A stretch of DNA of 64,000 nt, taken from the NCBI RefSeq assembly GCF_964204645.1, contig NC_134029.1, forward strand, positions 1,302,001 to 1,366,000. Reading direction: 5' to 3'. Made by a program: the position numbers and the translations under genes. Source of the stretch: Tubulanus polymorphus (taxonomy: Eukaryota > Animalia > Nemertea). Below are positions 1-64,000 of the stretch, piece after piece (within the stretch, counting starts at the first letter, position 1; every line of letters begins with the position of its first letter). Below the pieces are notes generated by a model. The model was not told the DNA's origin, ran no database searches, and saw only the letters and a program-made list of their open reading frames with translations.

Positions 1-780
1 GATATCTTCTTTTAATCATTGCAGCTAAATTTCAACTATGAGAAAAACCCAGTTTGAGATCAACTACTCGTCCAAAATCGACCAACTGGAACAGGGCACA
101 GATGAGGCCAACTAACTAACCAACTAATAGGATAATTGCTGATAACCAAGCAATCATAAAAGGTAACTTGATATACATGGAATTATTTCGATAAATTCTA
201 AATGAAATAGTTTTCATTACAGGATATCTTCTTTTAATCATTGCAGCTAAATTTCAACTATAAGAAAAAACCCAGCTAAATTCAAACTCGTCCAAAATCG
301 AAAAGCACAGATGAGGCCAACTAGAATCCAACTTATCAACAAACAAACTTAAGATGATCCACGCCGATTATGGACAAAGCAATCATTAAAGGTAACTTGA
401 TATACATGGAATTATTTCGATAAATTCTAAATGAAATATTTTTTTCATTACAGGATATCTTCTTTTAATCATTGCAGCTAAATTTCAACAATGAGAAAAA
501 CCCAGTTTGAGATCAACTACTCGTCCAAAATCGACCAACTGGAACAGGGCACAGATGAGGCCAACTAACTAACAAACTAATAAGATAATCGCTGATAACG
601 ACCCAAGCATAAAAGGTAACTGGATATATGTGGAATTATGTCGATAAATTCTAAATGAATTCAACTATAAGAAAAAACCCAGCTTGAGATCAACTACTCG
701 TCCAAAATCTACAAACTGGAACGGTGCACAGAAAAGATCAGAACTGAACCCAGCAATCTTTAAAGGTAAGTTGATATACA
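1..780 (+). repeat. ~220-230 bp tandem repeat (~3.5 copies), each unit resembling an exon plus a short intron
   Basis: Units start at 1, 223 and 454 (GATATCTTCTTTTAATCATTGCAG...). They contain AAAG|GTAAC donors, and the first two end in TTTTCATTACAG. No long ORF. Confidence 0.8.
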
Positions 781-1560
781 TGAAATTACCTGTATATAGA
801 AATTTCAGTCCTCATATGAACATCATTTCATAAGTGGCTATCATCAAAATCTATTTACCGGTCCACATGGCTGAACTTTTATCTTCACTAGTCTTAAACA
901 GTGATGAACTAGTCCTACTACTGCAATTAATTATTGGGGTTTAAATCAGCAATTGACGTCAATGAATTTTACTTTGTGAAAAACAGGGTGGCTTGTAATT
1001 TTAAATGACATGTAAATTATGATAAATCTGTCTGAAATGTTTTGCTTTCTTCACTAATTTGTTTCAGCCAAACTACATCTCGGAAAAATTGGCCTGAAGA
1101 AGACACTCACAAGTAGATGAATACTGATCGACCCATTTTTAGAAGTTGAGGAGCCAGCAACGGATTAATCACTTAACGATGGATTCTTCTACAATCGGTG
1201 GTTGATTTCTATAAAACATTTTATCAGGAGCAGCAGAGACAAAAGTGTATCTTATAAACATTGATTCGAGCAGCAAAACTAATGGATTATTTCATAAACA
1301 CTGGATTCAGGATAAACATTTTTCTAAAAGCAGCTAAGACAATAGTGTATCTTATCAGGAGCAGCATAAACAATTGTGCATCTTATAAACAGTGAGATCC
1401 AGGAGCAGCGAAGACGATAGTGGACTTCTGAAGTAAAGACAGTATTGATTTTTTTTTACTTACCACCCTTTTTCGAACCAGTATGATGGATAATAAAGCG
1501 TATTTGAGGAAACTATTTTATGATGTGTTATGCAATGTGAGAGTCTAATAAAAGCTAAGC
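1..1560 (+). ncRNA. Probable 3' part of a spliced non-coding transcript (or UTR) convergent with PIBF1
   Basis: Repeated donors (163, 392, ~616, ~766), acceptors (222, 453, TTTGTTTCAG at 1067), AATAAA at ~1492 and ~1547, no ORF of 60 aa or more. Inferred from splice signals only. Confidence 0.35.
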
Positions 1561-2442
1561 TCCATTAATTCACGATATTGGTATTCGATCCTTGGTTAAT
1601 AGACGAGTCAATTTAGGTTAGTGACTAGGGGTAAATGGTCGCGTCGAGCGCCTAGTTTGGACTCGTAGGTCTGTTGAGTTAACTCCTCAACTGAGATATA
1701 GTTTCAACATGATATTGTGAGTTTAATCTTCGTGCTTACCATAGTTAAACAAAGTTAACCTTACGCTTTCCAGAGTGAGTGAATTTGTAGCTTAATGTTT
1801 TTATTTTGAACTGTTTTTAAATAACTCATTTTAGCAGGGTATAATTGTGTAAGAATAAAACGACATACACGTTCGTAGGATCTTCCAGTTTGAATTTGTG
1901 GTTTTTATGTTGGAGACTTTTTTGAACTGAGGGACTTCCTCGAGTACATAAATACCTGTCATTTAGGTATAAATATTGTTGCGGGGATAAAACGACATGT
2001 TCATGTCAATTATTCATAAAACACTGATTTATTCAGGTCCTATCGAATAAAGTTGAGCTTTGACAATTGAGATCTCAATCTCGATGTCATTTGAAAAGTT
2101 GACATGATAGATTCATATTTCATGAAATATAACAAAGTGTCGGTTATATTGACCTCATGAATTGTCAAATTCATAAGCTTAGACTTTCAGACTAGTCCAA
2201 CTTTCGGTGTTTTATGGATCAAAGTTTACAATTGTGTATTTTTATTTTCCTATTGATGCAAATTGTATAAATCAGCTGTAGTGGAAATGTATCGTAGATA
2301 AAGACTTCTAAATACCTTCAAAATCGACCAAGCTTTCAACTTTATGCAGTCGCCATCTATCCACGTTATCGTAACTAATACGTCAATGATCAAAGAAGTC
2401 CCACAATTGGAATTTTATATGAAATAATTTATTTAAACGTAA

Positions 2443-2484
2443 CCACAACGTTTCGGCTAGTGGCTAACGGCCATCATCGGGTGG
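2443..2484 (-). ncRNA. Minimal type I hammerhead ribozyme-like motif (core variant CCGAUGA)
   Basis: Minus strand: CCAC-CCGAUGA-U-GGC...GCC-GAAACGUU-GUGG; stem I CCAC/GUGG. Has a U4C core change and a weak stem II. Confidence 0.55.
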
Positions 2485-3367
2485 AATGAACAGAAAACAA
2501 GTAACGCAGCATATAAACTTACAGGACATAAACGAAAGCGATGTAAACAGCGAGAACGACTGTAAACCGAACAAGTGACAATTTAGTCTAGCACGGTACC
2601 TAGCTGTCGTTCCCCAAACACCTACGGGCTGAGCCGGTCACAACGACTGGTATTCAGACTAAAATGAAAACAACCAGGGGTGTACTGTAGAAACCACAAA
2701 TATTCTATGAACAGTTCACATCGAATACAAATTATGTAACTAAGTGAAGTAGACTGGGGGAGTAGAAGAGGGCGGGATAGATGCAGCGTGACATTTACCA
2801 AAATCTAGTAGAGTTGATATAATTTAATAGATAATAATTGATTTTGTGGAGATGGTAGATATTAAGCTGGATTTCGAAAGTTTACAAATAAGGGCTGATT
2901 AATCCACTATGTGTCTCTTATGGGTGTCTTCACATGGATAAATGAGTTTCGAACTCGGAGTCAAATTCTAAATGCGAAAGTCCATAAAAAGCCCCTCTCA
3001 TAAAAAACGAAGATTTGCAGTCAGTTATATCATTGGAATAAATCCTTTATTCATATCTCTCCCTAGGAGACCAGCTCCTAATGGTTAACAGTACATCTAC
3101 AAACTAAATCTACAATTTTACATCATTTCACTGATATCAATGCGACGTATGTTCATAATAAATGCATAAAATGAAAACACCTCAAATAGGCGTGCTTACT
3201 TTCATTCCTATATAAAATATGATTACATGTATCATCTAAATTTGTAAATGATTGATTAAAAAAAAAGATTCATTTAATTTATTAAAATGGAATGTTACAA
3301 TTCGAATGGCTGATTATAGGTAAATAACGCCAGGGTTTATAAAACGTTTAAAGATAATACAGATTAA

Positions 3368-3460
3368 GCAGACACGGCTGGAGTAGACCGGACCTGCAGA
3401 CACGGCTGGAGTAGACCGGACCTGCAGACACGGCTGGAGTAGACCGGACCTGCAGACACG
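3368..3460. repeat. 28-bp minisatellite (~3.3 copies) in the PIBF1 3' UTR
   Basis: Perfect repeats of GCAGACACGGCTGGAGTAGACCGGACCT just downstream of the stop codon. Confidence 0.9.
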
Positions 3461-3475
3461 AAAGTCCATCATAGC

Positions 3476-6400
3476 TCATGAATGACTGATACCGTACGCA
3501 CTGCTATATTTGCCTGTTGTCGCTCCCCTCCCCTGCTTCAGTTTCTCAAACCACTTCGGATTTTCCTGATTCGTCTGAAATGAGAATAACGCGATATCAA
3601 TTCATCACATTACAGGATAAACCTGCATTTCACGTCGCGTGATGACGATCGATCAATGCTCTGACAGCCCTGGCGAGCGTACAGACGAGAACGCACCACA
3701 GATTAGACTTACAAATAATGTCGCTCCTGGCTTATGAACATTTTCATCTTGAAACGTGGTATGTTTTTTGGTAGATCTCGCTGATCTCGGTGTAGTGGAT
3801 TTAGAATGCGGTGAACTACCGCTCAACTGCTGTTGACTCATATTCAATACAACTTGTTTCATTACAGCCATTTCCTGAAATAATACGTCAGTTACAACAG
3901 ACTGGGTAGACTGAGCAGCCCTGAACCACTCCTGCAGCTCTTCAGACATTCACCAATGTAGTATTTAAGCGTGGACGATCAGTTTTTTAGCCGATAAGTC
4001 TAGTGTTTAGTTGATACCTGTTTTTGATTTAGCAATCTCTCCAGATCAGCTGCCATCGTGTTACGCATTTTTGTCAGTTCCGATTTATCTTTTTCTAAAC
4101 GTCTATAAAAACCAGAAACAAACGTCGATCAGAAAGTAGTCCTTTCAAACATTTCATAAAATTGAAATAGAGACAGATATTTTACTCGATATCTTCAGTC
4201 ATCGTGTGAATTTGATCTTTCTGCGTCTTCATTTGTTGATCTCTCAATCTGATGCTGTCTATCAGGTAATTATACGGCTGTTGAGCGTTGTCCAGAATGT
4301 TATTCGTGTTCTTCAACTGAAGCAGATAAAATCACAAATATTGATAAGCAGCAGAAAGGACTGAAGGCTTATATAGAAGTATATCGTACGAATTACACGT
4401 TTTCGCGAACCTCTTCGGCGAGTTGTTGAACTTTAGCTTTCTCACGATCTATCTCTTTCTGTAATGATGAATTAGCTCTTTCCAGTTGTAGAACTCTACG
4501 CGCTAACTGAACGCTAAAATAACCAAACACACAATTATTTAAGTAAAAACACCAAGTAAAATGTTTCAGAAATGAGTGAATTCAGGCCGCGACCGGTTCC
4601 TTAATCTACCTTTGTTTCAGTCTTCGTTTAGTCGTACTGGGAACATTAGCTCCATAGCCGTAAGAAAACAGAACTCTTTCAGCTTCTTGTTCATTTTCAA
4701 CTGAAAAATACAGCAGCATTTTAATCAAAAATTAGCACAATTCACCGATTCTTCTATCACAGCGAAACAGCAAATTTACTTTCAGCCGATTGCATGACGA
4801 CATCATCCAGTTCCTGTTCTAATTTCTCATAAGTATCGAGCTTCGAAGATTTTTCCGAGAGTTGAGATTCTAAATCGGTGATTTTACGTTCGGTAGTAGT
4901 TTGTAGCGCGTAATACTCTTTAGTCAGAGCCTACAGTAAAAACATTCGATATTAAATCACTTCAAAGGACCCAGTTCCGAAGTTAGTGGTTAAATTTGAC
5001 TCACAGCCTCTCAACTCAGCCTTAGAGTCAAATTAAACCCAAAAAGTCAGCGTCACTGGTTCCTGTCTGTGGAACTTGAATCAAATCGCTACAAACCTCA
5101 GTTTTTTTCTGCAATTTCTCGTTTTCGATTTGACATTCTTTCAGATGTTTCACGGTTTCCTCGTAAACCATCTGCGTGCGTTCCAACTCAAACGATTTGA
5201 TTTTCAAATCATTTTGAACCTCGGATAATTTGTTGTCTCCGCTGATTTGCAGTTGACGGAAACTATACGAAATAAATCAGAAATATAATCGATACTTATA
5301 AACTTTAAAATCAGAATTCTAGACACACGGGACGGAATTACAATTCTACACTCACTCTGACATCAACTGTTCGTATTTATTCGACGCTTCTTTCTCAGAC
5401 ATTTGAGCGCGATCTTTTTCGGACGTGGCTAAATCTCGCGCTTCTCTAAGATTCCTAACAATCACAACAACAACAAGGAATACAACCGATTAAATCAACA
5501 ATAGTATAATTGAAACGATAAAATTCTCAGACGAAAAATCATAACTAGATTAGGAAACAGTACGTTTTTCATTTTTGTCAAAATTAAGATTTTAAATTTG
5601 AAACTGCATGTAGAGAGAATCCCACAATGACAAGGAAAAAGTCCGAAAATGTAACTTTGGGATAGTAGTTTATTCAACGTTTCGACTATATCGTAATAGT
5701 CATCTTCAGGAATACTGTATTCCTTGAGCTAGTGTAGTTTATTCAACGTTTCGACTATATCCTAATAGTCATCTTCAGGAATAATGAGATACAACAAAAT
5801 TTATGAGATATATATATATACAATCCATAGACAAAGAGACTAATTCAAGTAATCAGAGATGATATCACTCCTGAAGGAACTTGACTTTACTTTTGGCAGT
5901 CCTGGATTTGATATAGCATTTCTCATAATTTCGGAAGCTGGCGATGAGGTACCCAATGTGAAGAAGAAGAATTTGAAACTGCATACTACAGTATGGACGT
6001 TACTGTGTAGTGTTTGTTGTAGGGGAAGTAGAAGGTTTATAGTTTATACCTGTTTTCTCTTTCATACATCTCTCTTGTACTCGTTTTCAAACGATCGATT
6101 TCGTTTTCAGTTCGAACGCGAATCGTATTCAATTCTTCTTGTAATTTAATCTCGTATTCAGATTTATATTGTTCCCTACAAAATCGAAATAAACTCGAGT
6201 CAATTTAAAACACGTATCGAAATCTCTTAGAGCGCCGTGAAGATTCGTGGTTTCTATTCCTCGATGCAGGGCGAGACAAATGAAGAACCATTAACCATGA
6301 AACTGTGCCGCCACGAGGATCCATCAAAACATAGATTAATGAGACCTGGGGATCATTCATTTAATACGTACGCATAAAATTTGAATTTTTCAATCCCCCT

Positions 6401-8925
6401 CTTTACGCAAAATCGGCCATTTTTTCATATGCATTAAGCATTACAGTACGCAATTGCACTGAACCCTCCCACCTCCCCTAATGCGTACGTAATAAATGAA
6501 TGACCCCTGACCAGTACTCAGTGAGGACACGATGATTTTGTACCTCGAGCTGACGTATCTTTCATACATTTCTTCGCGTGCCTTCTTCGCCAGATCGATC
6601 TCAGACGTCAGTGTTTGTATGCGATCGTCGCCGTACATCACGCGGTTCTGTAGTTCGTTTACTTGTTTCGATAAATAATCTTTATCCTGAGTAATCATCG
6701 CTAACGAATGTTTTAAACTCGTTATCTGTAAACAAAAACAACAAATATTTGAATACATTAAAATCATTCATAATGTTCCACAGTTCTCGCTGTGTTCTTA
6801 CAGACCCGGGAATCTAAGATTCCCTAAAATATCCCAGACTTTTGTCCAAAAACATCCTGATTAAATTATAATATATCCTCACTGAGGGCTGTTTCTTATC
6901 AAGAGTATCCTTGTGTCACTCGTCACCAGCAACAACAAGTCATCAAATTCTCTAATATTTCCTCCAGGGAAACTCCAGAATTCCCTGATCTGTAAGATTC
7001 CATATTAAGTTTGACAATTAGATTCCTGCTGTTATTGTTCTATACCTCTTTGTATTGTTCGTCTCTTTCTTTAACCGCAGTTTGATAGGAAGCGTCTAGG
7101 AACGCGTGGTTCTGTTTCAACGTAACCAGATCTTGTTCGTACGTGTCTCGATCTCTATCGAAAATATATCAATATTTCATTATGAAATAGCTGAATTGAA
7201 ACGTAGGGGTTAAAACTCCGGAACTCTAGAGGTTGATGCGAGATAGAAACAAACAGCTCCTGGCTCCAGTTTTGTAGGCGTTCAGGCTTTACTTACTGTT
7301 TCACCTGGTCGTAATTCTCAATTCTAAAATCCCCGTATTGAACTTGGGATTTCGTATCGGCGAGTTCGAGCGTTAATTTCTGATGTTCAGTTTGAAGTTC
7401 TGAGTAGAGTTTTCGTTCCTGGTGTAAATTCTACAAAACGTTGAAGAATTAAAGGTTAGATTTAACAACATCTATGATTTAGATTGGTTAGGTTTGAATA
7501 CAACTGACCTGATGACACGTATCCAAATCATCGGTTGTTTTCTTTAAATCATCGGCTAATAAATCGCAATGATTCTTTATGGTTTCACTGAGCGTCTTTA
7601 AAGGATTCACTTTTTCAAATATTTTCATCTAGACAAAGAAAAATATCGCATTCGAGTTAAAGAATCCGTTAACATTCATTCTAAATAACTTAAAAAGTTA
7701 AAAGTGTTTGAACTCATTTTGACCGTAGAGTAACTTTAACTTTTAGAAAACAAGTTCATCGTCGAATGCTTGAACTCGCTGATAATTGAAAGTGAACTGA
7801 TGTAATGAACGCCGGGGATTTAGATTATAAATTTACCGATACGAATTGTTTCAGCGATATTTCAGTTTCGTCCTGTAATTTCAACTCGTCGTATTCCGAT
7901 TCAGCGATCATCAGATCTCCGCGTAGAGTACGTCGGACGTTTCCCGCTCGTTCCGACAGTTTCTCGTTGGCGTCTTCGAGCGATCTCTGACGATCCATGA
8001 TCGATTCCATCTCGCGTCGGATCTGATCCTGTCTGTGTTTAGACTCGTCCTGAGTGATCTTCAATTGAGCCTCGAGTCGCGCTTGTAGAATCTGTTTTTG
8101 ATGTACAACGTCGGCTAACTGCTCCTGTTACAAATACAATAATAACAACAACAACATAGTCAGTGCTAGTCTCATGAATTATCTCAGCCCAACAGATCAG
8201 TTATTCTTTGATGTAAGGAGTTTTAAGGAGAATTTTTCATATCTCAAGGAAGCGTCTGCATCACCTTCATATCCCAGTTACAACGGACTCCTAAATCGCT
8301 ACAGTTTATCTCGGTAAACCATTAATTCAGTGGTTTTGTTAGCAAGTTTTTATCCTTAACACTATCTAAACTCAAGTTCGGTTAGTAATTTGGTAACCTC
8401 CTAATTGGGTAAAAAAATCCTGGTTCTGCCAGTAACGTTACTGATCTACCTAGGCGAAGCCTATTAGCTTCATTAGTAACTGCCTATTTCTGAAAATTTA
8501 AGGAGTTTCCAGCATTCTTAAAAGAATTTTCTGTTTAGAAGAAGTTGTAGGGATCCAGCAGCAGGTTTCACCTCTGGTTAGTATTTGACTCGGGTCATCC
8601 TTCAACCACCGACCGAGATGACACAATTTATTTTTACCTCCAATTCTTCCATTTTCTGCATGTGTTCAGCCTTCATATTATCGATTACCAGCGTTTTCTG
8701 AGACAATTCAATCTTTAACAGCTGTAAATCGTGAGAAAGTTGTTTCTTTTCGAGGAGTTGTTTAGTAATTCGACTCTTACGATCTCTCCTCCTGGCTCCG
8801 GGATCGCTGGTTTCATCGGGTGACAGTGTGAAATCAGTGATCGGTTCACTCGTCTCTAAACCCGTTAAATCGCCTTCAGTTTCAAACTCTGTAAATGTTT
8901 TCGTGATTTCACCGCCTTCAGCCAT
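3476..8925 (-). CDS. PIBF1: Progesterone-induced blocking factor 1 / CEP90 (centriolar coiled-coil protein), 16 coding exons, ~777 aa
   Basis: Exons in transcript order, all GT-AG and phase-compatible: 8638-8925, 7837-8124, 7509-7628, 7297-7430, 7046-7154, 6544-6725, 6050-6175, 5356-5454, 5097-5262, 4780-4930, 4610-4700, 4411-4513, 4186-4316, 4018-4102, 3713-3874, 3476-3574 (TGA); total 2334 nt. The translation carries motifs I recognise from human PIBF1: [105 protein letters not shown]. Confidence 0.95.
5671..5714 (-). ncRNA. Minimal type I hammerhead ribozyme
   Basis: UAUUC-CUGAAGA-U-GACUAU(UACGAU)AUAGUC-GAAACGUU-GAAUA: intact core, 5-bp stem I, 6-bp stem II, palindromic ACGU in place of helix III. 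Confidence 0.85.
5739..5784 (-). ncRNA. Minimal type I hammerhead ribozyme (tandem partner)
   Basis: UUAUUC-CUGAAGA-U-GACUAU(UAGGAU)AUAGUC-GAAACGUU-GAAUAA; offset 69 nt from the previous copy. Confidence 0.85.
6349..6507. mobile_element. MITE with ~26-bp TIRs (PIF/Harbinger-like)
   Basis: GGGATCATTCATTTAATACGTACGCA ... TGCGTACGTAATAAATGAATGACCCC; closely related copy at 40553-40708. Confidence 0.8.
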
Positions 8926-9564
8926 GTTTTACAGATTCTAGCTTGCTTAAAATGGGTTAAAAATTATTGAAATCCGCGGAAAATAAAAGTAAAAAAGATG
9001 TTTGAATTTGGCACAGCGTCCAGTTGTAAATTGAGCGTACGCTTCTGTCGCCAGGCGCACTATTTAGCAAACAAAACCAATGAAACGAATATACAGACAA
9101 CGCGGTATCGGATGACGGTGCCGGACTGGCATCGGGACTCACCACGTTCCGAATTACGAAACGGAGTCTACATACATAATCGCGATTCAGCGTCCTCAAA
9201 TTAAAAGAAAATCTCTATATACATGTTACACAAATGCCAGCTGCTGGTAGAAGTTCGGCACATAAGTGTGGTGACCATCTTTTTGGTGTCGTTTCATCTC
9301 GCGGCCGCTTCTGAGTACTATGAATTATTCACTAAACGTGCTTTATCGAAAAAAGAAAAAAGAACAAATCATTCGAAAATAATCACATTAAATTTTTTCA
9401 GCTTTCCAAATGAATCAAAAGTAGCATAATTGTTTCGGATTCGTTGGATCGGGTAGTTGTATTTAAACAATGAGAAATGGTTTTTGTTATTTCCTGACGA
9501 GTGGCACTTCTATTGCTTAATGAATATTATAACATCATCAGCAGCAACAAAAAGCGGTTTTTTT

Positions 9565-9892
9565 CTCACTCACTCTCTCTCTCTATCTATCTCGGTCTCT
9601 CTCCTCTTGCTCTCTCTCTCTCTCTCTCTCCCTCTCTTCGGGTCGATAGCGCGTCAGTAAATCTATACATAACGCTACTGCTCGAGCGAGCGAGCGAGCG
9701 AGCGAGCGAAAAACATGCTGAGAATTACAGAGAACCACTGACGAAAAATTACATATTCTCTGTTCTTTAGAACACCGTTCACTGCGTCTAGAAAATCGTC
9801 GTCTAAGAATATGTTTGTCATCTCAATATGCACTGTTGCTGCTGATTTGTATTTATCCACACGTGGATTACGACTGTCGTAGATTTCAAATC
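9565..9892 (+). promoter_or_regulatory. Candidate promoter and non-coding first exon of nAChR paralog 1
   Basis: (CT)n tract, Initiator-like TCAGT at 9654, (GAGC)n, strong donor C|GTAAGT at 9892/9893. The ATG exon at 13123 has its own acceptor, so an upstream exon is needed. Confidence 0.4.
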
Positions 9893-12800
9893 GTAAGTAA
9901 AAAGTGAGTTCCACGTCACGTCTTTATGAGATTTTCTTGTTTGATTTGTGTGTGGACGATCGTGTTTAATTGCTCAATCTAACGACGTTTCTTTGCTGAT
10001 GAGATGTTAAGAAGTTAGGGGGAGGGGGAACATATTGCATTGCTCAATCCAGCGCAACTTTTCTTTAGTCAATAAAAACTCGACAAGATTGCCGATGCTA
10101 TCTTGCTATCTTCCATATGAAAGATCACTTTTCACATATAGAGTATTACAATTATATAGAAAACTGATCTTTAAACATCGCTTCATTGAAATTATCTACT
10201 TTTCATCAAGTACAAAATCCCATAGATTCATATGTTAGTGAATATTTCGTCTTCATACTTTCATACTGGATGTTGTGGAATGTTATAATTTTTCATCTGA
10301 CACAGGAACCGTGTTTAAGCTAAAACATTTTCATTGTTCACTCTTTCAATCTTTCATTCCTAACCGCACTTTCCTGATTACTGTAAGATTGCGGACCAAG
10401 TTCAGTGAGAATTACAGAATTAACTCCACGTTTCAGCTTTACACGAAAACTATACGCGAGGGAAACATAAACAGCTCTTATACAAATATTACCCGAGACT
10501 GTATGATATAACAACTGTATATGTTTGAACACGAGAGCTTAATGAGAACATGGTCTACCGTGATCAAACGTAATTCTCATTTTATAAAACGTGGCGTAAC
10601 TCGGAGGGATGTAGGAGAAACAGACCTGTTAGGGTAACTGTGTGTCCTCTAGGCACGAGGACGTGATGCTCACTCGGGTAATGCGAACATTAGATAAAAT
10701 ATCCCTAAAGACCGCATTGCTGATTACTCGCATTCGCGGCAATAAACTGAGACCAACGATAATACGTTCTAACTACGAAATGGTCACCGAAGATACATCA
10801 TTAACCATCTCTTCCTTCATGTCGAAGATTTATTTCTTCTTTTGTGCAGCCTCGTAACACTGGACCTCCTCCAGCCGCGAGGAATAGACAGTAATTTAGT
10901 ATGCACCATTATCGGGACGTGTCCGTCGCCGCCCGGCCGGCGGTATTGCTGTTCTTCGATGTGTACATGCCACCCGCCGATCGTTAATATGAACTAGGAA
11001 ATGATAGATTGAATGCGGTGAAGATGAAATGAATAAAAGATATGTTTGATTGAAGAAATATAGATAAAGCCTTGAGCTTATGTTCTATCAGATTTTTCAC
11101 TGATCGAATTTCAAATTACAAGAGAAAGTGCTGAATCCGAATGATTAAAGCTCGAAGCTCGAATGCGATCCGGATTCAAGGATGTTTAGATCGAATAAGC
11201 CGCGGCGATTTTTAAATCGAATCTTTGATGGAGAGAACTGACGTGTTGTGCGAAAAGCGCTCTCTGATTGGCGAATAAGAAAAAATTCACCATTACAAGG
11301 AAAACCTAATGACGTTTAGACGTCTATCCATTTTGAAAAGGTTTTAAAAATAGCTCATAGAATAGAGTATAATTTTATCACGTGAAGCACGGCGACCGTT
11401 TCATCCAGAAATGCTTTTTAAAAACTTGTATTTGTCAGCAACAACCAAATTCAGTTGCTGCAGCATGCTTGAACTATCTTTAAATTGTTTCGATTTAAAT
11501 TCTTGCAGATCTAAATATTTTCCGTTTTTTAAAGCAGTCATATTTCGCATTGGTTTTGTAATTATACTCGGAGTTGAATGTGTAATATTAAGGGTGTCAG
11601 CTGCCAGTGCCTTGAATATCTACGTTCTATGTGTGAACAGGTGCACGAGACTGAATCAATTTCAGAGTATCCTGATTTCATCATTCATCATATACATCAG
11701 TTATATATAGACGTATAGAAAATATGCGCAAAAATCCAGTACATATCGGATACATATTTGTATTATTCGGGAATATGAGAGGTCAAAATCTTTGATTCGT
11801 TTTCTTCGTCTGGTATATGAACATACGTTATTGTATATACATCGATGGAAAGGTAAGATATATCGGTTTCTATAGAATCATGACACTGAATCTAAAGCGA
11901 TGATCAACCGTAAAATAGGTAAAAGGTTTAAATGAATTCGGTGAAATTCACGGCATATTCAACTTGTCGCTCCGGCCGCAGACTTGATCAAAGAGTCTCC
12001 CGGCGTAGAGCTGTTTCAATGTGTGTGTCGTGTGTTAGTAAATACCATATGTGGCAGTACCGGTCCTGTTGTCCACGACCGCTCACAACAATCACGTTGT
12101 GTGCTATAAATGTATATAATACAGACATACACACCTCAGGAATATTAAAACCTTACATATGGATATCGTGTAACGTAGATTTCAGTGATTTAGTAAGTAC
12201 TGTTTTTGTATACTATGTTTGAGATTTAGGAAGTTCGTGTAAAAATGCAGTTGAGATTGAGTTGATTAAACCATTAATAAAACATTACCCGTGTTACGAC
12301 GTGCTTTATTCTATTAGTCGTCTTCAAAACGTTGAATAAATACCGGGCCAAAGCTAACATTTTCGGACTTTATATCATTTTTCGTCATTATTGCGGGATT
12401 CTCCATAGATTATTGATTGAGTCTTCAAACAAATAGATCTGCAATTTGAATACATAACATCTAAACATTAATAACCCGCAGCCAGGGCTCGTTATAAATG
12501 GAAATTGGTCCACAGTTCTGAGTAAGAATTCAACTTATTGAACAAATGAAGTATTTTTGACTCTGAACTGGATCCTGGGACTCAAGATTAGGCCTCTATC
12601 CCCTATCCTACGAACCTCTTATAAACATGAAGTGGTTCCCAGAATTATGGGCGCGGGGGAAGAGATTTGATCGTTGACCCTAGCGTTATGTTACAAGCCT
12701 CAGCGACATGTAGACATAATGATAGTGATATGATCTCGCAGCTTCAGCTCGGATCATATTCGCTGTAACTATGTATAATATAATGTCTACTGCCGGCGAC

Positions 12801-13133
12801 ATCAACGATTCACTCATCTTCAGATACAGTTCTTCATCATCCAAAAAAATATCATTGCTGTCTCTCCTCCTTATCATCGCACGCATCTTATCATCGTTTT
12901 CTATCTCTATCTCTCGTCACCCGTAACGGTCCAGCGCATATGATGAAACTGTGTGAATTCAAGCTCTACAGAAATCATCGAATTCTATCTCGCTACCTCA
13001 CGGAGGCGATAAAACCGATTCTTTTTGCTCATTCGACTATGAACTGTAAATAGATTCGTTGTGTTGATATATTCAGTACGCGGTTTCTCCTGTAAATATC
13101 GTTGTTGCTGTTGTTTTTTTAGAGATATAAGAG

Positions 13134-16100
13134 ATGCGAGGGATGAATGCGATAACTTCGCCGATGAGCATTTATGCAACTGTACTCGTTGTTCTGCTGT
13201 CCATATTCAGAGGTAGGTAAAACATAGAATAATAGTAAATATCTTATGAAATATAGAAACTCCACTCCTGATATCCGAGTTGGATCTGGTTTGGTAGATT
13301 ACGCTCGAGTCTCATCGTTTGGGGCCGTAAACATCTGACTAGAACTATGCGAGTTGGATGTTTCCCGTTTATAAAGGGCCACAGAAATATCTCAAAATAC
13401 ATTCGAGTTAAACAGTTATATCCGAATTGGACTCGAGCGGAGTCTACTTTATCGGTTTAACTCGAAACAATTCAACTACATTTGATCTGGACTTGATGAT
13501 GAAAAATACTAGATACAAACTTCTCAAAGCTTCGTGAAAACTTCCCAAGAAAAGATGAATGTCGGCTCTTTCTGTGTAGTGTTTATCGTACTGAATTAGA
13601 TAAATTTATTGCCAACAACGTTTCATGCGGATTCTACTCATAAAACCTCATAATATCACAGGATTATTGAATTCCAGTGATTTACAAAGATACGTGTCTC
13701 GAATGGATGATTCGGTGGATTTGTAGTCTACCCCGGCGGGGTCGTCGTCGGAAAACGAGACGTATTCTTCGGCAAATATTTGATTTATCTTAATGTGAAT
13801 ATTGGCTCAATTATCTTCAGACAATATTTACAACTTATGAAGATATATCATCCCGAGCGCAAACGAGTAGCAGAGAAAATTGCGAAATGAATCGACGAAT
13901 GCAAAGAATGTACGATTCATTCGCTTTTTATCATTTTGCCGATATTCGTTTCATGCGGATGGAGGAGAAATGTATAATTTCGGGGTTACTGCGCAATGTA
14001 ATGTATATCAGTCGTGTGACTCAGAATTCACCGAGTTTAGGCCTATACTACCACGTCGAGCGATCTCTGTTACTGCGCGTCTCCCGGGAGAAGTTTACAT
14101 GCAATGAACGAGGAAAGGTTGACTGAATACCGCGCAAATAAACTACCATTGACAAGCGATATGACAAATAGCTAACTGAGTTTCATCGATTTACATTTGC
14201 CGTCTCTGAAATTCATGTTTATCTAAATGCTCATTGCAGCAGTTCGCGTCTGTGACTAGCTAATTTTCATATCCAATTATGCGACGAAGAAAATGCTGGT
14301 GCTCTGTAACAGCTTTTAGATATTTCCAGCTCCGGCACAGATCATGCAACCAGTTTTCTAGGAAATTCCAGGATCCTGTTCCTCTGTTGCGAGTTAAAAA
14401 TTATACTCTGAACTGAGGCTCCAGTGAGGATAAAGAGAGCCAGCCTTGTACGTAGAACTGGAGCCAGGAAACTACAATATATGTGATCACTTTATTGTTA
14501 TAATCTATGTGTGCTTTCGTTTACCCTCTGAGACCATTTTAATACGTCGAGGTTTGATGACTGACCGAGTTGGGCAAGGAAATAATAGAAATGAGTCGAA
14601 TGCAAGGGTGGGACGGGTAAGATTACGATTGGTGCAGCTTTCGTAGCGTCGAGTCGCAAATGCGAGGCGTGGATTTTTTGAAGATTTGCTCCTAAAAACG
14701 TTGATAGAATATTTCGGGGTAATTGTCCCGTCGTTGAAGGGATCTCTGAGCAGCTATATAAACTATTGGTTCGGTCATGGCTGCAGCTACCGGACCGGCT
14801 TCAAGGATATGTTTGTTGAAGGCGTTCATAAACGCATTTAATCAGAATTGACAGTCTAAGTTCACTTTCAATAATTTCAACCGCGCTCAACGTTTGAACT
14901 GCACATAAACCGAAATAAGCTGAGAAAAGATGAATACGAATGAAAATGAATTTCAAATTTCATTTAAATGTAAATTTACCAATAAAGCTTTGTGCAACCA
15001 TCACTAACACGATCTATGAGCGAATGACATTTTATTGACTGATAGTTCATTAGTCGTTCCTTCATAGCTGAAATACCATGCGCAGGAATCAAATAAAGAC
15101 CGAAAAATCATTAATTTCTTTTCTGCTGATTTCTATGTATCGGCATTGGGGATAAATCGGTGAACGAATTCTGCTGGTATTAGGCTAGTTGAGTAACCCT
15201 CGACCCATTTCATCCCGGCGTCAGATTCCCGAATATCGATATCTGAAAGTTTTGATGATTAACCGAAGACTTCTTCAGAGTCATCTTGTTCGGCGCACAG
15301 TGAAGTGCTAGTAAAGAACTACCTAGCGACGATATAATGTATTCATTCAGTGTTTAATGAAACAGTTTATATTCCGGTGAGCGCGCCCTAGCCGAGACAT
15401 CAGTAATACTAGCGAGCTCGTAGTCTTATAGGAAATCGAAAGCAAGACGAGACGATGAATACATTTTTGTAGAAGATGAAGCATCGCTTGAGCTCAACGG
15501 ATAGAGACAGTGGAGAGGGAGACAAACAATGAGCAAAATGAATTAATGATTTTATACGACGATTTAATCGGTTTTAGTGATTAAAGCGCGCAGTCTGTTC
15601 AATCGATGCGGATGATTAATAGTTTTATGAAATGACTTCGTGTATAGAGTCTGATCTTTCGTATATCGAATCCCTTATACATTCGATAATTATCCAATCT
15701 TCAACCTATCGATCTGAATGTATCACCGGAGGCTCATCGCTCGAGGAAATACTAAAAACATCATTCATATAGAAACGTTATTATACCGAACCGTGATTAC
15801 AAAAATGGTACATTATAGAATTACCCTAGAAACGTTATTCGAAGAAACGTTATTACCAAACCGCAAGAAAGATTGTACGCAGAGTGTTCATGAAATATGC
15901 AAAGCTATTTGACGTATAACTACAGTAATTGGTGTTAATGTATTGAAGATATGGAAACAGTTTCTAGTACAGAGCTCTGGAGAAGCACTGGTCTGCTGCT
16001 GACGAGTGATTATAATTAGTTTCCTAATCCTCGCACTGACAGACGAGAGAGAAATGATCGATCGAGTTGAAGTGTAAGATATCAGAGAGAGAGAGAGAGA

Positions 16101-19100
16101 GAGGGGGAGGGAGAGAGGAGAGAGAAAGGATATATACTTCTAGCATCTCCCTTCTCCATCCTCCCCCACTCTCTTTGATTCGCATTTTACACCAAAATCC
16201 CTACGAATGATTCTCAAATATTAAAGGTTAAAGTTATTCTCAAATATCTCAGATATAAATGATTCCTTAAATTTTCTGAATGCTACGCTTTTTCAACAAC
16301 AAAATGCACGACAAAACCTTAAATGTTAACCAGATTATTGTGCATAAAACTGTTGGGAAAAATATGTGCCTACGATATTTGTAAAATATAATTTTATGAA
16401 AAGATATTTGAAAAAACATAATACCCATATTCTATATACATGCGAATATATTTTACCCAAAATACATGCATTTCTGATTTTACTAATAAATAGATTTTTT
16501 GAGTGTCGGTTTTAGTGGTGTTGAATATGCTTTTGAATTTCTTGTATTTCTAGAGTGCCATTGTAATCCACATGCTAAGAGACTTTACGATGATCTGTTG
16601 AAGAGTAGCGGGTATAACAAACTGATCAGACCAGTCGGCAATAACACTGATAAACTTACTGTTTATCTCAACCTGAAAATATCTCAGTTAATCGATGTGG
16701 TAAGATGAATTCTTCATTATCCAGTGTTTTTAGTAGAATAACATTGAGCCGGCCCTTTTAATACTGACTTTTTGAAAATTTTAGAGGGTCTCATTCGTAA
16801 CCCCCCCCCCCCTCGGCACGGGCCTGCGAAATGATCAATGAATGCGTATTTACGATTGAATCGTGTTATTTCAGAAGTATTTACCCTATTCACGATATAA
16901 CCCACGCCTCGTTAAGTCTTATGAATTGAGATATAAATCGCAAATTGAAAACTGATTTATTCTCAAGAGCTTTCGATTCGCCAGTCACAATAACCGCTTA
17001 TTTAATGAATATTCCATGTTAGATGATTGAACATCGTCGTATAACCCTGTAAGCTATGTGGTCTGAGTAGTAAACACGGAGGCTAACAGCCGCAATTACA
17101 ACGATGCTAATTAAAATTCATTAGTTTACACAAGAATGCATCGAGGCCTCTCGTAGAATTTCCCGCTCTCAATTAGCTCGTCGCCGATGGCTACGTCAGC
17201 CCCGGTCAGACATATTTGAATTACTGCCTGACTTCTAAACTTAGGAATTAATGATTCAGCGAAGCAAACTGCCCGTAGCTTAAAACTAACCCCTCGTCGA
17301 TAGATCTTAAAATGAAGTTTGATCTCTTGTTAGTGACGTTAGTAGCGAAATTCAATAGAGATTTAGTACTTTGATGCTGTGTGTGTGTATTATATCGTAA
17401 TGGCTTAAATGGATCCTTTCATTATGATGAGAGACATCAAAGCGCGACCCAACGACATTTCAGTTCGTGGTCCTAGGTGGTTTCAGCTAACTCACTCTGC
17501 AAGCCAGGGACGCATTCAGAGGAGCGACTTCTAACCATAGTACCGACGGAAAAGGCCACTTCTACAAAGCATAAAAGGAATTAAAATATCATCTAGTCAA
17601 AATACCATCGGGGTCTACGTTACTAATGATATAGCGTAATCTATTCTATCATTATGGAACAAACGTATTACGTACCTTTACTACGACCTATAGATCCTCC
17701 CCTGGCAAGAAAGCCACTGAAGAAACTATGACCAATTTTGATTTCGATTTTGCTATTTTTAGGACGAGAAGAATCAAATCATGACGACTAATGTCTGGCT
17801 GCGGCAGGTGAGTATCGCTATATTTAACGGAACGAGATAATTGAAGTGACCGGCAAGCGAAATATATAGAAGTTTCATGGTTTCAATTTGCGACGAGCAG
17901 GAATCAGAAAATTGAGACGTGATGATGAATAAGAACTGTGGGATTAGGTGTTCTCTGAACGAGCAGGAAATGACATTAATTGCAGCCCTAGAACTTTATC
18001 ACAAGCGACAGAATAACGATTATACACTGTATATATGCATATTGCATCTAATTGCTTCTGCCATCTGACATTTAGAAACAACGTTTCTCAAATTACCACC
18101 TCGCTTCAGATCAGAGGAGCTAAAAACAAATCAAGAGACGATGATTTTTTTTCGCCGAAAACAAGAATAGCAGCGATAACACAGAAAAGGGAGATACCAT
18201 GTTTAATAATGAATTTAATATGATATTCGCTGACGTTAACGCGATTATTCATGAACATGTATCCGTCTGACATTTACAAAAAACTTCTGAAATTACCACC
18301 ACTTCAGAGCTAAACAAGTCAGACTATAAACAAAAATTGAAATGGTGATAACACAGAACAAGAGACACCGTGTTTGATAATTGACGTCAAACATTTCGTT
18401 TTTCGTGTTCAAATTATTAAAACATAAAACATTTCAGGAATGGATGGACTACAAGCTGAAATGGGACCCTACAGAATACGGTGACGTGACGGAATTGTTC
18501 GTGCCGTCGGAAGATATTTGGCTGCCGGATATAGTTATTTACAATAAGTATGTTTGGTCATGGATTGTTTGAATCCTAATGTCTAGGACTACAGGAGGAC
18601 GCCTGTGTCAAAACCCGCCGTTTCATTCCCGGAGGAGTGGTGGCTTTGTAGGGGTCAAATCAACCAGTTAAATCAATAAGATGGGAATATCTGATTCAAA
18701 ATCAAAGACAAGTAGTGCCCTTGTAATATCAAAGAGAGCTCCAAAATGAAAGATATATTTTTCGTACTATTCATGACGCAACGAGTAATTTTGCTGTGTC
18801 TGTGATGTTCTTATCCGGAATCGTCACCAGGGATGACGTAATCCTGGTTATATCTTATTTGCGTATTTGCAATCTGTTTCTATCGCGTAATAAACTAAAG
18901 TTTGTTTGCTGTAGACGACAAACACAGCGCGGCGCAATCGGCTGTCAGTGAACCAGACTGATTGAAAACGGTCTCTTAAAAATCCGCAGCTGCAGAGTGC
19001 TTCAGAAAATAGCACCACCATTAATATAATTGCTCTTTATTGATGACATTTTTCCCGTTGGGTCTTACACAAATCCATTATATCAATGCATTATATTTCC

Positions 19101-20789
19101 CCGTTCTATTTGAGAATTCCCGATGCGTCCCACGTGAAGATAGCGACTTCGGCTCATAAGGCTTTCGATTATATTCCAGCGCTGACGGAAACTACGAAGT
19201 GACGTTGATGACAAAAGCGACGCTGAATTCGGACGGTCGAGTGCAGTGGGATCCACCGGCTATTTATAAAAGTTCTTGTGCCATAAACGTCGAGTTTTTC
19301 CCGTTCGACGAACAGAAATGTAGAATGAAGTTCGGCTCGTGGTCGTACGACGGATTTCAGGTCGATCTAAAACATATACAACAGAAAAGCGGACCTCTAG
19401 ATGTGGAAGGCGAAGTTGTTATTCGAAACGGTGCCGATATGGGAGAATTTTACGAGAGTGTCGAATGGGACATTCTCGACGCTCCGGCAAAACGAAATAT
19501 CAAATATTATCCTTGTTGCGTAGAGCCTTATCCCGATATTACATTCAATGTTACTATGCGTAGAAAAACGCTATTCTACACGGTTAACCTGATCATACCC
19601 TGCGTATCCATCTCATTTTTGACGGTACTCGTATTTTATCTTCCGTCTGACAGTGGCGAGAAGATTACTTTGTGTATTTCAATTCTGATTGCGTTGACTG
19701 TGTTCTTCCTGTTGTTGGCCGAAATCATTCCGCCGACGTCGCTAGTCGTACCGTTGATAGGGAAGTATCTACTGTTCACGATGATATTGGTCACGTTGTC
19801 TATCATCGTGACTGTTATCGTGCTAAACGTACACTATCGGTCGCCATCGACGCACACGATGTCACCCTGGGTGCGCAAAGTGTTTCTGAACATTCTACCC
19901 CGGTTGCTGCTGATGCGGCGCCCGAATCCGGACAATGATAGCTACCCAAAAAATAAAACCCCAGTCGGAAACGGCATTGAAATGAAAGGGTCTTACAGAA
20001 ACATCATAAGCGGTAATGGAGGTATGAATTATGATTTAAACGCTCGTGCGAACCCGATCATGAGAATGCGCAGCGAAGAATATCTACGAGATCCAACCCT
20101 GCGACAGCGTCCTTTCTCTACTCGCATACAGAGGGCGCTTGACGGTGTAGACTTCGTGGCCGAACATTTACGTAATGACTGTGAGGAATCGCAGGTAAGC
20201 GATGTGGGTACGCGTTTTAGAAGTCTCCTGAACCCATTCTATGCAACTTGTAGAATTTCATTTTATTCTCATGGATCCAGTCCCATTGTCAGATGGTTTG
20301 ACTTTAAAGTTTGAAATATAGATGGAGTATTTCTAACTTTTTGATGATGAATAATATCAAAAGTATAATATAAAAATGTGAAAGAAATCCCTTTTCTGTT
20401 ACTTTACTAAAGACTTGTAGAAATGCATTTTATTCACCAGGGTCCAGTTCCACAGATCTGAGTTAAGATTTGACTCTGAGTTAACTCATTGAAAATGAAC
20501 TAATTTTAACTCAGAGTTAACTCTAACTCACAACTGTGGAACTTGATCCAGGATCCGACGAGATTACGTCCTCTGGTCGTTGAACACTTATAGATGAGCT
20601 AATTGCTAATTTCTTTAACGATGAATAAATGTTATTCATATTTAGATAAGAGAGGATTGGAAGTACGTAGCTACAGTAATGGATCGCTTGTTTCTGTGGA
20701 TCTTCACTACGGCTTGTTTGGTCGGTACGTTAGGTATCATCCTACAAGCACCGACATTATACGATAAACGGGTTCCAATACCGAGGTAA
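13134..20789 (+). CDS. Nicotinic acetylcholine receptor alpha subunit, paralog 1 (~512 aa)
   Basis: Exons 13134-13212 (signal-like [26 protein letters not shown]), 16554-16699, 17763-17807, 18438-18547, 19180-20194, 20646-20789; all GT-AG and in phase. Cys-loop [15 protein letters not shown], loop [10 protein letters not shown], loop B WSYDG, loop [10 protein letters not shown] (vicinal Cys = alpha type), GEK cation-filter motif, M1-M4. The first coding exon is less certain and a 7th exon is possible. Confidence 0.93.
20441..20548. mobile_element. Palindromic MITE family A (GGNCCAGTTCCACAG ... CTGTGGAACTNGNTCC)
   Basis: TIRs plus internal symmetry. Degenerate copies at ~4968-5082, ~12505-12577, ~14370-14468, ~24387-24500, ~31118, ~46565-46678, ~48144, ~58170-58193. 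Confidence 0.75.
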
Positions 20790-22348
20790 ACGTCGTTTCA
20801 TCTTTACAAATTACTGACACTAATCTCCGCGTGTTTCGGTGAAGGGATGAAGATGGTTTGCGGTGTCATTTTGATGTATCTGCAGAGCTTAGTTTTACAA
20901 TTCTAATCCTATCTACCATCGAAATACGAGAAACACGTGGATTATATTAGGATTAACTAACCTCTTTATATAAACTAATGGTAATGATTTATTAAATTTT
21001 GGTTTTGGTAATAACTGAACTCACATTATGATTATCACTGAATATTCCCGGGTTGTGGCTTTCCGAGATATCTAAACTAAAAAAAGATTGAGTTCATGTA
21101 CATTAGAAAAAAAACCCAGCTCTACAGGCTCATTTTGTTAGAATTAGTTTACTTCCAATGTTTTTACCCTAGAAACAAATTCTAACCGATAACTATGGAA
21201 CTGGGTTGAAGCGTACTGCAAGAAAATCTAATTCCAAATTTTGAAAAATGAATAATTTAGAATGCAATTATCCGTTAAGGAGTCTGAAATAGCTTAGCTT
21301 TCATTCGACTCTTTGAAAGATTGTGACACTCGCGTTGGTACCTTGTGACTGAGCTCTTTACAAATATTTCATAAAATCTTGCGCGCTCTCTCTCTCTCTC
21401 TCACTTACTGCGGTATATCAGATAAACAATTTCATATCGAGCAAGAGGGAGAGAGAGAGAGAGAGAGCGTATGATATGAGATGAATGTAAATATTGGTTC
21501 ATCTCGGCACTTAGTAACATATCACCACTTTCTCTAAGTCGTATATTGTATCAAGGATATCTAGGGATCGAGGGCAGCTGGTGGTAGCAGTAATTCTTTC
21601 ATTCTCTGTCTCTCCTTCAATCTCTGCGAAAATATATATATGAAAGCTTGATAATGATCTGTTTCGGGAAATGGGCTATTATTTAACCACGAACTTTCCT
21701 CCCTTACAGCATCCATTGAATGAATGATTAGAGATTATACTAACAGATTAACTCTATCACTACGTACATGGTAGGTTTATCTAACACAAACTGACGTTAG
21801 AAAGACTTAATACATATAACTATTTCTGTCCATTCTACACATGCTGTTCGGATGAAACAGAGTTTAAATGCGTTCATGATTCGATCCACACTTAGTTGTC
21901 GGTTTCCATTTCGGTGCCTGTAAATAAGAAATCAAATTTATCTGGAAATGTGTGGATATCGAGTAGAATCTGTTGTCACTTTCGTCACTATAAAATTTGT
22001 TTAGGAATATATGACATTTTCTGCTGAAATTTAGTAAAATTTCTTTCGTCTTAACAAAATGGTTTCGCTTTATTGAAAATAACACACGTCACGCCACTCT
22101 CTAACACCGCTTTTACTAACATACAATTATAACTACTACTATTTCAGAAAACTAACACATCATACAGATTAGCATGCTGCATGCGCGCACGCGCACTGGT
22201 CTAACGGGAACAATCCCTACTTCCGGTAATGGTGGTAAAGTGGTAAAGGTGTTATACGGCAGTAGAAATAGAACTTCGAGACTTCGGGATGAGATTCTAT
22301 TACGTAATGGCAAATTGTTGCTCGTTCTTTTCATCTGACTCTAAATGT

Positions 22349-22382
<34 letters not shown>

Positions 22383-22391
22383 ACAGCAGCA
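22349..22391. repeat. (CAG)n microsatellite
   Basis: Direct read. Other microsatellites: (AG)n ~16085-16128, (GCT)n ~52825-52846, (GCC)n ~55088-55107, (GCT)n ~60838-60868. Confidence 0.9.
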
Positions 22392-23496
22392 GAAAACGTC
22401 AGGATTATTCAGTTAACAGAGATTAACGTATTGTCTGCTGAAAATCAAAACACGTGTTTTTATAAACGCGTTAAAAATGTACATAAAAGTGTTAGTGTAA
22501 ATAATTAATGAATATATGAAGAACGCATTTCAACAGAGAACGAGACAGAATCCAGTTCTACAGTAGTTTGACTCATAGTTGGAGTCATAAATAGTTCATT
22601 GCCAATATTCCAACTCAGAAAAAAAGAGAAAAACAAGTCCGAAAAGGTTTCCTGATGCTTGATTTTTGACGCTTCGACTATATCATTAATAGTCGTCTTC
22701 GGGAATACTCTTTAACTGTGACTTTTCAAACTCGTTTTCTCTATGAGTTTGGAATTGTAAATTTCATTATCGTTTCAACACGGACTCGAGAATGTTTACT
22801 AAATTGTTTTAATCCTGTGCAACTGAATCCTGAATATTCGTTGTACCTTGAGTCGCACAGTTGTGAATTAAGTTCAAAAGTGGTCTTCAATCTTTAGACT
22901 GTTCGTAAGTTGTTAGATTGACTCATACTTGGATTGATCTTAAATCTACCGTAAGCGATGACTGTGCGACTAACCCTAACTTGCTGTAAACAGACGTGAT
23001 TTTAAAGATGGGACTTTTTAAAGAAATTATCAAAAGGACCCATTTATGTCTTTTTATAAGAACTATCTTTTTACTTTTCATATTCTGAAATCATTATGAT
23101 TGTTATCCTGCATCAATTGCTGATCTATTTCAATCAGCATCAAATTGTATAAATCAATTCAAAGTTGTTTTATTTCATATATTGTCTTTTGTTTCTTTTT
23201 ACGATTCGTTGCAGGGGCTCAACAAATGTAGAAAGTTGTTGTACACAAGTGGACTCCGAGGCGGGTGATTGATAGCTATGTCCAACCCCTCCAGCTATCT
23301 ATCAATTCATTATTTTGTCTCCTGTTACTTAAATGTCTTAAGTTCATTTTTTTCTCCGTCCACAACAAAGTTATTAGAATTTCGTTGTTTAAATCAAGCG
23401 AATTAAACTAAACGTGGGAACCCCGGTTGACAATGTTTAGAAATCCAATTCATTTACGTTAAGAGGTATTTGTGAGACGTCACGGCTTGTTATTCA

Positions 23497-23998
23497 GGGG
23501 CCGCAGTTGTTCAAACGTTGGTTGTTAAGCCTAGCGCACATCGACACTGCGATTGGAGACAACTAGTTGCTACCGAACGATTACCCCGCGCACATCGAAG
23601 TCTAGTTACAACCGGTCAGTTGCAGCAACTGCATGGCGCATGTCGATCGTCGAGATCCAGAGCGCGCACATCGACGGATATGACTGCGATTGAGTACAAC
23701 CAGTTGCTCAAAAGTAGAACATGGGCAACTGGCTGGAACTGGAGATAGATCGACGCTTACCAATCGTAAGCTCGCTCACATCGACACATTCAAGCAACTG
23801 ATCGTATCCAGCCAGTTGCTCTCATGCGCTGAAAACTGCCTTGCAACTAGTTGTCTCCAATCGCAGTGTCAATGTGCGCTAGGCTTTAGAGTTAACCAGT
23901 GGATAGTTGACATAATATAACAATTCTAAGTTCACTGTTACTGTGGTATTTATCTGTCGGTTATAATATTCAACCATCCTTTGAGCAACTGCAGCCCC
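23497..23998. mobile_element. Outer MITE interrupted by a second MITE
   Basis: TIRs GGGGCCGCAGTTGTTCAAA / TTTGAGCAACTGCAGCCCC. Confidence 0.7.
23528..23885. mobile_element. Nested MITE, ~43-bp TIRs, TTA target-site duplication (PIF/Harbinger-like)
   Basis: TTA|AGCCTAGCGCACATCGACACTGCGATTGGAGACAACTAGTTGC ... GCAACTAGTTGTCTCCAATCGCAGTGTCAATGTGCGCTAGGCT|TTA; internal GCACATCGA subrepeats. Confidence 0.88.
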
Positions 23999-26900
23999 TT
24001 GGCGGTCAAATGCAAGCGGCTAACTGTAGTACAATTGGCTACCTTTTGACGGTCAGTATGACGCGCGTGAACGATGCTTGTGACGTCACTGCACTGACTT
24101 TTGCCGCTATTTGTATAAAATTGTATATAATACATTGGTTAAAATGCAGAGTGTTTGTTTGTAAAATATTTGTGATCATTTAGAATAATTTGTCGCTATA
24201 TAAATTATATCATAAAATAAAGCAGAGATTTTACGTTAGTTTTCGTTGCTTTTTAAGTCATCACCCGAATAGTGACGACTGTGACAATATTGACTCTTAT
24301 CAGAATAGATCGCTGGATGAAGTGTCGTTCAGAATCCGACCTCGAGATGTCGCTTCATTTCCGAATGTCGGTGAATCGATGTAAGGAACCCGGTTCCACA
24401 GCAGTTCCACGGTTACAATATAGCTCAAATCAAAAGTTATGGATCATTAGTTCATTTGAAATGTTTGAATTTTTTACCGAGGAATGCGGAACTGGATCCA
24501 GTGATAGTTGTAGCTACTAAATAAAGCTTTATTCGCTATTGCATAGTCTAAGATTAAGCCTAAAATTGTATAGATGAAAACTAGACAAACAGATAAAGCT
24601 TTATTTATCGAGAGATATGACGTTCAAAATAGGCCCTAAGTTGTCTTCATGAAACCTGGAAAATCAATCCTCCATAATAGCAACTATATACAGATTGATT
24701 GCCAATAATAATTTGACTAACTGGATATTCAAAACGAAACAATGCTTCTTTTTTACTCATTTGAAATTTCTAATCATCACCACGGGGGGGGATTGAGCTA
24801 ACGTTGTTTTGTGAAAACATCCGCAGCTCTGTTGGCATCGTACAGTCTGACTCGCACATTAGTCACAAAACCAGGAACCAACAGAAAAAAGACATGTTTC
24901 TGTACGACACTAAACAACATAGTGTCAATAACAGGTGGGATCCATGGATCTAAAATAGTGGGAAAACTTCCTAAGGTCTGGTTTTATATTCATTTACATT
25001 GCGTTATATATATAAATATAGCGATTCTAAAACGAAATAACGAGCAATAAATTGTTAGCCGCAAAAACTGGGCTTTCCAGACCTATCCTAAATCCACCTC
25101 TGGATTGCGTCAAATATTTGCAAAACCTGAATTGTTTTTTGTTTCATCTTTTTGTGCGTCAGTGCGCGGCATCCGGCTTTACATATATACAACGTCATTA
25201 TTAGATCTACGGCTGCACGCATGACAGAGGGTGTTCACAGTGGCTTCCGTGATGGTGTCACCAAAATAAACCACTCTCTTCGATTCGATGTCAAACGGGA
25301 AACTATCAGCATCAGCCGAGGAGCTGACAGAGACAGTGTGACTGTGAATAGCGCGAAGCGTCTGAGATTTTAATAAATCCAGTGGACTTTTCTAACTGCA
25401 TAGAGCAGTTGGTTCATAATCAATCGAATCATCTAGCAATGTGTGATTGCATCGGTTTGATTTAAAGACAGTAATGTTTACTATTAGACCCGGTTGTATC
25501 GTGGTGCTCAGTATTACGGTGCAGTGGCGCGAACCAGCAGACGACCGACTACATCCTCGAGGTCTGATGACAACGGATGGATTTATTTAAATACCCAACA
25601 CTCTGTACTGAAAACCGTAAGTATTTATCGAACTAGAACGTTATTCAAGCAGAATGAAAATACCTGATGATTATGAATATGGTTTGTTTAGTCATCGAAT
25701 TCCTAAAATGCTATTTCAACTCTGCTATATCTCGTCTTTACCTGTTTATGTATTTGCTCTTGGTCAACTAAACTATACAGGAACGTCGATGGTGCCATAA
25801 TGTGCGCAAGGTTTTTTCTCAAACTATTGGTGGTGTTTTTTTACATTGTTTGGTGGTCACTCACTTATAAATACTACAAATAATACTGATCTTTCGGACC
25901 TATAGACTTAAACGATTTTTTGAATATTTGAAAATCTGACTTACAACATTTGCTCATACATTTTTGTACCATACGTGCGGTAGTCTCGCGGTCATCTCCG
26001 GCGTCAAAGTATTGTTAGATCAACAAATTTCGAAGCAAAAATTGCCACATTCTCCGGACGAAGATAAAAACAAGATTTCTGAGCTTTCTCAGAATTTCGT
26101 CACAAGAATTTTTTTCTTTTTGAAAAGATTTGTCGATCGTGAAAATGTATTTGATCCTTTGAATACCTGTTTAGCATTGAAAAACATGGAGACGATCTTT
26201 GATATCGAAGTTGACGATACATTACGTAAGTTCAACGAGGCGATTCACCCGTACAGTTTCAATTCACATCAATTCGTTTTGAGGCAAAGATTGAATACGG
26301 AAAATGAATTCACCGCTCGGGAAACATAGCGACATCATTTCTTCATGAAAATTCCCCAGGGCTGAAATTGAATTCCAATGAAATGAACACTAATAACGCA
26401 TTTGCACATGCAGCCATCCATCATAGTGAAATTCTACTAAAATAAATGCGTTAAGTAGCGGAAAATAAACCAGTCAATATTATTGAAGATGCGTTGAAAT
26501 GAGAAGTGTTTTCACAACCATTTTTTCATGTGAGATAGATACATGTCGTGTTTTATACGGGAACTGTACGAATAATTAACTCAAGCACCTCACAACGTAG
26601 TTCAGTTTTTCTATATTTTAATGATTTTGTAACCATATATTCCTCATCGGTTACTGCAGCACCTTCCTTTTTATGGTCCATCGTATTACGCAGTTACGTT
26701 TTGGTTTTTATTTTTTTCGAACCCGATTTTCTTCGAGAACTACAGCTGAATAGCTTCCACGATTGTGAGCTTGAATATAGAGCCGCTAGAGGTAATAGAT
26801 TGAAAATGAACTAATTTAACTATGCGGACATAACGAAAAAATGTGAAACTGGATCCTGATATTGAAAGATATTTGCGATAAAGTTAAAGAGTTTGATAAT

Positions 26901-27456
26901 AAAGGTTTAGATTGTCACATATCACGTACACGGCAAACTTCAAATCCCGCTGATCTGATGAACTCTTCGTCAGGATCAATTCCCAACAGTTAGACGTCGA
27001 TGCAATTAAACCCGGTCCAATAGCGAGCCGATTACTGCGGCATTTCTTGAAATAGAAGTGGTTCGCTTGAATTGAGAACTGAAGTGGTTTCCTGAGCTCT
27101 CAATTTCAGGACCATGTCGCTGTGGCGTCTGGTGGTGAATGGCGGTGTTTACAGACCAAATAATCGTTTACAATCAGAATGCGATATATCATTTATTTGA
27201 ATAGGATCAAAAACGGTCGGGGCGTCAAGCGCTGTAACCCGAACCCCCTCCGTTTCATCCTTAGTAGTCTTTTGATGAAAATGAATAATGTGATTTTTCG
27301 GCGTGCCAAGTATATGAGCTAAAATATGATACCGCATTAGCGGCTCAGATTTGTGTTCACTTCACCGGAAAATTGTATAGATGGGAAATCACAAATCGAG
27401 CGTGCGTTCCTTCATTCAACACGTTAGTGTTTTAAGTAGTAAAATGTCACGACATC

Positions 27457-27772
27457 ACAAAGGGAGAGGGTAGAGAGGAGAGGGAGAGGGAGAGGGGAGA
27501 GGGGAGAGGGGAAGGGAGAGGGGAGAGTGGAGAGGGAGAGGGTAGAGAGGAGAGGGAGAGGGGAGAGGGGAAGGGAGAGGGGAGAGGGGAGAGTGGAGAG
27601 GGGAGAGCGGAGAGGGGAGAGGGGAGAGCGGAAAGGGGAGGGAAGAGCGGAGAGGGGAGGGAAGAGCGGAGAGGGGAGAGGGGAGAGGGGAGAGTGGAGA
27701 GTGGAGAGGGGAGAGTGGAGAGTGAAGAGGGGAAAGTGGAGAGGGGGAGGGGAAAGGGAAGAGCGGAGAGGA
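27457..27772. repeat. Polypurine (GGAGAGG-like) low-complexity tract
   Basis: ~315 nt almost purely G/A on +; accounts for the spurious Pro/Ser/Leu and Arg/Gly/Glu ORFs. Confidence 0.92.
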
Positions 27773-28126
27773 TACTTGAAACATATAGTTAGAATATGAT
27801 GATGATTGGTTTCCGTTCAAATGAATTTTTCATACGCACAAACCGAGTTGAATTAAATCAACAATCGTGATATCTGATTCCTATATTCCATCATTTAAAC
27901 AAGCGCATGCATTTTTTAGAGTTTCACGTGATGCGAGGTGAAATTTGCAGAGATACAGAAATTATCGGCTCCATTTGCGATGAATATAGAACAATTAGCG
28001 CTCATATAGTTCTATGCTATGAACTCATTGAGGTGGGAATCTAACACAATCAGACAGCCAGTCAACACACCTGACTGGTCACCGCGCTGACCATGGGACA
28101 GACTAACTTACAAACTGTCGCTATAC

Positions 28127-28198
28127 AGCTCGGTCGTCTAGTGGTTAGAACAGGCGGTTTGAGTGTCGGAGGTCTCGCGTTCGAGCCTCGGTATGCTG
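28127..28198 (+). mobile_element. tRNA-derived SINE head or tRNA pseudogene
   Basis: A-box-like TCGTCTAGTGG and B-box GTTCGAGCC at tRNA spacing; no clean cloverleaf. Confidence 0.5.
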
Positions 28199-29138
28199 TC
28201 GATATCCATTAGGTTTTATTTTGCCTTCCTTGTAGAAAACTTTTTTTCGATGATAAACTGCTCTTCCTTGAACAATAATGGATGCATCAGTCGCATATCT
28301 CAAATGACATATCTCGCATTTCTCTCATATCTCAGATGATACTTTGCCTTCTCCTGCGAGAAACACTAAACGATCCCTGGTTTTTGGACTTGTCGAGCAA
28401 TTTAATCATTTCGATAAAGGAACATTAACTTCGAATAAAACAAGAAGACGGAATCACTCTACGCCTGGTGCTCAGACGTCGAGTGATCGCAGGAAACAAT
28501 GATCTCTTTCGTCAGAGATTATTGACCACATATCGGGAGCAGTGAAACTCAATTAATGCTTTCTGCTAATTATTTATGTGGTATTCCGTATTTCAGTGTC
28601 TCATCAGAGTGCCTGAACATACAACGAATTAATGACGATCAATTAGTTATGGTGGCATGCTTTTAATTTCTAGAATCGCGCGGCATCATCGACCCGCTTA
28701 TATCATTCCCAGGCACAGATCCCTCGACGAATTCATATCATTCAATTTTATTCATTCTACATAAAATCTCGCACCAGGATTCAGTTTTTCTGAGTTAAGA
28801 TTAGATCGTTTTCAATTATTTTTAGCCAAAGCTGTGGAACTGCGGCCTGAAGACTCATTCATCTTTTCATCATGACAAATAAACACCCTTAACACGCAGT
28901 AACCATTCACACTTGTCACAACCTGTGACCACGAGAACTGTGCTGTGAATACAAAGGAATGAATTAAGAATTTATGAATATCGCCTCCCGATAGAATACA
29001 CCCAGTTCTCAATGAGAGTTGTGCTGTTGATGCAGACGTTCATTTAGCGATGATGACAAAAAATTGTGACCCACCACAAAATTAAATTAGCAACTCCTCA
29101 GTGTGTCTATCATACGTGTAGAGCATATGATGTTGCAG

Positions 29139-29445
29139 CCAGTTTCACAGTTCAGGACTCAGTTCCACAGTTCAGGACTCAGTTCCACAGTTCAGGACCC
29201 AGTTCCACAGTTCATGACTCAGTTCCACAGTTCATGACTCAGTTCCACAGTTCAGTACCCAGTTCCACAGTTCATGACTCAGTTCCACAGTTCAGGACTC
29301 AGTTCCGCAGTTCAGGACTCAGTTCCACAGTTCAGGACTCAGTTCCACAGTTCAGGACTCAGTTCCACAGTTCAGGACCCAGTTTCGCAGTTCAGGACTC
29401 AGTTCCACAGTTCAGGACTCAGTTCCACAGTTCAGGATCCAGTTC
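29139..29445. repeat. 20-bp minisatellite (~15 copies) derived from the MITE-A terminus
   Basis: Unit AGTTCCACAGTTCAGGACTC contains the MITE-A left end; the array trails into a degenerate MITE body to ~29560. Confidence 0.9.
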
Positions 29446-30486
29446 TGTTGTTCACCAACACCACTACTGCAGTTCTGGACCCAGTTCAACAATTCTGGAC
29501 CCTGTTCCACAGTTCCCGGTCAAGATTTGACTCTAAGACTAGAAATTGGACATGAACTTCTTAAGTCAAACCTAGTCCGGCAACTTTGAGTCGACAGAGA
29601 ATAAGCCTACTGACACCGCCCCCCTGCTCCCGCCTCCCCCAGCTCCCTCTCCCCTGCTCCCGCCTCCCCGTAGCTCAGGAACTGTGTCATGATGCTTAGA
29701 GTTTGCATACACACACACTCAGAGCTCAGAGCTGGTGACATTTCATGATTTCGTGATCAACCGAAATTTCTTCTCACGTTGAAAACTATTGTCTTTGATG
29801 GATTTCTCTTGCTTCACCGACATTACCGCAACAACACACGCGTCTCATTAAACAATTATTCACCGCTAAAATTCATCCGTTAACGAATAGAAAATAGAAA
29901 CAGCCATCGGGAAATACACCGTTAACAACCACATACAACCGACATTTCGCGTAACGATTTTAATTTGAAACTCTTATAAAACAGAACCCTTTGAAACTGT
30001 GGAATTCCCAGTTAATTTTCACTCTAATTATTATTATCTGATGTGGTTTGATAACGAAGATAAATATGCACCTTATGATCTACCATACATCTGCAGTCAG
30101 GAGTGCTCCAACAATATCATAACCCTTCTAAGCCCAAACAGTCAAGCAGTGCCTTTTTCAAAATACAAAATCTGAAACAGTTATGTAACCTGCGTGTATT
30201 GTAGAATTAAGAATAGAATAGTATTATGAGGAAGAAATCTAGAATCTGAATTGATAATGGTTAATTTCTGGCACCGGTCGTGACAAACGGTGCCTCGGAA
30301 GAGAAGTGACATTTCGATTTGATAATGTGAGCCATTTTCAAAACTGATTTGTTATAAAACGTCGAAACATTTTTCTCTTATTCAGTCTTCATAATTGTGA
30401 TTTTTTGAAGTCATTTGTTTTAAGAAGTCGATGATGGTTTGTGTTTTGCTGATTTCTAAATCTATTTCAGGTGAATTCAATTCGCA

Positions 30487-33400
30487 ATGATTGTCGTTCA
30501 AGTCGCTGTCGTCGCTTTATCGTTTGTGTTCGTCTTAAAAAGTAAGTAATGAGCCGAAAGAAACGAAACAAAAAAAAAAATTTCGACATATCTCACATCA
30601 AAGAAACGGCGGAAAATTTCATCAGATTGTTTACAGAATGTCTGTTCGTGGATTCTTTAATCACTAGTTTCGGAAAAGCTTCAGAATTCGTCTTTTCAAA
30701 CTTTAAGGGATTGGTCGGAAAAACTTTCCTTACTGAAAAAAAAATCACTCGATATTATTTTTTTTGCGAAAAATATGCGATGAATAATAATATCGTAATA
30801 GCGTATATCGGGAAAATATCAGATACCAAATGACCAATTCCCATAAAACTAGTGAAACAACTGAAGATAATAGTGGATATTGATTGGAGGTCTAGGATGG
30901 TAAATTACAGAACGCCGAGGCAAGTTTGTGAGAACTTAACCAGCTGTAGTCTTACTGTAGCTACTGACGTCTCCTTGTGATTCACAGTTACAGGTTACAT
31001 TAGCGCTGACAGGACCCGATACACTAAACAGTTTAGGGATTGAATTCGCTACTCGACTCACTTGATCTCTGCCTACAATTTAGCTAATCATTTACACAGA
31101 TCTCAAGAAACTTTTCCGGACCCGGTTCCACAGAGTTCAGAGTGAAATGAAACCTGCGCGACTGTGGAACTGGATCAAAGTTTAACCCACACAACTGTGG
31201 AACTGGATCAAAGTTTAACCCACACAACTGTGGAACTGGATCAAAGTTTAACCCACACAACTGTGGAACTGGATCAAAGTTTAACCCACACAACTGTGGA
31301 ACTGGATCAAAGTTTAACCCACACAACTGTTGAACTGGGTCCAGAGTCAAATTTAACCACAAAACCGTTAAAATGGTTTCAGGGACAGATTAGACCCACA
31401 CAACAACTGTGGAACTAGATTCAGAGTTAATTCTAACCCGCATTCAACTGTTGAACTGTGAGGTTTTGAATACTGATGGCGCAGGACAAGAGAGGAACTC
31501 TTAGTAATCTAAAGTCAATATCCCTATGATTCGATGCAGTAGTTTATGATTGAATCGAACCTGAATTTGAATGTTTTGAAATTATTTAGTGGTTCTATTC
31601 ATTAGTTCCGCAGTGACATTCATCGCTATAGAAATTGTCGATTTGCGCCGAAGAGATTGATTAAATAATTCTCGTAGGAATCGAGAAGCTGAAACTTTTG
31701 TCCAATCCATCACTGGTTTCTACTGTATGAGATATTCCTCTGAGTCCTACTTACACCGAGTTCAACTACACCTAAAATAAGAGAGATTTACAAGATGATT
31801 TACGAATTCTGGACCCGCACTGTGGCAAAGTCGCAAGTCTTCCTAAGACCAAAATAGGAGCCAAGTATGATGGTAATGATATAATAACGAATGTATTTTG
31901 TCGATGATAAAGACATTTACAGTGTTTCATATGAATTGTTTTGCGATATAGTGTAATAATGGAATAACAGGAGACCCAGCAATACGCGAGTCCGATCCCT
32001 CTTACAGATCCGCACAAGGAATGGAAAACGACGCCAGTTGAGCCGAGTGAGTTAGTCACACGCGTTACAGATATCATATAGAATTGATATTAGAATCGGT
32101 TGATTAGTTGAGAACTATGCGTTGCGGCTGAGCCTCGATAAACAGCTAATTACAAAACTGTCTGCAGGGCTGTTTACAGGTTCAGGGGTCATTCGTCAGC
32201 TTATATCGACACCTACACATACATCACATTCTATACGTGACGAGTTTACGATTTCTATACAGGAAACAATTATGAAATGATGATAGACGAATTCCCGGAG
32301 GTGAAGAGACATTAATTAATCATTTATAAACTCATTTCACTCGCCGTGTGGAATTATTAACAAAACTCTCTCCTCACCCATCGTCTTATGTAAGTGATCA
32401 AAATTTAATCAACCCCCAGCAGGAAACCTGGCTGTAAGGAGATATGACGTCATCGCCTTGTGAATGAATGAAAGGAAACGAGTAGTTTTCACTCGCTATG
32501 AACAGCGCTGAGGAGTTTGTAACATTATTTATGAGGTTTTATCAATAAGAAGCGGGAATTCTATTCATACGATATCAATTATCAATATCAATTAGATACA
32601 TATTAACAATCTGCATTAGATTTCCGCTTCCTCGGTTTACATTCAAATATATATTGACTGAAGAAGGGATGTTTATTTCTCAATGAATAAATACTGAAAT
32701 GATAAGCATGATTTTAACACATAAAACGTAGAAGATAATATAAGTTATTAAGGGTTAAGTCTAGAGACTGGTTCCAATTTAACATTGATAAAAACACTCG
32801 TGAGTCCGTGCTGAACGATAATATCAAATCAGAGTCCGAGATGTTTCCTAAAGCCAGTAGTTCATTCAACGTTTCGACAATATCATAACAATCATCTTCA
32901 GTAATACTGTCCTGATCTGAGTCTGATACTCGTGGTCTAAATGATAACCCACAACTACCGATCAAATGATATATCTTATTCATACACGGTTTATTTCACG
33001 CGCTGCTTCTTTTCCCCGTTTTTTTTGCAGGTAGTCTTTGTAATCCTGACGCTAAAAGACTTTACGATGACCTGATGAAGAAAAGCGGATACAACAAACT
33101 GATCAGACCGGTCGGCAATAATTCAGATAAACTGACTGTTTATCTAACGATGAAGTTATCGCAGCTTATCGATATCGTAAGTCTAAAATATGTGTTCAAA
33201 AAACTGATTCCATCAATAAGTAAGAAATAAGTAAGAAACGGTTTTAAGAATCGTTCCCTGTCACTGTACGCCGTGCGCCGTTTAGGTTTCTTAAGTAAAT
33301 AGTCACTTGAGCATTGAAGTCAAACCCAAAATTCAGGAAAAGACTATCGGAGTTCATTCAAGGTTTCGACCGAAAATACCACGAGCCATTTCAAAATATT

Positions 33401-36400
33401 CAAATTCTATCAATTTCAAAGTCTTAAAAATGGCTCGTGGTGAATTGAAGATTGAAGAAAAACCCTTCATAGTGTTTTGAGTCAAAATAATAAAAGTCTA
33501 AGGATTCTTTGTGTTTTAATGTTTATCTTTAGTGCGATCAGGATTAGAAATACAAGATAGTGATAATAGTCATCTGAATATCACCGCATTTACGATGAAT
33601 TCAGACAATGTTGTTCGTTGATATTTACAATCCGTTTAAAATGGATTCTGTCAGTTATTAACCTTATGACTGAGACAACTGGCGAGAGCGAGCGAGAACA
33701 AGCGAGAACTGATCCTCAGGGAAAACAGGTTGTAATCATTACCTTACAGAATTCCCTCGAAGAGACCAAAATGACACCCACGGGACCACGTCAAATATGA
33801 TCTTGTGTCTACAACACTCTATTGATTTATTAACAGTAGCTCAATCCATATCATTCAGGTTTCAGAGGAGATAAACTTGGAAAAAGAATCTACTAATAGT
33901 GTATAAACAAAACTTAGAAAGGATGTGTATTAGCTTCTTTTTATATCCGGAATGAACTAGATTTGTCCATAGACAAGTTGAATATGAAACGTCGAACGTG
34001 CCTGGAACATCTAATCTCTCTCTCTCTTGTTATACGAATAACGATTTGTGATGAAAGTCCAACAGATATTCTAGAAGTAGTGTAGTGTTCTTGTGGTATT
34101 TTTCTACGCCCACGTCGTGATTACTAATGCCTGGAAGCGACCGCGCGTGTAGGCAGACCCTACCCCTACCGCTGATACTGCGGTTAATTCGATATTGAAA
34201 CTATTGTATGTGAGCTGTGATATGAAGTAAGTTACGGCGACGTTTTGACGCATACGCACACACACACGTGTGTCATCAATCGGAACAGCCAAAAATCAAT
34301 CTGTTTGCCTGATATTAATTTCGTGTCTAGATTTACAGCCGGTGGTGATAAAGTCCTGTCAGTGTCTGTGAATACGAGTTCGATTTCGTCATACCGAATT
34401 TCACAATCATTGATTGAGTCCAAGAAGTCATCGCACGATTTCTCATCGCGTGTTGAATCTAATATTCTTGAATTTATATAACTCCGTAGAAAAACCTTAA
34501 AGTTAGAGCGAATCAAATTCCTGCACTGATTTGTAACGAGAAAGATGAATTCCGAAAGTTTCCTTAAAGCTAATTATTTATTGATTCGACGTTTCAAATA
34601 TAACCGAATAGTCATCTTCACGAAAGATTATAGTCGAATCGTCGAATCATTAAATCATTAGCTTTAAAGAAACTTTTTGACTTCATTTGTTCTCGTTATA
34701 ATAGTGTTAGGTTATCGTCACAACACGGACACAGCGTTTCACCAATGGTTATCTCTCGAATAATGATATGAATTCTAGGAATTCTCTTTAATTTTCCGTA
34801 ATTATCGATCGGTTTTAGCGGCTGAGCGAACTTTTAAAAACTCATGCAGTAAATAAAAAAAAGACAGCTCAAGCTCAACCGCATTTGCCATCACTCTCGT
34901 TAATAAGAATTTTCTCCACCAAATTAACAGCAAGCTTCACTGAACTAGCTGTGTACCGTTGACATTCGGGGAGTTAATAAAAATCTGTCTCGACCCAGCG
35001 GCACAGCGAGGTAAAAGTGACGGCAAAATGTTGCCATACGGGAATTGCTTGCCGACAAAAACACTTTGTTATTTGACAAGATCACCACCAGTCATAAAGC
35101 ATAATCAATCAAATAGTGTCCACTAGTAATATCGGAGTGCATCCCGTTCACTCTCTGTGGCAATCTGAATCGTGTAGATAGAATATTAGCAAACAACTCC
35201 ATATCGAAAATACGACCAGTTTCGTTTGTATTTGTCCCTTTCTAAGAGATTAATGTTTTTTTTTTAATACTAAGGAGAGTTGTGGAGGAGCCGTGATAAC
35301 GTGGAATCAGTAAAACGTAGACCAAATTATACTTTGAAGTTTCACTAGAATTGTTTTATTCGCTACCCACGAAAATGAGCGAACTACTGTAATAGATATT
35401 TTCGATAAGTTGGATATTTCATTTTTTATTTTCAAAGAATAACTCCTGGGGCCAGTTGCATAGTCATGGCTTAGATTTAAGACTGGTCTAAAACCAACTA
35501 AGTTCTATACTCGATCTAACAACTTAAGACCAGTCTTAAGATTTAAGACCACTTTTGGACTTAAGTCACGACTGTGCAACTGGGCCCAGGCCGTAATCGA
35601 GTTTAAGACCAAGGGCAGCGAAACAGAAGAGAGGTTTTTTTACGGTGGTAATGAATGCTATTTCGAGTCGTCTCGTAGTTCGTGACTCTGCTTTCTATGA
35701 TTGATCGATGGTTCATAAACCGACCGCCGCTCTTATCGTTATCGCTTTCAGGAAACAATTTCACTAACTGTTGATAATTTCCTATTCAATTTAGCAATAC
35801 GATGATGATACTTAAGCTTCACAGTCACCATCACCGCTGTCATATAAATGGTAATACAGAAATTGAGAGATCTGCCATCTACATACGAAAAAAGCAAATC
35901 ACCAAATCCACAGTCTGATATTAGTTATAATTTGATACCATTCGATTGAAACATCGGGAATGAACTAATTTAGGAAACTCAACCGACAACTGTGAAACTG
36001 GGCCTATGACCGTAATTAAAGTACACAATTTTTCTTGATTGCTATTCCAGTTTATTATCCAAATAATCATTGACATCAACGAAGGAATAAGCGATATGGC
36101 TGAAACGAAGTCGAGTGGAATAAAAATCTTAAGATACTTTGTCAAAAATAGCTAAAAGCAACGGTGATTCATGAGCGCTTCGAGAGATTTTCTAATAAGA
36201 TTAAATAGCATATATTTATAGCTGAAAATGCGGTACGGCTTATTCCAAATATAGGAAAGCCATTATATATAAGATAGAATATTCTTGTAAAGGACTTGTC
36301 ACTTCTTGGGAATAAGTTCTGAGAAGCATCATACTGATACAGAAGACAAATCACGTATGAATATTATAGAACACATTCTGCTTGGTTCTAAGATTCCTTG

Positions 36401-39400
36401 TAGTATAAGACCGGTTTTAAGACTGGTTGTGGTAAAACTGGTTCTAATTTCCTGGTTGTACGATTCGTTAGAGTATCTCGGGCCCGGGTTAAGCATTATT
36501 ATGATGAATCAATGTTGTGTATATTCGGTTCGTTGAAGGCAATCGATTCGCTGTCGAGTGGATAAAGTTTACTCTATTCGATAAGCACTGCTAACTGTTT
36601 GATCAAGCGTGAAAATCCTCGAGTTGAGTTGATTACAAACTCTAGAATTCTTAAACTGATCTCCCAAATAGCCCTCCATCAACCACAACAGCGCCGTAAA
36701 AACAAATCCAATCCCCAAATTGATATCGTAATGATGCTAATATTGAATAATGAAACTATGAAACGCAATGAAGTAATGTATATACAAGTGTTGTTATAGC
36801 AAATTAGCTATTTGGAGTTGTATCTGCTTTGAGATGCTGTTGTTTTCTACGAAAACTAACGTAAAAACTAACTTACATTTTCTTGATTATTCAGGACGAG
36901 AAAAATCAAATAATGACGACAAACGTTTGGCTGCAGCAGGTAAAATATAAATGCTGACGAATGAATGAATGGATCTTCCCGAATTGTTTCGATGATATTC
37001 GCAATATATGAGATAATTGGCTGCGCACACATCAGTCAGGGGGATGAGAAGGATAATAGAAAAGAGGAATGACAAGAAAGAAACGAACAAAAAAAGGAGC
37101 AACAGTTTATAAGAAAAATAGCAAAAAATATAAACATGCATGAGTGTGTATGTGGTGATGAAATGGCGATGTTGAATGGAAAACACTCTATGTATTTTCA
37201 ATTGATATTATCATTGATGCGGTCAATACCCGACCATTCACATCCCAGACCCTCATCTCTCAGACCAAGATAAACACTCATAGAACCGCATAGAACATAC
37301 ATTCATTTGTGGCATCAAGAGATTTATTTGATTTCGGTTCTGTGAAAGCATCTCTTTAGACATAACGTCTCCTCTCGCGAGATTTCATCCAATGTCGCGA
37401 GAACTCGGGTAAACATCTTCCGTATAGACGACAAATATCAGTTATCAGTTTGATGCATTTCGACATGTTTCAGTAATTATTTCCACTACTCGGCTTTAGT
37501 TTACTGAAGATCGTAGAATAGCCGCGCTCGGGCCTGGTAAATAGATGATCTAAAGTCACCATATAAGGCACCAATTAAACAGCCAGCTGGCTAGTACTGG
37601 GTCCTTCATAACCATATCGAGCACTTTGAATTGTATGTACGGGTTATGACTGTGTAACTGTTACTGAAAAATAGGCATACTTTACTATATATAATCAAAA
37701 GGTTGACAAACTAAGTTTATTAGAAATTGAAAATTAGAATTCAAAAATACACAACGCCTCGGACTCACAATGAAGACTATCGGTCGCACCTCAGGGTCAC
37801 CTGACGACGGTTTTTGTTGGGGTGAATGCGAGGCTTTTGCAGAGCTTTGGTTATGTTACTGGGGGGTAGAAATAGGCCATTCTGCATCTGAAGAAAAGAT
37901 TACTAGAATTTCTGGGTCGAGGTGTCCTGCTTGATTCGGAATACGGGCTATTCTAAAATGAAAATAATCATTTCCAGAACGAACAAAGTTTTTCTGACGA
38001 TGAAAGATTATCATCATCGGTGTAGAAAGATTCTGCCGCTTGTTCTGCGCGAATCCGGAACAGAAATAATTGGAGACCAGTTTATCGGAAATCAATGGCA
38101 AAACACAATCGGTATAAGTGGCGGCAGCGTATGTCATCCCGAGAACTTGTTCCGACTCTCCTCTCTTCATCGCACCGCAAACTCTTCATCACAACTAAAG
38201 ACGGAATAAAATTATCATAAATCGTATCGATTCATCGACGTATTTGCCAATTTGATTTACCGAAAGCGGTATTGAGACTAATGAAGACGTTATGGGCCTC
38301 GGGGGTGAATTTAACATGATGAAACTTATTCGCTCTCAAAGAGATAACAACATGAGTCTCCAAACTCGACGCTCTTTCAATTCTCTCCTAATATTCTTCG
38401 GGATATACGAGCGTCGTCATGGGGCGGATGAGCGCCGGGGCCGTGACCTACTAGCCTTTGAAGAGTATCGATAAATTCCTGAGTCCCATGTGTGACACAC
38501 GCCGAGGACAGTTGGTGGGAGCAGCCAAATCACTGATCCCAGTTTCTCAAAACGGTTTTCGCCCTAATTTATAATTTCTTCGTTAACTCACTATATCTGG
38601 AATCGATTTTAAGGGAAATCTTCTTTGTGCAACTAGGCCAGGTTGCCTTTCACTACGTCCATTAGTCTAAGGGATATTCAACTGAAAGCTTGTATATATA
38701 AGCATATTTCATGAAGGTTTTTTTTTCTCGAAGAAATGGTTAATCTATGATGTGCGTAACTATGTATGTTCTATTTTGTTTCAGGAATGGATGGATTATA
38801 AATTGAAATGGGACCCGGTTGAATACGGAGATGTAACAGAGTTATACGTTCCCTCAGAAGAGATCTGGTTACCTGATATCGTGCTCTATAATAAGTAAGC
38901 CGAGACGATCATTAGTTATGATAACTCAGCGCTCGATCTATGATGAATTATTTAACGTAGAACGAAGACATTCTTTTTACAGTTTGTTATCAGTATCAGT
39001 ATACTTACAATGAACATTTCTAGTTTGTACAAGTATTTGACTCATATGTGATTCTTATTTCAATTAAGCGAAATGAATTCCCCCCTTGTTTCTAAATCAT
39101 GCATAGAGACAATTCAGCACTTATGTTGTCAACTAGATTCTGAAGTAATTAAATGGTATTTTGCTCGTTAACTTCTGCGCTAGTGCCAGGACCTTCCTCA
39201 CATGGTTCTTATTTCAATGAAGCGAACTTCCCCTTACTTTCTAAATCGTGTAGAGAAAATGCAGCACGTCTTTACCGCTGATAAGTTGTTGATAATGAAA
39301 TGGTGAACGTCGGTTGTTGACATTTTAACGTATGTTGTAAATTCCAGCGCTGATGGAAACTACGAAGTGACGTTGATGACGAAGGCAACGTTGAACAGTA

Positions 39401-40874
39401 ACGGTCTCGTGGAGTGGATGCCACCGGCTATATACAAGAGTTCGTGCACGATCAACGTCGAATTCTTCCCGTTCGATCAACAGTTGTGTACGATGAAATT
39501 CGGTTCGTGGACCTACGACGGATTTCAGGTCGATTTAAAACACGCCGAACAGAACGAGAAAGAGGAAGGCGAAGTGATCATCGGGAACGGCACGAATATG
39601 GAGGAATTTTACGAGAGTGTCGAATGGGACATTCTCGACGCTCCGGCAAAACGAAATATCAAATATTATCCTTGTTGCGTCGAGCCTTATCCCGATATTA
39701 CATTCAATGTTACTATGCGTAGAAAAACGTTATTCTACACGGTTAACCTGATCATACCCTGCGTGGCCATCTCGTTTTTGACGGTACTTGTATTTTACTT
39801 GCCATCGAATAGCGGCGAGAAGATTGCCCTGTGTATATCTATTCTGATTTCATTGACTGTGTTCTTCCTGTTGTTGGCCGAAATCATTCCGCCGACGTCA
39901 CTAGTCGTACCGTTGATAGGGAAGTATCTACTGTTCACGATGATATTGGTCACGTTGTCTATCATCGTGACTGTCGTCGTGCTAAACGTACACTATCGGT
40001 CGCCGTCGACGCACACGATGTCACCCTGGGTGCGCAAAGTGTTTCTGAACATACTTCCCAGGTTGCTGTTGATGCAGAGACCTACACCAGACAAGGACGA
40101 TGATTTGGACTTCACGACCACGGCTGAAGAGAATAAAAACGCCCGCGGTATTAGTTTCCGAGCTCGTAGTAATTTTGTGTATGTCAGTACAGATGATTTG
40201 ATGGCTGATCCTGACAACCCGACAGGTATACGACCAATACACATCTCAACGCAAGTTCAAAGAGCGTTAGAAGGCGTTAGATTCATAACGGACCATCGTA
40301 AAAATGAGGACCGGGAGGAACAGGTTTGTCTAACACTCCAGAAGGCCGTGTTGTCTTCTTCGCACATCTCTCTTGTCAATCCAGGTTCCATGGGTTCGAA
40401 TTCTAGTGATGATAGCAAAGGATTTTTCATGCCTTAAAGGCAAAAGAAACTTCGATCCTGCTAAAACCTGTTCTGACTGGCATCGTTAACATTAATACGA
40501 AATCTCAGAAAATCTTACCAGAAATAATTTTCCAACCTCAACATCTCGATGAGGGATCATTCATTAATTACGTACGCATAAAATTTGAATTTTTCAACCC
40601 CCCTCCCCCTCTGTACGTAAAATCGGCCATTTTTTTCGTATACATTAAGCATTACAGTACGCAATCATCGTGCCTCCCTTAATGCGTACGTAATAAATGA
40701 ATGACCCCTGATTTGTTTAATTTATTTCAGGCAAGAGAAGACTGGAAATACGTAGCTATGATTCTCGATCGACTGTTTTTGTGGATATTCACGACCGCCT
40801 GTGTTGTCGGTACACTTGGTATAATTATACAGGCCCCGATGCTTTACGATGACCGGGAACCGATACGCAGGTAA
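30487..40874 (+). CDS. Nicotinic acetylcholine receptor alpha subunit, paralog 2 (~491 aa)
   Basis: Exons 30487-30541 (signal-like [18 protein letters not shown]; exon begins 30471), 33031-33176, 36895-36939, 38785-38894, 39348-40323, 40731-40874. Same 146/45/110-nt exon sizes as paralog 1. Cys-loop [28 protein letters not shown]4 exon [18 protein letters not shown]. Possible terminal exon 41293-41332; AATAAA at ~41598. Confidence 0.93.
31161..31340. repeat. 33-bp minisatellite (~5.4 copies) derived from the opposite MITE-A terminus
   Basis: Unit ACTGTGGAACTGGATCAAAGTTTAACCCACACA. Confidence 0.9.
32863..32906 (-). ncRNA. Degenerate hammerhead copy (same family as 5671)
   Basis: CUGAAGA...GAAACGUU core kept but stems mismatched. 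Similar decayed copies at ~22665-22708, ~34585-34645, ~50940-51020, ~51535-51635, ~56180-56220, ~62565-62642. Confidence 0.5.
35449..35586. mobile_element. Palindromic MITE family B (GGNCCAGTTGCA TIR, TTAAGAC subrepeats)
   Basis: TIRs GGGCCAGTTGCA / TGCAACTGGGCC. Related copies at ~22850-22975, ~48240-48370, ~53715-53830, ~55500-55620, ~63130-63210. Confidence 0.75.
40553..40708. mobile_element. MITE (same family as 6349-6507) with TGA target-site duplication
   Basis: TGA|GGGATCATTCATTAATTACGTACGCA ... TGCGTACGTAATAAATGAATGACCCC|TGA. Confidence 0.85.
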
Positions 40875-41084
40875 TGTATCGTCTATCATAGAGCTCAGGA
40901 CGCCGTGTTCCGCGGTTGTGAGTTCAGTTTTTACTCTGGCATTCACAATAAATTTAACAGATTCAAATAGAACTATAACCACACTCAAACGTGGTGAACG
41001 GATAATAAGATAAAATCCCACTATTTACAGATTAAAAGAATTTAAAAACAAGAATTTATTTATTAAATCTAAATTATATAAAAG

Positions 41085-41126
41085 ACACGACGTTTCGATC
41101 TCACCCTAGAGATCATCGTCAGGTGT
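41085..41126 (-). ncRNA. Minimal type I hammerhead ribozyme (second family, GUC cleavage triplet)
   Basis: ACAC-CUGACGA-U-GAUCUC(UAGGGU)GAGAUC-GAAACGUC-GUGU: intact core, perfect stems I and II. Confidence 0.88.
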
Positions 41127-43568
41127 GGGATTTTATCTTATTACCTGATTCAAAACTCCCAGTCAGGTTTTGACCCACAACTGAAAACCCGGGCCCTGTA
41201 ATGCTATCGCTTTCAATCGTTTAAACTAAAGCCCTAGGTATTGACATCTTTGAATATATTGGAAAGTATTATCATGTACAATGTATTTTCAGTAAAATTG
41301 GATACCTGACTGAATACACGTGCGACGAGTAAAACACGCAATCATAGACGAAACGATGGTCGTATTGAAATACTGAAAGTGTTGTTATATATTTTATAAA
41401 AGTATGATTGTTCAGCGAAACGACAAAATTGAATTGATATCATGTTTCGATAACGTGTCATGTAGAATATTGAACGCTAATTGTTGCCATTGTAAAAAGA
41501 GAATATATTTGTCTTACACATGTTTTATTGCTATGAATTATTGTCTATTCATTTGTTCATGAAAATTTATCAAATTCTGCTTGTGTTTTTGTATATAAAT
41601 AAACATGTATGAATACAGTTTATGTCATCCGATTCTTGCGTCTTGATTCAAATTCAATCCTCCGCTGCCAGGGTCTGTGTCATTTGTGTCTCACTGAGGA
41701 GTGTTCTCCGTATTCTGGACAAGTGTTTGCGATGCCGACTAATGGGAGATATGCAGTAGCTGTCAAAGGTTTTATCGCCATTGACGAAATTTATTCAGCA
41801 TAATTTGCCCCAATTGTTTTTTTAATCTTCTGAAAGAGTTTTTTGACCCTGTTGCACTGCCCCAATCCAACCGAATCAACTATATTGTTTAGCACTTGTC
41901 GGGTGGATAAAGTTTTCGACTCACAACCGATGATGGGTTCCCCAACTCACTAGTCGTGTGGGAGACTTACTCCGATCGAAGAAGTTTCAATAGTATCGAA
42001 TAAAAGGATTTGGTTTACGAAAACGAAACTCGATTTTTTAACTTAAACAAATTAGATTTTCGGTTAAAAGTAAGATGGCGGACTACGACTGCTCAATTGT
42101 TTCTGAATGGGATTTACATTTCAAAAATGCACCGCCATCTTAGTTGAGTCGGTGCGCCCTAGCAACCGCTGTTCAAACCGTTTATCGGTTTACTCTAAAC
42201 TGAAACTCGTCTCCTCAGTTCGTCCTCGAATATCTCGACAAGGCGCCGACACGAATACAGACTAATACACAACAAAAGTCAAGATTAGGAAAAATACGAA
42301 ATAATTTTACTAAACTTCATCCATAATTTATTTTTACTTATAACAAAACGTTTTCTTGCCCGTTTCTCGTCGACCACAAAGTTTAATCTATATGAAACAC
42401 GTTATTTACACGCTATACAATCATCAGATATCAATATCGACAATAGTTCAATATTACACGTAAATTCAACGAAACCAGATCCAGTAAAATCTCTGTGTTT
42501 GTATATTCTACGATTGTACATTAATTAAACAACCGTATTTAACTTGAAAACAACAACAACAACAGATCGAAACACGAGAACAGAATTCAAATATGTGTAA
42601 AGATTCCTCTTACGGGAAACATTGCGAAATTTCTCCGCTGAAGACTATATTACGTCGTACTTACATTATCCTTATTAATTACCTGAATTAATGGATTCTG
42701 ACACTTTAAAATGGAATATCGTTGAGATAGATTCTTCAACGAAAGAGACCCTCGATTATAACCTACTCGAGGTGGTGATAGCGAGCGATAGTTTTCTCCC
42801 TTAGACCAGTTACACACTAGTTATAACTCCTTACATTATTCAGTGTTTAACATCAATACTATCATGAATTCCACAGTATTTCAATAAGACTCGACCATTG
42901 AACTAGCAATATTCCTATTCTTGTTGTGCATATGAGAGGCTTTGGAAAATATCACATTTTATTTTGTTTGCTGTCGTTGAGATGTCTGGTCCACCGTCTT
43001 CACAGAAACCGATCTGACTCTCCGATTAGAGCGTACTTTCCACTGGAATTGAACACAGAAAACATTACGGGTTGAGTTTAAATAATTCATGATTCTTAAT
43101 TCTAAGAAATCCCCTTCTCAAAGAATATTCGTGATAGCCCTCCTGACTCATAAATCTCGTCTCAAAATATGATGCTCTGTAATGTTTTTAAGTATACTTT
43201 GTTTAGATTAATCTTATTATATAGATTCTTGTATTGTAAAGTGAAGCCCTCGAATACCAGACTATGCTTCAAATACTCAATTGGTGAACTCAGGAAATTA
43301 GATATTTTCCGTGATACACTTATATTGTGTATGTCTTCACAACTTTATCAGAAATAGTATCGAATCGAGCAGGAAACGACAGAATTGGATTAATAATGAT
43401 AGATAGGTAGAAGTAGAAACAAATCAAGGAGACAAATTGAGAACAGTGGTTTACAAGGCGGTATTGGCCAAATTTGCAAATAATCTATGAGGTATTTTGT
43501 ACTCAATGAAGGCATCTAGTTAATTTGTCGATTGCGAAATGAGAGTGTTTTGTGCGATTGCGACTGTC

Positions 43569-46500
43569 TCAGAAAACACAGACCAGAAGTAAAAACTGAT
43601 CTGATATTTGATATTTGTACCTGGGTATAGGAACTCGATCGTCGTATAAAGTCGGGGCTTGTAGTATGATACCCATAGTTCCGACGACACAAGCTGTAGT
43701 AAATATCCATAAGAACAATCGATCGAGCACCATCGCAACGTACTTCCAGTCTTCTTTTATCTAAAATAAATCCGATCTCTAAAATCATTCTAAACCACAT
43801 AGAAATGTGAGACGATCGCCCAATCAAAACCAGTCACGGTGACCAGATACGCCTCCACTGTGAGGTTATTTGGTAGGCGCACATTTTGGGACATTTGTAC
43901 CCATCACGTGGAATCCCCTCCCAAACCCCAACCCTAATCCCAGCAGCATTCAAAGGAGATCTCAAAACTGTTTTTTTAAGTTATAACCCGTTTCTGACAA
44001 CAGTTCTACTAATTTACAAGGCGATATACGAAAGCATAAGCCTTATTCTATCCGACCCAGACCCCACGTGTCTAAAATGCGTATCCAAAAAATTATACCA
44101 CTGACATCATGAGTATTGTGCACGCATGCGCTTGGTGCAGTGACGCTTTACTAAAGCTGAAAATGAATTCATTACAAGGAAAATGATTCAATATGTTATG
44201 AGGCAAAATGCTTCGTAAAACTCTAGTGAAAAATAAAATTCATGTTTAGTTTTAATGCAATATGAAGTAATTGGTTTTGATTGTTATGAACAAACCTGTG
44301 ATTCGTCATCTTCGTTCTTCAGATGATCAGCTACAAAGCGAACACCATCAACTGCCCTCTGTACCGAGCTAGAATACGGTCTCTGTCGCAGTCCCGGGTT
44401 CTCGGGATCGTGACCCAGTAGATCTTCACTGCTTCTCATTCTAAACGCGCTGTGCGAGTCGTAGTTTATTCCACCCGATGCTGATTTACTGTTATCGCCG
44501 TACGACTCACGAATCTCTACCCCGTTACAGGTGCGAACCATGACCTTCGGTGACTTGTCCTTCTCTGTATTCGGGCGTCGCATGAGCAGTAACCGGGGTA
44601 GAATGTTCAGAAACACTTTGCGCACCCAGGGTGACATCGTGTGCGTCGACGGCGATCTAAAGTGTACGTTTAGCACGACGACAGTCACGATAATAGACAA
44701 CGTGACCAATATCATCGTGAACAGTAGATACTTCCCTATCAACGGTACGACTAGTGACGTCGGCGGAATGATTTCAGCCAACAACAGGAAGAACACAGTC
44801 AGTGAAAGCAGAATGGAAATACACAAAGTAATCTTCTCGCCACTGTCAGACGGAAGATAAAATACGAGTACCGTCAAAAACGAGATGGCCACGCAGGGTA
44901 TGATCAGGTTAACCGTGTAGAATAAGGTCATTCTTCTCATTGTGATGTTGAATGTAATGTCCGGATAGGGTTCTTTACAGCACGGGTAATACTTTTCATT
45001 ACGTTTCGCCGGAGCGTCGAGAACGTCCCACTCGACGCTACGATAAAACTCTTCCATATCGATTCCATCGCTGATCACTACATTTCCCTTCTGGTCGTCT
45101 CGACCGATCTGTTTTTTATGCTTCAAATCGACCTGAAATCCGTCGTACGTCCACGAACCAAACTTCATGGCGCATTTCTGTTCGTCGAAAGGGAAAAACT
45201 CGACGTTTATCGTGCACGAACTCTTATAAATAGCCGGAGGTACCCATTCTACCGTTCCGTCCATGTTTAACGTAGCTTTAGTCATCAACGTCACTTCGTA
45301 GTTTCCATCAGCGCTGAAAATATGACGAACATCGGTCCGGTTTGAGACGGTGGCCGGGAACAGCAGGTCACGTGTTGATGTGTCTGATTAGACAAATATA
45401 ACACATGCAAGATGGTAGAGATTATTGAGGGGGGAACTTTTAAACGACATTTAGTGATGTATCGTGTAGGGTTTAAATATCGCCGTGTCATAGTTATGAT
45501 TGTATTATCAAAATGAAGCAACATGGTTCTGTGCTTTAAGGGGGTAGGGTAGGGTCGGGAGAGGGTTGGATTTCATTTATTTAGGCATCAATTTTTTCTC
45601 TTAATATACATTTCATCTAGACATATTTATGGCTCGCAGTTTAAGCGATCATGAATTGAGGTAATGTTTACCATCACACATGAAATCTTTTGGCAAAAAT
45701 CATCATCAAAATTTGGTAATTGATGCTCAGTAAGCCGAGATAGGTAAACATAGTATTTGAATTCTTGATAACTAGTGCGTTGTATTGTTATTTTGTTATA
45801 GAGCGGTATGAAATTAGTAGTAGTTAGATAGATATTAGTAAAACAAACCACACGAGGTAGTTAAGATTGATTAAGGTGCATTTACATTCAGAGATTAGAC
45901 AGATATGGGGGGGGGGGGTGGGATGAGTGTTGCATGCTTATGAAAGGTCATACTGGAACCGCCGAGAACTAGAATATAATCTCAATTGTATCTACTAAGA
46001 TATTTGCCTGAAATTTGCCTGATGGAATTTGTTTGATAATCGGAATATCTTTGATATATGCTCTTAATTTTGAAGTTTTTTGATTTATTCGTTTCATCTA
46101 GGATTTTGAAGGTTTTGGTAAGTGGGCCTAGGTAAAGGTAGGTCACAAACATTGTAGTGATAGAGAAAGTGATGTCCATAAATGGGATATTCACACAAGG
46201 AGAGACGTCGGATGAAGGATGCGATCAGTGGAATTAGACACCATGCAGTAGCGTCCTCTATCGGGCAGTAAAACGGAAATTACGTATGTCTACTTCCACT
46301 CTGCTTTCACAGTTATAGCGATCTCGAGAGAGAAAGGGTTAACACTGAAATTGAGAATTCGCGGTTAGCGACAGCAGTGCGCCTATTGAATATAGTGTGT
46401 TACTAAATAGAAAGATTATAACATTAGGCAATATATGATATTTCAAACAGTTTGAAAGTGAGTTAAAATAGATACGGATAAATAATTCGAAAAATTTGTG

Positions 46501-49500
46501 GTAAGCGGCGTATTAACATTCAAATGGGTTTTCTGCTCAGGAGGTTATCATGATGAAATATACAGGACTCAGTTCCACGGTTCGTGGTTGAATTTGACTC
46601 TTGTTTGAGTTTAATTAGTTTATTTCCGATCTCTTGACCCTAGAATTATAACTCATAACTACTGTGGAAATGAATCCTGGATAGTAAAATTCAAATACAT
46701 AAATTCTTATGCGAGATTAGTTTTTGAAAATCTATTCTGATCGAAGCGATTTCGGTGAAGAAAGTTCTTTTGAAATTAAAAGAAAAGTTATTAACTGTAC
46801 TCTCTATACACAGGTAGATAGATAAATGAAAGACCTAAGAGCGAAATGAATGCGATATGGCTGATGCGAAGCTTTAAGTTTCAAAAAGCACAAATCTTCG
46901 TCTGGAAATTCGAGTTATAATCTTTAATGTAGAATTAGATCTCGAAACTTTCTAAGTTTAAATTCATGCTTTTCGAACTACGTCAGTTACGAGTTAGTAC
47001 TGTGATAATGATAATGGTAATGATCCTGAAAAGTAAGAATTTTTTAATACGTTTTAGGTATCAGCGATGTACGTACTTATTATACAATACAATATCAGGT
47101 AACCAGATCTCCTCCGACGGAACGTAAAGACGTCTGACATTTCCGTATTCTTTCGGGTTCCATCTCAATTTATAATCCTTCCAAATCTGAAACGAGAGAT
47201 AAACATTTCATTTCAGACACAGTTTTCCATATTTCATGACGTAGGTTACGATGATTAATCTGAACTTTTTCGCCCTTTCTGTCCATAGGGAATAAATATC
47301 ATTAGTTTTTGACGTATGAAAACAAACGTTTTATGCCCTGATAATAGTTTATCGCAATAAGAAACACTTTGAAGAAGACTTTCACTACAAACAAAGATAC
47401 TTCTCAAGAATATCTTACATTAACTTTTGACGACCACGAGCTACTAGAATAATTATATGAATGTAAAACAAAGATTTTATGCCCTGAGTATAGTTTATCG
47501 CAATAGGAAATACCCAAGACTTTCAGTATACAGATAACTCTTTATTACTAACTTCAGATTGCGATGAACAAAAATAAGAATCGTACTATATCTGGGGTGG
47601 TGGGTAGAATTCATTGCGAATGGCTGCCAGCAGGGCTTACGTAGTACAATATGTTGTAGCCGCATTAGTAGAGAATCGAGCTTGTAAAAAACCTTAATTA
47701 TACACGATTTCTGCTGCGGTTAAGCTTATTATCTGGATGACGAGTATCGTGGTTGACCACGCAATTTAGATATATTGGTCGATATGGACTGGTTTCGCGT
47801 GTCTGTGATGGGAACTTAACCAGCCGCAGTAGTCGCACTGCCAGACGCTTAAGTGCATGTCGCAAGAAAATGACACTAATTTACCGCGGAAGCCCCGGCC
47901 AGATTCCTACTGAGATCATAATTGACCAGACTCTGGTCAACATCGCGTCAACAAGCGTCGGCCTTGGTTTTTTATTGCCGGTCAAGTGCTGATTCTTAAC
48001 TCCGGAATTAGTTTTGAATGCGCTGTTGAGCTGTTGTCCAGTGGTGTGCCGGGCTATACGTGCGATCAGACACGATTATCAAGTCTTAGCCTCGACTTAG
48101 ACTAATAGGATATATTCAGGCAATAAATGCCTGTAGTAACGAGGACTCAGTTCCACAGTGAGTTCAGATTTGACTGATGCGACGTTTTCTTTCCGAAATA
48201 TTAAGAACTAACAAAATTTGTATTTGAAATAAAAGCACGGACCGGTTCCACGGTCGTGGTTTAGATTTAAGACCAGTACAAGGCCATTTTAGTTCGATAG
48301 TTAATCTCACAACTTCGCAAACAAATCTTAAGATTCCAGACCACTTTTGGACTCGAGTAACGACTGTGCATAATTAGTGATGTTACTACACAAAACCCTT
48401 TCACTGTCTGCAGCGATGAACTGGTATTTTACCATCTGTGACGGAATTACTGGTGAATGCGATACATAGTCGGGGGGATTACTGGTATAATAGTAGTCAG
48501 GCTCATTAGATAGAGGACAAATACACAGATATCAGAGACTCGAATCCCGAGTACAAAGATCAGTGACATGTAACAGGATAATTATCTACGGGTTAAACAT
48601 CGACCTCAACTGATGATGATGATGATTCGATGAAGTCGCAGCTTAAAGGAAACCGAGTCAGAGAAACTCTTACTCTGTGAAAACGATACTCCGAACCAAT
48701 ATCATATTTTTGCAATCCTCCGAAACTGACGTGCGCGGTCACTTTTATTCTTCTCAACATACAATGTTATGATTTCATTGTTGATATTTCCATAAAAATT
48801 GAAATGTTTGTATCCACGGATTTCAGCGAATAACGTTCAGATTTTGTTTAGAAAATCTATAGCAATAAACATAGAAAATAACGTATTTTATCACGTAATA
48901 CACATTTGTTAGCGTCGATTGTGTTTCGAGTTGGTTTTCGATTTTTCTTTGTAGAAAATCTAGAGAAATTTGATGTAATAAACTAAAATCGATGGCTGTG
49001 TATTGGTATTCGATGTATGGATGGGTTAACGTTGTCAATTGAACCGGTTACTAATCAATTCGTCAATGGTCCAAATAGCGAGAATTCGTTAAGGCTTTTA
49101 TCGACCCAATGAAATTAATCTTCTTTTGTCGATATTTTGCCTGCGAGAAAATGCAATTTATTCTGAACGCTGAAAATTCCACGCGTTCGTCAGATCGCGC
49201 TCAGATGCGTGCGACTTAGTTAGCTATATCTGATTCTGCGATTTACAAAATAAATTTAGCTCGTTCTAAGATCGAAGAGACTCTTTTTCCTCACGCGCTC
49301 CCCGAATTTTTAAATTCGATTTCGTCATATTTTTTTCTCATGCATAAGAAAAAATATGAGTAATGTGAATTTTTCATGCACGTAAATCATAACACACGTA
49401 ACGAGACAAACAATAAATTTAGAATGCAGCTTGGACTCAGTCCTGGTTTTAGTGGTTGTATCCACTGTGCTCTACAGTCATATGAGTTAACCTAACCTAA

Positions 49501-52500
49501 TTAAGGTTCTCAGTGAAAATGTAGTCATCTTCCTTTTGATGAAATTACCTCGAAGCAAAATGTGAATAGAAATTATGCGGTTCTATCCGCGATTAGGCCT
49601 ATCACAAGTGGAAGAGGGATTTCTGTCGAAGGTTCAAATTCGGGGCGAATGATATTTCTGAAATAAACACCAGACAAACATCGCGTAATTAACCGTTTTA
49701 TATTTCAGAGTCTCAGTATTTTCTGATATGTCCTTTAAATGAACTGATCTACCAGTGTTGTATCTGCCGTATCCGTCTATCCTTTCAATGTTCATTATAG
49801 GTGGGATTTCTTCTCATAACAACTCTCCAGTAAACTATGAGTAAAGCTTCTCCTGCGACACTGTTTGTCTCTTTGTAAATTGCTTAATAGGACTGAAGTC
49901 TTTCTTTCACAAAGACGACGAAGAAACCTTTGATGTTTTCTCTGGTCTTTGATGTTGAAAACTTGAACAACAGCAAACAGTTAAAACTGTACTTTTACTG
50001 ACTCTATTCTGATATTTGAAAATAGGTTTGTAATTTACATTCAATAAGGTGAATCACGAACCGATGTTTTCTCGTCTTTGATGTTGTAAATCTTGCAGTT
50101 CCGTAGTCTGTAGTTTGTGTAATTCCGGCCTTATTTCAACTCAATTACCAGAAATCTTCCCGGTTTTTTCGACTATAAAGCCGGGTGTAGGTCGGCCTTG
50201 CGACGCGATGCGATCGTCGCGTGGCGTCGCAAGTGGGGACATAAGTCGGTTGCACGCGATTATCGGCGACTGTGTGCGACTAGTTGCGATCGTCGCAGTG
50301 AATCGCGTCGCAATGAGTCGCAAGCCGTCGCAAGGCCGACCTACGCCCGCCTTTAGATTCAGAAATTGAGCAATTGAGAATAGGATTTTGACGTACACAT
50401 TCAGAGGAAAACTGTGAAGCAAAGCTTGTGAGAAATGTAGTGTTTCGACGCAGGTTGGGGGAATAAATGAAAGCGGTTCTCTCTCTGTGTTTTTTTTTTT
50501 CGTGACTCGTGATTCGGTTGAGTCACTGTGGACTGTGTAGGACTATGCGACGCAACGTCTAAAGACGCTTTCGCCTGGGAAATCAAATAAAGCCCTGATA
50601 TAAAAGATGATGTTTGTTCTGTAGAAACCGAAGTGTTTGTCGAACGCAGTCGTTGATTGCGATCTACGATGATTGCCGATTGATTTCGTCTCGTTAAAGA
50701 AATATACAGTTATTTTCGCCCAATCTCTGAACGACGGTAAAACCTAGAGAAAATACCCAGATTCACCAGATTCACCAGATTCACCTAGACATCGATGGTT
50801 GATATACGGGAAACTTCTGAACGATACAGAAAATGTCGGCACAACACGATGATGACCATTGATGAAACACTCGCATTGTGATGATATGAAATCCTATACT
50901 AACAATGAAAAATAAAGTACAAAAGTTCCCTTAAGTCTACTCAACGTTTCGACTTTATCTTGATAGTCATCCACAGTACGACGATTGAAGACGACTGTTA
51001 GGATACAGTCCAAACGTCAAATACACTCTAGTCCAAGATAAGATTGTCTTTTTCTTTTGAAGGACTTTATGAAATCGACGATACTTACTTGTGGAAGCCA
51101 AACATTTGTCGTCATAATCTGGTTTTTCTCATCCTGAAAAATACGAATGAAAACGAAATTGTTGATAACATCTAAAATGGAAATAGAAAAATTCGGGATA
51201 ATTCCGTGTTTTCTCATTTGGAGATTCATGGAAATTAAGAAGTGTTTGGATCACGGATCACTAGTCGACCCTGATCTACTAGTTCTCGAATTCACGCTCA
51301 TTCGCCTTCATCAATTAATCAATTGCGGGATTCGATCGTACAGAGAAACCGCGTGAAGCTGATGAATATCAACCGCGATCCAATCGTCCATAAACTACTG
51401 GGTCCAGCGTCACGTACGATCACAAACTAAAACCCGACTGTACACACACCAGGCTTACTCATCGAGTACAGACGATTTGAATATATCGGTGAAACACTCT
51501 CCGACTGAATACTTTCCTTGAGCTTATATAGTTTATTCGATGTTTCAAAGCAATCTTACAGTTATCTTCGGGAATTCATTATTCCTGACAGTATTGTTGG
51601 AAATGACTTATAGGATACAGTGGAAACGTTGAATGAACAGCTACATGGCTAAAGGAAACATTTCTGAGACTATTCTTCACGTTATTTAAGCGAGATTTTA
51701 TATTACTGAATACAAAATCATATTATCTTTGAATATCTTCTCTAAAGGATTTGTTTAATAAATATTTATATTCCCTCGTCATTAGATGCGGTAGAACTGG
51801 AATATTCAGATGTGTATTGAATGCAGTCTATGTAAAGCTGTTTGATTGTGAGAATCTCTGATAACGAGGCCGTCGATTCGGATTCTGCCCGAAATGGCTT
51901 TGATTGAATTGAATTAATTATTAATTTACATGTAACCCCGGCGGCATCGGGGGCGACGTCATCAGCAGAGGCGAAAGAGAAATATTGAATAAATACAAGC
52001 AATTTGCCGCTGGGATTGCTTTAATGAACGTCTCTACAATCTGAATGTATTCATACTCTACAATTCCTTCAAAATAAGAACCCAATTAATTGATTTAGAA
52101 ATGATGTATTTGCAAGACTCTTCTGAATTGTAGAATGTGAATTCTACGGTCACTTGGTTTTAAAAAGACTTTGTCACAAATCAGCCGAATTGAGCTTCAC
52201 TCGATACATCACGGTGACGTCACGCTATAATGATTGACTATCAGTTGTAAAGGTGGAATAACTGCGCAGACCTATGGCCGAACGGGTCAGCCGATTGGCT
52301 TCGGGATCGCTGGTCAGAGATCGAGCCTCGCGGGCCACCGCAACACATACACATGTAAATAATATCATAGGTTTCTGTACATTAGGTTAGCTAAGGCTAA
52401 TTAGTTTTTTTAATACAATTTCTAATTCATCATAATTCATTTTTCAAATAGAGTCGTAGCTAAGTCGTGGTTGAAAGTAATATCTTATATTTTGGATAAG

Positions 52501-55500
52501 TTAAAGTTAGAATATAATTCTAAAAACATTTTCAATACCAAAATCTAGGTCTTAGTAGTTAGACATAAGCCTATTGATAATCTTTGTGGTGACCTCGTTA
52601 TAGTCTGGGTAAAATTCCTCGTATTTGGAAAGCGAAAAAAAACTTCTTCTCGATGAACAATTTGTATCGGCAGCAGCTCGAATGAAGATATCTGATGATT
52701 GAATATAGCATCATCCAGTCGTCCATATAGAATGTTCAGATTCGCCGTTGAATAATTCATGTTTGTCACATTCAGATCAACCACCACCACAACCCAACCA
52801 CCAGTACCATACGCGGCGGCGGAATGCTGCTGCTGCTGCTGCTGCTGTGTGCAGCTTCTCGAAAAAACTGCAACTATTTGTCAATAAAATCCTGCGGCTC
52901 GACGATCTACGGCACCGGCCAATCCGCAGAATACGGTGTGCTGAGATTCATTATTGGACGATAGAATTTGGGGTTCGATTTGTCACTTATATTCGTAGGA
53001 TTAGTTAAAACTCCTTAATCAACTCAATTTCCGTATAGTCAACTGAGTTTTAGTTAAATCGAAGAAGGCTTTAAACGTATTTTACGGTTTTACTCTTAAA
53101 TCGATTAATCTTCGATTATTCAGCTTTTTTTAAATCGATTCAAGATTTAAGGTTTTAGTGGAGATAGATCCCCGGGGTCAGATCATTACGGTTAGACTTC
53201 GTTCGTGAAACTATGAACCTTCGGTCGGGAGTTTGATCCGATGAAGTCATTTCAAATAATCAAATGTCAATGATATCAAATGAAAAACGACTCGATCAAG
53301 TTTCGGCATGGTATCAATGTTCAGTCAGTGTAGTCGTAGTGTCAGGCTTATGGCGATATTAATGCGGAATTATTTAGACGGATTACGACAAATAAACTGC
53401 ATTAAGTTGAAGGCTTATCGGCGGCTAATCTGACGGATTTCGTTTCGATTGTTCGCAGTAAGCTGTGTCGATATCGACAGCTAGAAGCGATCAAGTGCTG
53501 TTCACAGCGCGAAATTGAAAAGGGAAATGACTAAACATCGAAACGTAAAGCGTTTCCTGAATACTAACTGGATGTCTGTGTATTTAGCGTTCAATCACTC
53601 GTGATGACATATTTCTACTGGAAATCATCCACGTATAATGACGAATATCTGATTTACATCTAAACCGAAACAGCTGTGCGGGTACTTGTCGTGATCGTCA
53701 TCCTCAAATTCTGGGACAAGTTGCACAATCACGGGTTAGATTTGAGGCCAGTCTAAGACAAACTAAGTTCTCTAGTCGATCTAATAAAGTTAAGACTATT
53801 CCTAGGACTTGAGGCCATTTTGGTCTTGAGCCAGTTTGACCAATATCAGAGGCAAAGCAATGTGATTTCATACGACGCCATCTAGTGTTAAGACCGACTT
53901 GCGTCTCAGCGCCACCTATTCATTCCAGTTCTACATGATAGTAATTTATGCCGTGAATTCAGAATTCTATACATAATATTTTTGCGAACGGGACATGTTG
54001 AGATTAAATAGTTTTTTTTTCTGTGGTGTGACTAGGGGCTGGTGACGTCATATTTCTATTCTCGCTGTTTTGCCGATGAATAGAAAACACAGGGTCTTAT
54101 TACCGGCGGTGCGAGGCGGCTTAAACATCTTCTATTCATTCGCGCAGTCGAGGTTTCTTTTCTCCGTTTCGTATGACTAAGAAAATATTTATGCCATAAC
54201 AAACTGAATACCGACAGAAATATCAGTTTCAGCAATATTAGACTAATACACAGTTAATATATGAAATATGAGAAATTAAAATTCAGTTCATCTAAGAACT
54301 AGCAGCTAAAGAGATATATGACGACTGTTGTGGACACTGGTGAGTTTGTCAAATAAACTATATATAATATAATCTGAAACGAACGATTGGATTGTTAAAA
54401 AATATGAAGAATGTCTCGGCTGAGAATTGTATCGATGGCCGGTTGTGACTGATTGACGCGGTAACTGTGGCTCGGTCCGGGAACGTGCAGCACCGTACGA
54501 GTGAGTTAGTAAACTGATGATGAAATCAGTATGTCGGCAATTTTCTGCGGATGAAGATCACGACGCTTGGATCTGATTGATGGACTGTGGACATGACTTC
54601 ATTAGCGAATCTCTTTCTCTGCTACTGTAGAATCTGTGCGCGCAGCGCTACTTCTTCAACACTTTCTACCGAGGATAATAAACCCTACACAAGTCACGTG
54701 TAGTATTGATAGTCATTTCCGTATTGTTTCACGAGTTTATATACGTCTAGAAACGGGTGACATTTTGGAAAAATAACAGGAAACAGTAACTATTTGTGTG
54801 ACATCAATTTGGCAATGGTTTAAACGGTTCCTTGCATCACGAATTTCAAAATGCTCCATTTGACTGATCCTGTTTATAGATTGGTTTTATTTTGTAGGCT
54901 TCTAGGCTTTTAAGATAATAAGTTGCCTTCCGATAAATTGTCCAGTATCTTATTTCGCAATGAAGAATAATTTGTATTTCCTTATCGTAAACTATTTCGC
55001 AAATGAAATTCAAGATGTAAGAACAAAGTAAGGCTAGAAACGAGTGAATAGCTCAATGATGAGTTTCTGTTTGTTCTCTAGCGACTCCGCCGCCGCCGCC
55101 GCCGCCGTTAGAATTACCTGAGATATAATAAATTGTCTGAACCTTCTGACACGGTTCGTTCATGTTCTATTAGGATTATAGCCGTAATAACAGATGATTG
55201 GTGGTGTATACGTCAAATCACACTGGATACAGATCACAGAAATCATTGACTTACTGACAGTCGTGTAGTCAATGAATCAAACAACATGCAACTCGGCTTG
55301 GACCACTTTACTTCAATTACTCCTTATTTTCTTATTTCTTGAAACATTTTGTTAGAAACAAGTAAATTATATTTCTGTGAAATGGTGCTTTCAAGGTTCT
55401 TGGATGTAAATCAAAGTTTAGACTTAATCTTATTTTGCCATTTTTCCAAGAATTCTAAGTCAAACATCACGCGTTAGGGTCGTTGTTTTTCGATTTCGGG

Positions 55501-58500
55501 GTCAGTTGATCGGTCATTCCGAAATGGTCTTGATTCGTAACACTCGATCTTTAAGTTATTAGATTGGCCGTAGAGAACTAAGGTCTTAAATCTAGGTGCG
55601 AAACAACTGCGTGTAATTGGTTTCTGGTGTTTCACTGTTTCTAAAAAAAGAAATCATGATATTTCTGAGGAGCATGACCTCCTTTCTGCCAGAACTATAA
55701 TTTCCAATTCCCCCATATTCAGTGTCTTAAAAGGAACTGACTAGGGAATATGGAACAGCATCAGCCTGCGGGTTCGATCGAGACTTACGAGCGAATAAAA
55801 ATCACTGTTTCAAAAGACTCGCCCTAAAGACATCGTGGAACGAAATATTCGTGACTAAATAAGCTTGATTAATCACAAACCGTTTGAGTTTCACGATCAG
55901 AGACCAGGCGTTTACTTCACTGCTGCATCTCCAGGCTAAATTAAACAGATTCTAAACGATAAGAATTAAATCACAGCTGTATTAGACTAATGACGTCAGA
56001 GCGAGCGATAGAATTAGATATTACAGATTTTTACAAATTGTTTGATTAATTTACAAATGATGGGAACAATAATCTTAAATCACAGTGAGTGAATTTGAAA
56101 GGTAGGTACGAGCCATGACGAATAGATGATAAAATCAAAATACACTGGATAAAAATCTAATGGAAAACAAAATTTATTCCTAAGTTTCTGACTCTCTGTG
56201 GAGACCATCGTCAGATGTGGTTCATTGATGTTGTTCTATTTTACTGATAAAACTGATTTTTGTTTTCTGTGAGCTGTCTTTGCTCAGATGGGTTAATAAC
56301 TGCCGTGTTAATTGTACCGGTCTATAATGGAGGACGCGTTGATGAGAATGCGAGAGGTGGAACTGCCGTAGAGTAGATGTACTTGAGGCTGGCACTGCGC
56401 CGTCTTCACTCCACACTTCACTAACATTTCATTACGGCTATTGTTGATGATTGAATCTTTCCGATGACGATTCATCGATTTGCTCCAATTAGCGTCGACT
56501 CATAGACCCGGATACAACAGGGCTGACGGCGACTTCCGGGTCGGTGTAAGATATCCCGATCTGTTTCCGGTTACAACAGGACGTTGGTCAGTGGTCCGAG
56601 ATTAATTCGCAAATTGCTGCCGCATGATTTCATTAAGAAGGATCGTGTTTATCGTACTAACTGACTGAGATCCACTTTGCTGACGATTTAAGAAGATTAC
56701 TTAAGAAGAACGTTGTCTATTTTTGTTTACTGGATATTTGTAGTTTTTACATTTAGTTTGGACGCAACTGGAACTAAAACATGCAGAAATCAATACTTTG
56801 TTTGAACGCTTATTGACGAAAAGAGTCCATCGTACTAACTGACTTCCTTCCTTTTTTACTTCTGTTTCCCTTTTTTCAAGTATTGTTTGGTACCAAAATA
56901 TGCAAAATCTAATACTTTGTTTGACATTTACAAAAGCCTCTCTCTTCCAGGCCTGCATCCGTTCGTGTTATTGGATAAATAGATGTAAAGAGTCTGCCGT
57001 ACTAACTGACTCCCACCCTCTTTGCCGTGGATTTAAAAGTTATATAACCTTAAATTGAAATAAAATGTTTGTCTTTTTGGTTACCTAACTAGAAAATATT
57101 TGTTAAATTTTTGAGATCAGGATTCGAACCCCGAGTTTATTGTTACATCTGGCGATTGAATAAACCTGTTGTTATTTTCACATCAGTGTATTTCAAAAGA
57201 TTTGATCACATCAAAAATAATGCGAACACAAAGGGTTCCGATTAGATTATAGAGATTCCGATTGAGCAAAGAAGAGATTTTTTGTCATTTAGTTTGGAAA
57301 TAGAGTCGAAATATGCAGAATTCAATACTTTGTCTGAAACATATTGAAGAAGAGTGGCGGGGCAGTAACAGTAAGCGGTTCTAGGCTCCTATAAGTCTGA
57401 TAAGCTTTTGTTGGCTTTCGGGCTCGTTACGGATTCTTTTGTTAACGCGTTTTACCTTCGAACTCGTAATGGAAGCTTAACGGGTCTTAAAGCAACGTGT
57501 CGACGGAGCACTTAGCCGACAACATTTCACTAAAACCTTCTGCTTTTAACTAACAGTATTTATGTAAACCCATCACAGTCTTTGAATAGAAGATTCTGCT
57601 CGTTACAGAAACAGATCCCATACAAAGCGCCGTTCGATGTGCAGGGATTGTTAGAAGGATCGATGTTTCTATTGGGTCCCTCGTTGTAACTATCTCTAAC
57701 GCGTTTACCTGATATTTGCCTTTAATTACAGTATTCCAGTATCGTCTGCGATACTTTATCTGATCAGAGCGTCACCGTTATGAGAAAACTTCAACTAAAA
57801 AGCTGTCGTCTGATATGATGTAAACATTGATTACAAGATACATAACGGTTTCAATACATAAATGACCGACTAATTCACGTAGAAAAAACTCATAATCACG
57901 AAGTTTAAACTAGGATTGACGTTTGGACTCAAAAATGCAACGAGCCATTGTCTAAAAATATCTTTTTCTTCAAACATATATTTTGTTATAGTTTAAGTAA
58001 GCCTACATATAGTTTGACATTGACTTTTCATCTTTGGTCTGGAAAACAGGAGAAGGAATCAAGCAGTTAAGTTTTTCCCTAAAATGGATAGGTGGGGTTT
58101 CGTCATTTCAAAGATTAATGGTCAAATATTCGGACTTTTCTAAAAAAAACATATTGGCTCAAGATTGAAACTCACAACTGTGGAACTGGATCCTAAGCCC
58201 TGCTTATATAGTTTTACACCTTGTGTCTTGCCGCTGTTTTGATCATTGCTGGTCTGAATTGACCACGGGGAATCGAGTTATTTCATCTCGTAAAACCCGC
58301 GGTGGACGTACATTTTGCAGTAAGGTTGACTCGCTACACGGGAAGAGATGCTGACGGCGGGGCGTGTAAAGATTATAACTGACGCATGGTGTTCTCCAGG
58401 GAGGATCTGGTAGGCAATGATTTAACTGCAGCGAACCCCGTCGAGACGTGATGCGTGCCACCGATACTATTAATGAAAACTGTATACGGGCTGCCCGCCG

Positions 58501-60320
58501 CCGCCCGCCGCCGCCTGCCATCGTTTAATAATAACAGTGATGATGGCTATAACTGTTACTGGCAGTTCTATGATGGATATTGTTTTCGGCTGAACAAGAG
58601 GTTTAGTACATTTTGTAGATTTTACCGGCCAAAACAAGTTCTGCAACATTCACGATTTCAGTATGAAAAGTGTTTTTCGCCTATTTAAAACTCTGGAAAA
58701 CGGTCTCCTTTTTCTCTTTTTTATCCATTTTAATTTTTCTTTCTTTTTTTGAGGGGGGAGGCTTACCAGAATCAAGCCTCTGCATAGGTATTTGCATTGC
58801 TTTTCAATAAAGATAGTTGGCAGTTCCACTTTCTCAACGAACAAACTACCTCCCTGTAGACCCGTTTCACCCCTGCTAAATACTTCAAATATTTACGAAA
58901 CCCACCCCTGATTGTAAACCTGAAACTCTAAATTTACATACGATGATTTCAAGTATGTTCAATGATTAATTTTCATTTCAGCAGAAATGGTGCTTCAAAC
59001 GGAATGTAATGTAAATACATTCCATTTTAATTAAAACATTCCACATAAAAGATTCGGCGGTTGTTCACAAACGGGACTTTTATTGCTTATCGCAATTTCC
59101 CAAGGCAATCGTATAACCGACATATTTATACAGTAAAACAATGTTAAATGCGGAGTCAAGTAGAAAATGTGCTTTCAAATGTTGTCATATTACAAAACAG
59201 CCATCAACGAGAGTTGATGACTTATTGCATATAAAAATATGAATATTTCACTGGAAACTCTCGGTCTTGAAGCAGTGAAATACAGTAGACTTACGAATGA
59301 CTAGAGACTGCCCAGATTTCGACTTAGTAGAATCACAATCATGAATATCAATAGTTTACATTGTTCCGGGTAAAATGGACCAAACATTTCATCCGAATCA
59401 AGTAAAACTCCGGATTGAAAAATCAGAATTAAGCGAGTTCTATTTCTAATTTCTATAATGTAACGCATGTTTGGCTATCATCAACCAAGGTTTCAAAAAC
59501 TATTCTATGAAGAGATCTTGTCATCTAGATTTAACGTAAAGCTATGGATGACGTGTTTATCTCTGAAGCTACTGTTGACAGAGTCTGGCGTGGATTTTAT
59601 CCGGTAAATATTTGCGAGGTCTTCGACTGAAGATATAAATCGTGAACTTGTCTGCTTATACCGAGCAACGTCTTTTGCCACTCGATTATGAACGGGCATG
59701 GTTTCCGTTTGTTATCTTAGATTATTTGATGATATGAATCTTTGATAGCAAAACGTAGGCACTGCATACATTACAGAGATATTCACAGAAACCATTCGAT
59801 TCATAGCAAGAAAACTTAAGTCGCCTAGAATATCATTTGAGTACGGAATATAGGATTTATATACGCGGCCATATGATTTTTTTTCGAAATTTTGACTTGA
59901 TAAACTTGAGATTTCGACTTAATAAACTGGATTTGCTCAGTCAAAATATCAAATTTCGACAAAAAATCATATGGTCCAAATGATTTTCCGTGAAATATAC
60001 GTATAAGTTTACCCGGTTTGTATCTTGTATCCAGTGACTGAACTGACCGAGATATCGTATCGTAAATCATTTTATCTCGAGGAATAGAATTAGATTCTAC
60101 TGATTTTGTTTTGTGGATTTTGAAAATATAAATTCCGTTGCCTATTTTCGATGTGTTACATCTTTCGTACTTACTACGTCGATAAGTTGTGATAACTGCA
60201 TGCTGAGGAAGACAGTTAACGTGTCCGAATTGTTTCCCACGGGTCGAATCAGTTTGTTGTAACCACTTTTCTTTAGAAGATCGTTGTATAATCGTTTAGC
60301 GTCTGGGTTGCATAGGCATT
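43569..60320 (-). CDS. Nicotinic acetylcholine receptor alpha subunit, paralog 3 (5'-incomplete; signal-peptide exon not located)
   Basis: Exons 60175-60320 ([15 protein letters not shown]...), 51089-51133 ([15 protein letters not shown]), 47077-47186, 44296-45313, 43621-43760 (M4 exon; reads through to TGA at 43569 if unspliced). Loop [10 protein letters not shown], canonical M2 [18 protein letters not shown], intracellular [10 protein letters not shown] motif reminiscent of protostome alpha subunits. Confidence 0.92.
50179..50352. mobile_element. Near-fully palindromic MITE (TAA/TTA flanks)
   Basis: AGCCGGGTGTAGGTCGGCCTTGCGACG ... CGTCGCAAGGCCGACCTACGCCCGCCT; internal TGCGAC/GTCGCA subrepeats. 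Confidence 0.82.
52269..52337 (+). mobile_element. tRNA-derived SINE head-like sequence
   Basis: A-box TGGCCGAACGG and B-box-like GATCGAGCC; stems degenerate. Confidence 0.4.
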
Positions 60321-62328
60321 CTGTAAAACAAGAGATATCGAGAAACCTTAATTTATAGTTATTGGAACAAACGAAGACCGGCGTTAAGTTTTTGGCAGGT
60401 CTGGAGGGTTCGTAAGACACACACATAATAAGTATAATAAAAATTATTTTTCTTTAAATAGTTCATAGATTTTGGATAAGATACATGTGCAGTTCATTTT
60501 CAAATCGTGTTGGTGCTAGTCGAGTCTCAACAGTAAACCGCAATGCCGCCTCGAAAACCATGACAACAAGCGTTCATTTTTTTCTCAATGTCGTCAGATT
60601 ACACAGACAAAAAGAAATCCAAATCGCTTTAGAAATGTTAATAGCGCGAGCGACGCGCGGTGCGTTATTGGCGGGTTATTCTATATCGGTAAACACTGAG
60701 TTTTTACAATCTTATCAGCGCGCTATTTTTTAATCAAGATAAACACACATAGTCACGTGGTGGTAATAGCTCGACAACTAATACGACACATTTCTCTCGA
60801 TTAGAGATTTCAAATTACTGAAACTGAGGCGTCGGTCGCTGCTGCTGCTGCTGCCGCTGCTGATGCTGGAATCTGAGCCGCCTGCTCGGTGAGATAATTA
60901 GTTATTTGTTCGACAATTACCAGATCTGAATCCATACACAGCCGATCTTACCGGGGGAATAAATACCACATTCAACACTACTGATAATAATCAATGACGA
61001 TGAAACTGATGATGATAATGGTAATGATGATCAGGTAGCTTTCATGGATTAGCGCGATCCCGTAATCCCAGCCGAACTAGCGACCTTGACCTCACATATC
61101 TACCGGCGATTCGATGGCCTTGATCTTTCAAGAGAATTTCACAAAATTCTAAACTTCGTGCACGAAAACCTCCATATGTTCATCTATGCATTTCGGGGAT
61201 CTCTCACGTCACGTGTTTGACCGTCAATATGGCGTCAACGCGTGAAAGCTGCACGGACTCTATAGGTCAAAAGCCTGACATGACAGCGCGTCATATTGGA
61301 CGTGAAGTGCAAGCTGCTAACTGAAGCTGAGGTCGACTGCCATTTGGCGTCCATGACGACACCTGCGAACAAGTACCAATTCGTGCACGTGACATACAGC
61401 GCCCCGAGATTAAGGTGAAGGTCATACATTGTGAAAATATAAAATCAAATTCAATGAGAGTAAAACAGTTAGCGGCGTTTTCTCGCGTGATCTCGCGTGG
61501 TTTCACAGCGAGCGTTGATAACGATTCATCACCGTTGGGCTTTTAAAAGACATTATAAGCTGTTTAATTGAAAACTGTTCTTATTTCGTAGTGTTTATCT
61601 TTGTGTCTCTCGAATATCGATCGCGAATTGCATCTTTTATCGTACGAGCGCGACAAGTGGAGCACATATACATTTTTCATCTTGGGATTCTGGAAAGTTT
61701 GCTCTTCTCGCTTCGATTTCCGATAAACAGAGAACGCGCCGTCGAATCAAATATTAGTAGAGCTATACACGGAGTATGAAACACTGCCGCCATATTGACC
61801 GTGGCCTGTACGAGAATAACACTGACGAGCTGAATATCAAATGTGACCCGAGGGGCGAACAATATACTCTCACTGATCACTGAGGTATCCGCGCAAAAAA
61901 ACAGATGGATGATTAAAACAACACATGTTTACAATACCGAATGTGTTAACTATCATTAAATTAGCGAATCTATCTTACTAAACGTTATAACCAGCCTACT
62001 CGGCAGGATTCGAACCTGATGGCATCGTGTCTCAGCCACGGCATGAAACACCGTATCAAAAGCGTTGAACTATAATAGAACTTATTTTGAATAACGAGTT
62101 TTGGGACGCAGTTGAATATCGTCGATGTTATGTTGTTGTTGTTGTTGAGAATCTAAGAAGATATTTGAGAATGCGGTTTCTAATCGGCTTATTCCCCGCG
62201 CACCTGCGAGGAGAACAAGTTCACATAATACTCTCATCGGAGGCTTAGAAAATAGTGAGAAAACCTCCTCGGGACAAAATCCAATTCCATTTTACTGCAG
62301 ATATCTCGTTTCAAACCTTTTGTTTTTG

Positions 62329-62374
62329 TTCCTCTGATGATGGGGCTTAGTTAGAGCCTCGAAACTGTCAAGAA
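62329..62374 (+). ncRNA. Minimal type I hammerhead ribozyme (third family)
   Basis: UUCCU-CUGAUGA-U-GGGGCU(UAGUUAG)AGCCUC-GAAAC-U-GUC-AAGAA: canonical core, 6-bp stem II (one G-U), one mismatch in stem I. Confidence 0.75.
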
Positions 62375-64000
62375 AATATACTGTTTTACAGATCTAACTG
62401 TGGGTTTTTATTTGTTAACTCTACACTGAGATAGATATCAGTTAATTGCAGTCTCATAGTGTCCATGTTGTGGCGATAATATCAATTAAAAATTCCATTT
62501 TCGGACTGAAAAAAAATATTAAGTCCGATTAAATGTTTCCTCCATGTATTGTTTATTCGAAGTTATTCGACTATGTTCTGGTAGTCAGTCGACTTCAATA
62601 GACTACTGAATCCCGAGCTTCACTATTCCTGACGATGACTATGTATTATACCTAAATGACCTCACAAATATTCGATGAAATCGGATTTTTGTGGATAAAT
62701 AAGTCCATTTTACCGCTGATGGAGTTTGTTGGATTAAGGCTTTTAGGCTTGAGATATTTGTCACACTGGTGGACCGCTGTCCCGATCCTAATGGAACTGG
62801 TAAATAAATTGGTATGCATTGGTTGTCCATACAGTTGTCAGGCGCATACATCAGAAAATCGGCGACCTAAAGTGTGTTTATGGTTTCTATTCGGTGAAAA
62901 GATGCGATTCACAATCTTTCGTCGACTCGTAATTTGATACAGATGATTGAGCAGCAGTGTGTTCCTCGATCACAGCACAGAACACGGATTACACGTCGTG
63001 CACGAATAGATGCGGTCATCGGGGGAGCGAGATTTATTTACAAATTATTTCAGGATCTCAAGATGTTTCTCTCCATTTCGTTATACTTAAGACAGGAACT
63101 GGGGTCTTCATCTGACTCGCCCCATTAGCTCAGTCGTGACTTGAATCCAAACGCGGCGGTCATAAATCCTAAGACCGGTCTTAACCTGATAGATTGGTTA
63201 TAGAACTAAGTTGGTTTGAGAATGATGCAACCGTATTCGGGCTATTACCGATAGCAAATAAGGACCGACCCAATTTTGGGTTTGAATGGTATCTATCTAT
63301 TGAGATTATCGACGCATGTTTGTAACGACGACGTTTAGACTCCGTACCTGATTCCGCGTCGCTCTGACGAAATATGCAGTGATTTACGGCAATCACTGAA
63401 GCACTTGTGTACAATTTTCAGCAGATTAACGTCGGTTGTAAAGATCAGTTAGGTCACACAGTGATTCCTTGCTTTATGACGCTGAACGTAGTTACATTCT
63501 CTGAATACTGATGACAAGTAGCCGATAGCGAGTTAGAGTTTAGCTTTAATGAGTTGTTTATCGTTGTACTTGAAGAGTTTGAGCGCGTCATGAACTCATC
63601 ATAGTTCTAAGCTATACACCGGTATAAGCGCGAGAATATTCGAGATCTGACGAAATGATTCGATCAGAATTAGACTTTCTAGATATTCCATTGGAGATCG
63701 AAGGAATTGAATAACTAGCATCAAACATAGAATTTATAATAGAAAACAAGCAAAATGTATTATTCACAAATTAGAAATGGAGGATACGACGTTTCGAACA
63801 GGTTTGAACATGGTGTATACAAATTTGTATAAATGGCTTTTTATCATAGAACATTCTGTAATTTTCCTCAAAATCAAGAATATTGTTTGAAACTGCGGAC
63901 GTTTTACTGGATTTCAGAAATCATGGTAACCGTCAGATAAGAATATACAGCGAGTCTGAAGGAATTCAAATCTAGAGTCACAAAACGTTTCTAAAAGTTT

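Follow-up and report, generated by a model that had tools for sequence, protein, structure and literature searches.

In the primate red/green (L/M) opsins, frequent interlocus conversion is described together with a peak of divergence that selection maintains at the spectral-tuning sites (Teshima & Innan 2008, reviewed in PMC3924837). Non-allelic gene conversion is also described among the voltage-gated sodium channel paralogs of Taricha newts (Gendreau et al. 2021, PMC8476164; cited in PMC9543476), and the tandem paralogues of HMA4 in Arabidopsis halleri are presented as a case of mosaic divergence by interlocus gene conversion (bioRxiv 10.1101/2025.10.29.685298). Among lophotrochozoans, nicotinic receptor (nAChR) genes lie in tandem arrays, in families that are intron-poor, retroposed and massively expanded (Jiao et al. 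2019, PMC6896357); the text of that study contains none of the terms 'gene conversion', 'conversion', 'concerted' or 'nemertea', and in the literature we found no report of conversion among invertebrate nAChR paralogs. The nemertean locus described here very probably records repeated short interlocus conversion among three old genes, with one divergent block, which we call the P2 island, representing sequence left uncovered by recent tracts.

Three nAChR genes and their divergence

The window analysed, a stretch of 64,000 nt of Tubulanus polymorphus DNA, contains three alpha-type nAChR genes, P1 (+), P2 (+) and P3 (-). P1 and P2 lie head-to-tail, 20 kb apart. P3, in the opposite orientation, is tail-to-tail with P2, and these two form inverted repeats 5 kb apart. 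Exon 5, delimited in each gene by its open reading frame and Pfam matches, spans 19181..20194 (+) in P1, where it is in frame and covers the end of the ligand-binding domain, loop C, M1-M3 and most of the cytoplasmic loop, 39349..40323 (+) in P2 and 44296..45312 (-) in P3. All three exon-5 translations match PF02931 (E 1e-36 to 1e-37) and PF02932 (E 1e-60 to 1e-63), with both the Neur_chan_LBD and the Neur_chan_memb domain present in every copy. P1 exon 5 is a 100% match to the RefSeq-derived T. polymorphus protein P0001, P2 matches P0004, and P3 corresponds to P0002 (exon-5 residues identical by eye; exon 4 alone 100% in filtered tblastn).

The Cys-loop (C-x13-C), the vicinal cysteines of loop C (YxCC; YYPCC) and the M2 -1' Glu (GEK) are found in P1, P2 and P3, while Leu at 9' is found in P3 only, with Ile in P1 and P2 and Leu in all four outgroup genes. 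The three are old, intact nicotinic receptor genes of alpha type, forming an intron-rich trio within the conserved 'alpha-like 1 / insect alpha-beta2-like' core group. P3 is the copy nearest the orthologs of other species: its exon 5 is 80% identical to a Lineus-like ortholog, vs about 71% for P1 and P2, a comparison in which the near-identical Lineus-like metagenome contig L009 takes the place of Lineus longissimus genomic DNA for protein P0003. Among the best 120 matches in a protein search, the nearest from outside Tubulanus are P3-like (e.g. Lineus longissimus, 72%), and no other species contributes an ortholog of the P1 or P2 type.

The paralogs were compared one exon at a time. In exons 2, 4 and 6, 20-34% of sites differ among P1, P2 and P3, and in the 45-nt exon 3, 13-24%. 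Exon 4 (P1 18438..18547, +; P2 about 38786-38895; P3 about 47079-47188, -) provides an unconverted background, with 22-33% nucleotide differences between paralogs (28/110 nt for P1 vs P2), as does exon 6 with M4 (P1 20646..20785, +; P2 about 40728-40868; P3 about 43620-43760, -), with 23-28%. Even within exon 5, silent-site divergence outside the tracts described below is 0.66-0.69 upstream and 0.84-0.86 in the cytoplasmic loop, and a self-BLAST of the window finds no similarity between the introns of the three genes. Given near-saturated silent sites outside the tracts and unalignable introns, the duplications are old. A DNA search of the species' own genome returned P1, P2 and P3 and no fourth close copy.

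A mosaic of identity within exon 5

For about 470 bp of exon 5, from loop C to just past M3, the partner of identity switches along the exon, from P1=P2 to P2=P3 and then to P1=P3, so that adjacent segments are incongruent. In the first tract, which begins ahead of loop C and ends where M1 starts, P1 (19445..19605, +) and P2 (39604..39764, +) differ at 2/161 nt, namely at 19522/39681 and 19571/39730, with a pS of 0.04, vs 0.88-0.90 to P3. P2 (39730..39788, +) and P3 (44867..44925, -) are identical across a tract in M1 that includes 19 whole codons (39730-39786 vs 44925-44869; 0/57 nt). P1 (19616..19680, +) and P3 (44816..44880, -) are in turn identical over 21 codons comprising the end of M1, the M1-M2 linker and M2 from -4' to 5', with 13 consecutive informative sites; their differences resume at codons 6' and 9'-11'. 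From M2 12' to past M3 all three copies are alike over 219 nt (P1 19697..19915, +; P2 39856..40074, +; P3 44581..44799, -), with a paralog pS of 0.12-0.15 and 95-96% identity.

The P2 island (39787..39855, +) departs from P3 at 16 sites across 23 codons, the first at 39789 and the last at 39853, and is followed by 65 codons with 5 differing sites. It encodes N at -4' (39808-39810), A at 2' (39826-39828) and I at 9' (39847-39849); the residues of P1/P2/P3 are D/N/D at -4', T/A/T at 2', I/I/L at 9' and A/S/S at 10'. The possibility of an external donor for the island was considered and rejected, as the search of the species' own genome found nothing besides P1, P2 and P3, with the island 81% identical to its counterparts in P1 and P3. 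The difference counts of an earlier sequence-only reading of this DNA (28/110, 2/161, 19 identical codons, 16 in 23, 5 in 65) were all reproduced, its P1=P3 identity over 17 codons gained four more identical codons upstream, and its assignment of pore residues to the three paralogs was correct.

When the 305 polymorphic sites of exon 5 were permuted and runs of matching sites scored, the P1=P2 run (20 sites) gave p<5e-5 and the P1=P3 run (13 sites) p=1.5e-4; the P2=P3 tract, with 4 informative sites, gave p=0.09 and is not significant alone. Within tracts pS is 0-0.15, vs 0.66-0.9 in the unconverted flanking sequence, and in trees built segment by segment the branches are 10-20 times shorter in tracts. 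Nucleotide-level constraint (codon bias, RNA structure, editing sites) could in principle produce low silent divergence with no exchange, the protein being extremely conserved across the stretch and P3 showing mild pS dips (0.36-0.6) around M2 against the Lineus-like ortholog. However, tract codons compared with four other-species orthologs or relatives (including the Lineus-like gene, L008 and L010) have a pS of 0.65-1.1 with a pN of about 0.02, codons of the three-way zone have a pS of 0.65-0.85 against other species, and the tandem nAChR pair of another organism (L008), likewise at 0.65-1.1 in the same codons, has no matching drop in silent divergence. Because the same codons are silent-saturated between species, constraint fails to account for the identity, and it cannot yield identity that switches from one pair of genes to the next; we consider it extremely improbable. 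The sequence-only reading had set equally low dS between distant species, a mark of constraint, against its own proposal of conversion; we looked for this and found saturated silent sites instead. No signal of GC-biased conversion was seen, GC3 in the P1=P2 tract (0.36-0.38) not being raised and that of the three-way zone (0.63-0.68) being at the same level in other species.

Short tracts located in paralogs are also where reads mis-mapped at the consensus step could create false identity, and the RefSeq models, derived from the same assembly, provide no independent support. We therefore turned to reference-free Logan k-mer contigs built from raw reads, which cover exon 5 of P2 and P3. Their depth is about 27 in unique sequence, 54.5, or twice that, in the P1=P2 tract (contig 39604-39720, P2 side) and 79.7, or three times that, in the three-way zone (contig 39854-39962, P2), so that doubled and tripled depth fall exactly on the two-copy and three-copy tracts. 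The junctions recur in the contigs with 0 differences, and the contigs break exactly 30 nt from paralog-specific sites: 44896-45310 has its start 30 nt (k-1) away from the first site specific to P3, and 41099-44620 stops 30 nt beyond the last such site. Contig 39759-39852, unique to P2, crosses the island with 0 differences. A second individual, sequenced with Illumina in a separate study, covers the stretch and keeps the mosaic; its depth is higher over the shared tracts, and its only difference in the P2 island among those listed is at 39789. A putative RNA run, the single one of its kind, gave no coverage of the three genes. Since the depth steps of one, two and three times match the tracts and the second individual keeps the mosaic, the pattern is not an assembly artefact, a reading to which we give next to no probability; assembly collapse, the other objection that the sequence-only reading had raised, thus fails. 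Isolated paralog differences at 39789, 39963 and 44776 (probably 39681 and 39730 too) vary between read sets, which places exchange, or its sorting, on the time scale of allelic variation, although P1 reads pile onto P2 in the shared tracts, where allele calls are ambiguous.

Rearrangement of another kind, namely reciprocal unequal crossing-over, inversion between copies or recent partial re-duplication of a segment of the exon, is very unlikely. Since P2 and P3 are inverted repeats 5 kb apart, any crossing-over between them would swap their 3' parts, but reciprocal exchange reshuffles sequence and creates no identity, and both flanks of each 50-160-bp tract are at background divergence in both partners, with gene order and introns undisturbed. 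The proposal of interlocus conversion is strongly supported by run permutation, between-species silent saturation and read k-mer depth taken together, and the identity of the tracts is best identified as interlocus gene conversion, an ordinary process in a new place.

The history that we propose, and hold to be highly probable, would consist of repeated, short (about 50-200 bp), non-reciprocal exchanges that overwrote parts of the roughly 470-bp stretch, acting also between inverted copies (P3 with P1 and P2). At least three very recent events, P1-P2, P2-P3 and P1-P3, would have left the tracts that differ by 0-1.2%, and older or patchy events the three-way likeness from M2 12' to past M3; direction and number of events lie beyond the resolution of three sequences with saturated outgroups. 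Confinement to this stretch of exon 5 is likely to reflect protein constraint on loop C and M1-M3, which would keep the DNA similar; similarity would favour heteroduplex formation, and this further similarity, in a process that feeds itself. The block at 39787-39855 would then be sequence that the recent tracts missed in P2. Selection may help to hold this block and other micro-patches in place, but is not required.

Selection and the pore residues

The sequence-only reading went further, proposing that conversion homogenises the membrane scaffold while selection blocks tracts that would erase paralog-specific pore residues. The restriction to a membrane scaffold does not hold, as the P1=P2 tract also covers loop C of the ligand site. 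Shielding of pore residues fares in a mixed way: replacements do cluster in unconverted patches, and yet the P1=P3 tract spans the same codons. In its full form, conversion would be accompanied by purifying or diversifying selection that removes tracts erasing paralog-specific pore residues, giving the 'peaks of divergence' of Teshima and Innan, a combination to which we assign somewhat less than an even chance. The pore residues concerned would, on the same tentative footing, be N-4' and A2' of P2, I9' of P1 and P2 vs L9' of P3, and A10' of P1; to these could be added, with equal reserve, a Ser of P1 in M1 and the I/V and Y/F differences in M3. Positions -4', 2' and 9' are classic conductance and gate positions in M2 of the Torpedo and muscle nAChR.

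Several observations point towards selection. Each of the seven amino-acid differences in the homogenised zone (columns 131-237) has, at most 2 codons away, a silent difference that follows the same paralog pattern (7/7; p=5e-5), and this association persists when they are counted as 5 clusters (p=2-6e-4). A replacement is present in every one of the five internal multi-site patches, though this stretch of protein is almost invariant across phyla, and the replaced states are derived relative to the Lineus-like and other orthologs. Three isolated silent differences are unfixed, being absent from another individual, and the rest of the P2 island has no fixed difference among those listed for the second individual. 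However, unconverted remnants would hold silent and replacement differences together with or without selection, and the definition of patches is post hoc, the replacements themselves helping to make a patch 'multi-site'. With a pS of 0.87 and a pN of 0.076, the P2 island has a pN/pS of about 0.09, with no excess of replacements; divergence reaches the full background level abruptly at its edges instead of building to a graded peak; and the prior chance of its location on M2 is roughly 0.3. The P1=P3 tract (0/51) crosses the pore codons from -4' to 5', and these codons are therefore convertible and not intrinsically protected. The island is equally well explained as a gap between short tracts, or as a P1-P3 patch laid over a stretch earlier homogenised between P1 and P2.

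It is possible that selection shields pore residues from conversion, and the further notion of a 'co-evolving subunit set with tuned pores' is speculation. A stronger version, which we regard as unlikely, is that frequent conversion has eroded three co-expressed subunits to codon-sized islands, each held by selection on one functional residue; with the same doubt, these residues would be the -4' ring, the 2' constriction, the Leu/Ile of the 9' gate, 10', one site in M1 and two in M3. If this were true, the remaining islands would amount to a natural map of the residues by which the subunits differ in function, among them an Ile tolerated at a 9' gate that is otherwise nearly invariant. More generally, if selection holds the micro-islands, they would give a short list of residues for subunit-specific pore properties (-4', 2', 9' with Ile at the gate, and 10'); if it does not, the locus would represent ordinary concerted evolution, limited by sequence similarity.

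Comparison with known systems

The nemertean locus offers a clean, read-checked example of short-tract interlocus conversion between old paralogs. Such tracts can mislead nAChR subunit phylogenies that rely on the conserved M1-M3 block, and the ages of paralogs can come out too low. In contrast to the intron-poor, retroposed families of Jiao et al., the trio is intron-rich. With HMA4, as that system is outlined in the preprint, it shares three tandem copies and a mosaic of converted and diverged segments, but the HMA4 triplication, in a plant, is young and under positive selection for dosage, whereas the nAChR genes are old. As described for Taricha, conversion between ion-channel paralogs moves pore-region codons, as it does here; in the newts it spreads toxin-resistance substitutions against a known selective background, while the claim made for the nAChR trio is the opposite, that pore residues are shielded. 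The opsins, as summarised in the review, are alike in having neighbouring paralogs, short tracts and a small divergent block with functionally important residue differences. In the opsins, however, the whole gene is homogenised, introns included, and the peak has support from both orthologs and population data, whereas in the nAChR trio conversion touches about 470 bp of one exon in otherwise saturated genes, and the block, known from sequence comparison, is sharp-edged, with one pair of genes converted across it.

Three alpha-type nAChR genes

Self-BLAST and six-frame translation of the window, taken from within a genome of 268 Mb, found three nAChR genes, which were compared exon by exon, by reference. 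P1, on the forward strand, has exons at 13134-13211, 16555-16699, 17763-17807, 18438-18547, 19181-20194 (in frame) and 20646-20785; P2, also forward, has its exon 5 at 39349-40323; and P3, on the reverse strand, has its exon 5 at 45312-44296, with upstream exons reaching ~60.3 kb. The P1 exon-5 translation is 100% identical to P0001, a protein of the palaeonemertean Tubulanus polymorphus, while P2 is matched by P0004 and P3 corresponds to P0002. LBD and TM Pfam domains were found in all three genes and, since each carries the Cys-loop, YYPCC in loop C and, at the mouth of M2, GEK, all three encode alpha-type subunits. The tail of the RefSeq-derived P1 protein, KLTHHTD, is not coded directly past exon 6 (20786 onward), where the frame runs into a stop following IPR. 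Either an alternative end or one more putative small exon on the 3' side is implied; the tails of P2 and P3 likewise differ.

P3 is 80% identical to the gene of a Lineus-like nemertean (P1 and P2, ~71%), and is alone among the three in having Leu at 9'; it is the conservative copy, with P1 and P2 the faster-evolving ones. No orthologs of P1 or P2 were present among the matches listed in a protein search. Because the three genes group together in trees even in unconverted sequence, the duplications are probably specific to this lineage.

The 18-kb spacer between P1 and P2 contains three tandem-repeat arrays (27459-27771, 29139-29515 and 31161-31458), and GC skew is strong and of opposite sign at 26-30 kb. 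P2 exon 6 is flanked by two dispersed, very high-copy repeats (40549-40712 and 40967-41127; a related copy lies at 6349-6510), with summed contig depths of ~76,000 and ~185,000 in read run X1 and several hundred reads in run X5. The first, ~164 bp long with 34-nt terminal inverted repeats of 88% complementarity, is MITE-like.

Near-identical tracts in exon 5 and in raw reads

Every difference count of the sequence-only reading was reproduced when exon 5 of the three genes was aligned by codon. P1 and P2 differ at 28 of 110 nt in exon 4 but at only 2 of 161 nt between 19445-19605 and 39604-39764. P2 and P3 share 19 identical codons (0/57 nt), followed by 23 codons with 16 differences (39787-39855, the P2 island) and 65 codons with 5, and P1 and P3 show no difference at 19616-19680 / 44880-44816, with differences resuming at the 6' and 9'-11' codons. 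As background, the paralogs differ by 20-34% (exons 2, 4 and 6) and by 13-24% (exon 3, 45 nt), and self-BLAST detected no similarity among their introns. When the 305 polymorphic exon-5 sites were permuted, the P1=P2 run (p<5e-5) and the P1=P3 run (p=1.5e-4) both exceeded chance; the P2=P3 tract, with only 4 informative sites, is not significant alone. At the M2 9' gate, P1 (19688-19690) and P2 (39847-39849) have Ile (ATT); P3 has Leu there, as do all four outgroup genes. The 10' residue of P1 is Ala by a two-base codon difference (GCG vs TCA), with identity on both sides.

Such tracts could be products of assembly or polishing collapse. Four read runs were aligned over 39340-45320 (5981 letters), the stretch with exon 5 of P2 and P3, and the depth evidence comes from k-mer contigs. 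In X1, reference-free k-mer contigs had depths of 24.6-31.3 for single-copy pieces, 54.5 for the piece at 39604-39720 (P1=P2 tract) and 79.7 for that at 39854-39962 (three-way zone); contigs end at 39633, 39759, 44620 and 44896, in each case exactly 30 nt (k-1) off the nearest paralog-specific site, and a P2-unique contig (39759-39852) spans the junction of the P3-like tract with the P2 island with 0 differences. The depth steps and contig ends therefore show the tracts to be present in two and in three copies among the unassembled reads, and the artefact was not borne out.

X5, an Illumina run from a different sample and study, also spans the stretch, with elevated depth over the shared tracts. 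Its sole difference within the P2 island among the variants listed (the best-supported, with 71 more besides) is 39789 (T>C, 10/10 reads); it also reads C>T at 39963 (22/22 reads) and A>G at 44776 (14/14 reads), the last likewise in run X2. All three positions (codon columns 150, 208 and 180) belong to the isolated silent differences between paralogs. Both P1/P2 differences of the 161-nt tract, 39681 and 39730, vary between read sets; P1 reads pile onto P2 there, so their alleles were left unassigned. On these observations exchange, or the sorting of exchange products, appears to be as young as allelic variation. In non-coding sequence of 39340-45320, X5 differs from the assembly about once per 100 bp, reflecting either high diversity or a divergent population with the same species label.

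Silent sites point to interlocus conversion

The M1-M3 protein is almost invariant across the Lineus-like gene (L009), two tandem L008 genes and the relative L010, so that amino-acid identity is no proof of conversion and silent sites are decisive. By Nei-Gojobori proportions, paralog pS, at 0.66-0.69 in upstream exon 5 and at 0.84-0.86 in the cytoplasmic loop, falls to 0.04 for P1-P2 from loop C to M1, 0.00 for P2-P3 in M1, 0.00 for P1-P3 from the end of M1 to M2 5', and 0.12-0.15 for all pairs from M2 12' to past M3. Between Tubulanus genes and those of other species the very same codons give pS of 0.65-1.1 with pN ~0.02, and branches of the tract segment trees are 10-20 times shorter. The drop in sliding windows is confined to the Tubulanus paralogs, being absent between species and in the L008 pair. 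Constraint, which should have left silent divergence equally low between species, was rejected as the cause of identity: interspecies silent sites are saturated, and the identical pair switches along the exon, beyond what constraint can do.

L008 is a 462-kb ENA assembly contig with tandem nAChR genes of the same subfamily at 10187-11209 and 17314-18357, 6 kb apart. Their silent sites are saturated all through M1-M3, hence no conversion in this pair; the Ala that P2 has at 2' also occurs in one of these two genes.

The observation is thus real and interlocus conversion well supported: repeated short non-reciprocal transfers have occurred among three copies, including the inverted one, limited to ~470 bp of exon 5. 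Protein constraint probably holds the DNA of this stretch alike enough for heteroduplex formation, so that conversion would be self-reinforcing there and fail elsewhere; small remnants would be left by patchy repair or independent tract ends.

Pore residues and known systems

The sequence-only reading further proposed that selection, on top of conversion, removes tracts that would erase paralog-specific pore residues, which we consider possible but rather doubtful. The P1=P3 tract (0/51 nt) covers -4' to 5', showing that pore codons can be converted, and the P1=P2 tract spans loop C with shared derived residues of the ligand-site region, so conversion is not limited to the membrane scaffold. 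The P2 island (pS 0.87, pN 0.076) has no replacement excess and sharp edges without a graded peak, and a 20-codon gap would have a prior probability of ~0.3 of overlapping the pore codons of M2. A neutral history fits as well, in which a stretch once alike in P1 and P2 was later overwritten from -4' to 5', in one of the two, by a P1-P3 patch; P1 and P2 still have in common ATT at 9' and flanking silent states, and no other donor for the island was found in the genome.

In favour of the proposal, replacements co-cluster with silent differences: all seven amino-acid differences in columns 131-237 lie within 2 codons of a silent difference of the same paralog pattern (p=5e-5; with the differences merged into five clusters, p=2-6e-4). 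A replacement occurs in each of the five internal multi-site patches, at a position otherwise invariant in outgroups. Also in its favour, three of the isolated silent differences are not fixed, whereas the rest of the island shows no fixed difference among the X5 variants listed. However, remnants would carry silent and replacement differences side by side whether selection acts or not, and the patches were defined post hoc; a selective contribution to the islands is possible rather than probable.

Tandem nAChR arrays are known in lophotrochozoans (PMC6896357), in the main paper on which neither 'conversion' nor 'nemertea' occurs, and literature searches for conversion among invertebrate nAChR paralogs found no report. 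The established Teshima-Innan signature is a peak of divergence between two genes that exchange sequence by conversion; primate red/green opsins (PMC3924837) are its type case. For ion channels, conversion of pore codons between paralogs is known from newt sodium channels (PMC8476164, cited in PMC9543476), and the P1=P3 tract of the nAChR trio likewise lies on pore codons.
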